Source: a virus. Taken from it: a stretch of 64,000 nucleotides of DNA. Numbering within the stretch: the first letter of the stretch is position 1; each line of letters begins with the position of its first letter. Position numbers and translations under genes: made by a program. The notes below the pieces were generated by a model. That model ran no database searches. It had not been told where the DNA came from and saw only the letters and a program-made list of their open reading frames with translations. Below, piece after piece: positions 1 to 64,000 of the stretch. The stretch covers positions 2,820 through 66,819 of the IMG/VR virus record IMGVR_UViG_3300004180_000001. The stretch is one strand, 5' to 3'.

Positions 1-177
1 GACCTTGGGTTAAATACGCTGGCCTTGTTAGGTAAACTGGAAGGCTATCAAACGACAGCGACCAGTTTGTACAGGCCGTTCATAGCCAAGGTAATGGCTA
101 AACATGGCAAGGAGTTCCATACCGACGTGGAAAAATACCTGAAAAGTAGTGTCAAGAGTGCGCTGAAAGGACTTTAA
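1..177 (+). CDS. 3' end of a gene truncated by the window edge, possibly a neck/tail-completion protein
   Basis: Frame 1 is open from base 1 to TAA at 175-177 (DLGLN...YRPFIAKVM...LKGL*). The RPF motif and position upstream of the tail genes are only suggestive. Confidence 0.45.
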   Translation, partial: DLGLNTLALLGKLEGYQTTATSLYRPFIAKVMAKHGKEFHTDVEKYLKSSVKSALKGL

Positions 178-316
178 AAAATGCAGTCTACGCCAGGCTC
201 AAGGCCGACCGCGTCCCGCCATTCTTTGTAATTAAAGCCGTCAACAGTCGGCTTGCATAAAAGGTCAGGGGTGACATGGACGGCACACCCTGACAGAGCT
301 ATGGCAACAACTAAAG

Positions 317-583
317 CTAATCGCCGCACCGGTCGTGCCGTTCTTTGCGGGCCTTGATAACGGTACGCAGGTAAGCATCGCCGGCATCGTCTGCCTTTAC
401 ATCCAAACCGTTAACCGAAATGTGCATCTTCTCAGGCAGCCTTGGCAATGCAGTGACGGCAGGGCAATCATTAACTACCGTCTTCAAGACCGGCTCAGGG
501 GCTGACGAGTAAAAGCAACCGACCAGTTGCAACGGTAATAAAAGCGCCGCCAGCACGCCGGCTATATTAATAAGACCGGTCAT
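317..583 (-). CDS. Lipoprotein, putative outer-membrane spanin (Rz1-like)
   Basis: Restarted at ATG 583: MTGLINIAGVLAALLLPLQLVGC is a signal peptide with an LVGC lipobox, followed by a Pro-rich region. It overlaps the end of the putative holin. Confidence 0.6.
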   Translation of the reverse strand: MTGLINIAGVLAALLLPLQLVGCFYSSAPEPVLKTVVNDCPAVTALPRLPEKMHISVNGLDVKADDAGDAYLRTVIKARKERHDRCGD

Positions 584-995
584 CTGCAGCCACCTGAGAC
601 AAAGTTCTAAAATCTTCTTCAGTTTCCGCAATACCTGGAGCGCCACCATACTGAGGTGATCCATGGACTTGCTTTTTCAAAGCAGACTGAGGCAACGTTG
701 TCATCGCGTCTGGCGCTTTATTAATCGCGTTATCGCTCATGTACCCGCCCAGTAAGGCTAGGGCCAAAGACCATGTTGTGGCTGCAGGTGGAGTCGTGGC
801 GAATAGAGTAATGGTGCCCATAACGATAGTTATCGTAGAGGATAGCGTGTGCTTACGCTCAGCGCTAAGGTACTCTATAAACCCGCAGTCGATGCGGCCT
901 TTGGCGTACTGTACGTACCAATTTGACGCCCCTCCCATAAGGCCGACCAAGATAAACCCCCAAACTGAATAAATCATATCCATAGTTGTCTCCAA
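567..995 (-). CDS. Putative holin (about 3 transmembrane segments)
   Basis: Three hydrophobic stretches plus a hydrophilic C-tail; adjacent to the lipoprotein gene. Confidence 0.5.
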   Translation of the reverse strand: METTMDMIYSVWGFILVGLMGGASNWYVQYAKGRIDCGFIEYLSAERKHTLSSTITIVMGTITLFATTPPAATTWSLALALLGGYMSDNAINKAPDAMTTLPQSALKKQVHGSPQYGGAPGIAETEEDFRTLSQVAADDRSY

Positions 996-1003
996 GTAGT
1001 GTT

Positions 1004-1630
1004 TTAAAATCCAAGTTCTCGCAGCCGTTTCAGCCCTGACTCCGAGTTAATATCATGCACCCGTTCTATTACGCCGTCATTCGAAGAGTGGCCACTGCCG
1101 GCGTCGTCTTTGTATTTTCCGCCCATGCCGTAGAGAACCGACTCCATGCGCACGTTGTTTTGTTGGATCTTCTCGAATTTGTACTCCCCGATCAGCCGTA
1201 AAGCGTCTGCTCGGTCCAACTGCGTGTAGATGCCTTGGGCGTTGGCATAATTATAGCCGGTCATCTGCATTAATGTAGAGTCAATATTAAGACCGTTCAT
1301 GTACTCCAGGTAGCTGGTGCCGAAAGAAGGCTTTGTTTTCGGTTTGTCCTTCTGCTGAGCAAGGTTGGAGTCCACTTCGCTTTTTACTTCTTGCAGGCGT
1401 TCCAGGAAGTAATTGAAATCGTCCTGGTCCGGCTTGTCGACGCCGCAGTGCTGGTGCAAAACAATGACGATGACATCCATTAACTCGTCATCTGAGACAG
1501 CCTTGACGGATTCCGCGGCGTAAACTTCAACAGCCATAAGGGATAAGTTAAAGCGTCTGGCTTTACTGAAAAATATAGAGGAATCGGACACTTGAATACC
1601 TGCCTGGGTTTGTAATGTATGTGCTGCCAA
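1004..1630 (-). CDS. Hypothetical protein (start uncertain)
   Basis: 208-aa ORF tiling with the holin-like gene and divergent from the tail tube gene. Confidence 0.6.
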   Translation of the reverse strand: MAAHTLQTQAGIQVSDSSIFFSKARRFNLSLMAVEVYAAESVKAVSDDELMDVIVIVLHQHCGVDKPDQDDFNYFLERLQEVKSEVDSNLAQQKDKPKTKPSFGTSYLEYMNGLNIDSTLMQMTGYNYANAQGIYTQLDRADALRLIGEYKFEKIQQNNVRMESVLYGMGGKYKDDAGSGHSSNDGVIERVHDINSESGLKRLRELGF

Positions 1631-1778
1631 GTATATCCGGACAAACGTTGCGGCGCAATTACCTAGAGGCTACGCTTCGGTTACCTTACAGCGGCAAGGC
1701 TTACGGAATGAACGCAATCCGTTGGCAACTTTTTGACGAAAATTGCTATTTTATTTTTCATTTTCAACGAGTTATTAA

Positions 1779-1787
1779 TGATATAGT
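1779..1787 (+). promoter_or_regulatory. Candidate extended -10 promoter for the tail operon
   Basis: TGaTATAGT in the AT-rich divergent intergenic region, about 70 nt upstream of ATG 1858. Confidence 0.3.
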
Positions 1788-1857
1788 ATTAGTATCTCCC
1801 GACCGAACCGACGGGAGCGGATTGAACCCTATTTTTAATAATCTCCGGAGATTAACT

Positions 1858-2697
1858 ATGTCTGTAGGACAGGTCGTAAATGATAAATTCTTAATCGGTA
1901 CGAGCGAACTTCGTATCGGCCCCATGTCCAGTGCCAACCAGTTGGACACAGGAGACTCCGTAGGCGTTATCGACGAGGCAACGCTCACCATCGGCGTAAC
2001 CTCTGTCGATTTGAAGGCACTCTTTCCGCGCCAGATCGTGGCGACGGCCATTGTCGAGCAGGTTGCCAGCGTAGCGGCTACCATGCGCGAATACTCGCGC
2101 AAGAACCTGAACGTGATGCTGGGCGGTGACGTTACGGCGTCTAACCCTACCGACGTAGCTTCAACCGTAGCGGTAACTGCAGCAGCCGGCGCTACCAGCG
2201 TAACCTTGGCATCAGCTGCAGGGTTGGCTGTAGGTGACTTGCTGGTTATCTACCCCAAAGGCTTTCCCGAGCTGGTATCGGTTCTTGAAATCTCTGCCAT
2301 CACAGGCGCTGTGGTAGACTTCCTTACCGGGCAAGTGACTCAGCACACCTACACCATTGGCGGCAGCAACCCGGTTGTTCATGCGTTCAAAGCGCAACCT
2401 ATCGCCATTGGATCGCTGGACAGAACCAACTACTTCTCCATGATGTTGGTCCAACAAGACAACCGTACCGGTCGTCCTGCTGTGGCATCATTCTGGAAAG
2501 GCGCTATCTCGGGTAACGTCGACCTGGCTAACAACAGCCAGGATTTTGCATCCAGTAAAATGGATTTCAAAATTCTTCGCCCTGCTTTGTCAGAATACTC
2601 TTCTGGCGGTGCGTTGTACCCGCTGCGTAATATCATTCCAACTCACAAGTCAGGTTTTGTTGACATGGGTGGAGCCGATAACGCAGTTATCGTGTAA
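1858..2697 (+). CDS. Major tail (tube) protein
   Basis: GGAG RBS before ATG 1858; 279 aa, beta-rich, with an Ala/Thr/Val-rich insert; first gene of the tail operon. Confidence 0.65.
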   Translation: MSVGQVVNDKFLIGTSELRIGPMSSANQLDTGDSVGVIDEATLTIGVTSVDLKALFPRQIVATAIVEQVASVAATMREYSRKNLNVMLGGDVTASNPTDVASTVAVTAAAGATSVTLASAAGLAVGDLLVIYPKGFPELVSVLEISAITGAVVDFLTGQVTQHTYTIGGSNPVVHAFKAQPIAIGSLDRTNYFSMMLVQQDNRTGRPAVASFWKGAISGNVDLANNSQDFASSKMDFKILRPALSEYSSGGALYPLRNIIPTHKSGFVDMGGADNAVIV

Positions 2698-2726
2698 TAC
2701 GAAGCTGATGATTTAATGCTAAACTT

Positions 2727-2752
2727 GAGGCCTGGCGTATGCTGGGCCTCTT
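2727..2752 (+). terminator. Stem-loop after the tail tube gene (weak terminator or stabiliser)
   Basis: GAGGCCTGGC-GTAT-GCTGGGCCTC hairpin with only a short U tract. Confidence 0.4.
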
Positions 2753-2770
2753 GCTATGAAGGAGTCATAA

Positions 2771-3991
2771 ATGGGTGTTAAACTTTTTCGCAGTACCGAC
2801 ACGGGAGCGCCGTCGTTAACCGGCCAAGCCGGGTCGTTGGTTGCTCTGATAGATGCGGTGCTTACCGCAGGGTACAATTCCAAAACCGTAACGATAACCC
2901 GATCAGGTACTACAGCCACGGCTAGCTGTACCGCGCATGGGTTTCCTTCTGACGGCCTTACGAAAGTCCGCATAGCAGGTGCCAACGAGTCGCCGTATAA
3001 CGGCGATCAAACTATCTTCAACGTCACCGCTAATACTTTTGATTTTACCGTCGCAGGGTCACCAGCTACCCCGGCCACCGGCACCATCACTGCCAAGGTT
3101 GCGCCCGCTGATGTTTGGGTGAAAGAATTCGCAGGTACAAATCTGGGGGTTTACCGAACCTCTGACGTAACAGGCGGGGGTAGACCGTATATTCAATTCC
3201 TGGATACGACGACTACGTACTGTCAGATACGTACCGCTGAAGTTATGTACGACGCCTCGAACGGAGCAAACTTTGCAACGGGTCGCTATATTCAAAAGTC
3301 ATCGACCGCCGACGGTACGGCTCGGCCTTGGGTTATAGTTGCCGATGACCGGTTTGTTCAAGTCCATGTCGCCTTCCACGCCAGTCACTCCAATATATTC
3401 GCTCCTGGAGGTTTTGGAGACATTACGTCAGAGGTTGCCAATGACCTATACGGGGGTATGGTTTGGGCTGGGTCTGTCACGGCCACGCCAACGACCCCTG
3501 GGGAGTCAAACTCTGTATGGACAAACAATATAAGGGAACTTCTGGCGGCTAGCACCACGTACCTGTCTGTCTCTGTAATTTTAGCTAGAGCTGGCGACGG
3601 CGTGGCTAAAAGTCCGTCAGGATATTTGGTAACGCCTTTTTCACTGAGACCTGATGCTTCAACTGCATCTTACCCTCCAGGCGGCGGCAACAATGGCAAC
3701 AATGGCCTAACTACGCCCAGCCCTGTTAATGGCGCGTATTACATGGATAGAATTCAGGTATACCAGGCTATGCAAATGAACAACCCAGTTAATGCAGGGT
3801 TGCGCGGTTATCTTCCAGGCATATATGGCCCCAGACACGCCAGGCCCACAGCTAATTTATCAACCTATGTGTCTACCTCACCCGCTACGTCAGGGCGTAA
3901 ATTTTTGGCACTGGACGTAGGACAGTCAGCGACTGCTTCGGCAGGCATGTGGGGGCAAATTCACGTAGACTTAACAGGACCTTGGAGATAG
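2771..3991 (+). CDS. Virion structural/tail-fibre-like protein, paralog 1
   Basis: 406 aa; N-term FRSTDTGAPSLTGQAGSLVALIDAVL; Thr/Gly-rich; ends VDLTGPWR; GGAG RBS. Confidence 0.65.
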   Translation: MGVKLFRSTDTGAPSLTGQAGSLVALIDAVLTAGYNSKTVTITRSGTTATASCTAHGFPSDGLTKVRIAGANESPYNGDQTIFNVTANTFDFTVAGSPATPATGTITAKVAPADVWVKEFAGTNLGVYRTSDVTGGGRPYIQFLDTTTTYCQIRTAEVMYDASNGANFATGRYIQKSSTADGTARPWVIVADDRFVQVHVAFHASHSNIFAPGGFGDITSEVANDLYGGMVWAGSVTATPTTPGESNSVWTNNIRELLAASTTYLSVSVILARAGDGVAKSPSGYLVTPFSLRPDASTASYPPGGGNNGNNGLTTPSPVNGAYYMDRIQVYQAMQMNNPVNAGLRGYLPGIYGPRHARPTANLSTYVSTSPATSGRKFLALDVGQSATASAGMWGQIHVDLTGPWR

Positions 3992-3995
3992 TGGC

Positions 3996-5213
3996 ATGGC
4001 ATCACGCGTAAAACTTTATAGATCATCTGACGCCGGTGCCCCTGTCCTGTCAGGGCAGGCGGGGGCTTTAGTAGCCCTTATCGATGCTATCATTGCCGGG
4101 TATAACAGCAAAACTATTACGATAACACGTTCAGGTAGTGTGGCTACCGCTACGTGTACCGCTCACGGCTTTAACCCAGACGGGTTACAGGTGTTGCGAG
4201 TAGCCAGCGCGGATCAGACTGAGTACAACGGGGATTTCCCGATTTACAATGTCACGGCTAACACGTTCCAGTTTACTGTGACAGGTACACCGGCGACACC
4301 GGCCACTGGGACCATTACAGCTAAAATTTCGCCCGCCGACGTTTGGGTTAAGGAGTTCACCGGCACTAACCTTGGGGTTTACAGGACCTCAGATGCTACG
4401 TCGGGCAGTACGCGTGAGTATTACCGTTTCGACGACACGACGACGACATACGCAAGCTTCAAAGGCTACGAGGCCATGAGCGATGTTAACTCAGGGACCG
4501 ACCCTGTTACTGTGCGGTATATCCACAAATCGTCCACTGCCGACGCTACAGCACGGCCTTGGGTAGTGGCAGTAGACGATAGATATATTCATATTTTTAC
4601 AGCGTTCCACGCGTCATACGCAGGCTACGCTATGTACGGCTTTGGTGACATCCTGTCTGAGGTAGCCAGCGACCCTTACTGCGGATTTACCTTTGGCGGT
4701 GACGCTACCGGGCCAGCCTCGACGGATGTCACCGGGTCTATGTGGATGTGTCTTGTTCATGAGCTGCTTGCTAATAGCACAACTTATATAAAAGCCGCAG
4801 GGCGCATGACAAGAGCTGGGGCGGGGGTAGTCAAGGATGCAGCAGCCTGGCTAACTCAAGAGTTACTAGCTAGACCACCGACTCAGAGCACGGTTCACGT
4901 ACCAGGTGCCACTAACGCAACTACAGGAGCCCCATTCCCTCAATCTAGTCCGGTAGACGGCAGCGCTAGAGCCGTTAGGCTTCAAGTATGGGAGGCTCAA
5001 GGTGCGGCTAACCCACTAAACGTCGGACAGAGAGGCAGTGTTCCAGGGTTGTTTGTACCGTTGGCCTACCGGCCTGTGGCAGCTTTAGGAACTTACGGCT
5101 CTCAAGCTGCCGGTACTTCTGGTCATAAAATGTTGGCAATTAACTTAGGTCAAAATTCTGGTTTGGCAGTCTCGGGACAAGTCCACTTGGATATTACAGG
5201 GCCTTGGAGGTAA
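3996..5213 (+). CDS. Virion structural/tail-fibre-like protein, paralog 2
   Basis: 405 aa, clearly homologous to 2771-3991, with the same N-terminal half and C-terminal LDITGPWR. Confidence 0.65.
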   Translation: MASRVKLYRSSDAGAPVLSGQAGALVALIDAIIAGYNSKTITITRSGSVATATCTAHGFNPDGLQVLRVASADQTEYNGDFPIYNVTANTFQFTVTGTPATPATGTITAKISPADVWVKEFTGTNLGVYRTSDATSGSTREYYRFDDTTTTYASFKGYEAMSDVNSGTDPVTVRYIHKSSTADATARPWVVAVDDRYIHIFTAFHASYAGYAMYGFGDILSEVASDPYCGFTFGGDATGPASTDVTGSMWMCLVHELLANSTTYIKAAGRMTRAGAGVVKDAAAWLTQELLARPPTQSTVHVPGATNATTGAPFPQSSPVDGSARAVRLQVWEAQGAANPLNVGQRGSVPGLFVPLAYRPVAALGTYGSQAAGTSGHKMLAINLGQNSGLAVSGQVHLDITGPWR

Positions 5214-5233
5214 GCTGATGTTTTATTCCTTTA

Positions 5234-5680
5234 ATGTCTGGCAAGAAGCCAAAACCTGGTAAGAAATCAATGACAGACTACTTTAACGATCCTTCGGTAG
5301 TAGCGTCTGCCGCTCCAGCGACCTGGGGCGGGGCAGCTAATCACGATAGCACAGTAACCTCGGCTGCGACTCCTACTGCGTGGGGTGATCTCACTTTTAG
5401 CGAGCCTTCTGTATGCGCGGTGGAAAAAGAATTTTCTGGAGCCGGTTATTTCTCAGGAACCACAACCGTAAACGGAGTTGCAGTAGGTAACCTAACGGTG
5501 AATCTGCATGAACGCTTAACCGGGGCTTTAGTCGCGACGACAAAATCAGCGAACGACGGTTCTTACTCGTTTGTCGGGGTATCTCTGAATTGGGAGTATT
5601 ACGCTATCGCCCTGGATGACGCCACAGGGGTTCAATACAACCTGGTTGGGGCAGACAAGATCGTGCCGCTGAGGTTTTAA
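5234..5680 (+). CDS. Virion protein with a C-terminal Ig/prealbumin-like beta-sandwich
   Basis: Pattern SGTTTVNG...VNLHERLTGALVATTKSANDGSYSF...YYAIALD. Confidence 0.55.
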   Translation: MSGKKPKPGKKSMTDYFNDPSVVASAAPATWGGAANHDSTVTSAATPTAWGDLTFSEPSVCAVEKEFSGAGYFSGTTTVNGVAVGNLTVNLHERLTGALVATTKSANDGSYSFVGVSLNWEYYAIALDDATGVQYNLVGADKIVPLRF

Positions 5681-5681
5681 C

Positions 5682-6806
5682 GTGGCTTATACACCGCCTG
5701 CAGGTAATGCCGTAGTCTTGGATTTTAGCGGGTCTTATACGCCCGCTGCGGGGTCAGCTGTTGCCCTTAACTTCAGCGACGGCTCTGTCACGTTGGTTGT
5801 TAATTCGGTAGCTCAGGCACAAAGCCTGGATCCGCAGACGCTGTCTGTGCTTTACGGAATCAGTGTTGCGGGTTTAACGCAAGCTCAGCTACTGGATGCA
5901 ATTAACCTGGTCCAGCAGAATACGCTGGCCTCAGACAACCTCGCTCAAGCCCAAACGTTGTCTGAGACAACTGTGTCTCAACTGACTATTATCTACGCTG
6001 ACGGCATAGCTCAAGCGCAGCTGTTGGATAGTTTCGATCTGACGCAAAGCAGCTCTATAAATTCAGACCCGGTTTACCAAGCTCAAGCTCTAGGCACATC
6101 TGATTTAACCCAGCAAAACATTTTGATTGCCAACGCGGTAAGTCAAGATCAAACGATGGGAACTGCCGATTTAACACAGCAAAGCACGCTGGCTATCAAC
6201 AGCATTGCGCAGGGGCAAACCTTAGACAACGTCACTGTGTCAGTGACGTTTACTCTAACTGCTGCGAACCTTTACCAAGCGCAAGAGTTAGCAGCGACGG
6301 TCTTAAGCCCGGTAATAAGCATAATAGTTGACGGCATAAACCAAGGGCAATCTCTGGCGGATACGCTTGCGTTGATACAGTCTCATATTGTATCCGCAGG
6401 AAACATAAGCCAAGTTCAAACTTTAGGCGATGTCGATTTAGTACAGCAACACATTTTAACGTTAGCAGGGGTAGCGCAGGGGCAAACCCTAACTGAAGGC
6501 CTGGGTTTAGTACAGCAGCACATCTTAAGTCTCGACAGTGTTGTTCAAGATCAAGCGTTGGGCACTGTAGCACTTATCCAGAATTACATCTTGACAGCGG
6601 ACGGGCTGACTCAGCAACAGGCACTGGAAATAATCTCCGCTTTAGTTGTGTTGCTGCCTTCTACTTTAGTCTATAATTTCATAAACATACGGAATGATTC
6701 TCCAATCGTCTATGTCGTTGAGTCAAACCCATCAGTTCACGTTCAGGAGGACTTACCAAACATTATGGTAAGCTCTGAAGAAGTCATACTTTACACCACC
6801 CATTAA
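5682..6806 (+). CDS. Repetitive virion structural protein (QxQxL repeats)
   Basis: About 13 QxQx[LM] repeats with a period near 23 aa; N-term YTPP-x-GNAVVLDF duplicated. Confidence 0.6.
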   Translation: MAYTPPAGNAVVLDFSGSYTPAAGSAVALNFSDGSVTLVVNSVAQAQSLDPQTLSVLYGISVAGLTQAQLLDAINLVQQNTLASDNLAQAQTLSETTVSQLTIIYADGIAQAQLLDSFDLTQSSSINSDPVYQAQALGTSDLTQQNILIANAVSQDQTMGTADLTQQSTLAINSIAQGQTLDNVTVSVTFTLTAANLYQAQELAATVLSPVISIIVDGINQGQSLADTLALIQSHIVSAGNISQVQTLGDVDLVQQHILTLAGVAQGQTLTEGLGLVQQHILSLDSVVQDQALGTVALIQNYILTADGLTQQQALEIISALVVLLPSTLVYNFINIRNDSPIVYVVESNPSVHVQEDLPNIMVSSEEVILYTTH

Positions 6807-6819
6807 CGAGGTTACTCCC

Positions 6820-7044
6820 ATGGAAGTTAGAATACTGTCATCGTTTCAACACAGAGGCGGAAACTACATTGAAAAAGAAGTACGCATAGTAGACGACGCC
6901 ACTGGTGAATATTTTTGCCGGGCCGGTTGGGCTGAAGACACCGCGGGGGTAGTTCCCACTGCAAACCCAGGCCCGACTGACGTTGTCCTGGAAGTTCAAG
7001 ACGTCGTTAATCAAACTGAAACCCAATCTCCAGGAGTTGCATAA
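6820..7044 (+). CDS. Hypothetical virion-associated protein
   Basis: GAGG RBS; tiles with the next gene through a TAATG overlap. Confidence 0.6.
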   Translation: MEVRILSSFQHRGGNYIEKEVRIVDDATGEYFCRAGWAEDTAGVVPTANPGPTDVVLEVQDVVNQTETQSPGVA

Positions 7045-7406
7045 TGGCTAAGAAAATGACTGCTGCCATGATCGATGGCGGGCTCACAAAGTCCAACACC
7101 TGCAACCGGATATCAGTATTATCGGCTGAGCCTGCATCAATTACCGACATTACAACCACTTACAAGTTAGCTTCTGCAGCTTTAGGTGGAGGCCAGTTTA
7201 CCTTGGCGGCGGGTGACGTAAGCGGGCGTAAATCAACATTGGCGCAGCAATCCGGCGTGTCTATTTCAGGAAGCGGTACAGCGACGCATGTAGCCATTGA
7301 CGATGGCACCGATTTTGTCGTTACTACTTGCACAGCGCAGGCACTTACCGCAGGCGGCACGGTCACCATACCTGCCTGGAAGCGGGAAATAGCTGACCCA
7401 ACATAA
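7044..7406 (+). CDS. Virion structural protein
   Basis: 120 aa, small-residue-rich; GGAG RBS; inside the tail operon. Confidence 0.6.
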   Translation: MAKKMTAAMIDGGLTKSNTCNRISVLSAEPASITDITTTYKLASAALGGGQFTLAAGDVSGRKSTLAQQSGVSISGSGTATHVAIDDGTDFVVTTCTAQALTAGGTVTIPAWKREIADPT

Positions 7407-7418
7407 CAAGGAATCAAC

Positions 7419-7928
7419 ATGCCTTTGCTGTTCGCCGCCAAAAACACCAAAACAAAATTCCCGTTCTCACACGATGCGGACGAGAAGAAGTTTTACACGT
7501 TCTGCTGGCGCCCGCCGGTTAGGCTGGACAATACAGAGTACCTACTGGACGACGCCGTAGTTCCTGCGACGTCGAACGGGTTTTACTATGTCTGTATAAA
7601 CCCCGGCGTAAGCAATGCTACCGAGCCGGCTATGAGTATGGCTATTGACGGTGAGACCTTGGACGGCCCAGGCTTAATTTGGAAAGCCGTGCCTTATGAC
7701 CTGAAAATGCGCGCCGGCGAGTCGATAGACTCGCATTCGTTTATTTACACCAACGGTGTGGTTATCGATAATGACGCCGCTGTAGCAGGGTTGACGCGTT
7801 GCCGAGTGACTGCCGTTCCTGTGGGGGCCAAGTCATTCGAGTTGACCAGTCGGGTTACCATTCTTCGCCTGGACGGTACAAGGCAGGACTTTGATAGAAC
7901 CATCGTAGTCGCTATCACTCCTTTGTAA
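7419..7928 (+). CDS. Virion protein with a CBM-like insert
   Basis: AAGGA RBS; motif NGFYYVC..PGVS..TEP...DG...W. Confidence 0.55.
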   Translation: MPLLFAAKNTKTKFPFSHDADEKKFYTFCWRPPVRLDNTEYLLDDAVVPATSNGFYYVCINPGVSNATEPAMSMAIDGETLDGPGLIWKAVPYDLKMRAGESIDSHSFIYTNGVVIDNDAAVAGLTRCRVTAVPVGAKSFELTSRVTILRLDGTRQDFDRTIVVAITPL

Positions 7929-7951
7929 TTCCACGCTCTAGGGCGTGTTTT

Positions 7952-7987
7952 AAAAGGGTCGGCGGCGTCAGCTTCCGGCCCTTTTTT
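7952..7987 (+). terminator. Rho-independent terminator
   Basis: AAAAGGGTCGG...CCGGCCCTTTTTT, a GC-rich stem followed by a U-tract, upstream of the tape measure gene. Confidence 0.7.
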
Positions 7988-8037
7988 GTGTTAGACTTAG
8001 CCAACCCCTTCCCCTCCATTGTTCTTATGGATAGACC

Positions 8038-11000
8038 ATGTCTCAGCCCAGCTCAGCTGTAAAAATTAAACTCGATATTGACGCCATTGCCGGCAAAATC
8101 AACACAGATCTCCTGACCAAAGAAGTTCAGGCGCAGATAAAGAAAACGCTGGCGGATATTAAGAAATCGAAAACGACTGTTGCGGTCGGGTTCGATCTGG
8201 AAAAAATTTCCAAGGGCGCCCTAGACGCGGCAATAAAGCAGTTCGAAGCCGAGATAGAAAAAGCGACGAAGAAGTTATCCAGCAAACGAAACCTGCGGCT
8301 GGGGATAGCCGAAGCGCTGACGTCTGAACTTCTCAAGGCTAAAAGCACCATCGAGAAAGACGGCAAGATTGTCGGCACCGAGCTGGAAAAAGTTTTAAAA
8401 ACTGTCGCCGCTAAGTTCAAGCTAAGCACCAACATCGCCAATCAACGCAGCCCCTTACGGGACTTCCTGCTGCTGGAAGGTGACTCTGTAAAAGCCGCCG
8501 TTACCGAGCTTAACGCCCAGGCCAGCCTGTATCAAAAAGCCATAGATAAACTGTACTCACAGAGAACCAAGGCCATCAAGCAAGGTGCTGCTTTGCGTGA
8601 AGCAGGCCCAGCACCGAAGTCTGAAAAAGTCGACAAGGTTCCTGCCCAGGCTCTGACTACTGAACAACTGGCGGCGCAGAAACTGGAAGCTGCCTTGTAT
8701 AAGTTGGCGGCGGCTGAGCAGGCGGTAACAACAGCCAAGGCGCTTAACGATTCCAAAAACCGACTCAGAGCTTTAGACCAAGAACGCAAAGCGTTAATTG
8801 CAGTGGCCGAGGCTACCAGGTCGTTGGATAGTTCTTCTGACCTGTCCAAGATAAACGCCAGGCTGACTGTTCTCAATACAGAGCTTACCTCTTATGACCG
8901 CCTGCGGAAGATGGTCATATCTCTGGCTCAGGCTAAGAAAGCGGCAGACGCCGCTGGAACCAAGTCAGAGGCCGCTAAAAAAACAAAGGTACGCGATACT
9001 GAACTTGAAGCGCTCAAAGAACAACGCCAGGCCATTCTTCAAGCGATCGCCGCATACAAACAACTGCAGCGGGAGAAGTCCGCGCAAGGCAGGTTTGTTC
9101 CTGACAAGTCTACCGTCGGTGAGAACCTGTCTGCAAAGCTGGGTGATGTTAATGCCCGCCTACGTTACCTGTCCGAGGATAAAAAATTAACCGACGCGTT
9201 AACTAAATCTCAAGAGGCCTATAACAAGGCACTAGCAGCCGAAGTCTTAGCCAATAAACTGGGGCAAGGCGGTGCTCAGGTAAAGGCGTTGAAGGCCCAG
9301 GAAAAGGCTATACTGGATATCGTCAATGCTCGTGAAGCTATGGCTAAAGCGTTAGGGTTGAAAATTGCTGATCAGGCGCTGGACGTTTATCGTAAAAAGC
9401 TTGACGCTTTGGCAGCTCAATTAAAAGCTCTGCAAGTCGGCGATGCTAAAGTTTTACCTAAAGGAACCCTAGCTGAGGGCGGGTTGAAGAAACAGCTGCA
9501 GGAGGTTATCCGTCTGCGTACAGCCTATCAAAAGGCCAGCCAAGATGCCAAGCTTGCCGCTAATGTAGGCAGCCCGGACTTTCATTTAAAACAGCTTAGC
9601 CGTGAACGCACAGCGTTGCTGGAATTAACGACTTCTTACGAAAGGTTGCAACATCTAAAGTTGCAAGCTACACGCAGTACGCCAGGGCCTAGCAGTGTTT
9701 TACGGGATACTGCGTTAGGTAACAATACCTTAAAAGGTATGAGCGATTCCTTGAAGGACCTGAACGGCCAGTTGCGCGGCTTTGACAGTCTGTGGACCAC
9801 TGCCGCTCAGTCCATGAAGTTATTCTTCAGGTATGCTGTCGGCTACAAAATACTGTACGAGATCTCTGGAGCGATAGCCAACGTAACAAAAGGCGTCATT
9901 GATTTCCAGAATGCCATAGTTTCTATAAAGGCGGTCACCGACGCGACCAACCAGGAAATGCTGCAGACGGGGGCAGCTATTCTGGGCGTCGCGCAAGACA
10001 CCAAATACAGTGTCACCGAAGTTGCGGAAGGAGCGCGGACGCTGGCGCAAGCCGGTATCCCTATAGAGAAATTGGGGTCTGTTTTGCGGGCAACCGCCAA
10101 CCTGGCCTCAACAACCAACGGCACAATAGCCGAGTCAGCCGACCTGATAAGTACCTTTACTCTGGTTTACAAGGATTTCGATCCTTCTATCCTGGCGGAT
10201 AAGCTGGCCAACGCGGCCAACATATCCAAGCTGTCGTTGGGCGACCTGTCCACCGTTATCAGCCGATTGATTGAAACGACTGAGGGCTATACCGTCGGTA
10301 TAGACCAAATGCTGGGCGCGACGGAAACACTTCGTAACGTCGGTATCAAGCCCTCAACAATCGCAACAGGTACACGCCAAGCGATTCTGGAAATATTCTC
10401 TCCTGATCATAAGCTTATACTAGCGCTGCAAAAGCGTTATGCCGAGCTTGGCCAAGATATGTCTGAGTCCGCTATCAAGAGCCTGTTCAACAGTTTTAAG
10501 GATGCCAAAGATCCGCTCCTTGCTGCGATCAACGAGCTGCAGAAACTAGGATTTGCCGGCACCGCTGGCGGGTCTTTGGACCGGGTATTCGACACTCGCG
10601 CTGAAAACGTTATCCGGGCGTTGGTTCAAAACAAAGACGCCTACGTCAAAAACGTCGAAGATACCAAGAAGGTAGGTTCAGCGGCTAAAGGAGCCGCTAC
10701 ACAGCTTGAATCTCTAACCAATAGTGTGACCAACCTGGGGTCAGCTTTAGTGTCCTTGGGCACGGATATTGGCTTGTCTACGGTAAATTCTCTGGCTAAA
10801 GGAATAGAGTCGATAACGGATAAGGTTAAAGAAGCCAGAAATGTTATAAACGAACTTAAGCTTAACAAAGGAGACACCGGCGTTGAGCAGTCGTCTCAAC
10901 TTGGGGTTGGCGCTGGTCTACTTGCTTTCGGTAAGGGGCTGGGGGCTTTCAAGTCCTTGGGGCTGGGACTTGCCGTAACCGCCGCAACCGAGTGGGCTAC

Positions 11001-14000
11001 GATAGTTACACGAGGCAACGAACAGATGGCGGCTTTTATAAAAGCCGTCAACGCTGCTGTGTCAGCGGTCATTATCTTCGCCGCGGCTACCAAGTTAAGC
11101 AAAAACGTCACCGTCGGTTCTGCTGTCGCTGCCGGTGCCAACACTCTTCGATCTGTACAAACTGCGGCGACGGCTGTGCAGGTCGGCGGGGTCGCCGCTG
11201 CAGTTACCTCTGGCGTTAAGAACGCGGCCACCGGCGCTGCGTCAAAAGTAACCGCGTTGGGCAGTAAATTCGGGGTGTTGCTTGGCAAGACTAACTTACT
11301 GGGGCTGGCTTTAACGACCGCATACCTTGCATACGGGGCCTGGGACTCATTCACAAAAGACGAGAAAACGTCTGAAGAAAAGTTTGCTGCAAAGGAACAA
11401 GCCAAAATTGCCAAGGTTGAAGAAGCCAAAGCCGACTTGGAAAAGCTTAATACTAAGAATGCGGGCATTGAAGAGGGGCGTAAAAATACCGCCGACTTTG
11501 TAGCCTCAGCCGCAGAAGTTAGCGAAATTGTTGCAGAGTATTCTCAGATCGGTAAGCAAGGTATTGACAAGGTCAATGACAGTGCTGTGTTAAGCTTAAA
11601 GAAAGCCTCAGATGACCTTAAAGCTGTAGGCGTTAGTTCAGATATATCGGGAGCTTTCGGGAAATCTACCCCAGAGATAAAAGCTTTATTGGACAAAGCT
11701 ATTGCCGGCACCAAGGATATCGGCACACAAGCCTTCCAGGACTTGGTAAGTAATCTGGAACAGCTCAGAGGACTGGAGGCCGGCGCCATAGATAAAGGTA
11801 AGTTCGCCACCAAACTTCAAGCAGCCAGCGACTTCATACAAAAAGCGGAAGCGGAACGGGCCAGCTACATCAGGCAGCTGGAGTTAGCTTTATCAAATCC
11901 AGGTGGCGCAGATAACAAGGCTATTATAGAGGCTTACCAAAAGCTGCCTGCTGACGTAAAACAATTTCTCCAGACGACGGTAAGTACGTTTGACGGCGCT
12001 AAGGAATTACTGAAAATATCAGGCGAAGGTAGCCTCAATTTAAAAACAGAGTTAGCGTCAACAGCTGAAGGAGTAGAGAAGGTATTTCAAAGCCAGATAA
12101 GCTTGGCCAGAACTATAGCCAATGAAATGCTGTCCGCCGTTGGAGACGCGAAGAGGATAAAGCAAGGAGAGCTTCAAGGCATGCTGGAGGCGGCTGTAAA
12201 AGATGGCAGTACCAAGCTGGTTGAAGGCCTGGTCGATGTTATAAAAGCGGCTACCGGGGAAGATCTGTCACCGACTATAGCCGCTGCTAAGGAAAATGCC
12301 AAACAGAAAATTCTTAAATCCATTAGCGAAAAAGTTAAAGGTATCGACACCGAGATACCTACATCTAAAGCCTCGTTGGCGCCGCTATCTGAATTTTCCG
12401 CTAACTCTGATAAAAAGGTTATTCAGGAGGGTAAAAAGCAAATAGCCAATGAGATAGAGTTCACCAAGTTGGGTGAAGATAAGTTGTCACTTGCGAAAAC
12501 CATAAAGGCGCAGTACGAAGCGCTAGAGGTACAAGTCAAGGCTGGCACAATATCAGAAGAGGACGTTAAGCTACAGTTGCTCGGCATTGCTGTAACCGAA
12601 CAATCGTTGGCCAACGTTAAAAATAAACAGTCCAAAATTGCCGGCGTAAATCTCGAAGCTGAAACCAAGATTGCCGCTATCAAGCGCAGCTTCGTGATCA
12701 ATGAAGAAGACATTCTGTCCAAAGAGCGACGGCTAAAAGAATTAACGTCAGCCAAGGTTCAAGACCTGGAAGCTGTTGTCGCCTTGAGTGCCGACATTTA
12801 CGCAGCCAAGCAGGCTCAGCTTAACTTGGAGAAAAAGGTTCTCGAAGACGACCTTCGTAAAAAGGTCGAGGACTTTAGAGCCGGTGATACGAAAGGCCTT
12901 AATGGGCAACAGATACTGGATGCACTCAATAATGAAGCCGGTAGAAAACTGCTGGCTGACAACGAGGAACTGGCTAAAACGGTGCAAGCCTACACCGATG
13001 TTATGCACCGGTCAGCTGCCTTGGAGGAAAGCCATCTTACTGAGCTGCAAAACGTTTACGGCAAGCAACTCGAAAGAGAACAATCCAAATTAACGACTCA
13101 GCAAAACAAGACTCAAGCTATAGAGTCTCAACTGCAAACCGTTACCGGAAAACTGGCTGACGCTAGAAGTCGGCTTGCCGAACTGTATGACAAACGGGTT
13201 GCCGCTGAAAATTTTTACGACGATGCGCTACGCGTTAAGGCTAACGGAGGGGCAACCAAGGACGACCTTCAAGCGGCGGTAGATACTGCGCAAGGCTCGC
13301 CTTCAATTGACGCCGCTCGGCAAGTTGTCGATATTGCTAAGGAGTTGCTGCAAGCGGGTAAACTCTCTAAGTCGGATTATAAAAGCAAGGTCGAAGACGC
13401 CAGAGCTATAGAGTTGGGCGTCATAGCTAACGATGTTTCTGAATTGCCTGCCGAAATAAGGAATTTAGGTATTGCCCAGACACAGTTATCGGCGGCAATG
13501 GAACTTAGCATCCAAGAAGAGAAAGCCTTAACATCAAGCATAGAAAGGCTTACAGCGGCTATGGAGGCTTTGCCTACGCAGCTGGCACAGCAGCCCTCGA
13601 CAGAAGTTGCCGCTAAACCTCAAGAACCGGTTAGTGTTGAAGCGCCTGCCGCTCCTGCCGCAGTACCCCACCTTGCTGGCGGGGGGTTGGTAACAGATGG
13701 CCCTGATGGCATCGACACGATCGATGCCCGTCTGACGAAGCACGAGTACGTTATGCCGGTGACGCCTACCCGGTTTTACGGCAAGGAGTTTATGGATAAG
13801 TTGAGATCCATGCAGATACCAAGGCAGGCGGTGACTATGGCGCCTGCTGTCAGCCCTGGGCAAACCGCGTCAGCTTCTTCTATTCAGGCGCAAGATCGAA
13901 TGAAGAATTACCAGCCTGTTAATATCACTATCGGAGGTGCTACAATTAGCGCACTTGCTCAACCAGATCCGATAGAAAAGTTCAAACAGGCGCTTAGCCT

Positions 14001-14037
14001 TCAGTCACTAAAAACCGGTAAAAGGGCCACCAAATGA
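8038..14037 (+). CDS. Tail tape measure protein
   Basis: 1999 aa, Ala/Lys/Leu helical; TP901-like core (TKYSVTEVAEGARTLAQAG...ADKLANAANIS...); C-terminal LAGGGLV..GPDG.D.IDARL...EYV motif. Confidence 0.9.
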   Translation: MSQPSSAVKIKLDIDAIAGKINTDLLTKEVQAQIKKTLADIKKSKTTVAVGFDLEKISKGALDAAIKQFEAEIEKATKKLSSKRNLRLGIAEALTSELLKAKSTIEKDGKIVGTELEKVLKTVAAKFKLSTNIANQRSPLRDFLLLEGDSVKAAVTELNAQASLYQKAIDKLYSQRTKAIKQGAALREAGPAPKSEKVDKVPAQALTTEQLAAQKLEAALYKLAAAEQAVTTAKALNDSKNRLRALDQERKALIAVAEATRSLDSSSDLSKINARLTVLNTELTSYDRLRKMVISLAQAKKAADAAGTKSEAAKKTKVRDTELEALKEQRQAILQAIAAYKQLQREKSAQGRFVPDKSTVGENLSAKLGDVNARLRYLSEDKKLTDALTKSQEAYNKALAAEVLANKLGQGGAQVKALKAQEKAILDIVNAREAMAKALGLKIADQALDVYRKKLDALAAQLKALQVGDAKVLPKGTLAEGGLKKQLQEVIRLRTAYQKASQDAKLAANVGSPDFHLKQLSRERTALLELTTSYERLQHLKLQATRSTPGPSSVLRDTALGNNTLKGMSDSLKDLNGQLRGFDSLWTTAAQSMKLFFRYAVGYKILYEISGAIANVTKGVIDFQNAIVSIKAVTDATNQEMLQTGAAILGVAQDTKYSVTEVAEGARTLAQAGIPIEKLGSVLRATANLASTTNGTIAESADLISTFTLVYKDFDPSILADKLANAANISKLSLGDLSTVISRLIETTEGYTVGIDQMLGATETLRNVGIKPSTIATGTRQAILEIFSPDHKLILALQKRYAELGQDMSESAIKSLFNSFKDAKDPLLAAINELQKLGFAGTAGGSLDRVFDTRAENVIRALVQNKDAYVKNVEDTKKVGSAAKGAATQLESLTNSVTNLGSALVSLGTDIGLSTVNSLAKGIESITDKVKEARNVINELKLNKGDTGVEQSSQLGVGAGLLAFGKGLGAFKSLGLGLAVTAATEWATIVTRGNEQMAAFIKAVNAAVSAVIIFAAATKLSKNVTVGSAVAAGANTLRSVQTAATAVQVGGVAAAVTSGVKNAATGAASKVTALGSKFGVLLGKTNLLGLALTTAYLAYGAWDSFTKDEKTSEEKFAAKEQAKIAKVEEAKADLEKLNTKNAGIEEGRKNTADFVASAAEVSEIVAEYSQIGKQGIDKVNDSAVLSLKKASDDLKAVGVSSDISGAFGKSTPEIKALLDKAIAGTKDIGTQAFQDLVSNLEQLRGLEAGAIDKGKFATKLQAASDFIQKAEAERASYIRQLELALSNPGGADNKAIIEAYQKLPADVKQFLQTTVSTFDGAKELLKISGEGSLNLKTELASTAEGVEKVFQSQISLARTIANEMLSAVGDAKRIKQGELQGMLEAAVKDGSTKLVEGLVDVIKAATGEDLSPTIAAAKENAKQKILKSISEKVKGIDTEIPTSKASLAPLSEFSANSDKKVIQEGKKQIANEIEFTKLGEDKLSLAKTIKAQYEALEVQVKAGTISEEDVKLQLLGIAVTEQSLANVKNKQSKIAGVNLEAETKIAAIKRSFVINEEDILSKERRLKELTSAKVQDLEAVVALSADIYAAKQAQLNLEKKVLEDDLRKKVEDFRAGDTKGLNGQQILDALNNEAGRKLLADNEELAKTVQAYTDVMHRSAALEESHLTELQNVYGKQLEREQSKLTTQQNKTQAIESQLQTVTGKLADARSRLAELYDKRVAAENFYDDALRVKANGGATKDDLQAAVDTAQGSPSIDAARQVVDIAKELLQAGKLSKSDYKSKVEDARAIELGVIANDVSELPAEIRNLGIAQTQLSAAMELSIQEEKALTSSIERLTAAMEALPTQLAQQPSTEVAAKPQEPVSVEAPAAPAAVPHLAGGGLVTDGPDGIDTIDARLTKHEYVMPVTPTRFYGKEFMDKLRSMQIPRQAVTMAPAVSPGQTASASSIQAQDRMKNYQPVNITIGGATISALAQPDPIEKFKQALSLQSLKTGKRATK

Positions 14038-14582
14038 GCGGCAATATAGATAATCTTCCCCGATGGTTTGAACTGTCTGACGGCGTGCATACCTGCAAGG
14101 TACATCTTTACGAGGCGCTGGGCTACACTCAGACGTATGAAAAGTTTGGCGGCAACACAGTACACCGTATGCTGTCCGGTAAAGGTATAAAACAAACCAA
14201 CTGGGCCAAATTGAGAACCACGTTGTCGGGTAACGGCGGTATGCCTTTAGGGTTTTCGGCGCTCAACTACGCCGGCGTGCTGACTTTGAAGTGCGGTACG
14301 CAAAGAGCGATCAGCCAGACCACCAACGTTATCGTCATACCTGCCGCCCGGCGCACCGATTCAGGTTATGAACCGGTGGCGTTTAAATGCGTGGACGGCT
14401 TTTGGGTTGAAGCCGCCATGGCGTTGTCAGGCAATACCGCCACCATAACCGCAGATGGCGCCGCAACTGCATATATGGTTCAATACTACCCGCAGTTGTC
14501 GGTGCTAATGGACGATCCAAATGAATCCTACGACTGGGGTGAAGCTTCCAGTTCCTGGTCAATAACTGCAGAGGAAGAGTGA
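14034..14582 (+). CDS. Putative distal tail protein
   Basis: ATGA overlap with the tape measure stop; size and position typical. Confidence 0.5.
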   Translation: MSGNIDNLPRWFELSDGVHTCKVHLYEALGYTQTYEKFGGNTVHRMLSGKGIKQTNWAKLRTTLSGNGGMPLGFSALNYAGVLTLKCGTQRAISQTTNVIVIPAARRTDSGYEPVAFKCVDGFWVEAAMALSGNTATITADGAATAYMVQYYPQLSVLMDDPNESYDWGEASSSWSITAEEE

Positions 14583-14583
14583 T

Positions 14584-15837
14584 ATGTTTTTGTTCGCTAA
14601 CAATGCGGAGACGGTTTTAGCCGCCAACATAACCAACAGCCAAACCACGATGGCTTTTGCCACTGGCGGCGGAGCCAGGTTTCCTGACATAGCTCCTGCG
14701 ACAGGTGATGTTCAGGCGGTAACGTTGACTGACGGCATTAACTTCGAAGTAGTTTACATCGTAAACAAAACCGGCGATGCGGTTGCCAATATGTGGCGAG
14801 CCAACGAGGACCCGTATATTGCCTACGCCTGGCCTGCAGGTACGACTGTAAAAGCCAACGTTACCGCCGACCTGCTAAATAATTTCTGGCAAAAGTACAG
14901 CTCGGCTCGGGTAATTCTTGGCGATAGCGTAGTGGCCACACCTTCTCAATGCGCGGTTGTCGGCGACTCAGTCAGGGCGGACAGGCCTGTGCCTTGGTCT
15001 ACCGGCGTTTACCCGCCTGTAGGCGGCATGATAAAGGCCACGGCGTCTGATGCTTACTTCATGAACGTATCATTTTCGTTTGGGGCTTTTACAGGAGCTT
15101 CAGAGCCTACCTGGAACGTCTCGGCTGAAGGCAACATCACCACCGATAACGGTATAGAGTGGATGTACGTAGGATCGCCTGCAACCTACACGTTGTCGTT
15201 CTTTACTGCTATAGGGGCTAACGCGTCAACGGCAGATGCTAAAGGAATAGCCATTGGGTTAACTTCCAACGCTACTCTGGAGTCCGTAGCCATAGGGTTT
15301 ACAGCTGCTTCAAATAAATACGCATCTGCTGTAGGGTCCGGCGCCAGAGCTTTTGCGCAAAAATGTGTAGCGCTTGGGTACAACGCCTTGAACAAGGTGT
15401 TAGGAACTTACGTTATAACCGGACTTAGCCTGGTCAGAAAAGACCGCGGGGAGTCTGCCAGTGATGAGCACTTAAACTTCACAGGAGCGCAGTCTCTAAT
15501 TCTATCGAAGGAGATTAACCTTAAAACTTTACTGGATGACGCGGCCACCATCACGGTGCCTACAGGCGCTACCTTCTATGCCGACGAGGTTGGCGTCATT
15601 GTGACCCAGGCTTCTGGAGTAACCGGGCAACCCAGTGTAGCGTTTGGCGTAACAGGAAATACGGTGTCTGTGCTGGCCTCCACGGCTACCACTAAAAATG
15701 CCGTTAAAGGCCGAGACGTATTTACGCCCTTGACTAAAGACGGCCTAAACAGCTTGACCGCCAGCATTAAGACAGCAGCTACCGGCACCACGTTGATGGG
15801 TAGATTTTATTGGAAAGGCGTTCTGGTTGAAGACTGA
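14584..15837 (+). CDS. Tail fibre/adhesin-like protein
   Basis: N-term FANNAETVLAANIT; YadA-head-like AIG..A repeats (TAIGANAST, IAIGLTSNA, VAIGFTAAS, SAVGSGARA, VALGYNA). Confidence 0.6.
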   Translation: MFLFANNAETVLAANITNSQTTMAFATGGGARFPDIAPATGDVQAVTLTDGINFEVVYIVNKTGDAVANMWRANEDPYIAYAWPAGTTVKANVTADLLNNFWQKYSSARVILGDSVVATPSQCAVVGDSVRADRPVPWSTGVYPPVGGMIKATASDAYFMNVSFSFGAFTGASEPTWNVSAEGNITTDNGIEWMYVGSPATYTLSFFTAIGANASTADAKGIAIGLTSNATLESVAIGFTAASNKYASAVGSGARAFAQKCVALGYNALNKVLGTYVITGLSLVRKDRGESASDEHLNFTGAQSLILSKEINLKTLLDDAATITVPTGATFYADEVGVIVTQASGVTGQPSVAFGVTGNTVSVLASTATTKNAVKGRDVFTPLTKDGLNSLTASIKTAATGTTLMGRFYWKGVLVED

Positions 15838-17930
15838 TGATTAACGACGGCGTTATAAACGGCAGTTTAATAAACGGGGACAGCACGCCTTGGTCGTTGG
15901 ATATAGGCACTGTCAGTGTGCCTATAACTCAAACAATATTTTCCCTAAACGACACTGTCTCCGTAGGCATTACCCAGGTAATATTCTCCAAAGGAGTTTT
16001 ATCCGCGGTAATTGAATCCATTATAGTCAACAGAACCAGCACATTAAACGTAGGCATAACTCAGCAAGTTATGCCACCTGCCACGTCTTTGTCGGTCGGT
16101 ATAACGCAGTCTATTGTAACTCCCCCAGCGGCACCGTCAGGTGGGCAGCAATGGTCAGTAAAAGTTTATCTAGGTGGCGTTGACGTTTCCATAAACCTGA
16201 CAGGAACTGTATCAGTCGACTGCGAGGTTAACGCCGCCCGTGTAGCCTCGTTTACTTTGAAGCCAACAGCTGGAATTGTGAACCCATTCGATTGGGTTAA
16301 GAAACCGGTAAGGATAGATTACATTCATTCTAACTCAGCAGGAACTGTGCTGGGCACATACCAGCTATTCTCAGGTGTGGTGGATACCCCTATTTACAAT
16401 CCAACGACCCGGTTAACGTCTTTCGACTGCACGGATCAACTTCAAAAGAAGTTTGAAGCCATGCCAAAAGACGCTATAGCCGCCTTGATTCCAGGGTTCT
16501 GGTCGGACGCGGTGTTCAGCAAAGACGCGGATCCCTGGACTTACGCTCAGGACCTGCTCAGCACGATACCTTACGACATGGACGCCAACCTGTCAGGCAA
16601 CATCATATTGACGCCTTGGCTGGCTAAAAGCACAGCCGATTTCGCATTCAACTCAGATACCATTATCGACGAGAGTTTACTGGTCACCCTAGCCAACAGT
16701 CGAGATCTGATAAACGACTATGCTGTCTCGTTGGATTACCGTTACGAGCAATACCGGGAGCGAGGCGTGCGGATACGGTGGGACATGGACCCTCCTGTGC
16801 TATCTGCAGACAGCATAACTTACAATCCGCAAGTGCCTGCAGGGCAGACCTTTAACGACGCCGTCAGCGCAGCCGGTTTAGCCTTTACCGTAAAACCTTG
16901 GCTTGAGCCGCTGCCTGTATCTGGAACCTACACCGTATTCGGGTTTGTCGGCGGCGCTCAGTCTGTTTTATTTGCCAATGAAAATCCTGACGGTATTCAG
17001 TCGGCAACCGGCGTCTGCTCTCTTCGGTACAGTCAAACCATAACCGAGAAAAGAAAGACCCGGGTCTACGCGCCGCAAAGCGTAGGCCAGCTGGGGTCTA
17101 TAAAAGCCGATATGTCTGCGTCTGTTCAGGCTGATTACGGAGATAAGCTAAAGGATTTCAACACAACTGAAGAGCGTGAAGAATCTCACACAAACACCGC
17201 TAGAGCTGTGACCGTATCCAGCGGCGGCAGTAACGTTGTCTATAACATTGGCGGGTTGGTAACGACAAAGTACCAGGCGCACAAAATAGATTATTCTGCA
17301 TACGCCGGCGCTTCTTACGGAACCCCCAACGAAATAATTTACAATTTCACATCCCTGGTAAAGACGGGATCAAGAGCCGACTCTAACAACGCTGACGAGA
17401 CCTTGTTAAACCTGGCCAGTACAGGAATATTAGGATCACACAGAAAAAATTCCGCGGCTTTCACCACTATCCTGGCGCCCTACCTGGACCGAAAAAATAC
17501 CGTTCGTATCGATACTGATACTGTTACGGCGAAAGGTAAGGTACGTCAAATCACGCACACCATGGATATTGAGCGAGGGTCTGCTGTTTCTGAAGTCACT
17601 TTGGCTATCAGCTTGGCGTCTGCGGTTGGTATTCCCCCGTCGCCGCCTGTACTGGCCGCTCCAACAGCTGATGCTTTAAAGCCTTCCACCAATTCCGTCT
17701 ACGCGCAGACGATGGTTCTGCCCACGCATGTGGCCGGCCTCAGTGGGGCCTTCAGTGATACTTGGGACGGCTGGATAGCAACGTCAGCTGTTGAGGCCGA
17801 AGGCTACAACAATTCGTTCGTAATAAAATTCGGCGGTGTGCCGGACGCTAATGTACAAGAGCAGGAAGTGCCGCATTCTGCGGAGTTCCAAGTTATAATT
17901 CCTATTGATGAATTAATTTTAGAGGCATAA
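15837..17930 (+). CDS. Tail tip/baseplate hub-like protein
   Basis: 697 aa after the tape measure and distal tail genes; hub-like segments LFSGVVDTP...FDCTDQL and GKVRQITH. Confidence 0.55.
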   Translation: MINDGVINGSLINGDSTPWSLDIGTVSVPITQTIFSLNDTVSVGITQVIFSKGVLSAVIESIIVNRTSTLNVGITQQVMPPATSLSVGITQSIVTPPAAPSGGQQWSVKVYLGGVDVSINLTGTVSVDCEVNAARVASFTLKPTAGIVNPFDWVKKPVRIDYIHSNSAGTVLGTYQLFSGVVDTPIYNPTTRLTSFDCTDQLQKKFEAMPKDAIAALIPGFWSDAVFSKDADPWTYAQDLLSTIPYDMDANLSGNIILTPWLAKSTADFAFNSDTIIDESLLVTLANSRDLINDYAVSLDYRYEQYRERGVRIRWDMDPPVLSADSITYNPQVPAGQTFNDAVSAAGLAFTVKPWLEPLPVSGTYTVFGFVGGAQSVLFANENPDGIQSATGVCSLRYSQTITEKRKTRVYAPQSVGQLGSIKADMSASVQADYGDKLKDFNTTEEREESHTNTARAVTVSSGGSNVVYNIGGLVTTKYQAHKIDYSAYAGASYGTPNEIIYNFTSLVKTGSRADSNNADETLLNLASTGILGSHRKNSAAFTTILAPYLDRKNTVRIDTDTVTAKGKVRQITHTMDIERGSAVSEVTLAISLASAVGIPPSPPVLAAPTADALKPSTNSVYAQTMVLPTHVAGLSGAFSDTWDGWIATSAVEAEGYNNSFVIKFGGVPDANVQEQEVPHSAEFQVIIPIDELILEA

Positions 17931-17933
17931 CCC

Positions 17934-18359
17934 ATGTCATTGACGTTCGGGCTTTACACCGATGCAGGTCTAACCATCCCTTTAGCTTCAAACCTGTTCG
18001 CAACGCAGGCGTCCGACGGGTCAACAGGGCCTGTGAACTTTCAACTCTGGTTGGGATCCAACTCTGTAGGAAAGAAAATTCAAGCCGACTCAAGCCCAGG
18101 CGTAGCTCAGATAGCGCTATCCATTGCAGACTCTACCCCAGGGGTGGGGCACCTGCCAGCTGAAGTAAAACTGGCTTTAACGCAAGGCGCGTTAGCTGCC
18201 GCAACTGGAGGGGCTTCGTTAAACCTGGGTTTAACCATACTGTCAGGAGCATCCAATGCTGTAACTTTCTGGGTCAGGGTAAACGATGTAACCGGAGTTG
18301 TCGGCACCGAGACTCAGCTTTCAGTGAATACCAATACGTTAAGGGAAACAGCGGTGTGA
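17934..18359 (+). CDS. Tail-associated structural protein
   Basis: GAGG RBS; beta-rich 141 aa in the tail-tip cluster. Confidence 0.55.
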   Translation: MSLTFGLYTDAGLTIPLASNLFATQASDGSTGPVNFQLWLGSNSVGKKIQADSSPGVAQIALSIADSTPGVGHLPAEVKLALTQGALAAATGGASLNLGLTILSGASNAVTFWVRVNDVTGVVGTETQLSVNTNTLRETAV

Positions 18360-18691
18360 GTGTAGATAGAGACCTGCAAAGGGATATTAACAGCCTCGTC
18401 GATCCGGACAGTAAGTTAAATACGACTGAACTCGATCCAGCTGAAGAAAAAGACTCAATAGGAGAATCTGTTGGTGTGGCTACGCTACTTGTGGTTGCTA
18501 CGCCCCTACCAACGCCGCCTGTAACGCCAGAGCCACCTGTAATTGCGTCACCTTTAACTGAGGTAAGTCGCGTCGAAGCATCCTTTACAGTAGCTGCAGG
18601 CGGGACAATATACGTCCCCACTCAAGTTACAATGCACGATGCTAACGGAAAAGTCTTCGTGTTCAATTACGCCACACCGACGATAGGCTAA
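18356..18691 (+). CDS. Hypothetical tail-associated protein
   Basis: GTGA overlap with the previous gene; Pro-rich linker. Confidence 0.5.
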   Translation: MSVDRDLQRDINSLVDPDSKLNTTELDPAEEKDSIGESVGVATLLVVATPLPTPPVTPEPPVIASPLTEVSRVEASFTVAAGGTIYVPTQVTMHDANGKVFVFNYATPTIG

Positions 18692-19746
18692 TGACAAACT
18701 TCCACTTAGGGCCTTTGTTTAGGTATATTCCTGCGGAGCCGTCAGGTCCTACCTACCTGTTCTCTTGGCCTAAATTTTGGTTGCCTTTAGGTACAGAAGA
18801 ATACTGGGGAACTCCTGTTGTCAGTGATGTGCTGGAGGAAATATATTTTGCGGAAGCCGGGGACACTTACGTTCCTCCAACCTATGACCTAGTGGCAGAA
18901 TCCCCAGGAGGCGATAAAAGTTTCAATAAGTTTGTTCCTGCAAACGTCACGGTTTACCCTAAGAAATCCATCATCGTCAGGGCCGCTGACTACCCTACTA
19001 CGCCGGACTTGCCAGGTACTGGAGTTAGAAATTACACCAGCGGTAATTTTTCTGCAAGCGTACCCAGGCGGATACTGACTGCTAACTTGCCGACGCCGGC
19101 CTGGTATAGGGTAGCGCCAAATATGCTTGACGTTAATAATTTTTCCTCAGAAGTTTGGCTTAGAAATCCAACACTTAAAAACATAGCCATAGCCAGCGTA
19201 GATACAGCCACCGACATTATCACACTGGCATCGTCGCACGGTTGGGCTGCAGGGACTTTAGTTCAATCTAACAGCAACTTAGGTGGTCTGCATGACTATA
19301 TTCAATACTGGGTAGGAAATCCATCAGGGGCGACACTGACCTTGCATGAGTCCAAGGCAGCTGCTTTAGCAGGCACGCCCAAAGTAAACATAACCGGGTC
19401 ACCTGGCGGCGGTATTTACGAGACAGGTCCGGAAGCCAGCAGAAATATAAAGAAAGGGTACGAGCACAGGCGCACAGGTGATGTAGTTTCTACTGTTTCA
19501 TCACTGTTTCCGGGCTGGACCATCACGGGGGTAGGTACTTACGCTATCCCAGGGTCCGCTTCGTTGCCTGGAAGTCTAATAGAAACCTTGTATGCAGAGG
19601 ACGCTGGAACCTTTACAGCGTCCATGACCGTAGCCGGTCATGGAACTTTCACAAGGGAATACTCTGTTTACGATATAACCGGAACGCAAGGGCCTGGAGG
19701 TACGGTGTACTTTTGGTGTACTGGTGACCCTGACGTTTATGTTTAG
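18691..19746 (+). CDS. Putative receptor-binding/tail protein
   Basis: Last gene of the + strand operon; beta-rich, 351 aa. Confidence 0.5.
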   Translation: MTNFHLGPLFRYIPAEPSGPTYLFSWPKFWLPLGTEEYWGTPVVSDVLEEIYFAEAGDTYVPPTYDLVAESPGGDKSFNKFVPANVTVYPKKSIIVRAADYPTTPDLPGTGVRNYTSGNFSASVPRRILTANLPTPAWYRVAPNMLDVNNFSSEVWLRNPTLKNIAIASVDTATDIITLASSHGWAAGTLVQSNSNLGGLHDYIQYWVGNPSGATLTLHESKAAALAGTPKVNITGSPGGGIYETGPEASRNIKKGYEHRRTGDVVSTVSSLFPGWTITGVGTYAIPGSASLPGSLIETLYAEDAGTFTASMTVAGHGTFTREYSVYDITGTQGPGGTVYFWCTGDPDVYV

Positions 19747-19754
19747 ATACTTAA

Positions 19755-20264
19755 CTACCCCAATAAAACCAACTCGTTAAACACAGTCAGATTTCTCCGG
19801 ACGTAATCAGAAGTCTGCTTGGCATTGGCTCTGCCGGTGACGTTTACCAACTGGACAATGATGTCCTTGTAGTCGTTGTCTCCTTGTGCCAGTCTCTGAG
19901 CCTTCAAAATGTTGCCGAAGCCTGCGTTGTAACTGGCCAAGGCCAAAGCATAACGATCCATCGGCGGGCGCCTGGAAGTCCACTTGCTTAGCAGGATGCC
20001 CATATACCAAGCCGCAGCCTGAATGCCGTGTTCTACTTCGGTTGGGCGAGCGCCTTTAAGATTGAACGCGTCGCAGTATTCCTGCCAGGTTTCAGGCATG
20101 AATTGGCCAAGGCCGCGTGCGCCGACCGACGATACTGCTTCGCAATTCATACCGGACTCGCAATGCAGTTGAGCTTTTAAAAGTCGCCAGTCAAAGCCTG
20201 CCAGGTGTTGTCCGGCGTACAGTTCAATCAGGTTATCGTATTCTGGGTTTACTTTACTTGTCAT
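19755..20264 (-). CDS. Lytic transglycosylase (SLT family), likely endolysin
   Basis: DWRLLKAQLHCES, AVSSVGARGLGQFMPETW and ALASYNAG are the canonical SLT motifs. Confidence 0.9.
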   Translation of the reverse strand: MTSKVNPEYDNLIELYAGQHLAGFDWRLLKAQLHCESGMNCEAVSSVGARGLGQFMPETWQEYCDAFNLKGARPTEVEHGIQAAAWYMGILLSKWTSRRPPMDRYALALASYNAGFGNILKAQRLAQGDNDYKDIIVQLVNVTGRANAKQTSDYVRRNLTVFNELVLLG

Positions 20265-20448
20265 CTTTATCCTCCAGTTCGGTTATTACAATCTTCGTGC
20301 CTTTTCTAAGTTCAACGGCTATGGCTTGTCTTTCTTCTACCAACCGATGGTCTTCGGTAAGCAGCCAAACGCCCTTAGCGTCTTTGTCGTACACCTGCAC
20401 CAAGAGTTCAGAGCCTAGCGCAGCTATATTAATGCTTTTGTCTGTCAT
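20254..20448 (-). CDS. Hypothetical protein
   Basis: Tiles between neighbours; GGAGG RBS. Confidence 0.55.
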   Translation of the reverse strand: MTDKSINIAALGSELLVQVYDKDAKGVWLLTEDHRLVEERQAIAVELRKGTKIVITELEDKDDK

Positions 20449-20652
20449 TTATTCCTCCAGAGATATTGGATCGTCCCAATTTTGGCCCAAGGCAAGTCGT
20501 TCTATCTCTTCCCAGGTTAAAATATAACCTTTAGTTCTCGACCGGTTAAGTATAAGAGGTTCCCCTGAGTAGGAGGACAGACCTCTACGTTCAGCGCCCC
20601 ATTGGGCCGTGTGGCGTTCTAAGTTGCTGCCCTCTATGACCGTCCCGCTCAT
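20449..20652 (-). CDS. Hypothetical protein
   Basis: ATGA overlap with the SbcC-like gene. Confidence 0.5.
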   Translation of the reverse strand: MSGTVIEGSNLERHTAQWGAERRGLSSYSGEPLILNRSRTKGYILTWEEIERLALGQNWDDPISLEE

Positions 20653-22748
20653 GCCGACGCCCCTAAGTCAATAACATTCGCCGCCACGTCAAATTCCCGG
20701 TGCGACACCACAATCGTTTGTTCGCTGTAATTCTGCAGCGACATTAAGCAAGCCAGGGAAATTTCAGGAGAGCAGTCTGCTGAGATTTCGTCCAGGATTA
20801 AACTGTCGAACGGACTGGTCACCAGCTGCGTCAAGGCGACTTTCAGGCCTAAACCCATCAAAGATTTCTGAGCCCCCGACGCCGACCATTTATTCCTGAC
20901 CCTGCCATTTTCAACATATTTTATACCTGAATCAGACAAGAACATCTTTTCGATATCGCCGCCGGTCGCCATGCTGACAAACTCAGACGCCGCGCCGAAC
21001 AAGTTTTCCCAAGTTTCTTCCAGGTAACGGACTCTGTTCTTGGATAATAGCTTGCTGATGTGATCCAGTTTTCCCTGCTTGTCGACGTGTCCCAGGTAAG
21101 TGGCCTGCATGTTCTCATTATCTGTAAGCTGCTGCGTCAGTGTCTCTAACCGATTTACGGCGCTGCTGTGATCAACTCGTAGCGTACTTAAAGCGGTGTG
21201 CAGTTTAGCCGACTCCGACCGGCAGTTGTCGCAAGCTTCCTGGAGAAGTGTGACGTCGCCGGCCAACTCCAAGTCTGGCTTGGAGTCTTCCAAATCAATA
21301 AGCTGCATCAGCAATTTATCTTTGGTAGCCTGCGCTGAGGCTATCGCAGCGTTCCGGTGTTGCTGACGTTTTAACGCGTCAGAATTAACTGCAATGCGGT
21401 CAGATAGTGCGTACAGGTTTGTTATAGGCTCAGGGATACCTGCTATCTCTTTGGTTAATTCAACCAACCGTACTACGCAATCTCCCCTGCCTTGCATATT
21501 GCGGCTGTAAGCCGCCGCTTGCTTGGCGTACTCTTTGGCTTCCCGGTCAGCCACATCGAATGCGGCTTTGGCCTTATCGTACTCTGCCTTAGCGTAAGTG
21601 TACTTTGTCAACGCGTCGGCCAGCTCCACTTGCTGAGCTTCCGGCGTTTTGTGCGTATCGAACGGGCGTTTACAGGTTACGCAGATGTTGTCTTCTATAG
21701 CCTGCTTCACAGCCTTGTAACCCGCCGCGGATTCGTTCACGAAAACCGACAGACGGTTAACTTCTGCCTTCTCGGCATCCGATGACAAAGGCTCAGGGAA
21801 CGTGCCGGTGAATAGGTTGATGGCATCCAGGTAGCTTTTCTCAGCCTGCATCGTTTTAATGTGCTCCGCCGTAAGCCGTGCCAGTTGTTTAGCATAGCTG
21901 TCGGCTTCTGCTCTAAGCGTGTAGTCCTTGGCGATGTCGGCTTCAAGTGCAGACGTGTCCGCTAGAGGTTGCTTGGCATCAGGCTCCACGGCAGACAAGT
22001 CTTTTTCCAAAATATCCTTGCGGTGCCGGTATTTTTCCCACAGGCGTTGGTTGTGATCCAGGGCTTTGAGTTCTTCGCTAAGCGCGTCCGCCTTGGTCGC
22101 CCATTTGGAAATACCTTTCTCGTGTTCAGTTATCTGCAGGAGCAGGTCGGCCACTTGTATGCCCAGCTCTGTCTTCTGCATTGCGTAAAACGCCGGCTCT
22201 TCAGGCAGCAGGAAAGCGTGCAAGGCATCAGCCTTGGCTGCTTCAGACGAAGCCCTGGCGCCTGCCAGTTTGATAATAGCGTTCAGCTTGTCCATTCCGG
22301 TGGCAGCTTCAACGAAACGGGTCAAGGCTGGGCCATCCATCCTCAAAAGCTCTTGCGGCTCACCTTGAGCCGATACGAAGATTTTAAAGAAGGCAGCTTT
22401 CGACATATCCAACAACTCCAGGATATGAGCGTTGACGGCGGTATGGCCGTTGACGAAAGCCTTGTCTTCACCGGCTCGGGTAATGGACGCATTTTTTGTC
22501 GAGCGCTCGACGACATAGCCATTGGATAGTTTTAACTCCAGGTTAAAATCCTTGGCGTCGTCGTGAACCAGGTCGGCTGCGGCTTCGTCAACGACCGATA
22601 CGCCCAGCATGGCAACCAACACCGCCTGCTGAATAGTGGATTTGCCGGAATAGTTGGGGCCTACAATCAGGTTGGTTCCAGAAGAGAATTGGAATTCCCG
22701 ATCCTTGTGTTGCTTGAAGTTCTTAAGCTTTACCGATTCAATCTTCAT
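20649..22748 (-). CDS. SbcC/Rad50-like recombination ATPase
   Basis: Walker A GPNYSGKS, coiled coils, central CVTC zinc hook, signature SASGAQ and Walker B LILDE. Confidence 0.9.
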   Translation of the reverse strand: MKIESVKLKNFKQHKDREFQFSSGTNLIVGPNYSGKSTIQQAVLVAMLGVSVVDEAAADLVHDDAKDFNLELKLSNGYVVERSTKNASITRAGEDKAFVNGHTAVNAHILELLDMSKAAFFKIFVSAQGEPQELLRMDGPALTRFVEAATGMDKLNAIIKLAGARASSEAAKADALHAFLLPEEPAFYAMQKTELGIQVADLLLQITEHEKGISKWATKADALSEELKALDHNQRLWEKYRHRKDILEKDLSAVEPDAKQPLADTSALEADIAKDYTLRAEADSYAKQLARLTAEHIKTMQAEKSYLDAINLFTGTFPEPLSSDAEKAEVNRLSVFVNESAAGYKAVKQAIEDNICVTCKRPFDTHKTPEAQQVELADALTKYTYAKAEYDKAKAAFDVADREAKEYAKQAAAYSRNMQGRGDCVVRLVELTKEIAGIPEPITNLYALSDRIAVNSDALKRQQHRNAAIASAQATKDKLLMQLIDLEDSKPDLELAGDVTLLQEACDNCRSESAKLHTALSTLRVDHSSAVNRLETLTQQLTDNENMQATYLGHVDKQGKLDHISKLLSKNRVRYLEETWENLFGAASEFVSMATGGDIEKMFLSDSGIKYVENGRVRNKWSASGAQKSLMGLGLKVALTQLVTSPFDSLILDEISADCSPEISLACLMSLQNYSEQTIVVSHREFDVAANVIDLGASA

Positions 22749-23779
22749 TCTGATACCTCTCCGTACAGGGTGTTAAACAGTTCAAGTTCTTCGTCGTTGA
22801 GTTGGCCTCTAACGTTGTCCAGCCAGGATCCGCGTTTAGCTGAACTCGTTCCCTGTGTGCCTTCAACAGTCGGCGTCACGGTGCTGTTCTTTATAGAAAT
22901 AGCGTGATCCCCGTTGAATAGTTTAGACATCTTCGCCGCCAGGTCACGCAGCTGCGCCGGCAGGATCTCGCCGGTGACTTCAATAAATTGCAATTCCGTA
23001 TCGTCAGGCAGGCTTAAGAACCCTGCAATGTCGGTCTGCAGGTAACGCCCAGCCGGGCGCCAAAGATCGATAGAAGTCATCTTGCCGGTTTCCGTGTCGA
23101 ACTCAAGACCGCGCTTGATTTCCATTTCAGCAAACGAGTGCGGCAGTACAGACCCAACCATACGGAGCCGTCCACCGAAATGGTCGGAGCCATTGTGCTC
23201 ATGGCCACTGAGAATATAATCGAACGAGGTATCAAGCAAGATTTTAGCTTGAGCGGCGGTCAGATTGTTCTCAATGTCGGCACTGGCGCGGGGGTTATCG
23301 TAGTTGACATGCAGGCACAAAATATTGGTATGTCCCTCCCACTTCTTTACTCCTGTGCATAGTTTTTCCAGCTCTTCATCGAACAGGGATTGTGTAGCGC
23401 AGTACGGCAGTACGTAGACAGTGGTGTTGTCGTCGAACCGTGCGCAGGCATAGACGCCCCGCACGACAATACCTTGCCCTATCTGTCCGGCCAGGTTCTC
23501 CAAGGCGGATGTTTTGGTAGAATCGTTACTGTAGTCGTGGTTGCCGCCGACGATAAAATCGAAGTATTCAGCAAGTCCAAGAGCTTTAACGAACGTCGTG
23601 CTGTTAACCTCGAACGTGTCGAACACGTCACCCATTTGAACGATGCGAGTATCGTCATCCACCTGCATGGCTTTTTCTATGGTCTCAGCTTGCAGCTCGA
23701 AAAACCGCTGGGCCGACGCCTTGGTGCTGTGAGAGGGTCGTTTGTCGAGGTGTAAATCACCGATAAATCGTAGTTTCAT
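22745..23779 (-). CDS. SbcD/Mre11-like metallophosphoesterase nuclease
   Basis: GDLH, GDVFD, GNHD and GHEH motifs. Confidence 0.9.
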   Translation of the reverse strand: MKLRFIGDLHLDKRPSHSTKASAQRFFELQAETIEKAMQVDDDTRIVQMGDVFDTFEVNSTTFVKALGLAEYFDFIVGGNHDYSNDSTKTSALENLAGQIGQGIVVRGVYACARFDDNTTVYVLPYCATQSLFDEELEKLCTGVKKWEGHTNILCLHVNYDNPRASADIENNLTAAQAKILLDTSFDYILSGHEHNGSDHFGGRLRMVGSVLPHSFAEMEIKRGLEFDTETGKMTSIDLWRPAGRYLQTDIAGFLSLPDDTELQFIEVTGEILPAQLRDLAAKMSKLFNGDHAISIKNSTVTPTVEGTQGTSSAKRGSWLDNVRGQLNDEELELFNTLYGEVSE

Positions 23780-24123
23780 TTTGCCGCCTTTTCTGTTGTG
23801 AGAAGTGATTTATGTACAAATAAAAATACCCAGGTAAGGCTGTAAGCAACAGCGCTTGCAGTATAGCCATACCAAGCTAGGCAGATGATAATGGCTACCG
23901 CCACTACTTTGGTAAGCCATGGAATGTTTGGATATTTATCTGTCTTTTTAGACTCTGGTATATCTACGATAAGTAGGGTAATCAGAGTAATTGACAGCAG
24001 AACAAAAACGCCCCAGATAAATGTCAGGGCTATATTCCTGACACCTGCCACGCCTTGAACAAACCCCAACCAAAAAATAAATGCGGTTAGCAGGTTGTAA
24101 CAGATTATTTTTAAAGTTTTCAT
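23776..24123 (-). CDS. Membrane protein (3-4 TM)
   Basis: Restarted at ATG 24123 (ATGA overlap); several hydrophobic segments. Confidence 0.6.
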   Translation of the reverse strand: MKTLKIICYNLLTAFIFWLGFVQGVAGVRNIALTFIWGVFVLLSITLITLLIVDIPESKKTDKYPNIPWLTKVVAVAIIICLAWYGYTASAVAYSLTWVFLFVHKSLLTTEKAAK

Positions 24124-24626
24124 TCGGTCTCCGTAATTTTCAATAAATAAGACAACAGAGCCTGCCTGGGAAAGACCGCCTCGACTTTGCTCAAGCAAAG
24201 CCTGGTCTTGCCGCCAGCTGCCGCTGTCACGGTTTGGGAATCCCACAACTCGAATTGCTTCGCTTTGAGCGAATAAAACAAGAAGTAACCCGGCACGCCT
24301 GCGCGTTTGCCCCACACTTCCGAAGCCAGGAATTGCGACCCCGATATGTACGCCGTCAACTGGCATTCTGTCAGGGACTGATGCTTGTCGCTGCTTTTAA
24401 CTTCCAGTAAAACGGTGATACCATTCCTGGCAAAGATAAAATCACACGGTGTTTCAGGGAGAATCGCCTTAGCTCCGGTCGACGTGGTGTCATACAACCT
24501 GACGAACGCGCCGGACCAGTGATCTCTGAGTTTTATTAAAGCTGACCTGACAATACCTTCTGCAATCTTTCCGTCATTCCGCTTCTTCGTTTTAACTTCG
24601 TACCGGGACGCCGGGTCAATCTTCAT
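24120..24626 (-). CDS. Holliday junction resolvase-like PD-(D/E)xK nuclease (RecU/Hjc-like)
   Basis: GKIAE...PCDFI...LLEVKS motif; next to the SbcCD-like genes. Confidence 0.7.
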   Translation of the reverse strand: MKIDPASRYEVKTKKRNDGKIAEGIVRSALIKLRDHWSGAFVRLYDTTSTGAKAILPETPCDFIFARNGITVLLEVKSSDKHQSLTECQLTAYISGSQFLASEVWGKRAGVPGYFLFYSLKAKQFELWDSQTVTAAAGGKTRLCLSKVEAVFPRQALLSYLLKITETE

Positions 24627-24888
24627 CGAACAGATCCAACTCGGCGCAGATGTCGTAGACCTCTGGCAGGTAGTTAAGGCAATACGCGGTGCCGTCCTCT
24701 GACCAAGCCTCTCGCCGGTAAAGCTGTCCAGGTAGGATTTTGTAGCCAGCGGCCTCGGCTATCATCATGACGTGCTTATGGGCGTCACTAAGGTCATCCG
24801 CAGACGCGCGTTCCAAGACCAACTGGCATCCTGTGCATTTCTTTGGTGTCCTGGCTATTCGTAAATCGGTAGCGATGTGTTTAGTCAT
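24616..24888 (-). CDS. Hypothetical protein
   Basis: Restarted at MTKHIAT; CTGC motif; tiles with neighbours. Confidence 0.5.
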   Translation of the reverse strand: MTKHIATDLRIARTPKKCTGCQLVLERASADDLSDAHKHVMMIAEAAGYKILPGQLYRREAWSEDGTAYCLNYLPEVYDICAELDLFDED

Positions 24889-25612
24889 AGCGGCCAGCCT
24901 CGCGGTATAGGGCGGTGATATCGCCTTTGCCCCCAGTAAGGGCATGGGTTCTGTGTCTAAAGGCCTCCTCAGCGTCAGGAGAGGCTAGAATCATACCTTC
25001 TTCAACCATGTAGTTGAGGATCATACCCACGCTGGCCATGACTTCATCAACGCGGGCTCCGTACCATCCATCCAGGTCTTGCTTGCGCTTGTCTATCAAG
25101 GCGAAGAACCGTTGCATGAACAACCTGTTCGACACATGCACCGACCGGCCCAGCAACATCAACTCTGCTTTCGACAGAACGGTCAGCTTCGCCTGCATGT
25201 CGGGAGAGTCCCCATCCGCTGCCGTATAGGCCGACAGTGTCGTAATGAATTCGTCGGCCAACCCACTGTCGTCAAAATCCACTAGCGTAGAATTGGCAAG
25301 CCTGGCGGAGCGTTCGCCAACCACTGCGGTTTGAACGCCGTCCATTGGAGTCAGGTTTTTAACCTTAACCAGGATGCCGTTAGCCAACTGAACTGAAGGG
25401 TTCAATTTCATCCGGTGGCACATTTCCTGGTAAGATCCCAGGAGTATTCGGGTATAAGTTCCGTTGCTGTAAAAATCCTCCGCGTCGTTGCCTTTCTGGT
25501 TGGCCAGGTTGGGTAGGTAAATGTAAGCGCCGGCTTCTGGGGAGACTGACCAGTCTTCCCTGTCATCCACCGGGGGCGGTTTTTTAAATAGTCGATCCCA
25601 TACTTTTGACAT
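24881..25612 (-). CDS. Hypothetical protein
   Basis: 243-aa ORF in the tiled - strand operon. Confidence 0.65.
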   Translation of the reverse strand: MSKVWDRLFKKPPPVDDREDWSVSPEAGAYIYLPNLANQKGNDAEDFYSNGTYTRILLGSYQEMCHRMKLNPSVQLANGILVKVKNLTPMDGVQTAVVGERSARLANSTLVDFDDSGLADEFITTLSAYTAADGDSPDMQAKLTVLSKAELMLLGRSVHVSNRLFMQRFFALIDKRKQDLDGWYGARVDEVMASVGMILNYMVEEGMILASPDAEEAFRHRTHALTGGKGDITALYREAGRYD

Positions 25613-25614
25613 AA

Positions 25615-26253
25615 TTATTTTAAGACTGAAAAGTGATCGTTAAGAGCCTTAACTTTGCGGCCCCATTGTTCTTCCTGATCCAACTCCATGGTTAACAGGA
25701 ACCGGTTGTTAATGTCATTCTCCCTGCAAAACGTCTTCAATAATTTTTTGAACGCTGAATAATCACCCAGGGGGTTGCCTGCGCAAGCCCCTGGGACACT
25801 AGACAGAATTAAATACGTCGTCGACAGCAACGCGCCGTAAGTCCTCATGCACGGCCTTATCTCCGTGGCGTCTGCCAGCTTAACCAGGGATCGGCGGATC
25901 TGTATCATGGCGACATGCGGCGCCACTACTGCAGGTAGCCTTAAGAACAGGACGACGTGTGTTTCATAGATCAGGGCGCTAATGCCAACATTGCAGTCGT
26001 CAGCTATTTCATCCCGACTCAGCACGAGTTCGCGGGTGAATAGTTTAGCGACGTCTGTGAACAGGCCTCTGAGCAGCGCATTAATGTGCTTAACTCGACC
26101 TTCTTTATCCAGATCGGAAAAAGCCTTGTCATCCAGCTGCTCGGCCAGCGCAGACGGGCGGACATACGGCCTGAAAAACGGCACCACGGCCATGTAATTG
26201 AGTACCGCCACAGACTCGAAAGGCCGTTTGTGTACTACCGATAGTTTAACCAT
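25615..26253 (-). CDS. Hypothetical protein
   Basis: Tiled ORF; start reassigned to MVKLS. Confidence 0.6.
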   Translation of the reverse strand: MVKLSVVHKRPFESVAVLNYMAVVPFFRPYVRPSALAEQLDDKAFSDLDKEGRVKHINALLRGLFTDVAKLFTRELVLSRDEIADDCNVGISALIYETHVVLFLRLPAVVAPHVAMIQIRRSLVKLADATEIRPCMRTYGALLSTTYLILSSVPGACAGNPLGDYSAFKKLLKTFCRENDINNRFLLTMELDQEEQWGRKVKALNDHFSVLK

Positions 26254-26737
26254 GTGATCTATCCCAAGTTTCGTAAACAACCCCGTTAGATTTTTCCGAC
26301 TGGGTTAAATACCAACCTTCGTCAGGGATGTTGATGTGCCTTGCATTCTTATATAAGTACGGCTTCACCAGTTCCGGGGCAATGCGCGTAATGTAAAGCC
26401 GGTCAGCATAGTCGAATCCGTATTCAAATATGCGCACGCCGCCAATCAGGAAACATTGAGCGAAGCCTTGTCTTCGGCACCACTGCACGGCCTGGCCGGG
26501 GTTTATGAAGTGCATAATGCCAGGCGTGCTGACTATATGCCTGCTCACGACAATGTTGGTACGGTTTGGCAAATGAGGCACGCCGAGAGACCTATATGTG
26601 TCCCGACCCATGACAACGGCGTTGCCTGTGGTTAGTTTTTTAAACCGGATCAGGTCCTCGCGGATATGCCACGGTAATTTTCCGTCAGCTCCGATAAGTC
26701 CTCCTGGGCCGACGGCCATAATGACGTTAAGTTTCAT
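26246..26737 (-). CDS. folA: Dihydrofolate reductase
   Basis: IGADGKLPWHIREDLIRFKKLT, VVMGRDT, LPNRTNIVVS, LIGG and ADRLYIT. Confidence 0.95.
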   Translation of the reverse strand: MKLNVIMAVGPGGLIGADGKLPWHIREDLIRFKKLTTGNAVVMGRDTYRSLGVPHLPNRTNIVVSRHIVSTPGIMHFINPGQAVQWCRRQGFAQCFLIGGVRIFEYGFDYADRLYITRIAPELVKPYLYKNARHINIPDEGWYLTQSEKSNGVVYETWDRSHG

Positions 26738-26946
26738 AACTCCCTCACCGATATTTCGTATAACGGAACGCCGCCGCAGCTCACTACAACCGGCTGTTTG
26801 TTTGCCAAAACATGTCTAGCAACGGCTGCACATGCGGCACCTGTTACGTCTTGCTTGCCAGTCGCCCAAGTCCTTCCGTCCCTAAGTACATGACCGGCGT
26901 AAATAGTGTTAGTTAACGGCGATGTGTCTAAGTGCAAAGGTTTCAT
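26734..26946 (-). CDS. Hypothetical protein
   Basis: GGAG RBS; ATGA overlap with folA. Confidence 0.6.
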   Translation of the reverse strand: MKPLHLDTSPLTNTIYAGHVLRDGRTWATGKQDVTGAACAAVARHVLANKQPVVVSCGGVPLYEISVREL

Positions 26947-26977
26947 AAGGTTGACTCCAATGTGCGTTGTTTCAGGT

Positions 26978-27238
26978 TTAGTGACATGCTGCCGCCTTCA
27001 TGGGCAAATTTGAACTGAATTGCCCACACCAGGAATCGGCGCTGTTCTTTACGACAGGGTAGATCCACCAGGCAGGGCTATTCGCCATTGTCTGAATGTC
27101 AACACTGGAGAGGTCTTCGCCAGAGAACATCACAGGGTGCGGTGTCGGGGGGTTTACCCGGCACTCTCCGATAGCTCCGCCTGCAAGCTCTTGGAAGTGT
27201 TTACAATTACGGCAAGTTATTAAAATATTTTTGCTCAT
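26978..27238 (-). CDS. Cys-rich hypothetical protein
   Basis: CRNC..F...GEC...PP...WCGQF pattern. Confidence 0.6.
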
Positions 27239-28014
27239 ACCGCCACCTCCGCCTTAATGCTTGGGTCAGGGTTGTAGTCGACAATTTCAAAATCGTCTAT
27301 GGTGTAGTCGAACAGGGAAGCGGCTTTCCGTAGGCGTAACCTTGGCAAGGCCTTAGGCTGCCTTTGCAGTTGTTCGTGGGCCTGATTTATGTGATTGATG
27401 TACAGGTGGGTATCCCCTCCGGTCCAAATAAAGTCGCCCACTTCAAGGTCTGCCTGCTGCGCAAACATGTGCGTCAGTATGGCGTAGCTGGCTATGTTGT
27501 AGGGAACCCCTAGAAAGGTGTCACAGCTGCGCTGGTATAGTTGGCAGGAAAGTTTTCCATCATGGACGTAGAACTGAAACAGGCAATGGCAGGGTGGTAG
27601 CTTAGCCTTGCCAACATCTGAGGGATTCCATGCGGTGACAAGGATACGGCGGCTGTTCGGGTTGTTTTTTATGGTATCCAAGGCTTCTGAAATTTGATCG
27701 ATATGGCTACCCCAAGACCTCCACTGCTTGCCGTACACTGGGCCTAAATCGCCGTTTTCGTCAGCCCACTCGTCCCAAATAGTAACGCCGTTTTCCTGAA
27801 GGTACTTGGCGTTGGTATCGCCTTTGAGGAACCACAACAATTCATGGATAATCGACTTGGTATGCAACCTCTTCGTCGTCATCAGAGGCAACCCCTCCTG
27901 TAGGTCGAACCGCATTTGATGGCCGAATTTTGATAGCGTGCCGGTGCCGGTTCTGTCGCCTTTAACCTTGCCGCTGTCCAGGAGTTCTTGAAGTAAGTTT
28001 AAATATTGCTGCAT
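27235..28014 (-). CDS. thyA: Thymidylate synthase
   Basis: [28 protein letters not shown] and GVPYNIASY. Confidence 0.97.
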
Positions 28015-28039
28015 TTTTTTATTTACCTTGTAGGTTAAT

Positions 28040-28444
28040 TTATACGCACGGCCCTTTAACGCAAGAAATCAGGTAGCACCCAGAAATTCCTTCAAAATGT
28101 GCCACAGCACTGTGGCCGCTCAGAATATAGGCGGCATGTGAAACTGTTGTTCGAACAGGCTCATCGATAAAATCTTTTTTCAGTAGCACCTCACTGCCGA
28201 CTGGGTACTTAGCGTTGAAATCGTCGCACTGTTTTTGCACACTATATTTTTCAAAAGCGGTTATTCGCTTTCCTAAAATTTCAGAGTATTGCCACATGAC
28301 GTCGTTCTGTTCTTTCAAGAGCTCCTGCTCGTCAGTCTCTAGCTCTTCAAACAGTGGGTTATACCCAATGAAGTCGCTAAGTTTAGTGGCTTTTATGTCG
28401 AGTTCAGCCTTTTCATCTACTACACGTTGTTGGTATGGTTGCAT
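28040..28444 (-). CDS. Two-module hypothetical protein
   Basis: N-terminal helical hairpin ([11 protein letters not shown]...YSEILGKRI) fused to a FNAKYPVG...SGHSAV...SGCY module. Confidence 0.6.
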
Positions 28445-28707
28445 TTTGATTTACCTGCTTCTGTTAATTTGTAAATGGTTGAGAAGTCTTTTCCACACCG
28501 GATTGTAATAAGCCCGGCTTCAGCAAGGCGGTGCATTACTTTACCTCCAGCTAAAGCTAAACCTTGTGCGGACCTATTGTCATGTGCGTAGCCGTGCTTG
28601 GGCTTTGGATACAACGTCTGACCGACATCCGAGGGTCTGGACTCTAGCGTACCGCCTGCAGATTTTATTAGGTCCAAGGCCCTTTTATCATTGTCAGTCA
28701 ATTTCAT
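28420..28707 (-). CDS. Winged helix-turn-helix DNA-binding protein (putative)
   Basis: Restarted at MKLTDND; wing motif MHRLAEAGLI...YKLTEAGK. Confidence 0.55.
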   Translation of the reverse strand: MKLTDNDKRALDLIKSAGGTLESRPSDVGQTLYPKPKHGYAHDNRSAQGLALAGGKVMHRLAEAGLITIRCGKDFSTIYKLTEAGKSKCNHTNNV

Positions 28708-28996
28708 ACTTCTTGTAGTCCTGATCTCCAGTTTCAATGTGCTCAAGATTTCCGTCCTTAGCGGTTCTGAACATACCTTTCGGTAGGAATACTCGTTTGA
28801 ACTGGCCGTGCCACTTCCCGTAATTAGTTGGCGTGCCATCAGAAAACTTTCCAGGACCGCAGGCCGAGCAAAGTTTCTTGCCTGCGCGGTCCTCTATACC
28901 GTCCCATGTGTATATTTCGGGAATGTCTCTTGTGTGGTAAGGCGTCAGTGCTGTGTTATCGCAGCACCCGCAAACTTCGCATTGAAACAGACTCAT
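28694..28996 (-). CDS. Zn-finger hypothetical protein
   Basis: CEVCGCC...LCSAC; GGAGG RBS. Confidence 0.6.
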   Translation of the reverse strand: MSLFQCEVCGCCDNTALTPYHTRDIPEIYTWDGIEDRAGKKLCSACGPGKFSDGTPTNYGKWHGQFKRVFLPKGMFRTAKDGNLEHIETGDQDYKKYEID

Positions 28997-29217
28997 GAAA
29001 TACCTCCAACCGGATGCTGGTCCAGGGAATTTACAATTCGCCTGTCCACTGTGTAAGACACAGGAACGAAGTGTTCGTCAGTGCTGTGCTCTTTTGCCAA
29101 CACAGCCACAGCCCTGGTTTCAGCCTGAATAACGCCTTCGTCATGTTCCAGGCGAAGTTCTTTCAGGCACTTGCCGAATTTGTTGTAAAAATTGATAACG
29201 TAATCTCCGGTTTTCAT
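28993..29217 (-). CDS. Hypothetical protein
   Basis: Overlaps tile with dut and with the next gene. Confidence 0.55.
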   Translation of the reverse strand: MKTGDYVINFYNKFGKCLKELRLEHDEGVIQAETRAVAVLAKEHSTDEHFVPVSYTVDRRIVNSLDQHPVGGIS

Positions 29218-29666
29218 TACTGTTTTCCAGTCGATCCGAAGCCGCCTTCCCCGCGTTCCGTCGTTTCTGAAAATTCCTCGACGACTTTCCAGTTAACGCG
29301 GGCGATCGGCATGAACAGGATCTGGGCCACCCGGTCGCCGGGGTGTATGACATAAACATCATTGCCATCGTTACAGGCGATGAACCCAACTTCTCCCAGG
29401 TAATTGCAGTCTATGACGCCAATGCCGTTGCCTGGTCTAATAGAGTCCTTCAAGGCCAGGCCGCTGCGACCGGCGATAATGCCTACCAAATTAGGGTCTT
29501 TAATGTGAATCTTAATGCCGGTTGAGACAACAATATTTTTGCCAGGGTAGACCGATACCGGCATATCCAACCTGGCTACCAGATCCATCCCCGCATCGCC
29601 GGGGTTTTTATATTCTGGCAGCACGGCGTCAGGGTGGGTTTTTATAATTTCGACTTCGTAGTTCAT
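29217..29666 (-). CDS. dut: dUTPase (trimeric)
   Basis: AGMDL, GRSGLA, GVIDCNYLGE, GDRVAQ and RGEGGFGSTG motifs. Confidence 0.95.
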   Translation of the reverse strand: MNYEVEIIKTHPDAVLPEYKNPGDAGMDLVARLDMPVSVYPGKNIVVSTGIKIHIKDPNLVGIIAGRSGLALKDSIRPGNGIGVIDCNYLGEVGFIACNDGNDVYVIHPGDRVAQILFMPIARVNWKVVEEFSETTERGEGGFGSTGKQ

Positions 29667-29682
29667 GTTGTTTTCCTGTAAA

Positions 29683-30300
29683 TTAAATCAAACTCTTTAA
29701 AGTTTCCGTTAAATCTGCCGGCACTGGAGACAGCCGGCGTAAGTAGTCAACGTACTTACTTGGCAGGTCTACGAAGCGCTTGCCTATATGGGGTCCAAAG
29801 TAGATTCGCTCCAAGGCTCTAGGCTTTTCCATATATTTCAGCATGGCTTCGTAACTCATGGCGTCATCGCTTTCCATGTACGCCTTGAAAGCCTTGCAAA
29901 TACAGTGAGCCTCTAGGTAAATCCTAGAGATTGCAGGCATCGAGGTTGAGTCGCCGACTACCTCCCCTGTCAGTGTCTTCAACGCCAAAGGCAAGCTGGC
30001 GCCGTGCTTGCTGAGTTCAGGCAGGCTTATCAATATCCTGAAAAAATCGATATGCTTCAAGTCGAATTGGGTGTGCCTGTGTAATCTCTCGACAATAGGC
30101 GTGCCGTTGTATGTGATAAACACCGGCTGATTTTCAGGTGTCAGCCGAGAGACGTACTCCATTACCGTGTGGCCGGCCACTGTTGTTGGGTCCAGTTGTT
30201 CTGCGGTGACAGCGTAATTGGTTTCCGTCAGCACCACAGTCCGTTTAAGGCTTAAGTCAGATCGGCGTTCAGCCGCAAGGGCTATCGGTTGATAGATCAT
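29683..30300 (-). CDS. DnaQ/ExoX-like protein, probably catalytically degenerate
   Basis: VVLTETN resembles an Exo I motif lacking its Asp; C-terminal FGPHIGKRFVDLPSKYVDYL resembles the ExoX tail. Confidence 0.5.
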   Translation of the reverse strand: MIYQPIALAAERRSDLSLKRTVVLTETNYAVTAEQLDPTTVAGHTVMEYVSRLTPENQPVFITYNGTPIVERLHRHTQFDLKHIDFFRILISLPELSKHGASLPLALKTLTGEVVGDSTSMPAISRIYLEAHCICKAFKAYMESDDAMSYEAMLKYMEKPRALERIYFGPHIGKRFVDLPSKYVDYLRRLSPVPADLTETLKSLI

Positions 30301-30458
30301 GTTGTTTCCAAATTATAAGTTTCGAAAATTATTACAGAAACCTTTGCAACATGCAAAGTATTTGTTTCGGTAGGCCTTTAAACTGTAGCAGTTTATCGGC
30401 CTTTGCCTGAATCTTGCAGTCCACGCATATTTGTTTTCTGCGTGGGCACGGGCAACGC

Positions 30459-31745
30459 TTACGTTCTGATGTAGACATTCTTAGACGCCCTGGTAATGGC
30501 CGTATAAAAACAGCGGTCCGCTTCCGCCTTGCGGCTGTTATGGTAAATGTCAGGTAAGTCTATGAAAACGTTCTCGAAAGTGCTGCCTTGGCTCTTGTGA
30601 ACAGTCAGCGCATGAAGAGGTCTCAAGTCCAGGAAGAACTCACGAAGTCCGTAATAAGGTCTCCAGTCTCTTGACTTGTAGGCGTCTTTCTTGAATCGTT
30701 CCAGCCTGTCCTTGTAAGGCTTAACCCCATCCTCATGGAGAACGTAAAAGGCCATTCCCGGCGCTTCGAACAAATTTACGCACCAGCAAGGTATGTCAGG
30801 AAATATAGGGTGCTCCGACATCTCTATCGTGCTTACGGTGACTTCCGCACCGGTGTTGAAAATAATTTCGTTGTCTCTTGCCAGCGCTTCATTGACAGTA
30901 ACCACGTCCCCAGGGCAGAAAGGCACCGACATATCCTGCCCTGTCAGCTGCCGCACCAACTGGTTATACATGTTCACCGTATCGTTTCTCCAGCTGACGA
31001 TACGGCAGAAGTCAGGGTCAGCGTTGAACTCGCCCCGCTCCGTGTACTCCTGCAACTTGTCACGGAAACCTGCGGTCCTGAGCAGGAACACACCCTCGCC
31101 GGTTTCTTCGTTAAATCCGCCCAATACTTTAGGTTCCTGGTTAGCCAGGATAGCGTCCCTGATCACCGTAGCGCTGCGAATGATGGGACTGCCTTCCGCC
31201 TGCCTTACTATTTTGTGCAACGTGTGCTTACAGTCGTCAGCTTGTGCCAGATCGAACGAGGATGACATCGTTCCTGACGCTTTGTCTACAGGCGGCAACT
31301 GGTACGGGTCGCCAATAATGATGTACTTTCTGCCCCAGTTCCTGACATCGTCCTTGATATACTTTACCAGCTGGTCGTCAGCCATGGACGCTTCATCCAG
31401 ACCGACCAAAGTAATGCCGGCGTACTGCGAAGGGTCGTAGTTGCGGCTGCGGGCCACTCGCGTGGTGTCTTCGTATTTTTCAACCGTCAGTCCCAGGAAC
31501 TTGTGAATAGTCATGCAGGAGAAGTCAGGGGGCAGGCCTTTCTCCAAGACGGTTACCGCCTTGTTTGTTGGCGCCGTCATAACGACTTCATCAGGATCGC
31601 AGCGCTTGGTGACAAAATCCTTTATCAACCAGGTTTTTCCGGTTCCGGCTGATCCGCCCAAGACGAAAAAGTCTTTCCGGTTGCTGATGTGAAAGCTCTC
31701 CAGTTTGTCTGCGGCTTGTTTTTGATCTTCAGTTGTTTTGCTCAT
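30459..31745 (-). CDS. Dda/RecD-like SF1B DNA helicase
   Basis: GSAGTGKT, APTNKA, DEASM, GDPYQLPPV, RQ, ALTVHKSQGSTF and YTAITRA. Confidence 0.92.
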   Translation of the reverse strand: MSKTTEDQKQAADKLESFHISNRKDFFVLGGSAGTGKTWLIKDFVTKRCDPDEVVMTAPTNKAVTVLEKGLPPDFSCMTIHKFLGLTVEKYEDTTRVARSRNYDPSQYAGITLVGLDEASMADDQLVKYIKDDVRNWGRKYIIIGDPYQLPPVDKASGTMSSSFDLAQADDCKHTLHKIVRQAEGSPIIRSATVIRDAILANQEPKVLGGFNEETGEGVFLLRTAGFRDKLQEYTERGEFNADPDFCRIVSWRNDTVNMYNQLVRQLTGQDMSVPFCPGDVVTVNEALARDNEIIFNTGAEVTVSTIEMSEHPIFPDIPCWCVNLFEAPGMAFYVLHEDGVKPYKDRLERFKKDAYKSRDWRPYYGLREFFLDLRPLHALTVHKSQGSTFENVFIDLPDIYHNSRKAEADRCFYTAITRASKNVYIRT

Positions 31746-32256
31746 GACGTTCTGCCTGTTCAAATGCGCGTTTGCTGATATCGAATTCAGTACCTGTAAT
31801 TTCCTGGCACTTATCGTTTAGGGTTTCTGTAGATGAAAAAAACAATTCACCGCCGTGATAAAAAAATAAAACCGGCGTGAAGTACAGCTGCCCTGCGTGA
31901 GTACCTACGGACTTGTAAAGAGGATCGAAACTAACACTTCCTTCCGGAATTCCTGCCTTCCACCGTCGAACCAAGGCCGCGTGTTCTTCCTTGCTGTCCC
32001 CTGTAACGCTGGCTCTGGGTCGCTGGCAATCTGTACGCTTATCCGGTTTGGTCCATAGGCGGCAATCCTGTGTTGGATTAAAACGCAGGCCACAGAAGCG
32101 AATACCGTCTACGCCTTGGTAATTTATAGCCTTCTCCGCACCAAAATCATCTCTGAATTTTTTGAATTCAGTGGACAGTTTTTTACGGGCTTCCGCAAGC
32201 TTAATGCACTCTACCAGAACGTCGGGGTGTGAGCTTTTGTAATATTTGATTGTCAT
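31729..32256 (-). CDS. Hypothetical protein
   Basis: ATGA overlap with the polymerase stop. Confidence 0.6.
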   Translation of the reverse strand: MTIKYYKSSHPDVLVECIKLAEARKKLSTEFKKFRDDFGAEKAINYQGVDGIRFCGLRFNPTQDCRLWTKPDKRTDCQRPRASVTGDSKEEHAALVRRWKAGIPEGSVSFDPLYKSVGTHAGQLYFTPVLFFYHGGELFFSSTETLNDKCQEITGTEFDISKRAFEQAERHEQNN

Positions 32257-35200
32257 ACTGAAAAATCCTCGTCTTCAAGTTCGTAAAGTTCCTGCATGAA
32301 CATAGAGACGTCAACGTCTTCCTCGACAGGTGCAGGGGCCATATCTTTGTACATTTTGTCCAAGGCTTCGTTAACTTTTTCAAGCGACGGGAAAGACCCC
32401 ACCTCGTACTGCTTGCCCCAATTCGGTCCGAAGGAACAGTCGCCAACCATCGGGATGGTGCCGTTGGGCGGCAATATGTTCATGTGTTCACACAACTCGT
32501 TCAAGTAAGAATGCAGCATAGCAACTGGAACATCGGCCACGATTTCATCGTAAATGGCAGCAATGAAGTAGGCGTCGTGGCGTCTGAAAAAGTCAGACTT
32601 CTTAATCCGCATCATCAACGTCTTAAGAATGTCAGCAGCCGTTCCCTGGATGTTGAAGTTAACAGCCTGTCTCTCCCACCGGGAAGCCAGGCCCTGCTCA
32701 CCGCAATTTATGCCGGGGACAACGTGGCGGCGTGAGCTATAAGCTGTCGTCGTATAGCCCAACTCTTTAGCGGCTTTTATAACTTTCTGTTTCCAGACTT
32801 CCAACAGCGGAAAGGTGTCGTTGTAAGCTTTCAGGTAAAGTTCGGCTTCCGCCAGCGGAGACAGCATGTTGATAGACAGCGTCGGCGCCGACGCACCGAA
32901 CTGCGCAGAGAAGTTTACCGTCTTGCCTTTACCTCTGGATGTATCCAGTATTTTTGCCAGTTGAGTCTTCTCGCCCAACGCGTCCTTGTCGTCTATATGC
33001 GACTTAAAAAAGTCGTAATCGACTATACCTTGCTCGGTATAAACAACGGCCAAGGGTTCTCTGTACTCTTCTTTTCGCAAAAGGATAGGCGCTATGCTGC
33101 AACCTGTTAAAGCGTGCAAGTCTTTTGGCACTGCTCCTGTGTAGGCTGACATAAACGTCGGATCCTTGCACTGGTCCGCATTTAGACGCAATTCCTGCGA
33201 ACTAAAGTCGACCGACACAATTACCCGGCCAGGTCCTCTTGGAATAAAGATGGTGCGCACATCACCTTTTGCAATCTGCAGCAGGTTGGGATTACTTCCA
33301 GTGGGCCGGCGAGTCACTGTGCCGCAAGTGTTGTAACCGGGGTGCAGTAATCCATCGCCGCTGCCTTTTAACCAGAGCGGATACACGTTCCAGTAAATCT
33401 TTGCTCTGGTGGTGGCTGCTTTGTATTCCTGCAACGCTTGCAGTACCGGCTTCTTCCAAGCATTATCGCCGGTGCAGTCTTCAGCCAGGGCTGCGGCAAT
33501 AGCGATCTTGTTGGTCGCCGGCGATCCAGGCAAACGAAACCGGTGCCGTAAACTTCCTTGCTGGACTTTGGTGCGCATCCGAATAGGAAGCCTCAGCAGT
33601 AGGTAGAACAGCGCCTGATTTTGCTTGGGTGATCCCAAGTTAAGTTCTGTGCCTTCAAACGTTACCTCAGCGGCGTCTTCCAGAACGAGATCGCAAAAAT
33701 CCGCAAGCGCCTTGTAAGCGTCCGATGACCGCGTCTTCAAATCCTTTGCCATGCTTTTAAACCCGCTTTCCGCAGGTCCCAACAAACGCATGAACTTGTG
33801 CTGCAGTGTGCCGGGCTCATAGGCATCGTAGTTGGCCATGAGATAATCCTCGAAGCCCACGCCTGATACCTTCTCCAGTTCAGGAACGCCCAAAATATCT
33901 GTAACTTTTTTGAACCCTGCAACCGTCGGCGTGAAATTCTTGAAATTTTTGACGGCTTTCAAAGGCTTGTAGAAACTGTCTTGCTTCAGGTTAAGCGTGT
34001 ATTCCTGCAACTTGGCGTTAACGCGTTGCGATGTTGCCTCCGGACTCAGACCTTTCTCTTCGCAGGCGGTCTTTTCCTTGACTCGAACATAGTCGGTCGT
34101 GTCAGCTACCAAAGAATAAACACAGTCGTATGCCGGCTCCTTGCAGTGATGCTCCAACTGCTCGCGGATGTACGCCATCTTTGTTTCGGCAGTGACACGG
34201 TCACGTTCAGTCAATTCAGCCATACGCTCTACATCGATGGCTACTCCGCTGAGGTGCGCCTTGCAGAATTCAGTAACGACAGGGCATTCGAAATTCTTGA
34301 TAAACTCATTTGTCCCTTCCAGAATGGACATGACCGTAAACAGGTGCAGCAAGTGACCGGTCACTACACTATCGTCGCAGCCGTAAGACAAGACCTGCTC
34401 ACCTGTAATTTCAGCCATGGATGCCGCATTGCAAGCGGTCAGCAACTCGTTGTATGTTGTTTGGGTGTAATTAAGGTAATGCTTGGATAACCACTTCAAC
34501 CCGTGCTCGGTGTTTTCGTTCAGGTGATGGGCGTAGAGCTTAGTGTCCAACGTAGACCGATCGGCCAGTTCATGACCTAACTGATTCAGCGTTATCGTCG
34601 CCTCGAAATAAATATTCTGAGCCGCCATATATTTACCCGCCTTCTCAATGTATTTGATCAGCTGCAGAATAAAGTTAGTGCCCACATTGTCGGTGTCCTT
34701 GTGCGCGGTGGAAATGTAAAACACGCGGCTCAGGTTAGGTCCGAAGGCAAATGAACAGCCGGCTATTTTGGAATTTCGCATGTCGACATAGACCCGACCT
34801 CCACAGGCCTCTTTAAATTCCTGGACGTTCCCAGTGTCGAACGTTTCATAGTCCCAAGGTACAACAGGTGTGCTTTCCAGTAAACTGGCTATCTCTTTTG
34901 CGCAGGCTTGAACATTGTTGCGGGTGACCAGCGTTGCCTTGTAACAATACTTCTCGTACCGGTCGATAAAGTCAGGGCAGAAATTGTCTGTGCAAACTTT
35001 TTCCAGCCTGGAAAACTCGGGAACTCGCTTAGTCCATTTGATCTCAATCAATTTGTTACCTCGCACGCCGGTACAAATTTCAGGGTGAAGCTTGGCCAGT
35101 TGGTACATTTTTAGCCAAACGTCCAGTTGCTGAACACATTTCTGGTAGGCTTTGTTGGTAGTCAGCGTAGCAGTTTTAACTATCCGGGCCCTGTCGCCGG

Positions 35201-35882
35201 CATCTACCCAGGCGCTGAGCTCTTCCAAACCGTCCTCTCCGAACTCGTCCACCATACTGGTCCACCCTGCAGGGCCGACTCCGGCAACGCCGCCGTAAGT
35301 ATCGGAAGAGTCTCCGACAACTGATTTGAATAAAGTGATCAAGTGAGGCGGGATGACTACGCCTTTCTCTGTCATCGTTGTCTCGACAACCCCTTTCCTG
35401 AATACTGCGCAGGTCGGGCTGGACAACGCAATCAAGTCACGGTCGACGGTGTGGATTGTTTTAAATCCAGGCAGAGCCTTCACCAGATAGGCAATCACGT
35501 CGTCCGCTTCCTGCTCTTCCAGGTAGGCGATCAGCACGCCCATCGATTTCAAAAACTCCAAACACTGTCTAACGGCAATCTTTATCTGCTCGTCTTCAAC
35601 AGGATCAGTTGGCGTTTTCTTGTCCTTCGATTTGTACCCATGAAAAATGTTTCGCCGGTAGGTGTTGCCGCCGTCGGTGACAGCGATCATGTTCATAGGC
35701 GATTCCACAATCTGCAGGATAGGGTCGAAGAACTTGTCGATGAATACGGCAACGCCGTAAGCCGCAGTGTTTACGAAATCTTTGATGCCGCTACCTCTGA
35801 TGGCCATGGAATCCTGGCCGCTGTGGTAGGCTTCTGTTACCAAACCTTTCAGGTCTAGTATGCTTGTTTTTTCAATATCCAT
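32253..35882 (-). CDS. polA: Family A DNA polymerase with 5'-3' and 3'-5' exonuclease domains
   Basis: EADDVI and GDSSD (5' nuclease); WDYET and YGCDD (3' exo); motif A DFSSQELR, motif B RGKGKTVNFSAQFG, motif C IYDE. Confidence 0.93.
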   Translation of the reverse strand: MDIEKTSILDLKGLVTEAYHSGQDSMAIRGSGIKDFVNTAAYGVAVFIDKFFDPILQIVESPMNMIAVTDGGNTYRRNIFHGYKSKDKKTPTDPVEDEQIKIAVRQCLEFLKSMGVLIAYLEEQEADDVIAYLVKALPGFKTIHTVDRDLIALSSPTCAVFRKGVVETTMTEKGVVIPPHLITLFKSVVGDSSDTYGGVAGVGPAGWTSMVDEFGEDGLEELSAWVDAGDRARIVKTATLTTNKAYQKCVQQLDVWLKMYQLAKLHPEICTGVRGNKLIEIKWTKRVPEFSRLEKVCTDNFCPDFIDRYEKYCYKATLVTRNNVQACAKEIASLLESTPVVPWDYETFDTGNVQEFKEACGGRVYVDMRNSKIAGCSFAFGPNLSRVFYISTAHKDTDNVGTNFILQLIKYIEKAGKYMAAQNIYFEATITLNQLGHELADRSTLDTKLYAHHLNENTEHGLKWLSKHYLNYTQTTYNELLTACNAASMAEITGEQVLSYGCDDSVVTGHLLHLFTVMSILEGTNEFIKNFECPVVTEFCKAHLSGVAIDVERMAELTERDRVTAETKMAYIREQLEHHCKEPAYDCVYSLVADTTDYVRVKEKTACEEKGLSPEATSQRVNAKLQEYTLNLKQDSFYKPLKAVKNFKNFTPTVAGFKKVTDILGVPELEKVSGVGFEDYLMANYDAYEPGTLQHKFMRLLGPAESGFKSMAKDLKTRSSDAYKALADFCDLVLEDAAEVTFEGTELNLGSPKQNQALFYLLLRLPIRMRTKVQQGSLRHRFRLPGSPATNKIAIAAALAEDCTGDNAWKKPVLQALQEYKAATTRAKIYWNVYPLWLKGSGDGLLHPGYNTCGTVTRRPTGSNPNLLQIAKGDVRTIFIPRGPGRVIVSVDFSSQELRLNADQCKDPTFMSAYTGAVPKDLHALTGCSIAPILLRKEEYREPLAVVYTEQGIVDYDFFKSHIDDKDALGEKTQLAKILDTSRGKGKTVNFSAQFGASAPTLSINMLSPLAEAELYLKAYNDTFPLLEVWKQKVIKAAKELGYTTTAYSSRRHVVPGINCGEQGLASRWERQAVNFNIQGTAADILKTLMMRIKKSDFFRRHDAYFIAAIYDEIVADVPVAMLHSYLNELCEHMNILPPNGTIPMVGDCSFGPNWGKQYEVGSFPSLEKVNEALDKMYKDMAPAPVEEDVDVSMFMQELYELEDEDFSV

Positions 35883-36030
35883 TACAGGATTCCTTAACTT
35901 AAAATTACGGATCCGGACACAACCAGGATAAGCCAGTCAAGGTCGGGCGGGCTGTTGTTCAGGGTTAAGGTCGCTGTAGCTATGCACAGCAAGCCTAGAA
36001 AAAATCTCTTCACGGGATGAACCTCTCGAT

Positions 36031-36063
36031 AAAAAGCCAGGGCAAGTAGACCTGCCCTGGCTT
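36031..36063 (-). terminator. Rho-independent terminator
   Basis: Minus strand GCCAGGGCAGG-TCTA-CTTGCCCTGGC followed by TTTTT, downstream of 36089-36955. Confidence 0.8.
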
Positions 36064-36088
36064 AGGTTACTGCTTAGTCAGGGCTAAA

Positions 36089-36955
36089 TTAATCGGCCAT
36101 CGCGATAAACTTAAACGCAAAAGGATTGAACGCCTTAACTCCAGTGCCTACCTTAACGCCGACAGATACGCGAGTAATGACCTCAAACGGATTGGTTTTA
36201 GGTTTGCGCATTGCCAACCCTACCGTATAGCCATCGAGTTTGCCTATACTTTTGGGCGGGATCTGCAACATTACCACTTCGTCATCCAAAGACCCGTCAC
36301 CCCCGGCGATGAATTTTGCCATAACCATTTTGTAAATCTTGCGCTCATAAGGTATGCCGCGAGATTTCCAATCCTGGAAAAAATCCACCAAAGGTTTTCT
36401 TTCGTCACCGTTTTGATGCAAGTCATCGTCAGAGTACACAACCTCGGGATCCTTGCCTCTGTCTGCCGGCGTGCCGATGTAAACGAACTGCTTGCGCTCG
36501 GCAATCATGTGGCAAGAGAATTCAGTTCCCAATGTGCTGCCGTCAGAGACTTGGAATTTCTCGTCCTCAAGTTTAACCAACGGGAACGACGTGAAGTCCA
36601 ACTGCAAATCTGTAAACCCGTGTTCAGCCAGGTAGGCCATCGGGTCTTCAAATTTTGACGCAACGGCGACCGACGTTTGCTGCGTCTCGGCCAGGTCTTG
36701 CGCGGGTTGCTGTTGGATTTCTTGGATAACTTCGTCAGCGACTTCTGCGATAACTTCAGTAGCTTCGTCGATAACTTCGTCAGCAACTTCTGCGATAACT
36801 TCAGTAGCTTCGTCGATAACTTCGACTTCGGCGACTTCGACAACTTCTGCTATTTTTTCTGGCGCTACGACAGCCGTATCGGCAGTGGCAGTGGCAGCAG
36901 CTGCAGCTGCAGCCAAATCAACGATGTTGTTTTCTTCTTCTTTAGGCATAGCCAT
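36089..36955 (-). CDS. Putative ssDNA-binding protein with an acidic N-terminal tail
   Basis: Very acidic low-complexity N-terminus and beta-rich C-domain; next to polA; GAGG RBS and its own terminator. Confidence 0.45.
   Translation of the reverse strand: MAMPKEEENNIVDLAAAAAAATATADTAVVAPEKIAEVVEVAEVEVIDEATEVIAEVADEVIDEATEVIAEVADEVIQEIQQQPAQDLAETQQTSVAVASKFEDPMAYLAEHGFTDLQLDFTSFPLVKLEDEKFQVSDGSTLGTEFSCHMIAERKQFVYIGTPADRGKDPEVVYSDDDLHQNGDERKPLVDFFQDWKSRGIPYERKIYKMVMAKFIAGGDGSLDDEVVMLQIPPKSIGKLDGYTVGLAMRKPKTNPFEVITRVSVGVKVGTGVKAFNPFAFKFIAMAD
36725..36824. repeat. 45-bp in-frame tandem duplication (2.2 copies)
   Basis: GATAACTTCGTCAGCRACTTCTGCGATAACTTCAGTAGCTTCGTC twice, encoding DEATEVIAEVADEVI. 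Confidence 0.9.
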
Positions 36956-37008
36956 GGTGTTACCTCATTTTCATTTTAAAGTTAATTTACATTTTCATTT
37001 TTAGTAGC

Positions 37009-37027
37009 CTGTACTCACTGAGTACAG
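37009..37027. repeat. Palindrome copy 1, CTGTACTC-ACT-GAGTACAG
   Basis: Exact; flanks extend the stem (AGC/GCT). Confidence 0.95.
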
Positions 37028-37039
37028 GCTGTCCCCAAC

Positions 37040-37312
37040 TCAAGCTAAGTCTGAGTTGAGCTTCGCTCCCGCCTTAAACACCGCAGTGGTCTTGGCTGGG
37101 ATATCGATACGTTCGCCGGTAGCAGGGTTCCTGCCGGCTCTCGCTTTCGATTCTCTCACTTTGAAAGTGCCGAAGCCTTTCAAAGCTACTTCGTTGCCTG
37201 CTTTAAGCTCCTCGGCAACAACGGTTACCAAGGTCTCCACAACGTCTGTTGCAGAGGCCTTGGTAATTCCGCACGATGTAGCTATTTTTGTTACAAGTTC
37301 TGCTTTGTTCAT
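37040..37312 (-). CDS. hup: HU family histone-like DNA-binding protein
   Basis: MNKAELV...GFGTFKVRESKARAGRNPATGERIDIPA...FKAG. Confidence 0.95.
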   Translation of the reverse strand: MNKAELVTKIATSCGITKASATDVVETLVTVVAEELKAGNEVALKGFGTFKVRESKARAGRNPATGERIDIPAKTTAVFKAGAKLNSDLA

Positions 37313-37362
37313 TGTCTTTCCATTAAAGTCTTTACGAGAGTAAGACTTTAGCACAGACATTG

Positions 37363-38793
37363 CTATAGGTAAAGTGATTCTAATAAAACTTTTTTATCCT
37401 GCATTATATACGAAGTTTCCTTACTCCTGCCTAGCGCTGAGTCCACTAATCGGTCCATCCAGGTTCTCTCGAATCTGAACAGCCAGGCCTTTACAGGGTT
37501 GACTTGCCCCTCTCTCTGCACGCGCCCTAGTCCCTGCTCAAAACTGGAAGGCGTGCCTTCCGGTTCGAAAAAAATAACGTCGCTGCAAACGTGTTGCAGG
37601 TTAAACCCTGCGCCGCCTGATTTGTAATTGGCTATCGCCGCCCGGCAAGTAACGTCAGTCTGGAACTTGATAACTTCCTCCCTGCAGTTGGAGTCACCGT
37701 AGATCAACGCAGGGTTGTCGAACAGTTTGGCAAGCTTGCGAACCGTTGACCGGTAGACACAAAATATGAGTACCTTCCGCTCTCGGGTATTAATCGATTC
37801 CAGTATGGCTTTCAATGAGGCTATAGGCGCGTCGTCTATCACCTTATCGGTAAAATGCTCCATGTTGGTTATGATCTGCAAGGCGTACTGTCGTAACGCT
37901 GACATGTTGTCCGCCACAAACACCTGATCGCCCAGCTGCAGGATTCTTTCGGTGAGAAGCTTTTTGTACAGAACGTAGTGTTCAGGCTCCAGTAAAACTC
38001 TCTGCTCGATGATGGTAGGCTCTTCCAAGGACAACACGTCACGCTGCCTGCGCCGGACGGCGAACTCATTCATATCCATCATTAACGGTTCCCTGGATTG
38101 GTAGTCCACAATCTTGTCGAACGGCAAGAACTGGTTGTCGGCGTAGACGATGAACTGCCTTTTGAAATATTCCAGGTTGGGATATTTTTTAGGCTGACGC
38201 AGTTTGATGTGGGCGTAGGCATCCAACAGATCCGCGGTGATGGGCGTCGCCGTCATCTCATGGAAGTCGAAGTCCAGGTTAAACACAGCTCGGTAAGCCA
38301 CAGCGAAGTTGTTGGTGCTTGCACCTTTCAAGGCATGCGCCTCGTCGCACACCAAAACATTGAAGTGGCGCAGGCCGAACAGATACCGAGCCAGTCGGGC
38401 GAACATCTGATAGCTCATGAACGCCACGTCAGGCAAGTGCCCAGCGTCCCAGTGGTCCAGCATATTGTCACGCTTACCTTTCGGTATCGACACATTGACC
38501 ATCTTGAACGGCATGTCCGTAACGATGCGATTGAACTCCGTGATGTATTGGTGAATCAGCGGCGGCGGCATGACTACCAGCACTTTCTTGCCTGAATACA
38601 GCTTGTGTGCAATGTACAAGAACGATACCAGACTCTTACCGGTGCCCACCTCTGAGAAGTTGGCGCTTCGTTTCCAAGGCAGAATCTTACCAAGGTCCTC
38701 CAGTTGATGTGGCTTGGGAGTTTGCAGGCATTGGCTGGCGCCGCAGTCGATCGGCACACAGGCGTCTTCGAATATTTTGTTTAGGAGTATCAC
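37363..38793 (-). CDS. SNF2-like SF2 helicase
   Basis: EVGTGKS, DEAH, TATP, GGAGFNLQ and QGLGRVQREGQ; GTG start overlaps the upstream TGA. Confidence 0.85.
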   Translation of the reverse strand: MILLNKIFEDACVPIDCGASQCLQTPKPHQLEDLGKILPWKRSANFSEVGTGKSLVSFLYIAHKLYSGKKVLVVMPPPLIHQYITEFNRIVTDMPFKMVNVSIPKGKRDNMLDHWDAGHLPDVAFMSYQMFARLARYLFGLRHFNVLVCDEAHALKGASTNNFAVAYRAVFNLDFDFHEMTATPITADLLDAYAHIKLRQPKKYPNLEYFKRQFIVYADNQFLPFDKIVDYQSREPLMMDMNEFAVRRRQRDVLSLEEPTIIEQRVLLEPEHYVLYKKLLTERILQLGDQVFVADNMSALRQYALQIITNMEHFTDKVIDDAPIASLKAILESINTRERKVLIFCVYRSTVRKLAKLFDNPALIYGDSNCREEVIKFQTDVTCRAAIANYKSGGAGFNLQHVCSDVIFFEPEGTPSSFEQGLGRVQREGQVNPVKAWLFRFERTWMDRLVDSALGRSKETSYIMQDKKVLLESLYL

Positions 38794-38984
38794 ACAGGCC
38801 GCCACAAGCATTCCGTGGAGAGAATGTGCCGACCGTCATCCAACTTGATTATCATAAGACCTGGCTTTTCCGTATCCTCTCTAACAACAATACCTAACAG
38901 CGTCTCCATGGTGTCCTCGAAGCTGACCGCTACCTTGCTGTTGTAATATTCTTTTTGCAGCTTTCTTTTATTCGGTTTTTTCAT
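38790..38984 (-). CDS. Hypothetical protein
   Basis: Tiled; AAGGA RBS. Confidence 0.55.
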   Translation of the reverse strand: MKKPNKRKLQKEYYNSKVAVSFEDTMETLLGIVVREDTEKPGLMIIKLDDGRHILSTECLWRPV

Positions 38985-39211
38985 GGTGTTTCCTTTAGCA
39001 ATACTTTAATACGGCGATCGTGCAACTCAGCCAACTTCTCCTTGCCTACCTTCAACCGGCGCTCTTCGCTAAACATCAGCTCAGGGTAGCAGCAGCTAAA
39101 ATCAACACAGCATTCGTTATTACGGTGTTCCGGCTTTCCGTTCATCCACAGTAACGTTTGCTGGATGCAGTTGTCGATGTAGCTTAATTGCAAGTAGGCA
39201 GGGGTCACCAC
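38981..39211 (-). CDS. Hypothetical protein
   Basis: Tiled; ECCVDFSCCYP motif. Confidence 0.55.
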   Translation of the reverse strand: MVTPAYLQLSYIDNCIQQTLLWMNGKPEHRNNECCVDFSCCYPELMFSEERRLKVGKEKLAELHDRRIKVLLKETP

Positions 39212-39396
39212 GCCCTCAGTACAACTTCGACCCCACAGTTAGGGCAATCAATCCACTCCCGACCGTCCGACCCTCCAGAGTAATCTCTTCCGTGGTAGGA
39301 CTGAACTTCACTGGGTGTGTACTCTAATCGCTTGGCGCAGTTCCTACACACCACCTGTTTCACTGCTTCCGGCGCATCGCCGACAATCTTTACCAT
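39205..39396 (-). CDS. Zn-ribbon protein
   Basis: CRNC...CPNC. Confidence 0.6.
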   Translation of the reverse strand: MVKIVGDAPEAVKQVVCRNCAKRLEYTPSEVQSYHGRDYSGGSDGREWIDCPNCGVEVVLRAW

Positions 39397-39402
39397 TTGT
39401 GT

Positions 39403-39564
39403 TTACCTCTCCGGAGTTTCCACTTTATCAACATCGCCTTTCTGACCACAGTGAGGGCAGGTTAAGGCCAAAGTCACCAGCCAATCCCTTACTGACCACC
39501 ATTTTCGACAAACACCGCACTGGAAGTGGTGCAAGATTTCTATGGTGTGTTTATGGCTGACCAT
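39403..39564 (-). CDS. Zn-ribbon microprotein (53 aa, below the ORF-track cutoff)
   Basis: MVSHKHTIEILHHFQCGVCRKWWS...LTCPHCGQ; fills the gap between neighbours. Confidence 0.55.
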   Translation of the reverse strand: MVSHKHTIEILHHFQCGVCRKWWSVRDWLVTLALTCPHCGQKGDVDKVETPER

Positions 39565-39567
39565 TGG

Positions 39568-39747
39568 CTACACCCTCGTCCGATTCTTCAGATACCTCTC
39601 ATACCTTCTTGGGTCGTCGAAAGTGGGACGGTTATACCACCACTCCTGAAACGTTATACCGATGTTGGGCATGATTGGATTGGTTAGCCACAGGTAGTAA
39701 AACCCACCCACGAAAACTATTACTGTGCATAGTAATAAATTAATCAT
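39568..39747 (-). CDS. Small membrane protein
   Basis: Start MINLLL with GGAGG RBS; one TM segment. Confidence 0.5.
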   Translation of the reverse strand: MINLLLCTVIVFVGGFYYLWLTNPIMPNIGITFQEWWYNRPTFDDPRRYERYLKNRTRV

Positions 39748-40144
39748 CGCTACCTCCAGACAGAACATCATCACGGTGAAATTGCTCAACGTCGTCAACA
39801 GTCCAGAATTTAATCGGATAATTTTCATTGAGCCAGCCGCCTATCAAAGCCTTCAGCTCGTCCTTCTTAACCGTGTCTTTGGCCAAATCTTCAAGCCAGT
39901 CTTCGGATACTTCGCCGCACTCGTCGCCGGCTGCTTCTTGAAGTTCCTCTATGAAGCTGAGAATATTAACAAAGTCTACCGGCGTAACTTCTATGTTGCG
40001 GCCAACCCACACAGACTCTGCCGACGGATCATTGGCAAAACCCGACATAGCGGCGTCCTCAGGCGTGGGGTGGGACTCTTGATAAAACTCCTCGTTGTGG
40101 CTGTAGCTGTATTTTTCGTTACTCATGCGGGCCTCCGTCATCAA
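39740..40144 (-). CDS. Acidic hypothetical protein
   Basis: Tiled ORF (start possibly 40126). Confidence 0.6.
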   Translation of the reverse strand: MMTEARMSNEKYSYSHNEEFYQESHPTPEDAAMSGFANDPSAESVWVGRNIEVTPVDFVNILSFIEELQEAAGDECGEVSEDWLEDLAKDTVKKDELKALIGGWLNENYPIKFWTVDDVEQFHRDDVLSGGSDD

Positions 40145-40424
40145 GCATGCCGTTTCGGCGGGATAGTTTCATGTATTCCTGGACTCTCTTGCGTTTAACG
40201 TCCCGGATAAAGGGGTTTCCAGGCTTAGATAGGCCTTCCGATTGCCTGAGCATATCCATTATTGCCTGGGCCTCAGTGAATTCCTGGACAATGTCCTCGG
40301 CGTTGGTGGTTTTGTCTTTACGGTATTCCATTCCAAACCGAATAGCCTTACACGCGCTTTGTATAACCTCAGTGCACTCTTCGATAAGACACACCAAAAG
40401 GTAAACCGATCTACTTTTTATCAT
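40119..40424 (-). CDS. MazG-like nucleotide pyrophosphohydrolase fold protein
   Basis: LIEECTEVIQSACKAIRFG...IVQEFTE, an all-alpha EExxE...E motif. Confidence 0.5.
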   Translation of the reverse strand: MIKSRSVYLLVCLIEECTEVIQSACKAIRFGMEYRKDKTTNAEDIVQEFTEAQAIMDMLRQSEGLSKPGNPFIRDVKRKRVQEYMKLSRRNGMLDDGGPHE

Positions 40425-40698
40425 CTTTCGGTCTCCGTTCTTCATGCCCGCACTTATCGCACCAGTACAGATCCCATGGTGCAGTCGTTGCCAGACTTTT
40501 AAAATTATGTTCGCCGCCGTTCAAGCATTCGGCCTTGCTAAGCTCATAAAAAAAGCTTATTGAAGTTGTATAGGCGAATGTCTTATCACAGCTATCACAG
40601 GTTTGCTCGTGAATAGAGCTTTCGTCATAACCGTAACCGTCGTCGTGATTTATTTCAATATCAACCCCGCAGTACGGACACGCACCGTCAGCGCTCAC
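40411..40698 (-). CDS. Zn-ribbon protein
   Basis: CPYC...CDSC...CDKC. Confidence 0.6.
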   Translation of the reverse strand: MSADGACPYCGVDIEINHDDGYGYDESSIHEQTCDSCDKTFAYTTSISFFYELSKAECLNGGEHNFKSLATTAPWDLYWCDKCGHEERRPKDDKK

Positions 40699-40940
40699 AA
40701 TTCACCTCGTATGTATTCCTCGTAGTCAGATTTATCCTTGGCCTTTTTGTAGTACGCCATAATGTCTGAAACCTTGGCAGGTATTATGAAACCCAGCTCC
40801 AGGTATGCCGATATGCGCCTGGCATACCTTTTCCGAGCCTTTCGGTTGGTCTTGGTATTTTTAGACCGTTTCTGCTGTCGGCTTAAATTTTTAAACCTGA
40901 TGCCTTCAAAGACCTTTAACAAAAATAGTTTTTTAGACAT
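40695..40940 (-). CDS. Basic hypothetical protein
   Basis: Lys/Arg-rich; tiled. Confidence 0.5.
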   Translation of the reverse strand: MSKKLFLLKVFEGIRFKNLSRQQKRSKNTKTNRKARKRYARRISAYLELGFIIPAKVSDIMAYYKKAKDKSDYEEYIRGEL

Positions 40941-40950
40941 GTGAGCCCCC

Positions 40951-41283
40951 TTAAAAAGTTACTCTAGCATCTTCAGAAATTTCAAATGTCTGAAGACATT
41001 CGTCGCAAGTGCAGGATGTGCCTCTGGGATCGCCAGTGAAACCGTCCAGCGTAGCCTCGCAGTAAGGGCAATCGACTGATGCCATTCCCACTGCTATTGC
41101 TGAGCAGGTTAACGCCGGTGGAACATACATTGCCCTACCCGTAGCGTTGGCCGCTTTGACGAGCAGTCTCGATAAACTTAGGTCTATGATGATACTGTTC
41201 CTGTCTAATACCGAAACCATGTGGTGATTTGCTGCAACCTGCGCTTCAAGTGCTTTCTTCAAAAGTTCTGTTTGGTTTTCCAT
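40951..41283 (-). CDS. Hypothetical protein with a C-terminal Zn ribbon
   Basis: CPYC...CDEC. Confidence 0.55.
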   Translation of the reverse strand: MENQTELLKKALEAQVAANHHMVSVLDRNSIIIDLSLSRLLVKAANATGRAMYVPPALTCSAIAVGMASVDCPYCEATLDGFTGDPRGTSCTCDECLQTFEISEDARVTF

Positions 41284-41365
41284 CTTTAAACCCCCACTAA
41301 TGTTGTGCTAAGAGGACTTTCAGGCGTACCGACTGAAAGTCTGCGTTATCTATCATGTAAATTCC

Positions 41366-44194
41366 TCACGTAAACATTTGAATAGGAATATTAACCGCCG
41401 ACATGGCCACCATGTCGAGTTCCAGTACGCCGCGGCCATTGGTTGGCATGTGTGGCGGGATAGTGTCTTCTGATACAAAGTACCGCAAGCCTTTGGCGGA
41501 TTTAATAAAGGCATCGGAAGTCTTCAGGCCCAGCGGATCGCCGGATCCATTCTTGAACCGTTGCAGGATTGGGTAAATAACAAGAATGTCCAGGAACAAT
41601 CGATCGCCTTGTACCATGTAATGCCTGCCGGGTTCTATCTTGTGGGTGGTGTTGGTGTCGTTTGAACAGTATGCCAACAACGCTATGTCTTTCAATACCT
41701 TATCCACTTCGTTGACACTTGAGTCTTTAACGATAACGCCTACGTTTGTTTCTAAGTATTGTAAGAAATTTTTCCGACACATCTTCAGGTCTTCTATGTT
41801 GTCCTCTAACAGACCTCTAGCGGGTAGTCTTTTTAACGCCCAGTCATACCCCATGAGGATAACTTTGTAACCAAACTTCAGTCGCTCAGGTAGGCTGGAC
41901 ATTTCAACGTTGTCTGGCAGGCTAATGCCGCTCAGCATTGCGTCAACCTCTCTCATAGGTGTGTGCATGGCCTCGTAAACCAGAGCTTTTGCTATTCCTG
42001 TCAGATCGTCTGCTCGTGGTGACAGCTTATAAAAAGCATGGCTACCATAATTGTGCCCTGATGGTTCGAATGTGACCAGAACCGCCCGCTGTAGCAAAGC
42101 CGGAGTCGATATAGGTTCTTCAGACAAGGTGACGATGGGCGCCGTTATTTTCCATTCGACGACCGATACGTTAGCGCCGTTCCTATTACCGCCGCCAAGC
42201 CTGCCTTTCGGTATAATTTGAGAATCGAAGCCTGCCTTTAAAAGCTCTGTAAGGTAGGCGTACTGCGCCTTGTTTAAGGATTTTGGATTCAGCTCGTTAA
42301 TAACTCTGGGGACTGTAGCCGAATTAGTAAGGCTTAACTGAAAGGGTAGATTGGTGGACGTAGGCGCTTCCAGCGTCATTAAAGCCTCGTTACCAGTAAG
42401 CCCCGACAATCTCTGAAACAAAGCAATACCTTTATTTTTACCTGACCCGGCAATACCCGATATGCAAAGCAACGGGTGCATTCCGTACAGAAGCCCGGTG
42501 TGAGTTTTAAGATGCGCTGCTAAATACCAGCCAAGCACTTGAGATATTACCTTCTCGGAATTTACTCGCATCAGTAAGCTAAAAGCTTCATTGGCTTCGT
42601 CTGTTATTGGGTCACCGAATTCTGTTTTTCCGTAACGAAGCGATGGGGCCGCGCTAACGGAAGCCTCCAGTAAATGCGTATCCAGTTGCCCTAAGCTGGA
42701 TATACTAAAATCAGGTTCGATATAAAAGAATATTCCCTTGTGTGTTTCATCCCGCACGTCTGGCGATCCTGACTTCCTTCTGTAGTGAATCCCTACTTTC
42801 GAGCACTTTGCCACTTTCCTTACCTCCGAAACCCCTGTCAAGGTGTCTCTTGCCAATGTTAATCTCAGCCGGGCAACGTCATTATCATTTCCGAATAACG
42901 CCACGCCGTCGAGTCCTATGATCTCTTTCTTAAATTCTTGCTTGCTGACCCAGGCGTTTTCACTGAAGCTTGGAATGGTGTAAGTCACCCCTTTCTGCGG
43001 CGACATGATCTTCACCACGGAAGCCTCGACACGCCCTGAGTCTTCATTTATAACGGCAGCTTCCCTGGACATGACAAACGACGTTATCGCTTTTTCAAAG
43101 TCAGGATCGCTGTAATACTGCCCCATGTGGCGGTACACAAACAAAGTGTCCAAGTTTCCAGTGCTCACTGATCCATCAGCGACTTCTGCCTTTACAGGGC
43201 AGTTAGCGCAGGGATGCGTCGATACCACACTCAACATGCCGGCGCAGGAAAATCCGTACTTAGAGGCGTACTTCCTGACGTATGAGTGCATGCCCTGCAG
43301 ATGCCTTTTTCGTTCCGATGCTGTGTGGTACTTCTTGCTGGTTGTGTTGTCGGCGATCCTGGCTTGCAGGGATTCCAACCGCCCGGGCTCGTACCCGCTC
43401 CTCACTGTAAAGCAACCAACGTTCAACGCCGCTCTATTGAACGACGTGTTGTCACGCTCCTTTCCTGATGCCAGGTCGTCCATACAAGGCGGCAAACTGC
43501 CTTTAAGCTTGGCAAACATTTCGTCCGTCAAGGCTTCGCCTTTGTAAGGCTCTATCGCCTTGGCGCTTCGGTACATATCAAACAGGACAGACAATCCTGT
43601 TGCTTTTATCTTGGGTGGGTTTCCCCAGACCGTATCCCTGGGCCGGCTGACCATGTCTTTGTACTTATCCGGCGTCAGGGATAAAAGTTCCTCGACTGAG
43701 ACCCTGACTTTGTAGGCTTTATCTGGCCTCAGAGCATTCGGCGGTCTGAACATCCGACCTTTTCCGAAAGAATAAATAACCAGGTCAATGCCGGGAACAT
43801 ACAGATCCATGGCAACCCTCTCATAAATTTTCGGTAAATTTTTCAGCGGCCTTCCTGAGCTGAATACCGTCGGGTCCACAAATACGTGGCAACCCTTTGA
43901 CCCTGACAGGTGTATCTCGATATCGCCATCCGCAACATCGAGTTGTTTCAGTTTATCGACCAGCTCTCGGGTCGATATTAAAGCTCTCTCAATATCCAGG
44001 TTATCGATATCGAAATACAAGCCCCCCTGGTAGCTTATGTCTCCTGAATCCAAAACATCTGGGTCCCCTGACAGAGCCAGGATAGTCACCCTGGCTGCAT
44101 TTAGTTCAACTGCCAGCCTCCAGGGGTGCATTGGGGTTGCGTCGCTGGCGATTCTCCATTCCGACATATCGGAGCTTTGCCAATATCTGTACAT
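41366..44194 (-). CDS. AEP-family primase fused to a P-loop helicase-like domain
   Basis: YFDID, SGSKGCH (AEP motifs I and II), Cys domain LPPCM...FSC...PCANCP, Walker A GIAGSGKN. Confidence 0.8.
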   Translation of the reverse strand: MYRYWQSSDMSEWRIASDATPMHPWRLAVELNAARVTILALSGDPDVLDSGDISYQGGLYFDIDNLDIERALISTRELVDKLKQLDVADGDIEIHLSGSKGCHVFVDPTVFSSGRPLKNLPKIYERVAMDLYVPGIDLVIYSFGKGRMFRPPNALRPDKAYKVRVSVEELLSLTPDKYKDMVSRPRDTVWGNPPKIKATGLSVLFDMYRSAKAIEPYKGEALTDEMFAKLKGSLPPCMDDLASGKERDNTSFNRAALNVGCFTVRSGYEPGRLESLQARIADNTTSKKYHTASERKRHLQGMHSYVRKYASKYGFSCAGMLSVVSTHPCANCPVKAEVADGSVSTGNLDTLFVYRHMGQYYSDPDFEKAITSFVMSREAAVINEDSGRVEASVVKIMSPQKGVTYTIPSFSENAWVSKQEFKKEIIGLDGVALFGNDNDVARLRLTLARDTLTGVSEVRKVAKCSKVGIHYRRKSGSPDVRDETHKGIFFYIEPDFSISSLGQLDTHLLEASVSAAPSLRYGKTEFGDPITDEANEAFSLLMRVNSEKVISQVLGWYLAAHLKTHTGLLYGMHPLLCISGIAGSGKNKGIALFQRLSGLTGNEALMTLEAPTSTNLPFQLSLTNSATVPRVINELNPKSLNKAQYAYLTELLKAGFDSQIIPKGRLGGGNRNGANVSVVEWKITAPIVTLSEEPISTPALLQRAVLVTFEPSGHNYGSHAFYKLSPRADDLTGIAKALVYEAMHTPMREVDAMLSGISLPDNVEMSSLPERLKFGYKVILMGYDWALKRLPARGLLEDNIEDLKMCRKNFLQYLETNVGVIVKDSSVNEVDKVLKDIALLAYCSNDTNTTHKIEPGRHYMVQGDRLFLDILVIYPILQRFKNGSGDPLGLKTSDAFIKSAKGLRYFVSEDTIPPHMPTNGRGVLELDMVAMSAVNIPIQMFT

Positions 44195-44204
44195 GGAGAA
44201 CTCC

Positions 44205-44441
44205 TTAAAGAATAGCTTGCATTACGGTACTGGCATTAACCGACCCCATTACCTTAGCCAAGGCGTCAGACACAGGCACTGTTCGAACGGTACAAAGCTT
44301 GAGTGCTTGTCTGCATAATTCCGCATCGTCGCGCCTGCCTATTGATTGAAAATATTCCATGTACATTGCTACCGCCGATGGCCTGTAGTGCGCTACAACC
44401 GTCGGGGGCTGCTTCTGAACAAGGGTTATTACTTTTGCCAT
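44205..44441 (-). CDS. Hypothetical protein
   Basis: GAGGT RBS; tiled. Confidence 0.55.
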   Translation of the reverse strand: MAKVITLVQKQPPTVVAHYRPSAVAMYMEYFQSIGRRDDAELCRQALKLCTVRTVPVSDALAKVMGSVNASTVMQAIL

Positions 44442-44986
44442 ACCGACACCTCTAAATTTTCCAAGGCGCTTTTGATAGTTACTTCCAGTTCTTTAAGAGT
44501 TCCGTTGTTAAATACATACACGTCTCCATCGCCGTGTTTTATACCCGCTTCAGAGGCATGTTTAGCCATACCTCCAGCAAGGCCGGCTTGATACCTGTTT
44601 ATGTGAATAATTCCACCGCCCTCACTTCTTATCCAGTCTGCCTCGTCGTCGAATCGGACGTCGGAAAATACCACGGATTCCTCTGTTCGGAGGTATTGCC
44701 GGTACGACCGCTTAATCCAAAATTCAGGGTCCAGGTTATTTCTGATTAAATCCGTTCCCAGGAATTGCAGTATTTCCCTTGGCGACAAATGCCAATACGG
44801 GTCGGGTTTCTCTCGGTCGCCCTCGTCGAAACTGCTGCGCGGCATGTCGAACAAAACAGCGGCTGCATCTTTTAGTGGGTTGGCAAATGCCATTTGAATA
44901 AAACTGTGCTGCTGGCACAAGATGCCGGCAACGGTATCTTTTCCTGATCGGGCTATTCCGGTCAGGCCTATGAGTCTTTTCGCCAT
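44429..44986 (-). CDS. Deoxynucleoside monophosphate kinase
   Basis: IGLTGIARSGKDT, FANPLK, PREILQFLGT, SDVRF and HASE. Confidence 0.9.
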   Translation of the reverse strand: MAKRLIGLTGIARSGKDTVAGILCQQHSFIQMAFANPLKDAAAVLFDMPRSSFDEGDREKPDPYWHLSPREILQFLGTDLIRNNLDPEFWIKRSYRQYLRTEESVVFSDVRFDDEADWIRSEGGGIIHINRYQAGLAGGMAKHASEAGIKHGDGDVYVFNNGTLKELEVTIKSALENLEVSVWQK

Positions 44987-45009
44987 TTTATCTCCTTGAT
45001 GTTTATGAT

Positions 45010-45192
45010 TTATTTTTCTTCCGGTAACGGTATGAACGCTTGAGCCAACAAGACTTCATGCCGAACCCTACCCTCTTTAATTGACTCTCCTAACTTATCC
45101 TGGTCGATTACCAGACCCCAACCGTGCTTCCAGACGTGAGTGATAATGGCCGACTTGCCTACGAATTTTTCCGGTATGAACAATTTTTTCAT
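45010..45192 (-). CDS. Hypothetical protein
   Basis: ATGA overlap. Confidence 0.5.
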   Translation of the reverse strand: MKKLFIPEKFVGKSAIITHVWKHGWGLVIDQDKLGESIKEGRVRHEVLLAQAFIPLPEEK

Positions 45193-45560
45193 TGTGGTTG
45201 GGTCGCATATACTAATCTACTTGGGGTCATCTTAACCAGTGTCGCTGACGTTACTGGTGCAAACCCTACGGCTTTTACAAAGGACGTAAACTTGTAGGGA
45301 TTATAAGCAATAACTTCCCAGTTACTTGGCAAAGGCGCGTCGTCATCTACTACATAACCTTCAACACCGGCATGAACGTTCTTTCTGCTCTCTCTAAGTA
45401 CGCGTTGACGTCCGGCTTCTGAAACTTTTAACAGGCAATCTCTCAACAGAACCGACTTTCGGTGAGCTATTACCTTGCCCCTTTCTGGGCCTGAAGCTGC
45501 TCTTAAACTCCAGCATTTTTTGTGTAGGTTCCAATAAACAAAAACCTTTATGTTTGACAT
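45189..45560 (-). CDS. Conserved-looking phage hypothetical protein
   Basis: VYWNLHKKCWS...RKNVHAGVEG...YNPY. Confidence 0.6.
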   Translation of the reverse strand: MSNIKVFVYWNLHKKCWSLRAASGPERGKVIAHRKSVLLRDCLLKVSEAGRQRVLRESRKNVHAGVEGYVVDDDAPLPSNWEVIAYNPYKFTSFVKAVGFAPVTSATLVKMTPSRLVYATQPQ

Positions 45561-45563
45561 AAT

Positions 45564-45965
45564 TTATCCCTCCCAGGTACAAGTTGACCCGGTGTATTTA
45601 ATAAATCGGGCTGCTTTTACTAGCTTACTTTTCGGCGTCGGAGGTAGGCCGACATCGGCTTCGAAAGCTTCGTAAGAAATAACCCAGTCGAGGTTCGCTA
45701 CTTTTAAAAACTCCACTCTGTGAACCAGCCTGTTCCACTCTGAAAAACAACGGGTTTGAAGCTGCTGTGTGTGCGGAACCTCTGGAATTACCAAGATATG
45801 TTCAGGCGGTTTTCGCCGGCGAATCTCCCTGCACTCAGCTCTCAAGGTTTTTATATGCGCAGTAACCTGCCCGTCTATGTCGATGTACGGGGGTCCTTCG
45901 TTCTTTCTTTTGGTTGCCCGCTCTAGTCGAGCGATAAGACTTTTGGAGGTTACTCCGTTAACCAT
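45564..45965 (-). CDS. Degenerate HNH-endonuclease-like protein
   Basis: W...SYEAFEADVGLPP...Y...CTW resembles the phage HNH scaffold without its DRIDN/N residues. Confidence 0.4.
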   Translation of the reverse strand: MVNGVTSKSLIARLERATKRKNEGPPYIDIDGQVTAHIKTLRAECREIRRRKPPEHILVIPEVPHTQQLQTRCFSEWNRLVHRVEFLKVANLDWVISYEAFEADVGLPPTPKSKLVKAARFIKYTGSTCTWEG

Positions 45966-46399
45966 AGGAAAACGCCCTTGTAACGTTTGTTACCGTCGAA
46001 TACCGTAGCGGATAGTTGCTTAGCTTTAAGGTTGGACTTGCGCAGGTTGGACATAATGCCTTTGGTGTAGTTGGTGGCATCGCCCTGGCCTTTGGTGAAG
46101 AACAGGCTGAATCCTTTGGGTGTCAGCCGAAGCCACTTGACCACGTTCCTTGACCATTTGTAATGCTCAGGAGCGGTCAGTCTTTCGTGTTTGTCGTTGA
46201 ATGCCGTGCGTTGGATAATTAAGGCGGGAATTTTAATGGTCAAGTCAGAGCTTACCAACTCAACCTCTATCGGTACGTTAAACAACGCCAGTATTTCCCC
46301 GGCGATCTTATTAGGTTTCCAGGCTTTTTCAGGCGCTACGATCTGGTCTCCCGGCTTCATGGTCAATAGAAGCTCTTGGGTAATGGGTGCAAAGTTCAT
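45950..46399 (-). CDS. Hypothetical protein
   Basis: AGGA RBS; tiled. Confidence 0.55.
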   Translation of the reverse strand: MNFAPITQELLLTMKPGDQIVAPEKAWKPNKIAGEILALFNVPIEVELVSSDLTIKIPALIIQRTAFNDKHERLTAPEHYKWSRNVVKWLRLTPKGFSLFFTKGQGDATNYTKGIMSNLRKSNLKAKQLSATVFDGNKRYKGVFLWLTE

Positions 46400-46483
46400 T
46401 GGTGTTTCCTATAACTGGTATGTGGCAAAGTTATTTATATTACCTCAATATTGGGTTTTGTGACAGTAATTTATTGCCGGCTT

Positions 46484-46502
46484 CTGTACTCAGTGAGTAC
46501 AG
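46484..46502. repeat. Palindrome copy 2 (AGT centre)
   Basis: Exact; extends to 46478-46508 (CGGCTT/AAGCCG). Confidence 0.95.
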
Positions 46503-46513
46503 AAGCCGCAGGG

Positions 46514-46819
46514 CTAGAGAAGACCCATTGCTCTCGCGTTGCAGACGTTGCGTTCATAGCGGCGTTCGCGTTTTGCTTGCGCCAAATTCTTCAACGACTC
46601 TACCGTTGCCGCACTTCTATTTGCTTTGGCTGAGCCCATAAGGTCATTGTCGCCGAAATAATAATTCGACATTACAGATGGCAGCATGAAGGCCATAAAA
46701 GAACTCAGGATACTGAGCTGGTTCATAGCATTTGTGTTTCTTTGCGAGGCCTTGTAAATCTTGGCTTGCTCAGGAGTAAGAACTACTTGCTTTTTGGGTT
46801 TTCTATTCATTTGTGTCAT
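46514..46819 (-). CDS. Hypothetical protein
   Basis: Restart at MTQMN after GGAG. Confidence 0.5.
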   Translation of the reverse strand: MTQMNRKPKKQVVLTPEQAKIYKASQRNTNAMNQLSILSSFMAFMLPSVMSNYYFGDNDLMGSAKANRSAATVESLKNLAQAKRERRYERNVCNARAMGLL

Positions 46820-47081
46820 GTTTAAGCTCCAGGTTGGTTTTGAATTCTTCGTACATTGCAGGGTGCATGATAAGACCCTCTCGGGTCTCGTACACGGTTC
46901 GCATGGGTTTGGACGATATAACGCTGATCTCTTTTGTTTTAACCCACGGTTTAAAAGACAGAAATCTTTCAAGCCAGGGTATTTTTACAGTAATTTTTGT
47001 TTCTACAGGTTCCTCAAGAAAGGGGTTTAAGTAAATTCGCTTGCCTTGAAGAGTTTGTAAAATATTGACTTCATTGACCAT
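46803..47081 (-). CDS. Hypothetical protein
   Basis: GGAGG RBS; tiled. Confidence 0.55.
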   Translation of the reverse strand: MVNEVNILQTLQGKRIYLNPFLEEPVETKITVKIPWLERFLSFKPWVKTKEISVISSKPMRTVYETREGLIMHPAMYEEFKTNLELKHDTNE

Positions 47082-47475
47082 CTTTCAAATCCTCCAAGGT
47101 TTTTGTTAAAGCTTCGATTAAAGGCTCCGGGTCTTGATCTACCGCCAGTAAATCCCAAGGGCCGGGATCACCTCCTGGACATACCCAGCTATCTGTAGCG
47201 CACGGTCTGCCTAGATGTTCCCTAAGTGGGCAGTCTCTGCATTGCTTTTTAACAGCCGTACAGAGAGGGTCAAACACACTTCGCAAAGCAGGGATAAAGT
47301 CGGCTGGACCCGTACCTACCAAGCTACATCTTCTTTGTATAAGTCCATGCTTTATTAAGTTTTCCTTGCGGAAACCTTTGAAAAAGGCCAGAGACGCCGC
47401 TGTAGCTTCAATTACATCGGCGCCTTCGCCAGGCATTTCAGGCAAAAATTCTTTCAGCCAAGTCTCTGTGGTCAT
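47071..47475 (-). CDS. Cys-rich hypothetical protein
   Basis: Restart at MTTETW (ATGA overlap); LC...CRDCPL...C. Confidence 0.55.
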   Translation of the reverse strand: MTTETWLKEFLPEMPGEGADVIEATAASLAFFKGFRKENLIKHGLIQRRCSLVGTGPADFIPALRSVFDPLCTAVKKQCRDCPLREHLGRPCATDSWVCPGGDPGPWDLLAVDQDPEPLIEALTKTLEDLKDGQ

Positions 47476-47822
47476 CCCAGGTCGAACTCCCACTTGTCTT
47501 CGTAGTTTGCGAAAAGGCTGCGGTAGCCAAGCTTTTTCGCGAGTTCTTGGAGTTCGCCGTAGTATGGGTGATCTCCCCGGCAGAAGAATCCCGCGCCGTG
47601 GCCATTCCTTGAAAGCCAAATATCACCGCCGCACAGATTATCGTAAATGCTTTGGTCGAACGACGGCAAGGCTTTGGCGTCTTTCAGGAATTTAGCGCAG
47701 ACGCTTTTAACTTCTTCGAAAGCATCTACGGAAAATTCCTTGCTGTTTACGCCCTCTGGTTTGTCAGCCCACTCTGCTGTTTCCAGATAACTGGCCACAG
47801 CCAGGATAAGTTTTACGTCCAC
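47472..47822 (-). CDS. Hypothetical protein
   Basis: GGAGG RBS; GDIWLSRNGHGAGFF motif. Confidence 0.6.
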   Translation of the reverse strand: MDVKLILAVASYLETAEWADKPEGVNSKEFSVDAFEEVKSVCAKFLKDAKALPSFDQSIYDNLCGGDIWLSRNGHGAGFFCRGDHPYYGELQELAKKLGYRSLFANYEDKWEFDLG

Positions 47823-47823
47823 G

Positions 47824-48480
47824 TTACACCTCCAGTTTATGAAAGTTATCTTGTTTGTAACCCACGCCGTGGACAGGAATTACAATATCTTTCCTGTTAG
47901 GGTTTCGGTTACCGTTGCAAAGTCCGCACATTTGGCAGGTCACTTTCGGGTAGGGGCAAAACATTTCGCCAGCGACTTTTTCGTGGCCGATACGGTACGT
48001 CCTGAATCCCATATCTTTGGCTTGCTCACGTTCTTCGAGAGTGAACACAGATGCCATGCAAATGTCTTTAAAATCTTGGCCGACGTTGTGACGCCATTGC
48101 CGCGTGTACCCCAAGTTACGCTTATCGACAAACATTTCTAGCTTGTCTCTAGGAATAGCCGCGGGATCTCCGTAAGCTCCCAGACGGGTCTGTGCCGGCC
48201 AGTAACCGCCTACCCAAGGTTGGGTCTTAGACCGGGCGATCGCATTGGGCCCCATCCGTACAGTGTTAACGTAACAGATGCCGCCACGTAATTCGCAGTC
48301 GCCGCAAACGCCCTCGTCTTCTCCGCTTTTAACGGCAGCTGAAGGCATTGTCGTCTGCGGGATAATCCAGAGTTGTGAGATTGGCCCTGTCTTGGTGTTA
48401 GCAGACGTCGGCGCAACGACAGCTTTTATCAAGTGCGTTCCTGTCAGCATGCTAAGACCTGAATAAATTATATGGTTCAT
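47824..48480 (-). CDS. Cys-rich phage protein, possibly Fe-S/metal binding
   Basis: NTKTG, VCGDC...CYV, RLGAYGDP, GYT and CP...CQMCGLC; restart at MNHII. Confidence 0.6.
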   Translation of the reverse strand: MNHIIYSGLSMLTGTHLIKAVVAPTSANTKTGPISQLWIIPQTTMPSAAVKSGEDEGVCGDCELRGGICYVNTVRMGPNAIARSKTQPWVGGYWPAQTRLGAYGDPAAIPRDKLEMFVDKRNLGYTRQWRHNVGQDFKDICMASVFTLEEREQAKDMGFRTYRIGHEKVAGEMFCPYPKVTCQMCGLCNGNRNPNRKDIVIPVHGVGYKQDNFHKLEV

Positions 48481-48785
48481 GAACCCTCCGACGGAAAAGT
48501 TAGAAATACCGCAGTGGCTAGAAATCTGTCCTGCATAGGGCGCCACTCTGCGGTGTCGATGGTTTTAGGGGTGGATAGGTATTCAACTGCCTCGTCTGGC
48601 GTGTAGCCCTCAAACTTGGTCAGGTAGTGCGCCAGGCAGGTTTTAAAGTAGATGGCGTTTCTTACATCCAAATCGTCGGCTAACAACACTACATCTGCCA
48701 CATTCTCTTGAGGCATTTTATATGCCTTTATCAGGAACTGGGCGAGTCCTGACGGGACTTTACTAATTTGAATTGCTTCAGGCAT
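48477..48785 (-). CDS. Hypothetical protein
   Basis: AAGGA RBS; ATGA overlap. Confidence 0.6.
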   Translation of the reverse strand: MPEAIQISKVPSGLAQFLIKAYKMPQENVADVVLLADDLDVRNAIYFKTCLAHYLTKFEGYTPDEAVEYLSTPKTIDTAEWRPMQDRFLATAVFLTFPSEGS

Positions 48786-48803
48786 TTTTGTATCCTTTTG
48801 AAA

Positions 48804-48960
48804 AATTGGGTAAGTGAGAAGGCAACCCGCGCCCCGGACCTGTAATCGTGAGAACAGGCGGACGAGGCAGTACGGGTCCCTTTCCTCGGGGGTTATACAT
48901 CACCAGCCACTATCCCGATAACCGCTGGTCTGACACATCCCCTGTTAAGGGAACCGGCCA
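48804..48960 (-). ncRNA. Candidate pseudoknotted structured RNA, copy A
   Basis: GC-rich intergenic gap; shares motifs and covarying stems with 50693-50870. Confidence 0.65.
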
Positions 48961-48974
48961 GCTCGGTGGAAGTT

Positions 48975-49253
48975 TTATAATAAATTTATTATCTCTGCTT
49001 TGGGGTAGTGGTATTTACCCATCCACTCGCAACTTTCTGGATACTCGGCAGGAAAATTTTCATGAAAATCTTTTTCAAACAACTCTGCGGCACCTTGTTC
49101 GGTTGCGGTCGGGTTTGTAAGTCGATACCAATTTCCATTCTGTTTTCCGCTGTAATAGTGGTGTATTTGGGTGTCGCTAAACGACATAACGGTTTCTTTT
49201 ACTTCAAGAATTTCCTTGTCGCCTTTCTTGTAAAGCTTTCGTTTCAGTGCCAT
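48975..49253 (-). CDS. Hypothetical protein
   Basis: GGAGG RBS. Confidence 0.6.
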   Translation of the reverse strand: MALKRKLYKKGDKEILEVKETVMSFSDTQIHHYYSGKQNGNWYRLTNPTATEQGAAELFEKDFHENFPAEYPESCEWMGKYHYPKAEIINLL

Positions 49254-49265
49254 AAATCCTCCAGA

Positions 49266-49281
49266 TGTTCCACATGGAACA
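49266..49281. promoter_or_regulatory. parS-like palindrome TGTTCCACATGGAACA
   Basis: 15/16 match to the parS variant TGTTCCACGTGGAACA; intergenic. Confidence 0.4.
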
Positions 49282-49285
49282 TTGC

Positions 49286-49304
49286 CTGTACTCAGTGAGT
49301 ACAG
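49286..49304. repeat. Palindrome copy 3 (AGT)
   Basis: Exact; supplies the stop codon of the upstream ORF. Confidence 0.95.
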
Positions 49305-49597
49305 ACTTTTAATAACAATGTTTCAGTCGGTATGTGAAACGTGTATCGACTGTGTCCGTTCCTGAGACGTCGTTTGATCTTGTCTACAACTTGGTAGCCG
49401 TTGGGATACCCGCAGGCATACCAACGGCCTTTGTGAAGAGAGCCGACATAAACCATCATGCCGACTTCGACCTCTTCCCAGCTAACCCACCTGAACCCGT
49501 TAGGTACAGGCAATTCGCTCAAGCTGCTCAAGCTGCTTTTCACTGACGGTGCATTCAGTTCCGAATTTTTCAAAGCGCTCCTCCATGTCCGAGACAA
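49292..49597 (-). CDS. Hypothetical protein (true start probably near 49510)
   Basis: The C-terminal part fills the gap; the N-terminal part overlaps 49500-49682. Confidence 0.4.
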   Translation of the reverse strand: MSRTWRSALKNSELNAPSVKSSLSSLSELPVPNGFRWVSWEEVEVGMMVYVGSLHKGRWYACGYPNGYQVVDKIKRRLRNGHSRYTFHIPTETLLLKVCTH

Positions 49598-49682
49598 AGT
49601 TAATGTCCCATTCTTTGGACGCGTTGTTTAGGGCGGTTTCCAGGGTATCCTTAAATCCTGGAATATCTTTTACTCTTGGCAT
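49500..49682 (-). CDS. Hypothetical protein
   Basis: WDINFVSDM...SEKQLEQLERI motif. Confidence 0.55.
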   Translation of the reverse strand: MPRVKDIPGFKDTLETALNNASKEWDINFVSDMEERFEKFGTECTVSEKQLEQLERIACT

Positions 49683-49697
49683 CGGTATCTCTCTGAG

Positions 49698-50657
49698 TTA
49701 AGCGGTCAACAACTCGAACGCTTTGTTTTTTAAAGTTTCCCCAATACCGAACCAGGCTGAGCTGAGTCTGGTTTTTTCAGAGCCGCGTTCATGATCGACG
49801 TTTTGCGTGATGACGTTCATCATGCGCCACCTGGTAAAGCCGCCGTCAATGTCGCTTCCGATCAAACCTTTGCCATGGTACAGGTCCAGGATGTTTGAAT
49901 AGCCTGCCAACGCTCTCAAGTCTTTCTCTTCAGTAATGCTGGGCCTCATGTGCGCCATCATCTTCAAAGCAAAGTTTTCCGCTTCGGCTTCAACCAGTGG
50001 TGTTGCCGCCATTTCCTTAACTTTTTCCATCCAGCGTTGGTAGACTTCCGTGACAATGCCAAGCTCGTCTCGCATTTTATCCGCGCTGAATTGCATGTTA
50101 TGGGGCACCTTAACCTGGTGTCCGCCTTCGCGCAGCGACATTGTCAGCGTATTGTTGCAGACGACCCGCACCGATGTAAACCGGGCCAGTGTGGCCATAG
50201 TTCCATCGAAAGAAGTGGCCATCAACACGTAAGGCTTTACAACGTCCTGACCGATAACAGGGGCGCCGTCGCTGACCTTGGCCAGGCCCCATACCCGTCT
50301 CCCGCCGTCCAGTACGCCGGCCACTTCCAGGTCAAAGCCGCCAAGTTTGCACAGCTCGTCAAAAAAGTTGAGAACCTGGCTGGGCTGCACCAATTTGTAA
50401 TCCTTAGACACGATGGACAGCGGTGCGTTATTGTCGCTACGGTACAGCGCTTTCCTGGCCGGGAATTGAATGGCGTCCGTCTTGTTGGCCATGTAATAAA
50501 CATCGCTTTCCAGTACGTCGAAATCCATGCCGGACTCGACTCGCCAGGTTTCGATAGGCTGGCCGGGCGTCAGGAGTTGACCTGATTTGTGCCAAGGGGT
50601 TTGTCCGACGTAAGCGATAGACGCCTTGCCGTTTTTTGAATCTAATAAACTTGCCAT
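49698..50657 (-). CDS. DUF932 (TIGR03299-like) phage/plasmid protein
   Basis: AYVGQTPWH, YRSD..APLSIVS..Y..VQP, TSFDG and RVVCNNTL. Confidence 0.8.
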   Translation of the reverse strand: MASLLDSKNGKASIAYVGQTPWHKSGQLLTPGQPIETWRVESGMDFDVLESDVYYMANKTDAIQFPARKALYRSDNNAPLSIVSKDYKLVQPSQVLNFFDELCKLGGFDLEVAGVLDGGRRVWGLAKVSDGAPVIGQDVVKPYVLMATSFDGTMATLARFTSVRVVCNNTLTMSLREGGHQVKVPHNMQFSADKMRDELGIVTEVYQRWMEKVKEMAATPLVEAEAENFALKMMAHMRPSITEEKDLRALAGYSNILDLYHGKGLIGSDIDGGFTRWRMMNVITQNVDHERGSEKTRLSSAWFGIGETLKNKAFELLTA

Positions 50658-50692
50658 GATGATCTACTCCGTAAAATATTAATGAAATTAAG

Positions 50693-50870
50693 AATTGGAT
50701 GCGACAGCAACCGATACCTAAAGCGTAAGGAGGGGCGCAAATGGGTAACGCCGTATAAACGCTCTAGCAAGCCAATGGGATACCGGTCCTGCGGCCTCGG
50801 GGGTTGTTTCGATCCAAGTCACTCGCCCGAAATACACTTGTCCGCCCTTATTAACCTCAGCGGCTGAGGT
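50693..50870 (-). ncRNA. Candidate pseudoknotted structured RNA, copy B
   Basis: Homologous architecture to 48804-48960 with compensatory changes. Confidence 0.65.
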
Positions 50871-50877
50871 AGCACTG

Positions 50878-51255
50878 TTATCTGTTAAGTAGTTTCTTTT
50901 TAACTTTCTGTTTGTATGCAAACACGTCCAAAGTACAGTTACCTCCAAAGCTAACCCTGTCTCGCGCACCTGACTCTATCAGGTCGGCTGCTTCTTTGCA
51001 GTAATCCAGAAAATATTGCCCCGCTTCAATGTCGGTTTTCTTTCGTTCTTGAATAACTACCGAAACACCGGTAACCTCGTTAATGCAGGATACTTTGTAA
51101 TTTTTAACCGCCAGTATCTTAGCGGTCCTTAAGGCATGTAACCCGGCTTGTCTTTCCAGATTCAGCTGTAGGCAGTCATCAGTAACTACCCCGTTTATCT
51201 CTAGGGTAAGGTCGCCATCGTCCAGGTCTATGTCGATACTGATGAGATCAGTCAT
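50878..51255 (-). CDS. Hypothetical protein
   Basis: ATGA overlap. Confidence 0.55.
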   Translation of the reverse strand: MTDLISIDIDLDDGDLTLEINGVVTDDCLQLNLERQAGLHALRTAKILAVKNYKVSCINEVTGVSVVIQERKKTDIEAGQYFLDYCKEAADLIESGARDRVSFGGNCTLDVFAYKQKVKKKLLNR

Positions 51256-51626
51256 TTCGCAAGCACCATCTTAAGCCGGCGACTGCCGCGGACTTCGTCG
51301 AAGGCCTTTGTCATTTCGGTTTGGTTGAAGACTTCCCGGCACCGGGTAACCGCAGGAGACAGCACTGACTCGTCGCCACCTGCCATTTTCAGCAAGGTCA
51401 TCACGCCGACCTTGCAGACCAGGTTCTTGCCTGGTGCCGAATAGAACACCTGAGACTTCTTGCCTTTCAGCACGACTTCATCGTCGCTGGTATCCTCAGC
51501 GGCCAGTGCCGCTATTTTCTTTTTCATTGCATCGTACAGCTTCACATCTTTCTCGATCTTGTTGTGCAGTTCAGCGAACGTATCGATCAATGTGATTCTT
51601 GCAACTTCTTCTTTGGTCTTTGCCAT
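51252..51626 (-). CDS. Hypothetical protein
   Basis: GGAG RBS. Confidence 0.6.
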   Translation of the reverse strand: MAKTKEEVARITLIDTFAELHNKIEKDVKLYDAMKKKIAALAAEDTSDDEVVLKGKKSQVFYSAPGKNLVCKVGVMTLLKMAGGDESVLSPAVTRCREVFNQTEMTKAFDEVRGSRRLKMVLAK

Positions 51627-51631
51627 GATAA

Positions 51632-51811
51632 TTACTCCGGTTGTTTAAGGTAAGGTTCTTCTTTTCCGTCGGGATGTACGATAACCACGCCGCGAAGCCA
51701 GTGCCTGTTTCTAACCCAGTTCCTGATTTGTTGGCGAGTCTCAAACGACCCGTTGTAGAAAATTTTTCTGGGTCTGGGATACGATCCCTGCCAGTACAGT
51801 TTGAATGCCAT
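51632..51811 (-). CDS. Hypothetical microprotein (59 aa, below the ORF-track cutoff)
   Basis: MAFKLYWQGSYPRPRKIFYNGSFETR...PYLKQPE*; TAATG overlap with the upstream gene. Confidence 0.55.
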   Translation of the reverse strand: MAFKLYWQGSYPRPRKIFYNGSFETRQQIRNWVRNRHWLRGVVIVHPDGKEEPYLKQPE

Positions 51812-52140
51812 TACTGAGCGTCGTCAGTAATGTAGTAAAGCACGGTTTCCCGTATCTTGCCCTTGCGATCGTTGTCGCAATTCATTCCGCAAACCTGAAC
51901 TTGCGGTCCGTGAAACGTGGGACGAATGAAAACAGAGTGTGTGGTTCTCAAGCCGTTCTCAAGGTAGTCAACTGACAGCTCAATCAGCTGGTCGGTGGCT
52001 ACAGTAAGCCGGTGACTTAAGGCCAACTGCTTCGCCAGCTGTGCCAACATTGTTCCGGCGGTTATTTTTTCCGACTGTGATGCGTCGTAACGAATCGACG
52101 TGTTCCAGGCGTCAATCAACGCCGCTGCGGTAGTTGCCAT
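51811..52140 (-). CDS. Hypothetical protein
   Basis: GGAGG RBS. Confidence 0.6.
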   Translation of the reverse strand: MATTAAALIDAWNTSIRYDASQSEKITAGTMLAQLAKQLALSHRLTVATDQLIELSVDYLENGLRTTHSVFIRPTFHGPQVQVCGMNCDNDRKGKIRETVLYYITDDAQ

Positions 52141-52182
52141 AAGGCCTCCAAAAAGATGTGTTATTGTAAATTACACTTGGCA

Positions 52183-52725
52183 TTATGTCAAGTGGTGAAG
52201 AGAGGGGCCGGGGTCTGTGTTGCTGTATTTTCCAACTGCGCTGAACGTATAGCTTAACCCTGATTCAGGAAAATTTACCGCGACAGGGTATGCTTCGTTA
52301 GCGCATATCTCTTCGACTACGCCGTTTAAAGACTTTAATCCCGTATCCCTTACGTAGGTCGGTATGTTAACGTGGAGTATGTTTTCATCGAGGACCCAAA
52401 CAACTTTATCTCCCACTTTAAACCTACGGTTACCTAAAAACTCTCTAGCGGCTTTCACCGCGGATTCGGCTTCCTCGCAGATAAACCAGCCGCCGTCTTT
52501 GTCGGGTTGGATAGCGTTTAGAAGATTCCGTAAAACGTCAGCAGGCGAGGACTCGACTTCCTTCAGGTCTACTGTAAAAGTTACGTCCGCTTCGGTGTCT
52601 AAGACTTCGAACACAAGCGCAGTGCTTTCGGGGTCTCGCTGTATTTCCAAAGCCGATTCAGCCGCTTCTGTCGGAGACTCGGCGTCCAGGGAAATTTCCC
52701 AGGTGACGCGATATTCTTTGGTCAT
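52183..52725 (-). CDS. Multi-module hypothetical protein
   Basis: GGAG RBS; YRVTWEISLDAESPTEAA N-terminal module. Confidence 0.6.
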   Translation of the reverse strand: MTKEYRVTWEISLDAESPTEAAESALEIQRDPESTALVFEVLDTEADVTFTVDLKEVESSPADVLRNLLNAIQPDKDGGWFICEEAESAVKAAREFLGNRRFKVGDKVVWVLDENILHVNIPTYVRDTGLKSLNGVVEEICANEAYPVAVNFPESGLSYTFSAVGKYSNTDPGPSLHHLT

Positions 52726-52788
52726 AACTTACTCCTGCTCTAAAATTTTGGTAATTGCCCTGGTAAGCCGGGTTGTTTCTGACATACC

Positions 52789-53082
52789 CTATGCCTCCAT
52801 TACCCGGTCCAGCGATATTTCCACTGGGTTTTGGTTGAGTATGCCGCCTGCGCTGAGAGCTGACAAAACCAGGTCTTTGTTGTGATCGGTAAAGGCTTCT
52901 TCAACCATTTTGGTGACCGATATAACGTTAGCCCAGGGCGGGAATTTCGATTTATCGAACTCGTAGTACAGCGTTACCGTAACGGCGACTGTGTAGGGTT
53001 TTGACTTGGGTGCGATAACTTTGTCATACAAGTCTCCAGCTGCGGCCAAATCTTCTGGATTTATTTCATCTGCTTCTGACAT
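52789..53082 (-). CDS. Hypothetical protein
   Basis: GGAG RBS downstream of palindrome copy 4. Confidence 0.55.
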   Translation of the reverse strand: MSEADEINPEDLAAAGDLYDKVIAPKSKPYTVAVTVTLYYEFDKSKFPPWANVISVTKMVEEAFTDHNKDLVLSALSAGGILNQNPVEISLDRVMEA

Positions 53083-53102
53083 AACTTTCTCCTGGTTATG
53101 TC

Positions 53103-53121
53103 CTGTACTCAGTGAGTACAG
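53103..53121. repeat. Palindrome copy 4 (AGT)
   Basis: Exact. Confidence 0.95.
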
Positions 53122-53133
53122 GCCGTGGGTTAA

Positions 53134-53832
53134 TTATTTAGGCTGTTGGGCGACAACAATATTGAGTTTAGCTAAAACCTCGGATAAGGTTGTGGCCGTA
53201 GTTGTGTGCAATTCCTGGGAGATATTTTTAGCTATTCCCCGTTCTGCTTCGGTAATAATCGATATTGCCATGCGGTCTCTTTCACACGCCTTTTCATAAT
53301 CGTGTAAGTCCACACGTTGCACAATCCACTTCAGCTCGAAGCCGGTAATTTCAGGTTCTTCGTCAACTTGAACCACTTCAACGCAGGCAGGGCTGTTGTT
53401 CGCGATGACGACCACGAAGTCGCCTTCTTTCAATAGGCCGATCGGCGCCTTGTAAGTCATGACGCTGGTCGATGATTTGAATTTAACTTTTACTGTGGTG
53501 TAGCCTTCTTGAAGCAAGGTCAGGATTTGGCGTAAGTTGTTTTTGCTCATGTTCTTTTTCTCGGGTTGGTTTGACGGTACTTGAAAAGCTTCTGCTGTTA
53601 TTTTGTTTACTACCTCTATAAATTCTTTGTACTGGTTAATGGCAAAAGACTCGGCGGTTTCTCTGTTATTGAAAAAGTGCGTATTTTGGTAACACATTGA
53701 GTCTCCGCAATAAAGACAGTATTCCTTTGCCTGGTTTTGTTCTACTCTGAGAAAGTTGTGACGGCACACCGGGCAGCCTACTCTTGCCATTCTGCCGTCA
53801 GGCAGCTTGAACAGGTCATTGCTCATTTTCAC
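53134..53832 (-). CDS. Hypothetical protein (Zn-finger N-terminus fused to a second module)
   Basis: CPVC...CLYCGDSMC; second module begins near MSKNNLRQ. Confidence 0.6.
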   Translation of the reverse strand: MKMSNDLFKLPDGRMARVGCPVCRHNFLRVEQNQAKEYCLYCGDSMCYQNTHFFNNRETAESFAINQYKEFIEVVNKITAEAFQVPSNQPEKKNMSKNNLRQILTLLQEGYTTVKVKFKSSTSVMTYKAPIGLLKEGDFVVVIANNSPACVEVVQVDEEPEITGFELKWIVQRVDLHDYEKACERDRMAISIITEAERGIAKNISQELHTTTATTLSEVLAKLNIVVAQQPK

Positions 53833-54370
53833 TCTCCTTCTTCAAAAGAAATTCCAACGCCTCGTTACCCTCTTGTTGGGCGTGCTCTTCTCCGATAAAC
53901 CCGTAGCAACCTTCGACGAATTCGTCGTTGTCATAGATCTCATAGCCGTAAGTTTCGCCATTCATCCATAACCCGAATTCTTTAACTTCGGATTTAAGGC
54001 AGTCTACGACCTGCCTTAAAGCTGCCGGAGTCAGTTTCTTTTTACCCAACATATCGGCAACAATTTCCCGAGTGGTATAAATGAAACCCAGCTGCCCTGA
54101 GTCCCAGCTGTCGTTGAACGGCGTGGTTCGCAATGCAGTACCGCTGTGGTCATACATATAAACAGGAAGAATGGCACAGGCTTTATGCTTTTTTACCAGG
54201 TGTTGCTGCATTTCCTCCCAACCATTAAAGTCGCCAGACTTTATTCGGGGGTCAGTTTCATTGGGCACAGTGTGGCGGCTGTTAAACAAGGCCATTCTGC
54301 CGACGTTGCAGTCAAAGCTGCGAGGGCTTTCACAGTCTTCATCGGGTACTATTTCTAATTTTAAGGTCAT
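53816..54370 (-). CDS. Acidic mobile-element-type hypothetical protein
   Basis: LPVYMYDHSG...WDSGQLGFIY...GETYGY...CYGFIG. Confidence 0.65.
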   Translation of the reverse strand: MTLKLEIVPDEDCESPRSFDCNVGRMALFNSRHTVPNETDPRIKSGDFNGWEEMQQHLVKKHKACAILPVYMYDHSGTALRTTPFNDSWDSGQLGFIYTTREIVADMLGKKKLTPAALRQVVDCLKSEVKEFGLWMNGETYGYEIYDNDEFVEGCYGFIGEEHAQQEGNEALEFLLKKESENEQ

Positions 54371-54381
54371 TTCAGTTCCTT

Positions 54382-54400
54382 CTGTACTCAGCGAGTACAG
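54382..54400. repeat. Palindrome copy 5 (AGC)
   Basis: Arms exact; fused to the AAGGA RBS. Confidence 0.95.
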
Positions 54401-54593
54401 GATGGGTGATAAAGACTTCCGTCTTCGTTAATTGTGATACCAAAGACACCAGGGTGGATATTCCAGGTGCCGCAGGTTTTGCATTTTTTGAGCGTGTACT
54501 GAGTCTCCTTGGAATTAAAAACTCTAAAATAAACCTCTGTTACTACGGCTTTTTCCTCCCAACCGTGTAGGCCCAGGCTACAAAGTAGGCGCT

Positions 54594-55001
54594 TCATGGC
54601 ATTTCTGCAAGTCTGTTGAACAAATTTTTCCAGTATTCGTGCTTTTTTTCCTTTGACATGCCTGAAAGGAATCCGGATGCTCCGTCGGGTGGTGTGTCTT
54701 CCCACAAAAACAAGGCATCCAACGGCTGATGAAACCGGCGCGGATGTTCCCTGAGGAATTCCTCCACGAACTTAGCCGCTTCAGCGTCCAGTAAATTAAG
54801 CACAGCTACCAGGTTTTTACCGGTAGCCGACGTGTTGTCGATTACTGGAGGTATTTTCAAAATATCTTCGTAATCGTCTTCTTTTTCGCAGGTTTTCCAG
54901 GTGCCTGGATCGTCAGAAAAGGCCGACGTTGCGTCTTCCCAAGCTTCTTCCTCGGTGTCGCCGTCGCCTTGCAGCTCTACTGTGAATGTGTAAGTTGCCA
55001 T
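54594..55001 (-). CDS. Acidic hypothetical protein
   Basis: GGAG RBS; tiled. Confidence 0.6.
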   Translation of the reverse strand: MATYTFTVELQGDGDTEEEAWEDATSAFSDDPGTWKTCEKEDDYEDILKIPPVIDNTSATGKNLVAVLNLLDAEAAKFVEEFLREHPRRFHQPLDALFLWEDTPPDGASGFLSGMSKEKKHEYWKNLFNRLAEMP

Positions 55002-55003
55002 GA

Positions 55004-55486
55004 TTACTTTCTCCTGTCTTCTTGCATTAAAATTCCGAGGTCATTAGCCGCTTTAATTGCTTGCGCACGGCTTACCGCCCACGGGGTTATTAAATCGTTG
55101 TCGTCGGCGTCAGTTACCCGCCAGGCGGTGACCCAATGGCCGCGGCTTCTTCTGATGCGGTCTTGCTTCAAGTATCCAGGCTGGTTGGTAGGTTGTCTGA
55201 TCATAGCTTCCAACACTTCGGCAAGGTCGATGTTGAGCCTTTCCAATAAATCGTGAGGACATACGGTTATAGTGTCTTCGTAAATGCCATACCCAACGGC
55301 CTTAGCAGTGCCGTTTACCGTTATCTTTACGGTAAGTTTTGGCAACTTGTTCTGGATCTCTACAAAAGGCAGTCGGCAGGTTTGATAGATTTTCAGTGCT
55401 GTAGGCAGGTCGTAACCGCCACTGAATTGGTGGACAATAATGTGGTTATCATCCTCGAAGATAACTTCAATATTAGGCAGGCTCAT
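55004..55486 (-). CDS. Hypothetical protein
   Basis: ATGA overlap; GGAG RBS. Confidence 0.6.
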   Translation of the reverse strand: MSLPNIEVIFEDDNHIIVHQFSGGYDLPTALKIYQTCRLPFVEIQNKLPKLTVKITVNGTAKAVGYGIYEDTITVCPHDLLERLNIDLAEVLEAMIRQPTNQPGYLKQDRIRRSRGHWVTAWRVTDADDNDLITPWAVSRAQAIKAANDLGILMQEDRRK

Positions 55487-55836
55487 ACAAACTCCACTTC
55501 GCCAAGGATGACTGCCAGTTCGGCGGCGTCAGTGTAGTCGTCGATAGCGTCGTTTGCCGCTGCCAGTTCTTGCTGAGCGCGATAAACAGCGTCGTTACGG
55601 TTTTTGGCTTTAACTACGGTGATGTAGGTATCTTGGCCAAAGTCTTCTGCTATGTAATCAGGATATAACAGTATTACGGTATATTCAGTTACTACCAGGT
55701 TATTAACTATGTCATAAGCCTCCTTTTGCATTTGTTTTAATTTAGTTAAGTCGTCATTACCTTCACATTGAGCGTCAGATAACATACAACCTACTGCAAC
55801 TTGCAGTATTAATATAATGGCTTCTTTAATTGTCAT
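55483..55836 (-). CDS. Hypothetical protein
   Basis: AAGGA RBS abutting palindrome copy 6. Confidence 0.6.
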   Translation of the reverse strand: MTIKEAIILILQVAVGCMLSDAQCEGNDDLTKLKQMQKEAYDIVNNLVVTEYTVILLYPDYIAEDFGQDTYITVVKAKNRNDAVYRAQQELAAANDAIDDYTDAAELAVILGEVEFV

Positions 55837-55849
55837 ATACTTATCCTTT

Positions 55850-55868
55850 CTGTACTCAGTGAGTACAG
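55850..55868. repeat. Palindrome copy 6 (AGT)
   Basis: Exact. Confidence 0.95.
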
Positions 55869-55917
55869 ATATTAATTGTTAATAATATTAACTAATAATA
55901 TTAGATAATAGTATTAG

Positions 55918-56280
55918 TTACCCTTCATAATCTGAGACATAACTTCCCAAACCGTAGTTGCTGCCGTTAACTTTGATGTTTAACAGCTCCCAGATACGTT
56001 CCAGTTCGTCTTGCTCTTCTTCGGAAAGCTCTTCCCGGTCAAATACAGGTACGCCATCAACATATCTCGGTTCGGTTCTGCCGTCCGGCCAGACAAACAC
56101 GTACTCATTAAAATAACTGCGGTATAACAGCCCGTTACGTTTGCAGAACGGGATGACTTCCGTTATCGCAACCTGATCTCCCAGCCGGCTGACAGATTGA
56201 CGGTAGGTTCCGAACAGCCCTGCAATATTGGCACTTACGCTTTCTTTTGTGTGTTTAAAGGCCATGTGTAATTTCCTCAA
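55918..56280 (-). CDS. Hypothetical protein (likely start MAFKH)
   Basis: Tiled; GAGG RBS. Confidence 0.55.
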   Translation of the reverse strand: MRKLHMAFKHTKESVSANIAGLFGTYRQSVSRLGDQVAITEVIPFCKRNGLLYRSYFNEYVFVWPDGRTEPRYVDGVPVFDREELSEEEQDELERIWELLNIKVNGSNYGLGSYVSDYEG

Positions 56281-56731
56281 TCAAGTGGGCGTTAACGCCG
56301 ACGTTTTCTTGCCAGCACAGATACTCTTCACCGTCCGGCGTCTTGCGTATTTTGTCGGCGAACTGCGTACCCTCCACGTCAAAATCCTGGATAAAAACAT
56401 CGACCAGCGGGGCGCCGTCGCTTAAAACGCCGACAACAAGGCCACCATCAAGCTGGATAACCAATCGTGGCTTGGCGGCGTTTTTTCTCAGCATTTGCTG
56501 ATGCTCCCAGTAGACGTTTCTGACTGGAGTGCCAGTAATTTTGTTGAACTCGACCAGAATGGCTTGATAGTCGAGACTGACCAGCTGAGTTTTCCGTTCA
56601 CCGGACGTGTACGAAAACACAACGGCGAATTTAACCGGGTCAGTGTTGTCGATACAACCGTCCTCGTCCTGACCAACAAGGCTGATGCCTTTAATTTTTT
56701 TCATTGGAATTCTCCTTGTAGTGTTTGGCAA
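56255..56731 (-). CDS. Hypothetical protein (likely start MKKIK)
   Basis: Tiled; AGGAG RBS. Confidence 0.55.
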   Translation of the reverse strand: MPNTTRRIPMKKIKGISLVGQDEDGCIDNTDPVKFAVVFSYTSGERKTQLVSLDYQAILVEFNKITGTPVRNVYWEHQQMLRKNAAKPRLVIQLDGGLVVGVLSDGAPLVDVFIQDFDVEGTQFADKIRKTPDGEEYLCWQENVGVNAHLIEEITHGL

Positions 56732-57161
56732 TGGACTTCAAGGCCATGTCAGAATACATTCTCAGGTCGGCCTGCTTTATGCTGGCTGGACGTTTACGGC
56801 CAGATACCACCGAGCTGGCACCATCAAGGTAAACATCGTTGAACCAGGTTTTATAACCGTCGCACGTTACTTTGTACTGGTATCCCAACTTACTGTAATC
56901 GGCCAAGGTTTCCAATTTATTAGGCGTAGCTAAGGCTTGCTCCTCTTCCCATTGTTCGGCAAAGTAATGAGTATTGCTCATGCGATCGGCCTGGGCATAG
57001 TCCAGCTTGTCCCGTTTACATAGATGCCGAAGATCAGCCAGCACGCTGGCTATTGCCGATTCATTGATTTCAGGCTCGCCAGACTCTCTGAGTAGAGAAG
57101 TCTGGTGATACTTGAGCAGTTCTTCGCCGCGGTTAGCGCGGTCTTCATTGTTTGGATCCAC
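56691..57161 (-). CDS. Hypothetical protein
   Basis: GTG start after GGAGG; NEDRANR...VLADLRHLC motif. Confidence 0.55.
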   Translation of the reverse strand: MDPNNEDRANRGEELLKYHQTSLLRESGEPEINESAIASVLADLRHLCKRDKLDYAQADRMSNTHYFAEQWEEEQALATPNKLETLADYSKLGYQYKVTCDGYKTWFNDVYLDGASSVVSGRKRPASIKQADLRMYSDMALKSIAKHYKENSNEKN

Positions 57162-57540
57162 CACGACCTCCTGTAAAACCACGCATTTTTGCCAGAACGC
57201 CAGGCAGGTAAAGGTCGGAGACTTTGCCAAGCCAATTATTTTGCCCGCCTGTGTAATCCATGCGGCTTTCGCAGGATCGGTACATGACTCGGCTGTTGCC
57301 AAAACTTGATTCGGCGATCTGAATATAAACCTTGTCGGAATGCAGCGTTATCTCACCGCTTACCGCGATGCCGCCCATATTTGAACGCAGGTCGTATTGG
57401 GTCGGTTTGAGACCGATAAATGTTGCGTAATCTTTCAGGAGTTTCTTGGCGTTGCTGTGAAACGCTTTCTTCAACGAGGGATCGCAGTAACTCAGATTAT
57501 TATCCATAATACGATCAACGATTTCGGATTGTTCAGACAT
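57145..57540 (-). CDS. Mobile-element-type hypothetical protein
   Basis: YDLRSNMGGIAVSGEITLH...YRSC...DYTGGQN. Confidence 0.65.
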   Translation of the reverse strand: MSEQSEIVDRIMDNNLSYCDPSLKKAFHSNAKKLLKDYATFIGLKPTQYDLRSNMGGIAVSGEITLHSDKVYIQIAESSFGNSRVMYRSCESRMDYTGGQNNWLGKVSDLYLPGVLAKMRGFTGGRGGSKQ

Positions 57541-57552
57541 TTTAAGTTCCTT

Positions 57553-57571
57553 CTGTACTCGCTGAGTACAG
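57553..57571. repeat. Palindrome copy 7 (GCT)
   Basis: Exact reverse complement of copy 5; fused to the RBS. Confidence 0.95.
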
Positions 57572-57572
57572 G

Positions 57573-57776
57573 CTATTTGAAATTGCGGGGATTATGTACA
57601 GGCAACCGCCCCAAGGGTATCTTGGCGTGCCGTTCTTCGTGGTCGATCTTCCGCTCTAGCAGCGCGAGGTTGTTGGCACCCAACTGAGCGCCTGCTTTCG
57701 ACGCCACGTATTGATCAGCGGCGCTGTGGTTAGGGTGATGGGTGATGGCCCAGCCTTTGTAAGGGATTGATTTCAT
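57573..57776 (-). CDS. Hypothetical protein
   Basis: GGAGG RBS; ATGA overlap. Confidence 0.55.
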   Translation of the reverse strand: MKSIPYKGWAITHHPNHSAADQYVASKAGAQLGANNLALLERKIDHEERHAKIPLGRLPVHNPRNFK

Positions 57777-57962
57777 TCACCCTCCAGTTCAACTTGCAAA
57801 GCCTCTAGCAGGGCTTGTGTGTCGTCGCCGGTGATGGTTATGTCTAATTTTAATTTCATAAATTTACTCCTGTGTAAGGTTTTTGGCCACTTCAAGCCAG
57901 TTGACGCGCGGCTTGTAGTTTTCGAATAGATGGCTGTAGCCTTTTGGAATTTGTAAGTCATG

Positions 57963-58766
57963 CTATCTCCCAAGGTAATTGAACGTCCCGGGTGGTGTAA
58001 TGCACTCGACAGGGTAAGGAAAATCAGCCACCCTCAATTTTTTCAGAAAAATATCAGCGGCGTCCGTGCTTATTGGTTTTTGCCAGCCAAAGCAAAAGAC
58101 ATTTTTACCAGCGTAGAAAATAGCGTTGTAAGCCGGCAGACCTAAAGCCGCCATACGTTTATAACCGTCGTATTTTATGTTGGACAGCCGAGTTTCTTTT
58201 TCAAAATCCTGGTTGATTTTGTTTAGGAATTTTTCCAGTTTAACGGCGTTGAGACGAGTCTGAGCCTCCAACCAACGTTGCCGGACTTGCTCAAACACTT
58301 CGGGCGGCAGTTTCCGTTTCGGGTTGGCTAACGCAGCGGGTTTCAACTGCAACAGGTTAAGATTGGATTCTTCCAAATACTCGCTGCCGAGGCAAGCCGT
58401 GCAGTATGAAATATCGGTAGGATATTTTGCTCCGCAATATCCGCAAACGTAGGTATTTTGTCTAACGTCAATCATCTCCTTAGATATGTCAAGGTAATGC
58501 CCTATCTTGTGATTGCGGTTTCTCGGGTTGATGTCTTCGTACCAGTCGAACACCCGGCCTCCCGGCGTGGCGTTCCACTGATTGCTGTTAATGAAACTGG
58601 TATCCAGCTCAATTTCCGTCGGTTCATTAGGGATGAAATGCCGTGTGCCGATACAGTCGAACAGTTTGGCCCGGCCAGGAGTGGCTTTCAACTTCTCGCG
58701 GAGAATTGTGTAAGCCACTATGTCATCCGGCAGGTGAAAATTATAACCGTAAATTGTTGTTTTCAT
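57963..58766 (-). CDS. Hypothetical protein with a Zn ribbon
   Basis: CGYCG...CTAC; RBS abuts palindrome copy 8. Confidence 0.65.
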   Translation of the reverse strand: MKTTIYGYNFHLPDDIVAYTILREKLKATPGRAKLFDCIGTRHFIPNEPTEIELDTSFINSNQWNATPGGRVFDWYEDINPRNRNHKIGHYLDISKEMIDVRQNTYVCGYCGAKYPTDISYCTACLGSEYLEESNLNLLQLKPAALANPKRKLPPEVFEQVRQRWLEAQTRLNAVKLEKFLNKINQDFEKETRLSNIKYDGYKRMAALGLPAYNAIFYAGKNVFCFGWQKPISTDAADIFLKKLRVADFPYPVECITPPGTFNYLGR

Positions 58767-58778
58767 TGTAGTTTCCTT

Positions 58779-58797
58779 CTGTACTCAGTGAGTACAG
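58779..58797. repeat. Palindrome copy 8 (AGT)
   Basis: Exact; fused to the RBS. Confidence 0.95.
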
Positions 58798-58834
58798 GAT
58801 TAGTTAAAATTGTGAAACAATTTTCAAAGTAAAT

Positions 58835-59287
58835 TTATTCCCAGACTACCGTTCCGGAAAGTTGAAACATCTGGCCTTCTCTAAATTCCCAGCGGTAAAG
58901 ACAGCCATCCTCACCTTCCCAGTTGATGAAACCGCCTGATTCAATATAGGGCGCCAGCACTTCAAAGAAATGGTTTTCGTCGCCTGATTTAGAGTCGTAG
59001 TCTTCCACGGTAAGGAAGTTGTCTTCCAGATAGACTCCAAAACCTAATGTGCTCAAAACAGATTTAACTGATTTACAAGACTCGTGGTAATTCCAATCCA
59101 TCCAGGAAAACCAAACAAATTCATTGGGTTGGTCTTCCGGCAATCCTTCAGGTTTGGGATACCGACCGCCACTTTTTAAGTGGTTTTGGTTGTTAAGTTC
59201 GACCAAAGCTTCGTAAGCCTTAGCTTGCGTATCGGCATCCAACGAAATTTTTACCGTTGAACGTGTTATTTGTGTGTTGTATCCCAT
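58835..59287 (-). CDS. Hypothetical protein
   Basis: GGAG RBS; LAPYIESGGFINWEGEDG motif. Confidence 0.65.
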   Translation of the reverse strand: MGYNTQITRSTVKISLDADTQAKAYEALVELNNQNHLKSGGRYPKPEGLPEDQPNEFVWFSWMDWNYHESCKSVKSVLSTLGFGVYLEDNFLTVEDYDSKSGDENHFFEVLAPYIESGGFINWEGEDGCLYRWEFREGQMFQLSGTVVWE

Positions 59288-59300
59288 GTTTATTCTCCGA

Positions 59301-60053
59301 TTAATTGTTAATTACCAGCCAGTCGGCGTAGCCGAGTTCAGTATCGTTATTGTTGATTTGGTATTTCCAGTCGTCGCGGCGATCCTTAACGGATTTGACA
59401 AAGTCAGGGATATTGCCTTCCAAACAGGCTTTGAGTTGCAAGGCGGTGTCCGACTTTAGCAAGTTGAGGGCTTGTTTCAGGTTGCTGGCTTGCATGGCTT
59501 GTTTCAGGTTGCTGGCTTGCAGGTCTCTTCGGTAATAGCCTGTTGCATAACTTGTGTGCCGGTCTACGATACCTTGCCAGTTACTGTTCAGTAAACAGCT
59601 CAAAGGGCAGTAAACCGAGTTATTGGTTAAGCCTTTCGATTCCGGTATGTTCAGGTAGATTTCGTAGTCGTTTGAAATAGATGAGTCGTAGATACTGAAC
59701 TTGAAATGCTTAGCCCAAGGCAAAGACTGTTCCAGCAGGTATTTAACCAACTTGGCGAATGTCTGTGTTTGGTACGGCGCCTGCACTCGGCAGAGAAAAC
59801 CAAGGGTACTGACGTAACCTGCAATAGATTGCCCTGCAAAACCGTGCGGCGTAGCCTGCGCTATGACGGATACTTTCCCGGTTCGAAGGATTTCGTAAAC
59901 TTGTAGGCATTTCGGTTCATCCTCGAACCCTTTTTCCTCGGATACGTCGCTCAGCTTAATGTCGAGATCGACGATAGCCTGTTTTAACTGGTCTTCCGTC
60001 CAGTAATGAAGGAAGAATTTCCGGTTACGCAGGTATTTGAGTATTTTTTCCAT
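59301..60053 (-). CDS. Hypothetical protein
   Basis: GAGG RBS; 250 aa. Confidence 0.65.
   Translation of the reverse strand: MEKILKYLRNRKFFLHYWTEDQLKQAIVDLDIKLSDVSEEKGFEDEPKCLQVYEILRTGKVSVIAQATPHGFAGQSIAGYVSTLGFLCRVQAPYQTQTFAKLVKYLLEQSLPWAKHFKFSIYDSSISNDYEIYLNIPESKGLTNNSVYCPLSCLLNSNWQGIVDRHTSYATGYYRRDLQASNLKQAMQASNLKQALNLLKSDTALQLKACLEGNIPDFVKSVKDRRDDWKYQINNNDTELGYADWLVINN
59469..59521. repeat. 27-bp in-frame tandem duplication
   Basis: GGCTTGTTTCAGGTTGCTGGCTTGCA twice (QASNLKQA x2). Confidence 0.9.
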
Positions 60054-60117
60054 TGGCGATTCCTCGCAATTAATAAAAGTTGATGTCTGGTTAGGGTTAA
60101 ATAGGTTGACACTTATT

Positions 60118-60468
60118 TCACTTTACCTTGTAGGTTATAGGCATTTCATACATGCCCAGGTTATCACGGTAGACGGATATGCTGTAACCGCCGCTGTTTA
60201 CGACACAGGTGTTGCCGTAATTGATGTTGGTGCCTAAAGGCCAGAGCGCTACCAAATCCAGAGATTTGGTGGACGCGGCTTCCAAAGCCTCGTTGAGCGT
60301 GCCGAAACGTTTGTTGACTACTTCAGCCACGCTGAATTTGTAGCGAAAGTTGAAGCTATAGTTGAAGCCTTGGTCATTGCCTTTCCTGATTTTCTTGATG
60401 GCTTGCTCCAGAGCTTGGATAAGGTCGGCGTCAGTGGACGCCGAGGCAGAGATAACAGCTGTTTTCAT
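60118..60468 (-). CDS. Hypothetical protein
   Basis: RBS abuts palindrome copy 9. Confidence 0.6.
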   Translation of the reverse strand: MKTAVISASASTDADLIQALEQAIKKIRKGNDQGFNYSFNFRYKFSVAEVVNKRFGTLNEALEAASTKSLDLVALWPLGTNINYGNTCVVNSGGYSISVYRDNLGMYEMPITYKVK

Positions 60469-60479
60469 GATAGTTCCTT

Positions 60480-60498
60480 CTGTACTCAGTGAGTACAG
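60480..60498. repeat. Palindrome copy 9 (AGT)
   Basis: Exact; fused to the RBS. Confidence 0.95.
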
Positions 60499-60589
60499 GA
60501 TTAATTTTACGGAGTAAATTTTTCAACAAACTTCCAAACCGTTGTTTCACCTTTGCAAGAGGTAAACGACGTTTTTCCGTCATCCCAGG

Positions 60590-60925
60590 TTAAAGCGTTT
60601 CCATTGTCGTCGAAATATGTTGGGATACTACCCAGAATGGATAACCCAGTTCCGTAGCGCCGGAGTTAACTTGAGAGCGCCAGACATGTTTGGGGAATTC
60701 CCGGCTTTCAGGTTGATCGAGATCGACGACGGGGTTTGTCCAGGATTTTAGGTAGGCTTCTGCTTTGTCAGTATTGACAAAGTGAAGGCATCCATCGCTA
60801 GTGAGTTTTTCTGACAAACAAATCTCGTCAACCAAGTCTGTTAGGCGTTGTTGGATAAATTCAGGGCTTTCGTCTCCGGTTTCGTAGATAACGTCTACGA
60901 GCATTTGCAGGTGAAGTGTGGTCAT
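60590..60925 (-). CDS. Hypothetical protein
   Basis: Start MTTLH through an ATGA overlap. Confidence 0.55.
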   Translation of the reverse strand: MTTLHLQMLVDVIYETGDESPEFIQQRLTDLVDEICLSEKLTSDGCLHFVNTDKAEAYLKSWTNPVVDLDQPESREFPKHVWRSQVNSGATELGYPFWVVSQHISTTMETL

Positions 60926-61101
60926 AAGTTGGCCTCGCAATAATCATCCAATTCAGTAACAAGTCCGTCGAAGTCTTCCGATGGGCCTAGTAGGGATGCC
61001 ATCATAAAGACGACATTGGCTTCAACGCCATGTTCGTCGGCCAGGTTTTGCAGGTAGTCTCTGCGGTTATCGAATCCGTTTTCTTGGTAGATGTTAGGCA
61101 T
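60922..61101 (-). CDS. Acidic microprotein (59 aa, below the ORF-track cutoff)
   Basis: MPNIYQENGFDNRRDYLQNLADEHGV...LLGPSEDFDGLVTELDDYCEANL*. Confidence 0.6.
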   Translation of the reverse strand: MPNIYQENGFDNRRDYLQNLADEHGVEANVVFMMASLLGPSEDFDGLVTELDDYCEANL

Positions 61102-61228
61102 GGTTAATACTCGGTAGAGTTTAATTCGGAACGTGTCTTTCTGGCTAATTCAGGGCGCACAGAGACACGGATGGGTATTGGGACCGGTAACCGGGTCGGT
61201 AAAAGGAAAAGACGGCGTAGTAGTGTGA

Positions 61229-61429
61229 TCATTGTGGATTCTCCGGAGGTAGGTAATAAGGTTTCAGGTGTGGTTGTTTGGTTTTAATGTTTTGCAGGTA
61301 GGTGAGAGCGTCTGATTGGTTGGTGAAACGAGATACAACCTGCATTACGCCTTCTTCAACTACAGTGTGTTTGGTCGCATGGTACAAGATTACAGGGTTT
61401 TGTTGTTGATGCCAGGACATAGTGGGCAT
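61229..61429 (-). CDS. Hypothetical protein
   Basis: 66-aa ORF downstream of the 8-bp tandem repeat. Confidence 0.5.
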   Translation of the reverse strand: MPTMSWHQQQNPVILYHATKHTVVEEGVMQVVSRFTNQSDALTYLQNIKTKQPHLKPYYLPPENPQ

Positions 61430-61432
61430 AGT

Positions 61433-61480
61433 GGGTTGGAGGGTTGGTGGGTTGGTGGGTTGGTGGGTTGGTGGGTTGGT
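61433..61480. repeat. (GGGTTGGT)6 tandem repeat
   Basis: Six 8-bp units, the first ending in A. Confidence 0.95.
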
Positions 61481-61486
61481 ATCCTT

Positions 61487-61505
61487 CTGTACTCAGTGAG
61501 TACAG
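61487..61505. repeat. Palindrome copy 10 (AGT)
   Basis: Exact. Confidence 0.95.
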
Positions 61506-61678
61506 GATTTGGGAGTTGGGAGTTGATGCAAAATTGCAGGTTAAATTGGGCCACGGAGTGGGTTTAGTTTGGCTTTTCGGTAAAAACTACCGCAATGGTT
61601 GCGGAAAAGGGCATTTTGCCACTGAGCCTGAGGCGATAGGGTCCCCCCCTAATTTTATAGAGTGGGTATTTTAAGGGA

Positions 61679-61723
61679 TTTTTGCTCGACAACTTAGAAC
61701 ACCTCTAAGTTGTCGAGCAAAAA
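61679..61723. repeat. Perfect 20-bp inverted repeat with a 5-nt loop (bidirectional terminator- or cruciform-like)
   Basis: TTTTTGCTCGACAACTTAGA-ACACC-TCTAAGTTGTCGAGCAAAAA. Confidence 0.9.
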
Positions 61724-62230
61724 AAACGGAATTATTCGAAAAATGGTTTAAGAAAGTGTACAAATGAAATGGATGACCCCCATTAAAAAAAAAAAAAATT
61801 TTTTAAACCTTTTTTTTTTTTAAATACCTCTTAACCCAAATCTTAACTTTCGCCGTTCGGCCCTTTTCCTGACTTCTTGAGATTCGCCATCCGATGCCGT
61901 AAACCCCTACAGCTGTGTACACTAACACCCCAGGTTCAGTTTTTTTTTTTTTCTCTTAGAAAAAAAATAGTCGGCTGAGTTTTTTTTGTTAGAGTAAAAA
62001 ATGAACTTAGGTCGCCCGAAAGTTAAATTTTTTTTTTGTCGGCTGAGTAAATGCGTTAATGTCCATTAGAGAACTCTAATATGATTTTTGACCTGCATAA
62101 AAAAATCATAATTGCAACCCCCCGTACTCGCAGTGTAATTTCGTCTTTTAGCCAGAGTTTTGCCGTTAATTATCCTGAGCAACATGTTAGATACTCTTTA
62201 AGATCGCCAAGACGGTTGTAGGGTTTAGCC

Positions 62231-62239
62231 TGTGGATAA
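62231..62239 (-). promoter_or_regulatory. Consensus DnaA box (TTATCCACA)
   Basis: TGTGGATAA on the + strand; single copy. Confidence 0.35.
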
Positions 62240-62398
62240 GTCGATTTTAACAAATTAGACGTCCATAGCCCCATTTGAATATACTTAAATACTAATATAT
62301 CTTGTCATTGACCCAGTTAAAAATCGTACAATAATTGGTCAATTTAACATAATTACGCCAAGTGAATCGCTGGAGCCCGCGTCGTAGCTGGTAACTCT

Positions 62399-62614
62399 AA
62401 ACAATGGGTTTGGCCGTTAGGAAAATCGCCTAAAATACCAGGTATAACGCAAAGTAAATACACGGTATTGACAAAGTTAAATTTTTATGAAACAGGCAAG
62501 TTTTACTTAAATTTCAGTAACTTATGTAAATTTGCCGAAAAGCTGACTTTTTGCTCATTATCGGCGATAGGCCAACGTTTATAAGCAATTCCAAACAATG
62601 GGTTTGGCCGTTAG
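62399..62614. repeat. 22-bp direct repeat pair
   Basis: AAACAATGGGTTTGGCCGTTAG at 62399-62420 and 62593-62614. Confidence 0.9.
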
Positions 62615-62757
62615 AGTTTTTTACGCCAAGTGATTGTCTGTTTTTGCGTTTTTGTACAAAACAGGACAAAAATGGCCAAAATTAAAATAAATAAAATCCG
62701 TTAGAGTCGGTTTTAACAGGGCTATCAACCAAGTGATTGATTGATAGCTAAGAAAGC

Positions 62758-62776
62758 CTGTACTCAGTGAGTACAG
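62758..62776. repeat. Palindrome copy 11 (AGT)
   Basis: Exact. Confidence 0.95.
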
Positions 62777-62802
62777 AAACAATGTATTTTTTCCGTTAAA
62801 AG

Positions 62803-63303
62803 TTAGGCAGGTTCGACGATATAACCGAAACTTGCCAGTAACAGCAGGTTAGCTACCGAAACCTTTGCCAAGCACGTCGATCCGATCGGGCGTTTCCCGG
62901 CTTTCCGTATGTTGAATTTCACTTCCGTAATGTCCAAATCTTCCGTCAACTTGATAGCCTCAAGGTGGTTTAATAAGGACGCTTCACAAGGGTTTATGTA
63001 GCTTTGGTGGTGGTCGTAGACGGCCAGGTAGTATCTCTCGCCCCATTTTTCAGCACGTAGGCGAAGTTTGCCGATTTCAAACGCCGTGTAGACGGCGATT
63101 AGCACGTCACCGGCAGGATTGTTGCTGGTCTTTTCAAGGAACAAACCAAACAAATCGCAGTTTGTCGGAGGATCTAGGGATGGGTTGCAAGCCAATACCA
63201 AGTCTCTGGTGACGTGTCGGATGTGTAGCGCCTGGGCTTGCCCCTTTTGCCACAGTTTGAACAGAGTGCTCAGGTCGGTTGCTTTGAAGAATTTTGTTTT
63301 CAT
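62803..63303 (-). CDS. Hypothetical protein
   Basis: AAGGA RBS; bracketed by palindromes 11 and 12. Confidence 0.6.
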   Translation of the reverse strand: MKTKFFKATDLSTLFKLWQKGQAQALHIRHVTRDLVLACNPSLDPPTNCDLFGLFLEKTSNNPAGDVLIAVYTAFEIGKLRLRAEKWGERYYLAVYDHHQSYINPCEASLLNHLEAIKLTEDLDITEVKFNIRKAGKRPIGSTCLAKVSVANLLLLASFGYIVEPA

Positions 63304-63330
63304 GGTGTTTCCTTTTTCGGTTGTGGGATT

Positions 63331-63349
63331 CTGTACTCACTGAGTACAG
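63331..63349. repeat. Palindrome copy 12 (ACT)
   Basis: Exact; extends GGATT/AATCC. Confidence 0.95.
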
Positions 63350-63368
63350 AATCCGGGGGAGGTTGTGA

Positions 63369-63557
63369 TTAGATTAAAACGTAACCGCCGTTCTCACGAC
63401 TCAGTTGGTTTTCCAGTTGCGTAAGACGCCTGCAAGCTTGTAGGTGAACTACACGCAGACCTGCCCTGGTCTTGCCCTCTGTTTTCTTTATCTCGGTCTC
63501 TAGGCGCTCGATTTGCAGTTCGACGCGCTCTATTTGTTCAATGATTGGTATAAACAT
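63369..63557 (-). CDS. Small coiled-coil hypothetical protein
   Basis: AAGGA RBS; bracketed by palindromes 12 and 13. Confidence 0.55.
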   Translation of the reverse strand: MFIPIIEQIERVELQIERLETEIKKTEGKTRAGLRVVHLQACRRLTQLENQLSRENGGYVLI

Positions 63558-63594
63558 GACTGCTATTCCTTTTAGGTTGGTTGGTGGGTTGATC

Positions 63595-63613
63595 CTGTAC
63601 TCACTGAGTACAG
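63595..63613. repeat. Palindrome copy 13 (ACT)
   Basis: Exact; extends ATC/GAT. Confidence 0.95.
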
Positions 63614-63626
63614 GATTTTTACTGGG

Positions 63627-63866
63627 TTAAATCTCGTCTGGTGGGAAACCCTCGGCCCACAGCGCAGCTTCAATAGGACAGACGTAAGTTTCCGAAACAT
63701 CGTCCCAAATAAGGTCGAAGGTTTTCTCTACTTTATCCTCGTCTCGAATGATTGAGATTTGGGCGGGCGTAATTGTCCCGACCATAATGAGAACGTCTGT
63801 GCGTTCTCGAATTGGTCTGGTTTTTAACCCGACTGCGCTGATTTGATAAGTACAAAAAATTGCCAT
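63627..63866 (-). CDS. Hypothetical protein
   Basis: AAGGA RBS; bracketed by palindromes 13 and 14. Confidence 0.55.
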   Translation of the reverse strand: MAIFCTYQISAVGLKTRPIRERTDVLIMVGTITPAQISIIRDEDKVEKTFDLIWDDVSETYVCPIEAALWAEGFPPDEI

Positions 63867-63941
63867 GAAAAAATCCTTGGCCCACGAAGGCCGGTTGGTT
63901 TTGAAATTCGAGGCCCGGAATTTTGGTCTCGCGTTTTTAAT

Positions 63942-63960
63942 CTGTACTCAATGAGTACAG
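63942..63960. repeat. Palindrome copy 14 (AAT)
   Basis: Arms exact. Confidence 0.95.
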
Positions 63961-64000
63961 AATTTAAAAGAAGTGTGCGCACGCGCGCGCGAAAAAAAAA

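Follow-up and report, generated by a model that had tools for sequence, protein, structure and literature searches.

A lineage-specific 19-nucleotide palindrome at early gene junctions of an uncultured siphovirus, and its possible role as an operator

What is the role of an invariant palindrome that recurs between the early genes of a bacteriophage? The sequence in question was found in a 64,000-nt window, the whole stretch analysed here, which spans positions 2820 to 66819 of an IMG/VR contig (linear, 66,819 bases, completeness rated at 85%) from a siphovirus, an uncultured tailed phage that looks lytic. A pattern scan of the window recovers 14 exact copies of CTGTACTC-N3-GAGTACAG where 0 are expected, and 100 dinucleotide-preserving shuffles yield no match. 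Allowing up to three mismatches gives 15 sites against 0.14 expected, and as the sole addition, at 8551, is chance-like, the motif family is all-or-none. The initial annotation had placed 14 copies at positions from 37009 to 63942 and none in the first 37 kb; the exact scan reproduces every coordinate, finds all copies within 37-64 kb and none in 1-37 kb, and bears out the loops read on the plus strand (AGT x8, ACT x3, AGC, GCT, AAT). Extended to the whole 66.8-kb contig, as had been suggested, the scan adds none to the 14 copies, and the reversed-pattern control gives 0 matches. The minus strand carries every gene between 19.7 and 64 kb, so that in gene sense the loops are ACT x8, AGT x3, GCT, AGC, and ATT (Table 1).

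The location of the copies is equally constrained. With a manual list of minus-strand genes, 14/14 are intergenic, as had been claimed, although intergenic DNA makes up only 15.5% of positions 36956-64000 (P ~5e-12); a crude longest-ORF caller leaves only 9/14 outside ORFs, as it calls spurious ORFs on the opposite strand and extends genes too far at the start. Three single genes (62803-63303, 63369-63557, and 63627-63866) do indeed have copies on both sides. The start codon is usually less than 85 nt downstream of the motif, and in 6/14 copies a Shine-Dalgarno site follows within 0-1 nt; the sites fall in the transcribed leaders and inter-gene gaps of early and replication genes. Beyond the window end, upstream of the transcriptionally first copy, the contig has two hairpins resembling terminators, a run of T, and a stretch of alternating CG. 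A terminator scan of the gene strand calls only the copy at 62758 terminator-like, and an intrinsic terminator was rejected. No sigma-70-like promoter was found within 200 nt upstream of any of the 14 copies in the window, nor were fixed upstream promoter elements common to the copies; an operator at a promoter is therefore a hypothesis only, and would need road-blocking or promoters of an unrecognised kind.

Table 1. The 14 copies in order of transcription, with gene-sense loops, neighbouring features, and stem or predicted RNA fold.
Copy	Coordinates	Loop	Preceding feature	Following feature	Stem or predicted RNA hairpin
1 (first)	63942..63960	ATT		ATG of 79-aa gene 63866-63627 75 nt downstream	
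2	63595..63613	AGT	13 nt past upstream stop codon	ATG of 62-aa gene 37 nt on	3 bp longer (ATC/GAT)
3	63331..63349	AGT	19 nt past stop codon	ATG of 166-aa gene 27 nt on	5 bp longer (GGATT/AATCC); -21.5 kcal/mol
4	62758..62776	ACT	26 nt past stop of gene 62803-63303	heads ~1.3-kb non-coding stretch	
5	61487..61505	ACT		AAGGATA and (CAACCCAC)n leader; ATG at 61429, 57 nt on	
6	60480..60498	ACT		adjoins Shine-Dalgarno (AAGGAAC); ATG of gene 60468-60118 11 nt on	core hairpin -10.5 kcal/mol
7	58779..58797	ACT		adjoins Shine-Dalgarno; ATG of gene 58766-57963 12 nt on	
8	57553..57571	AGC	1 nt past stop of 67-aa gene	adjoins Shine-Dalgarno; ATG 12 nt on	
9	55850..55868	ACT	49 nt upstream very A+T-rich	AAAGGA; ATG 13 nt on	
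10	54382..54400	GCT		adjoins Shine-Dalgarno; ATG of 184-aa gene 54370-53816 11 nt on	
11	53103..53121	ACT	12 nt past stop codon	ATG of gene 53082-52789 20 nt on	
12	49286..49304	ACT		ATG of gene 49253-48975 32 nt on	
13	46484..46502	ACT	11 nt past stop codon	next ATG 84 nt on	6 bp longer; -27 kcal/mol
14 (last)	37009..37027	AGT	12 nt past stop of HU-like gene 37360-37040	53 nt to ATG of conserved 288-aa gene preceding DNA polymerase gene	3 bp longer

The symmetry of the site extends past the arms. Both 8-base arms are fixed in 14/14 copies; the central base may be C, G, or T, with A before it and T after it in 12/14. All 14 have a pyrimidine at position -1 and a purine at +20, a rule that also holds in all 7 copies of the close relatives. 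The conservation of these flanks is not that of a base pair: they are complementary in 7/14 copies, where column frequencies predict 6.7, and in phage 51E28.4, by manual reading of the copy listing, a preceding C is never matched by a following G. Our best reading of this pattern is that the 19-mer may be the core of a 21-23-bp symmetric double-stranded DNA site, Y-CTGTACTC-A-N-T-GAGTACAG-R. In two metagenomic relatives of ~64-78% nucleotide identity, the 19-mer is intact at 5 orthologous sites and missing at a sixth; the arm sequence is, to judge from this persistence amid 64-78% identical flanks, under purifying selection. The 7 copies found in the close relatives, all exact, comprise the 5 orthologous sites and 2 extra tandem copies. 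Orthologues of the copies at 63942 (sequence L068) and 58779 (L080) are conserved, as is that of 57553 in L080, with the loop ACT in place of AGC; the centre base thus varies between orthologous copies.

More distant phages carry different palindromes at equivalent places. Over-represented perfect palindromes of their own occur in 5 of the 6 genomes examined, window included (window x14, G001 x22, G002 x10, SHOU24 x13, 51E28.4 x38), and dinucleotide shuffles of all but 51E28.4 predict 0 to 0.15 copies, the upper value being that for the 22 of G001; none was found in Pseudomonas phage Lana. In both G001 and G002 the palindrome precedes the homologue of the 184-aa gene that follows the window copy at 54382, and in G001, SHOU24, and 51E28.4 one lies between the homologue of the 288-aa gene and the polymerase gene. 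Adjacency to a Shine-Dalgarno site recurs in these same three phages, and in G001 three sigma-70-like promoters contain the palindrome in their spacer or have it 9-20 nt ahead of the -35 element. The initial annotation had offered an operator array for a dimeric phage protein as one of three options, and this option is now favoured on the symmetric arms, the non-covarying flanks, the lack of compensatory stem changes, and the lineage-specific palindromes, although the binding protein it calls for was not found. We tentatively propose, at somewhat under an even chance, that the site may be an operator on double-stranded DNA, bound by a dimeric regulator of early and replication genes that is specific to each lineage.

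However, several features used here would serve an RNA hairpin as well, and this remains a live rival, possible but distinctly less probable than not. It proposes that a hairpin of 8 bp with a 3-nt loop in leader or inter-cistronic RNA is read by a phage-specific RNA-binding protein or endoribonuclease, setting processed 5' or 3' ends, stabilising the message, or gating ribosome access to the Shine-Dalgarno site, to which the motif so often runs up. For the core hairpin the predicted energy is -10.5 kcal/mol. In 4/14 copies the stem is lengthened by 3-6 bp (naive binomial P 5e-5), and these are the copies sited 11-19 nt past a stop codon, the place for a protective 3'-end hairpin; two extended copies are predicted at -21.5 and -27 kcal/mol (z ~ -5). 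At two orthologous sites the relative's stem extension persists with changed sequence (in L068, the orthologue of copy 63595 has the 19-mer and a different 2-bp extension), and in L069 the place of copy 62758 is taken not by the 19-mer but by an unrelated imperfect hairpin. The extensions, which look like selection for a hairpin, the variable centre, which in all four palindrome types measures 3-4 nt, as a minimal hairpin loop would, and the Shine-Dalgarno link, which would equally suit a translational role at the RNA level, were all counted against the operator. However, it is the stem that is invariant (16/16 positions) and the loop centre that is free, the reverse of the usual pattern in protein recognition of RNA hairpins. 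Further, compensatory stem changes are absent from all genomes compared (none in five genomes, variants being confined to the innermost or outermost positions), and the conserved flanks pair no more than chance. The G001 palindrome is a weak RNA hairpin, present in the minimum-free-energy fold of one of two segments, and neither 51-nt segment as a whole is more stable than its shuffles (z -1.6 and -1.1). An Rfam search was without match, and family scans of the window ORFs found no RNase or RNA-binding family. RNase III needs a stem of ~20 bp, and such a site was rejected, as the stems are too short.

A DNA hairpin, cruciform, or single-stranded fold could alternatively act as the start signal for a phage enzyme, either as a promoter like those of phage N4 or as an initiation site for the primase-helicase. 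The 8-bp stem and 3-nt loop fit the geometry described for N4 early promoters (inverted repeats centred on -11), the first base past the motif is always a purine, copies in the early region are mostly ~1.0-1.7 kb apart, and all genomes compared conserve an archaeo-eukaryotic-type primase-helicase (942 aa). However, Lana has the primase without the palindrome, and the copies shun coding DNA and hug start codons, neither of which a priming signal would need. Family scans of the window ORFs gave no RNA polymerase, nor was one found among the 21 otherwise unassigned ORFs of at least 250 aa in G001, a complete relative. The template-strand centre would be a purine in 10/14 copies, and the loop centre is therefore not conserved. 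N4 has three hairpin promoters, at a genome end, whereas the window phage and its relatives have 14-38 palindromes. The N4 promoter was rejected for want of an RNA polymerase gene, a conserved loop centre, and conserved upstream elements, and the annotation's second option, an N4-type hairpin promoter or processing site, is not supported in the form given there. A DNA-hairpin start signal of either kind is thus judged unlikely.

The third option had been that of recombination joints resembling the PeSL elements of T4-type phages, the copies serving chiefly as identical 19-23-bp intergenic sequences for gain, loss, and shuffling of small early genes. Some plasticity is indeed seen at the copies. 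In L080, an unrelated ORF of ~60 aa stands in place of the two window genes that lie upstream of copy 58779 between two orthologous genes, the replacement ending downstream at the copy; copy 62758 is missing in L069; the 55-56-nt unit at 63331 (motif, leader, and Shine-Dalgarno) is triplicated in tandem in L068 and L069; and a contig of run X3 joins the flanks of copies 53103 and 37009, inverted, through a 22-nt shared stretch. However, on its upstream side the L080 replacement stops where a gene ends and no motif is present, and a second chimeric contig of run X3 (63315 to 38997) involves no motif, so that such joins also arise elsewhere than at copies. Four runs, all of the same strain, show no joints or indels, and orthologous copies between conserved genes have not changed. 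One replacement, one lost copy, one triplication, and one chimeric contig would be about what is expected of any intergenic regions, and recombination leaves the symmetric flank rule and the ribosome-binding-site adjacency unexplained. PeSL are defined by a sigma-70 promoter and a terminator, and were rejected since the window motif has neither. The option is left with weak support, and a chiefly recombinational role appears very improbable.

It is also conceivable, if improbable, that the site is read by a protein of the host, for instance a global regulator or a nucleoid protein, and that palindromes differ between lineages because hosts differ. Failure to find a phage-encoded binding protein would fit this proposal; so would the Vibrio phages SHOU24 and 51E28.4, which infect different Vibrio species and share an identical palindrome, though their primases are 69% and their polymerases 73% identical. 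However, the exact 19-mer is unrepeated in 185,579 representative genomes save in unrelated repeat families, with the proviso that degenerate sites would escape an exact scan. The 44 scattered matches have no similar flanks, and a host REP element was rejected.

The operator reading, then, proposes that a homodimeric, sequence-specific DNA-binding protein, probably phage-encoded and fast-diverging between lineages, would read the 21-23-bp site. Binding at the leaders and gaps would switch the whole gene set together, and in the simplest mode the regulator, once accumulated, would block or road-block host RNA polymerase. We infer, rather than demonstrate, that the reader is a protein, that it acts on DNA and not RNA, that it is phage-encoded, and that its effect is repressive; all three options were judged on sequence comparison. 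Scans of the window ORFs against Pfam, PHROGs, and NCBIfam gave no helix-turn-helix, ribbon-helix-helix, or ParB-like match, and BLAST and phmmer found no small protein common to the palindrome-bearing genomes yet absent from Lana; two small basic proteins looked up in the ESM Atlas gave nothing informative. Dispersed operators are best known from temperate phages and plasmids, whereas this phage is apparently lytic, which was likewise counted against the operator. Nevertheless, lineage-specific palindromes at equivalent places point to a sequence-reading regulator, and the function of the motif is testable in the culturable Vibrio phages.

A pattern scan for CTGTACTC-N3-GAGTACAG returned 14 matches in the window and 0 in 100 dinucleotide-preserving shuffles, and the 14 positions listed in the initial annotation were all reproduced exactly. 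The full sequence, a linear IMG/VR contig of 66,819 bases rated 85% complete of which the window forms bases 2820-66819, holds the same 14 exact copies, with a reversed-pattern control at 0, and a metagenome contig of the same phage (L075; 99.95% identity over 2,110 bases) that extends 1,613 bases beyond the right end of the window adds no copy. With up to three mismatches permitted, a single further match appears, which is chance-like (15 found against 0.14 expected), and the motif family is therefore without degenerate members. Read in gene sense, the three central bases are ACT in eight copies, AGT in three, and GCT, AGC and ATT in one each, so that the centre base is C in nine, G in four and T in one; the stem is 8 bp long in 7/14 copies, 9 bp in three and 11-14 bp in four. 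Such all-or-none exactness (14/14 window copies) is unusual among transcription-factor sites, and because the copies are invariant in this way the system is experimentally clean.

The contig is that of a siphovirus, with tail genes on the plus strand, among them two adjacent paralogues of 406 and 405 aa (both PHROG 9998) that form a tandem duplication. From 19.7 to 64 kb every gene lies on the minus strand, and transcription there therefore runs right to left, through some 40 small genes at 45-64 kb that are almost without family matches (Pfam, PHROGs, NCBIfam) and then into a replication block. Copies of the palindrome are dense over the first 10 kb of transcription, sparser towards the replication genes, and end short of the polymerase gene. 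The earlier claim that every copy sits at a gene junction was borne out by a manual minus-strand gene list, in which 14/14 copies are intergenic where the intergenic share of 36956-64000 is 15.5% (P about 5e-12); a crude longest-ORF caller placed only 9/14 outside ORFs because it accepted spurious opposite-strand ORFs. Most copies fall into two placement classes (see the table). Palindromes whose start codon lies further off are separated from the Shine-Dalgarno site by unstructured, C/A-rich leaders, one of them made of five tandem CAACCCAC units, and a relative has similar ACCAACC leaders. Directly upstream of the first copy, 9-10 consecutive T residues precede a Z-DNA-prone tract of alternating CG/CA, about 17 nt long, and this arrangement is conserved in a contig of a close relative (L068). 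The non-coding stretch behind copy 62758, about 1.25 kb without a convincing ORF and in parts 78-91% conserved in the relative's contig L069, carries iteron-like repeats (three of CTCTAACGG then CAAACCCATTGTTT, two of CACTTGGCGTAA) together with long tracts of A and of T and, at about 61690-61725, a strong hairpin; the stretch may serve as an origin or as a regulatory hub.

Coordinates of palindrome copies and other features (copies by start coordinate; empty cells, nothing reported)
Feature	Sequence	Position	Strand	Remarks
Palindrome copies, class 1 (n=6)	window	54382, 55850, 57553, 58779, 60480, 61487		AAGGA or AAAGGA directly after motif; ATG 11-13 nt past motif in 5/6
Palindrome copies, class 2 (n=5)	window	37009, 46484, 53103, 63331, 63595		11-19 nt past preceding stop codon; next start codon 20-84 nt further on
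Palindrome copy	window	63942		first of series; two terminator-like hairpins upstream
Palindrome copy	window	62758		end of three-gene block, ahead of ~1.3-kb non-coding stretch
Palindrome copy	window	49286		
Match at <=3 mismatches	window	8551		
Tail genes	window	1.6-19.7 kb	plus	include 1,999-aa tape-measure gene
Paralogous tail genes	window	2771-3991, 3996-5213		
Replication block	window	leftwards from ~45 kb	minus	in order: deoxynucleotide kinase; 942-aa primase-helicase; SNF2-type helicase; HU-like protein; family-A DNA polymerase fused to 5'-3' exonuclease; Dda-like helicase; dUTPase; thymidylate synthase; DHFR; SbcCD-like nucleases
DUF932/TIGR03299 protein	window	49698-50657		
Near-consensus sigma-70 promoter	window	52163-52191	minus	TTGACA, 17 nt, TACAAT; just before gene 52140-51811
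184-aa gene family	window	54370-53816	minus	
184-aa gene family	G001	50302-51243		
184-aa gene family	G002	27097-27798		
Non-coding stretch	window	61506-62757	minus	
C/A-rich leaders	window	61430-61486, 63558-63594, 63304-63330		
T run and CG/CA tract	window	63961-64000		
T run and CG/CA tract	L075	1560-1653		
Near-identical modules	G001	41126-41270, 47052-47180		L015 1090-1275, 7015-7185
Genes behind palindromes	G001	44265-45188 and neighbours		
Replaced genes	window	60053-59301, 59287-58835		between genes 60468-60118 and 58766-57963

Contigs of two close relatives came from a scan of JGI metagenomes in which the motif centre was restricted to C or G. Two of these contigs (L068 and L069) are 64-78% identical to the window at 62.0-64.0 kb and a third (L080) is 71-76% identical at 57.2-58.8 kb. 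At the sites orthologous to copies 63942, 63595, 63331, 57553 and 58779 the 19-mer is kept exactly, with a centre base that varies between orthologs, and all copies in these relatives are exact (7/7); at the one orthologous site without the motif, that of 62758, an unrelated imperfect hairpin takes its place, and at that of 63331 a relative has three tandem 55-56-nt units, each consisting of motif, leader and Shine-Dalgarno site. As judged from these alignments, the 19-mer is under purifying selection on its sequence, as opposed to being the product of recent copying. Megablast of 8 kb against GenBank phages and a single-protein locus search in IMG/VR gave no match, and a motif scan of IMG/VR, where the motif is rare, gave six single-copy loci, presumed to be chance matches. 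Single-copy metagenome loci (L070, L072-L074, L076-L079 and L081), among which one conserved locus is common to L070, L074, L076 and L079, had no tblastn match to the compared phage proteomes at E <=1e-5 and were set aside as probably unrelated.

More distant relatives carry palindromes of their own. Homologs of the primase range from 70% down to 24% identity, and the contigs compared on this basis were G001 (81,686 bases, terminal repeats, 41% identity) and G002 (82,741 bases, 28%), together with GenBank relatives at about 25% that include Vibrio phages SHOU24 and 51E28.4 and Pseudomonas phage Lana. The motif of the window was not found as a repeat in G001 or G002. A blind scan for over-represented gapped palindromes gave TTTGT-N4-ACAAA in G001 (22 copies, 0.15 expected from dinucleotide shuffles), GTGTAA-N4-TTACAC in G002 (10 copies, 0 expected) and TTGGTC-N3-GACCAA in SHOU24 (13 copies, 0 expected); 51E28.4 has 38 copies of this last palindrome, a count made without shuffles, with a perfect 15-mer in 32/38. 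The two Vibrio phages thus share an identical palindrome despite primase and polymerase identities of 69% and 73%. Lana has no over-represented palindrome (at most 5 copies of any palindrome with 5-bp arms), and such an element is present in 5/6 genomes examined, the window included. Most copies in the distant relatives lie 10-60 nt before a start codon with a Shine-Dalgarno site, often directly abutting it. The 184-aa gene, the sole early gene common to the window, G001 and G002, has the palindrome of its own lineage ahead of it in all three, and a conserved 288-aa gene beside the polymerase gene adjoins the palindrome in the window, G001, SHOU24 and 51E28.4. Two blocks, LP-x-Y-x-YDHSG and WDSG-x-x-G, are conserved in the 184-aa family, which has no known domain. 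In three cases in G001, the palindrome falls within the spacer of a sigma-70-like promoter or 9-20 nt upstream of its -35 element. The same genome has two near-identical modules that run in the order strong extended -10 promoter, terminator-like hairpin and T-run, AATAATCACTT, palindrome, Shine-Dalgarno site and gene, and because the terminator stands between the promoter and its gene this layout suggests attenuation or anti-termination. Genes behind palindromes in G001 include one for an ArdC-like anti-restriction protein with a zincin peptidase domain; ArdC-like proteins, like the DUF932/TIGR03299 protein family represented in the window, are typical of plasmid leading regions. The literature searched, which dealt with conserved palindromes in phages, with SHOU24 and with palindromes of Vibrio crassostreae phages, yielded no account of these elements.

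The manner in which the palindrome varies bears on whether it is read as duplex DNA or as a hairpin. All 16 arm positions are fixed in 14/14 window copies and in the 7 copies of the relatives, with the centre base free; protein-read RNA hairpins typically show the reverse of a fully fixed stem with a free loop. The bases on either side of the centre are A and T in 12/14 copies, and the symmetry therefore reaches a single central base; a hairpin cannot use symmetry of this kind. In 14/14 copies a pyrimidine precedes the motif and a purine follows it (A in nine, G in five). Column frequencies predict complementarity of these two flanks in 6.7 copies and it is seen in 7; one base further out, 7.4 are predicted and 9 seen, so that the flanks are conserved per half-site and not as pairs. 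In 51E28.4, as read by eye from the listing, a preceding C always goes with a following A and never with G. Variant copies in the five genomes with palindromes differ only at innermost or outermost positions, no compensatory double change was found in any stem across them, and the A+T-rich palindrome of G001 makes a poor RNA hairpin, the segments that hold it folding no better than shuffles. On sequence grounds, several of these features point to duplex DNA as the form that is recognised, by a reader with two-fold symmetry. Other features would suit an RNA hairpin read by a specific protein, which we consider unlikely on balance: stems are extended by 3, 3, 5 and 6 pairs in 4/14 copies (naive binomial P 5e-5, falling to about 0.02-0.05 by a hand estimate that allows for the symmetric flank consensus), the extended copies are those after stop codons, with predicted RNA energies that reach -21.5 and -27 kcal/mol, a relative keeps the extension at two such sites with its sequence changed, all four palindrome types have a variable centre of 3-4 nt, and nearness to ribosome-binding sites would suit a role in translation. 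The interpretation that we tentatively prefer, and that could well prove right, is that the 19-mer is a duplex-DNA operator bound by a dimeric regulator, different in each lineage, which controls early and replication genes together as one block; repression by occlusion or road-block would be its simplest mode of action. What we infer here covers the existence of the regulator, whether it comes from phage or host, and the direction in which it controls the genes.

Conventional expression signals account poorly for the copies. As an intrinsic terminator, only copy 62758 was flagged by a gene-strand scan (1/14), the remaining 13 being without a T-run or U-tract, and the stems of 8-14 bp fall below the roughly 20 bp of double-stranded RNA that RNase III requires, so that terminator and processing site were both rejected. 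Promoter-like sites in 46-64 kb number 18 against 19.7 in shuffles, no sigma-70-like site (at least 9 of 12-13 matches) lies within 200 nt upstream of any copy (0/14), and in the aligned upstream sequence the informative positions are confined to -5 to -1 (AAAT, then C or T), with none beyond -1 for the 38 copies in 51E28.4; on the 0/14 count and the lack of information beyond -5, a promoter of fixed geometry was rejected. The sole near-consensus sigma-70 promoter of the early region has no palindrome nearby. Rfam at gathering thresholds gave 0 matches, and there are 0 tRNAs. A site for a host factor is improbable: an exact scan of one genome per species across 185,579 species (596 Gb) gave 44 matches, which include terminators, loci conserved between related genomes and one longer repeat family (five matches in two Actinomycetota MAGs), and 0/44 have window-like flanks, on which count a host REP/BIME repeat or host operator of these genomes was rejected.

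In the search for the reader, among the window ORFs (contig 85% complete), Pfam, PHROGs and NCBIfam revealed no RNA polymerase, sigma factor, helix-turn-helix, ribbon-helix-helix or ParB-like family, and the sole DNA-binding match is the HU-like protein, a non-specific binder. In the complete relative G001, 21 large ORFs gave no RNA polymerase either; Pfam detected no DNA-binding family in 62 early-region proteins of G001, G002 and SHOU24, a set that includes three proteins labelled regulators in GenBank; BLAST and phmmer between genomes brought out no candidate binder; and ESM Atlas look-ups of a 78-aa and a 67-aa protein were uninformative. The 184-aa protein was weighed as the reader because the palindrome precedes its gene in three lineages, and was set aside as having no DNA-binding features. 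The operator array proposed in the initial annotation is upheld as to its many identical sites and its two-fold symmetry (non-covarying flanks, no compensatory changes); no cognate DNA-binding family came to light among the proteins searched. The same annotation had also raised promoters of the phage N4 type. As described by Lenneman and Rothman-Denes (2015, PMC4496689), the early promoters of the N4 virion RNA polymerase are three in number, with a conserved loop-centre purine and conserved bases to +1, and need the giant virion polymerase. Both systems offer short inverted repeats upstream of early genes that could form a small stem with a 3-nt loop, but the window has 14 copies as against three, a free centre and no polymerase gene that we could find, and with a variable loop centre that is a template-strand purine in 10/14 only, the N4-type promoter is not supported. 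That the copies act as a DNA hairpin start signal for a phage enzyme has little likelihood. A broader conjecture, for which we see only a slim chance, is that each lineage of this group of ~80-kb siphoviruses labels the heads of its early and replication genes with its own perfect palindrome, and that some conserved phage enzyme of replication or transcription, such as the archaeo-eukaryotic-type primase-helicase, reads it as an extruded DNA hairpin or cruciform and not as flat duplex; were it true, it would constitute a programmable start signal in hairpin form, for which N4 promoters and plasmid single-strand initiation sites are the only precedents known.

That the palindrome serves primarily as a recombination joint is very improbable. 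The window has two genes between 60468-60118 and 58766-57963; in L080 the orthologs of these two neighbours enclose an unrelated ORF of about 60 aa instead, and this replacement has copy 58779 as its downstream boundary and a gene end without motif as its upstream one. Among the relatives one copy was lost and one triplicated in tandem. Contigs of four DNA sequencing runs are all of one strain, without indels or joints, and the chimeric loose ends inside the phage are two only, besides foreign continuations near 62650-62689. One, in a contig of run X3, joins the 53103 flank (53123) to the 37009 flank (37006-36977), inverted, with 22 shared bases and 16 kb apart, and may be either a genuine recombinant or an artefact of template switching at the palindrome; the second joins 63315 to 38997 and involves no motif. 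In runs X5 and X7, contigs leave the phage at 62689 with an identical foreign continuation and one contig enters at 62650; a variant or other element may share part of the non-coding region there. A further metagenome contig, L071, matches window 58066-59371 at 100% identity up to a point of divergence within gene 58766-57963 that is not at a palindrome, this divergence (1307-1499 against window 58066) representing either a variant C-terminus or a chimeric contig. Plasticity is observed where plasticity is expected, and it does not follow that the motif drives it. The initial annotation had likened the copies to the PeSL elements of T4-type phages, which consist of a strong sigma-70-like promoter and a terminator stem-loop (Arbiol et al., 2010, PMC2839356; Comeau et al., 2014, PMC4122927). 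The two are alike as short conserved intergenic stem-loop motifs between small early genes in a plastic region, and some replacement beside a copy is indeed seen, but the window copies are without a promoter (0/14) and, except for one terminator-like call (1/14), without a U-tract.

Among known systems, the site number and symmetry seen here are those of dispersed palindromic operator arrays of the RK2 KorB/KorA or phiC31 CIR type, with 14 copies against 0 expected (10-38 in the relatives), invariant arms, a free centre, and Y before and R after the motif in 14/14. In plasmid RK2 the OB sites number about a dozen (~12) and vary at the centre base; in Streptomyces phage phiC31 the conserved inverted repeats (CIRs) are dozens of near-identical repressor sites in intergenic gaps. 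The global palindromic operators of RK2 provide the closest known logic: KorB OB and KorA OA are present as many copies of a perfect palindrome per replicon, are read by dimers and silence sets of genes (McLean et al., 2025, PMC11790492), some sites being far from promoters. However, KorB is a plasmid-encoded, ParB-family CTP-dependent clamp, whereas no ParB-like family was detected in the window, and the window sites adjoin ribosome-binding sites, unlike RK2 operators. The stoperators of Cluster A mycobacteriophages (PMC9283540) follow a similar logic, as dozens of near-identical repressor sites in short intergenic gaps that stop transcription genome-wide, but they are asymmetric 13-bp sites read by monomers, whereas those of the window are symmetric. 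Stoperators and phiC31 CIRs serve immunity in temperate phages, whereas the window phage shows no lysogeny genes in its 85%-complete genome. The closest known architecture is that of the start-associated sequences (SAS) and extended SAS (ESAS) of Cluster K mycobacteriophages, to which no function is assigned (Pope et al., 2011, PMC3203893): SAS are 13-bp asymmetric boxes 3-8 nt before start codons, and ESAS are imperfect 17-bp inverted repeats with a 4-13-bp variable spacer beside them. Like the window palindrome, they occur only in the non-structural half of the genome, in association with translation starts, with an inverted repeat just upstream of the ribosome-binding region and a sub-lineage-specific consensus that is kept before homologous genes. 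The window differs in its perfect 8-9-bp arms and fixed spacer and in phage group and host, and, having no separate asymmetric box beyond AAGGAAC at 5-6 sites, it falls outside the SAS/ESAS type.

The palindromes can be tested directly in the isolated phages SHOU24 and 51E28.4, and they could serve phage engineering as short, orthogonal elements of control. Should one factor be the reader of all the sites, this clade, whose members include isolated Vibrio phages along with numerous uncultured relatives from freshwater and marine habitats, would have its early genes under one compact global switch, and the genes so switched would include, in G001, the ArdC-like anti-restriction gene. The specificity of such a switch would have been re-set repeatedly in evolution, and the clade would thereby offer natural pairs of site and reader in which a new family of DNA or RNA recognition might be found.

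Follow-up and report, generated by a model that had tools for sequence, protein, structure and literature searches.

Two Pseudoknotted Intergenic RNAs of an Uncultured Tailed Phage Are Very Probably a Divergent Subtype of the Proteo-phage-1 Motif

The - strand of the window (the whole stretch of viral DNA analyzed here, 64 kb) carries two copies, A and B, which are very probably paralogous structured RNAs, transcribed within an early polycistronic mRNA of an uncultured tailed phage, and members of a divergent subtype of the Proteo-phage-1 (RF03044) superfamily, with two of the five pseudoknot pairs re-coded by compensatory changes. The window RNAs are an unrecognised variant of a catalogued, widespread phage motif.

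Results

Layout of the Two RNA Copies

Both elements are intergenic on the - strand, copy A at 48804-48961 and copy B at 50693-50869, and lie 1.9 kb apart. The strings quoted for them in an earlier sequence-only reading were all found in place on that strand, as were the start codons at 48785 and 50657. The order of the parts is common to both copies: a 5′ hairpin, a single A, the 5-bp helix P1, the loop strand of a pseudoknot and an invariant AGUG, and then a linker ending in AAC, the downstream pseudoknot strand, a long 3′ hairpin, a tail with CCAAUU, an SD sequence and an ATG. An H-type pseudoknot arises where five nucleotides of the P1 loop pair with the five located after the AAC-ending linker, and an unpaired NN-AGUG lies between the loop strand and the 3′ strand of P1.

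In copy A, the MFE fold and the sequence give a two-tier 5′ hairpin (48930-48961) with the same layout as the Rfam consensus (hairpin, A, P1); its outer tier has 5 bp (48961-48957 with 48934-48930), its inner tier 7 bp and a 4-nt loop, and A48929 joins it to P1, which together with its 16-nt loop spans 48903-48928 (helix 48928-48924 with 48907-48903). The pseudoknot is formed by 48918-48914 with 48890-48886, the loop AGUG occupies 48911-48908, and the linker and 3′ pseudoknot strand cover 48886-48902 (AAC at 48894-48892, one C, strand at 48890-48886). The long 3′ hairpin (48819-48882, 64 nt, -31.1 kcal/mol) has a bulged G near its base and is followed by a single-stranded tail (48783-48818) with CCAAUU at 48809-48804, the SD AAGGA at 48797-48793 and the ATG (48785-48783) of a 102-aa ORF.

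The 5′ hairpin of copy B (50842-50869) has two mutually exclusive pairings: the MFE prefers 50869-50864 with 50860-50855, and the Rfam alignment pairs 50863-50859 with 50846-50842, a hairpin directly adjoining A50841 and P1, which is the arrangement seen in family members. The further 5′ hairpin claimed for each copy is supported by the MFE in copy A and by the Rfam-alignment pairing, which the MFE-preferred hairpin overlaps, in copy B. P1 and its 16-nt loop span 50815-50840 (helix 50840-50836 with 50819-50815), the pseudoknot pairs 50830-50826 with 50801-50797, AGUG is at 50823-50820, and the linker and 3′ pseudoknot strand cover 50797-50814 (AAC at 50805-50803, one C, strand at 50801-50797). 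The long 3′ hairpin (50704-50792, 89 nt, -31.1 kcal/mol) has the same bulged G, and the tail (50655-50703) contains CCAAUU at 50698-50693, an AU-rich stretch, the SD GGAG at 50670-50667 and the ATG (50657-50655) of a DUF932 gene (Pfam E 7.6e-50).

Compensatory Changes Between Copies A and B

Of 21 aligned pairs in P1, the pseudoknot and the basal part of the 3′ hairpin, 13 are identical in the two copies, three are changed on one side and still paired, five are changed on both sides and still paired, and none is broken, which agrees with the earlier claim of two diverged, strand-specific structured RNA copies with compensatory changes. Covariation had been proposed for P1 around its 16-nt loop and for the long hairpin with the bulged G, and it was seen in both, as two of the five P1 pairs and three of the 11 aligned basal pairs of the 3′ hairpin differ on both sides; the proposed UCGGG/CCCGA pseudoknot keeps all five pairs in each copy. 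In a register test, 32 of 32 cells paired in register, compared to 9-16 of 32 when the 3′ partners were slid by 1-3 columns, and RNAalifold, run on the two copies, recovered P1 and the base of the 3′ hairpin.

A 20-base pattern common to A and B occurs twice in the window, compared to 0.00 times in 100 shuffles. With a descriptor in which the pseudoknot sequence is unconstrained (a 5-bp P1, a 5-nt strand, NN, AGTG, AAC, N0-2 and the Watson-Crick complement of the strand), A and B were the sole matches in the 64-kb window, while 200 block shuffles gave a mean of 0.035 matches and a maximum of 1. Neither the descriptor nor a covariance model found a third copy in the window. The MFE of the copies was not better than that of shuffled sequences (z of -0.99 for A and +0.05 for B). 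Contigs from four DNA runs contained no variants in copy A or B, and consequently give no population-level covariation; no RNA run is listed among the 10 runs containing the stretch, and the DNA runs with the sequence are from freshwater sediment. No tRNA or tmRNA was found in the window, and an automated scan for a tail motif conserved beyond the 3′ hairpin gave output with too much noise for use.

The gaps that hold the copies had been described as unusually large and GC-rich. Their size stands, 189 and 220 nt being the two largest gaps between - strand ORFs of the ORF list in 46-54 kb; the GC content is only mildly raised (0.53-0.56 over the copies versus 0.41-0.60 nearby). That the conserved entity is a short coding gene or a repeated DNA site, and not an RNA, is almost certainly wrong: the shadow ORFs 48848-49120 (+) and 50718-50969 (-) do overlap the copies, but they lie on opposite strands and match no PHROG family, the changes between A and B are compensatory in the helices, a 1-nt indel shifts the conserved blocks relative to each other, and the G-U pairs, as already noted in the sequence-only reading, make the fold specific to the - strand.

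Rfam Searches

In a search with all 4227 Rfam families, copy B aligned over the whole 82-position model of RF03044, Proteo-phage-1, with 32.8 bits and an E of 0.0019, and copy A had no match at E up to 10; the gathering score of 42 bits is reached by neither copy. When RF03044 alone was run on the 66.8-kb genome, the E of copy B was 1.1e-5, and the same search of 14 control genomes found nothing at E up to 0.01. Across 48500-51200, at E up to 10, RF03044 was accompanied by one noise match at E 9.9 and nothing else. The Rfam search that had been suggested as a test of novelty thus gave a divided answer, with no match at Rfam thresholds and a permissive search that puts copy B in RF03044.

The suggestion that the RNA is a ribozyme, a riboswitch or an anti-defence decoy was not borne out, as no Rfam family of those kinds, including the curated riboswitch and self-cleaving ribozyme models of Rfam 15, matched at E up to 10. 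Small pseudoknotted RNAs from the intergenic regions of phages commonly harbour ribozymes, and the invariant unpaired bases would suit a self-cleaving one; considering this null result, and the lack of a core match in the earlier reading also, we regard self-cleavage as highly improbable. H-type pseudoknots in which the third strand is A-rich are known from several riboswitch classes. A ligand-sensing, riboswitch-like leader would be consistent with a pseudoknot and invariant unpaired AGUG and AAC just upstream of genes, and with the alternative pairing of an upstream GGG with a C-run offered by the RNAalifold run, but it is very unlikely, given that no riboswitch family matched, that the regulated genes have no metabolic theme in common and that no conserved expression platform was seen.

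Relation to Proteo-phage-1

Proteo-phage-1 reportedly comes from the 2017 motif survey of Weinberg and colleagues. Its consensus core occurs frequently in Pseudomonas, Lysobacterales, Burkholderiales and Alphaproteobacteria, and the window belongs to a virus record. A literature search found no study on the function of the motif, and the motif is not mentioned by name in the main text of PMC5737381.

The window RNAs are phage-borne like Proteo-phage-1 and have the same order of parts, from the two-tier 5′ hairpin through the 3′ hairpin. Both copies have a single A connecting the 5′ hairpin with P1, a P1 of about 5 bp whose loop contains a 5-nt strand followed by two unpaired bases and by AGUG abutting the 3′ strand of P1, and AAC plus one base right before the 3′ pseudoknot strand, AAC being present in 15 of 15 alignment rows. 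The consensus loop strand AGCCGG and the downstream CCGGCAGCC (upper case in RF03044) are absent from the window, which has UCGGG and CCCGA-GG. The pseudoknot is accordingly GCCGG/CCGGC in Proteo-phage-1 and UCGGG/CCCGA in the window copies, a difference of two pairs, G-C to U-A and C-G to G-C, both compensated. Each of these changes was found singly and compensated in a member above the cut-off (L350, 64.3 bits; L344, 61.3 bits), although the counts of compensated variants are biased because the search patterns used for collecting them demanded complementarity. In one typical member (L357), the end pair of the pseudoknot is an uncompensated G.A. In 31 diverse family members, four of the five P1 pairs change on both sides, and the P1 covariation score of 0.328, compared to 0.105 in shuffles, was reached by none of 500. 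Because architecture and compensated pseudoknot agree, we tie both copies to RF03044; on sequence evidence, the Proteo-phage-1 pseudoknot is real and is here re-coded by two compensatory changes.

Among 50 IMG/VR records with the consensus core, 35 pass the cut-off, 12 score 20.8-37 bits and three have no match, so that the 32.8 bits of copy B fall within the range of divergent subtypes with an exact consensus core. The Rfam model sees only part of a much larger, more varied family. The copy number is different, since the window phage has two copies and the searched Proteo-phage-1 records have one match at most (one in 47 of 50, none in 3 of 50). The window copies also differ in their longer 3′ hairpin, in the purines GG after the pseudoknot in place of AGC, and in their longer spacers, with 5 nt before the pseudoknot strand (2-4 nt in the family) and 3-4 nt after it (1 nt in the family).

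These spacers are among the points in favor of a convergent look-alike, a private RNA of the window phage with no descent from Proteo-phage-1, together with the score of copy B below the Rfam cut-off, the missing match of copy A and the failure of our own covariance model R1. Built from 31 family cores and run with filters off at E up to 10, R1 found neither copy, which we read as a limit of the model because its pseudoknot strands are invariant by construction. Pattern scans of IMG/VR and metagenomes likewise gave no near relatives: the window-type pattern had one IMG/VR and 12 metagenome matches, all coding or without P1, and a relaxed version had 31 IMG/VR matches, none convincing and one (L197) ambiguous. 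One candidate from the window-type pattern, L159, was dropped after examination. Convergence is nevertheless improbable, considering the shared order of elements, the three invariant motifs at the same spacing, the E of copy B on the genome and the members above the cut-off that bear each pseudoknot change singly.

The phage itself appears to be a virulent, siphovirus-like one; the lambdoid and Mu-like carriers of Proteo-phage-1 are not related to it. Blastn against 50,697 phage records found no near relatives, and no IMG/VR relatives were found for its primase or for a 240-aa neighbour. At 23 IMG/VR loci with DUF932 relatives the RNA was upstream in none, and the RNA is therefore not tied to DUF932.

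Genomic Contexts of the Family

One position of the motif in other phages is the interval from Q-position genes to the lysis cassette. In the Pseudomonas phage phiAH14a, it lies between NinG plus a Q-position protein and a holin, and the RNA is at present annotated as a spurious antisense protein. Among the 150 scanned of 227 downstream ORFs there were 23 holin-family, 12 spanin-family and six Mu-type transposase matches, and among the 150 scanned of 189 upstream ORFs there were matches to phrog_3412 (18), phrog_3373 (15), NinG (6) and Q-like antiterminator families (6). In Mu-like records the motif is at most 1.3 kb from the genome end, between Ner-like and transposase genes; in primase-helicase genes it occupies the inter-domain linker. 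A placement at prophage ends beside att sites was considered and dropped, the Rfam matches being mid-genome in complete proviruses. The contexts of the family point to operon leaders. Judged from these positions, the family is a marker for the beginning of long operons in phages, late ones after the Q position and early ones in Mu-like phages, and the varied neighbour proteins at the heads of long operons would fit an element working with the host machinery.

The lambdoid form is an RNA that runs about 240 nt into an intrinsic terminator ahead of the late genes and is bracketed by upstream terminators and this terminator of its own; no match to it was found in E. coli genomes. It resembles a free-standing RNA and Rfam types RF03044 as 'Gene; sRNA', both of which would suit a small RNA or decoy, cut or terminated from the transcript, that acts in trans by binding a host factor or a defence protein or by base-pairing with a target. 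Such a role is decidedly improbable for the window copies, which have no clear terminator of their own and run into the SD of the next gene; no target or partner was found and the contexts are operon-internal.

A role in translation, as an operator, a ribosome-loading element or an mRNA processing/stability element for the gene just downstream, deserves more weight, though we consider it rather unlikely. Pseudoknots are used for translational control in the T4 gene 32 and rpsO leaders, and here the pseudoknot and hairpin might nucleate a protein or the 30S at the AU-rich SD tail, or shield the downstream message. The copies end 27 nt (A) and 48 nt (B) before an ATG, with the SD in a single-stranded tail, in short family forms (L064, L097, L344) the 3′ hairpin is likewise followed by a short tail leading to SD and ATG, and an internal start is conceivable at the primase-helicase linker. 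On the other hand, the downstream genes are unrelated (DUF932, a 102-aa unknown, holins, a small ORF before the transposase), which makes an autoregulating protein partner unlikely, the lambdoid form has its terminator and more than 100 nt between the core and the next gene, and no Rfam leader family was matched.

Discussion

The elements probably act in cis, as far as their positions let us infer. As a tentative mechanism we propose processive antitermination of the put-like kind by an operon-leader RNA. The nascent RNA would fold behind RNA polymerase and act on its own elongation complex, through a binding to or modification of the polymerase that we entirely infer, and the complex would then pass terminators or Rho sites along a long operon, as happens with HK022 put; a factor from the host or the phage might take part.

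Some observations run against antitermination. The lambdoid members adjoin Q-position proteins that could themselves antiterminate, and no terminator clearly follows either window copy. The single strand, the 1.9-kb spacing and the short distances to the ATG suit a translational role equally.

A broader proposal, which we offer with considerable doubt, is that the Proteo-phage-1 superfamily could be a second, structurally unrelated class of protein-independent processive antiterminator RNAs, with an H-type pseudoknot and a place at the heads of long operons. If so, it would be used by lambdoid, Mu-like and virulent phages of Proteobacteria, and the two copies described here would each serve a separate transcription unit within one early region. 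Control of elongation or termination by an RNA is a concrete, testable hypothesis, for which phiAH14a and Pseudomonas prophages are tractable relatives. If true, phage gene timing would gain a widespread mechanism based on RNA, and the annotation of phages would improve, the spurious antisense protein of phiAH14a being an example.

The lambda PR'-6S leader and tR' follow the Q-position gene, precede the holin and end in an intrinsic terminator, and the lambdoid Proteo-phage-1 members occupy exactly this position. The lambda leader is not known to contain a conserved pseudoknot. The window does not come from a lambdoid phage, and both RNA copies in it, unlike the lambda PR'-6S leader, lie among small early genes.

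The put RNAs of HK022 are characterised by a triplex in stem I, binding to the beta' zinc-binding domain and terminator read-through in cis. PMC9378689 describes them as cis-acting processive antiterminators, roughly 70 nt long, that consist of two stem-loops with a short triplex and lack a pseudoknot. By that description the window RNAs are set apart by their pseudoknot, and they are arranged in tandem on one strand, unlike the put copies, which are in divergent operons. Because the folds differ, the parallel is by position only: HK022 has two similar copies, putL and putR, and in the same source these lie downstream of promoters in long early operons and are not bound to one downstream gene, and the window phage likewise carries two similar copies of its RNA.

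Architecture of Copies A and B and Evidence for RNA Structure

Both intergenic elements proposed by the sequence-only reading were confirmed at their positions on the - strand. By sequence and ORF calls, copy A (48804-48961) lies in a 189-nt gap leading from a 92-aa ORF to a 102-aa ORF, and copy B (50693-50869) in a 220-nt gap leading from a 125-aa ORF to a DUF932 gene (Pfam, E 7.6e-50). The order of parts, taken from sequence and folds, is identical in the two copies. A 5′ hairpin and a single A are followed by the helix P1, of 5 bp, around a 16-nt loop that comprises a 5-nt strand, two unpaired bases and AGUG; a linker of 12–13 nt, with AAC-C at its end, then leads to the complement of the loop strand, forming a pseudoknot. 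After a spacer of 3–4 nt comes a long 3′ hairpin (64 nt in A, 89 nt in B) with a bulged G close to its base in both copies, and then a tail with CCAAUU, the Shine-Dalgarno sequence (SD) and ATG.

The comparison of A with B bore out the covariation claimed between them: over 21 aligned pairs, 13 were the same, three were changed on one side, five on both sides and none was broken. Sliding the partners by 1–3 columns reduced pairing to 9–16 of 32 cells, compared to 32/32 in register, and RNAalifold, run on A and B only, recovered P1 along with the basal part of the long hairpin. A shared 20-base pattern occurred twice in the window and in none of 100 shuffles, and a structural descriptor with the pseudoknot sequence left free matched only A and B on both strands of the window (shuffle mean 0.035). 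In folding energy, neither gap outperformed its shuffles (z -0.99 and +0.05), and their GC content, described earlier as rich, is indeed raised but only slightly in excess; therefore, the case rests on covariation and not on stability. The alternative that shadow ORFs over the copies are the conserved entity was rejected, as the two ORFs have no PHROG family match and lie on opposite strands, and the conserved blocks are shifted by a 1-nt length difference between copies. No tRNA or tmRNA genes were found in the window. A and B are a real, well-supported pair of structured RNAs.

Phage Genome Setting

The virus record has 66,819 bases and a completeness rated at 85%; the window covers its bases 2820-66819. 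Structural genes, among them one for a 1999-aa tape measure protein, occupy the + strand up to ~19.7 kb; the - strand encodes an SbcCD-like nuclease, a Dda-like helicase, a DNA polymerase, another helicase and a primase and, further upstream, a block of small genes spanning 64 to 45 kb. A blastn comparison of the region with 50,697 phage records gave no match, and neither the primase nor a 240-aa neighbour had relatives in IMG/VR. The window sequence occurs in DNA runs whose label is freshwater sediment metagenome; the runs listed as containing it include none of RNA. The top sigma-70-like promoter match in 44.5–64 kb (11/12 positions; 52163-52191, - strand) is ~1.3 kb upstream of copy B.

A perfect palindrome of 19 nt, with 8-bp arms around a 3-nt centre, is present in 14 copies at intergenic spots within 37009-63968 (for example 49286-49304, 53103-53121 and 60480-60498), often immediately ahead of the SD of a - strand gene; one copy is located between B and A. 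The palindrome could serve as an operator, as a promoter element or as a hairpin in RNA processing. One palindrome adjoins a run of G-rich 8-nt units on the + strand (61431-61486), and tandem repeats of 21–45 nt (36719-36869) lie within a 288-aa ORF (36089-36955, - strand). In other viral contigs (L006-L026), DUF932 genes share a short leader ~60 nt upstream of the start, comprising a palindromic box that resembles a promoter and a small hairpin; the pseudoknot RNA is absent from these leaders.

Relation to Proteo-phage-1

The window has no Rfam match at curated thresholds, in line with the novelty first proposed, but this was qualified by a sub-threshold match of copy B. In a permissive search of 48500-51200 with 4227 families at E up to 10, the single meaningful match was that of copy B (50793-50869) to the phage RNA motif Proteo-phage-1 (RF03044), aligned over the entire 82-position model at 32.8 bits, the gathering score being 42; E was 0.0019 across all 4227 families and 1.1e-5 for RF03044 alone on the genome. 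Copy A had no match at E up to 10, and 14 control genomes had none to RF03044 at E up to 0.01. Our own covariance model from 31 family cores found neither copy at E up to 10. The construction of that model leaves its pseudoknot strands invariant, so that the variant strands of the window are penalised, but the outcome still counts as negative.

An IMG/VR scan for the RF03044 consensus core returned at least 120 stretches. Among the matches listed, the loop was enclosed by a P1 of 4 bp or more in 110/120 and of 5 bp or more in 107/120, and AGC or AGT followed the core in 106 of those 110. Across 31 diverse cores, four of the five P1 pairs were changed on both sides, with a covariation score (0.328, compared to 0.105 in shuffles) reached in 0/500. 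Many of the matches listed in a genome scan were in Pseudomonas, Lysobacterales, Burkholderiales and Alphaproteobacteria. When RF03044 was run over 50 whole IMG/VR records containing the core, 35 scored above the cut-off (55–82 bits), 12 below (20.8–37 bits, comparable to copy B) and three had no match, none having more than one; two subtypes are therefore well represented by the model, and the rest are missed or score too low.

The pseudoknot strands are GCCGG/CCGGC in the family consensus and UCGGG/CCCGA in the window, thus both bases differ in two of five pairs, with U-A in place of G-C and G-C in place of C-G. Two IMG/VR scans, each for one compensated change alone, gave 6 and 8 stretches, nine of these being chance matches inside long ORFs. 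Among the others, L350 is a typical RNA of the lambdoid form (members at the Q-to-lysis position) carrying the U-A pair, L344 and L343 combine the G-C swap with a P1 of 6–7 bp, and L342 and L352 are ambiguous. L350 (64.3 bits) and L344 (61.3 bits) exceeded the RF03044 cut-off; L343, L342 and L352 had no Rfam match at E up to 1. When 10 canonical cores were aligned with L350, L344, L343 and both window copies, 75/75 pseudoknot cells paired (variable pairs GC:12/UA:3 and CG:11/GC:4), a count biased by the choice of rows through patterns demanding complementarity; the unbiased part of the evidence is the existence of genuine members with each change. A scan of 401 Pseudomonas genomes, with any base except C at the final pseudoknot position, found one genuine member, L357, uncompensated (G.A at the terminal pair); it is a typical lambdoid-type member, has more changes near P1, and may be a decaying copy.

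Altogether, A and B very probably represent a divergent subtype of the Proteo-phage-1 superfamily. They are not categorically new; they are a previously unseen variant of a known, unexplained phage motif, and the pair confirms the pseudoknot, broadens the family and suggests a testable role.

Position of the Motif in Other Phages

Pseudomonas phage phiAH14a is the sole INPHARED record with the RNA, which lies downstream of NinB, NinG and a 228-aa phrog_3412 protein and upstream of the holin, other genes of the lysis region and terminase. The sole annotation of the RNA is an antisense hypothetical protein, CDS p55 (KU708004 26084-26614), probably a spurious call. ORFs on the same strand with 80 aa or more were scanned on either side of the family loci: downstream (150 of 227 distinct), 23 matched holin families, 12 Rz-like spanins, six a Mu-type transposase family and two large terminase; upstream (150 of 189), 18 matched phrog_3412, 15 phrog_3373, six NinG, six Q-like antiterminator families and a few repressor or HTH families, all minimum counts, since crude ORF calling in GC-rich DNA makes most scanned ORFs probably spurious. 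The phrog_3412 and phrog_3373 proteins occupy the Q position, between NinG and the RNA (3016-3702 of the phiAH14a locus L148, and many IMG/VR loci), and are candidate late-gene regulators; a tested phrog_3412 example had no Pfam match.

In the lambdoid form, the conserved RNA extends over ~240 nt, far exceeding Rfam's 82 positions, from past upstream terminators into an intrinsic terminator of its own. Matches in Mu-like records are at most 1.3 kb from a genome end, with a Ner-like HTH gene on one side and the transposase on the other. In a third subtype, the core with P1 lies within uninterrupted primase-helicase ORFs, in the linker that joins the two parts (L119 2284-2327, in ORF 1296-3860; also L099, L109 and L132). 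In short forms (for example L064, L097 and L344), as in the window copies, only a short tail separates the hairpin from SD and ATG. What the family has in common is a position close to where long operons begin, with varied proteins alongside.

Possible Function and Comparison With Known Systems

Our literature searches found no functional study of Proteo-phage-1, no paper in the collection searched uses the name, and the main text of the 2017 motif survey (PMC5737381) does not name it. Given the position at operon starts, the varied neighbours and, in the lambdoid form, a terminator immediately ahead that late transcription must pass, we tentatively favour a cis-acting nascent-RNA element that would affect elongation or termination, by analogy with the antiterminator put RNAs of HK022. 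An effect on how the downstream message is translated, or on its stability, is nearly as likely as the favoured reading; A and B both lie near an SD, and neither is followed by a clear terminator. The ribozyme and riboswitch readings first offered for the elements found little support, as did a trans-acting sRNA.

A and B differ from Proteo-phage-1 in their re-coded pseudoknot, in the greater length of their spacers and 3′ hairpin, and in occurring as two copies. HK022, according to PMC9378689, has two put RNAs; the cis-acting element on elongation or termination that we favour would resemble them in action, but the fold of RNAs of the A and B type is unlike that of put.
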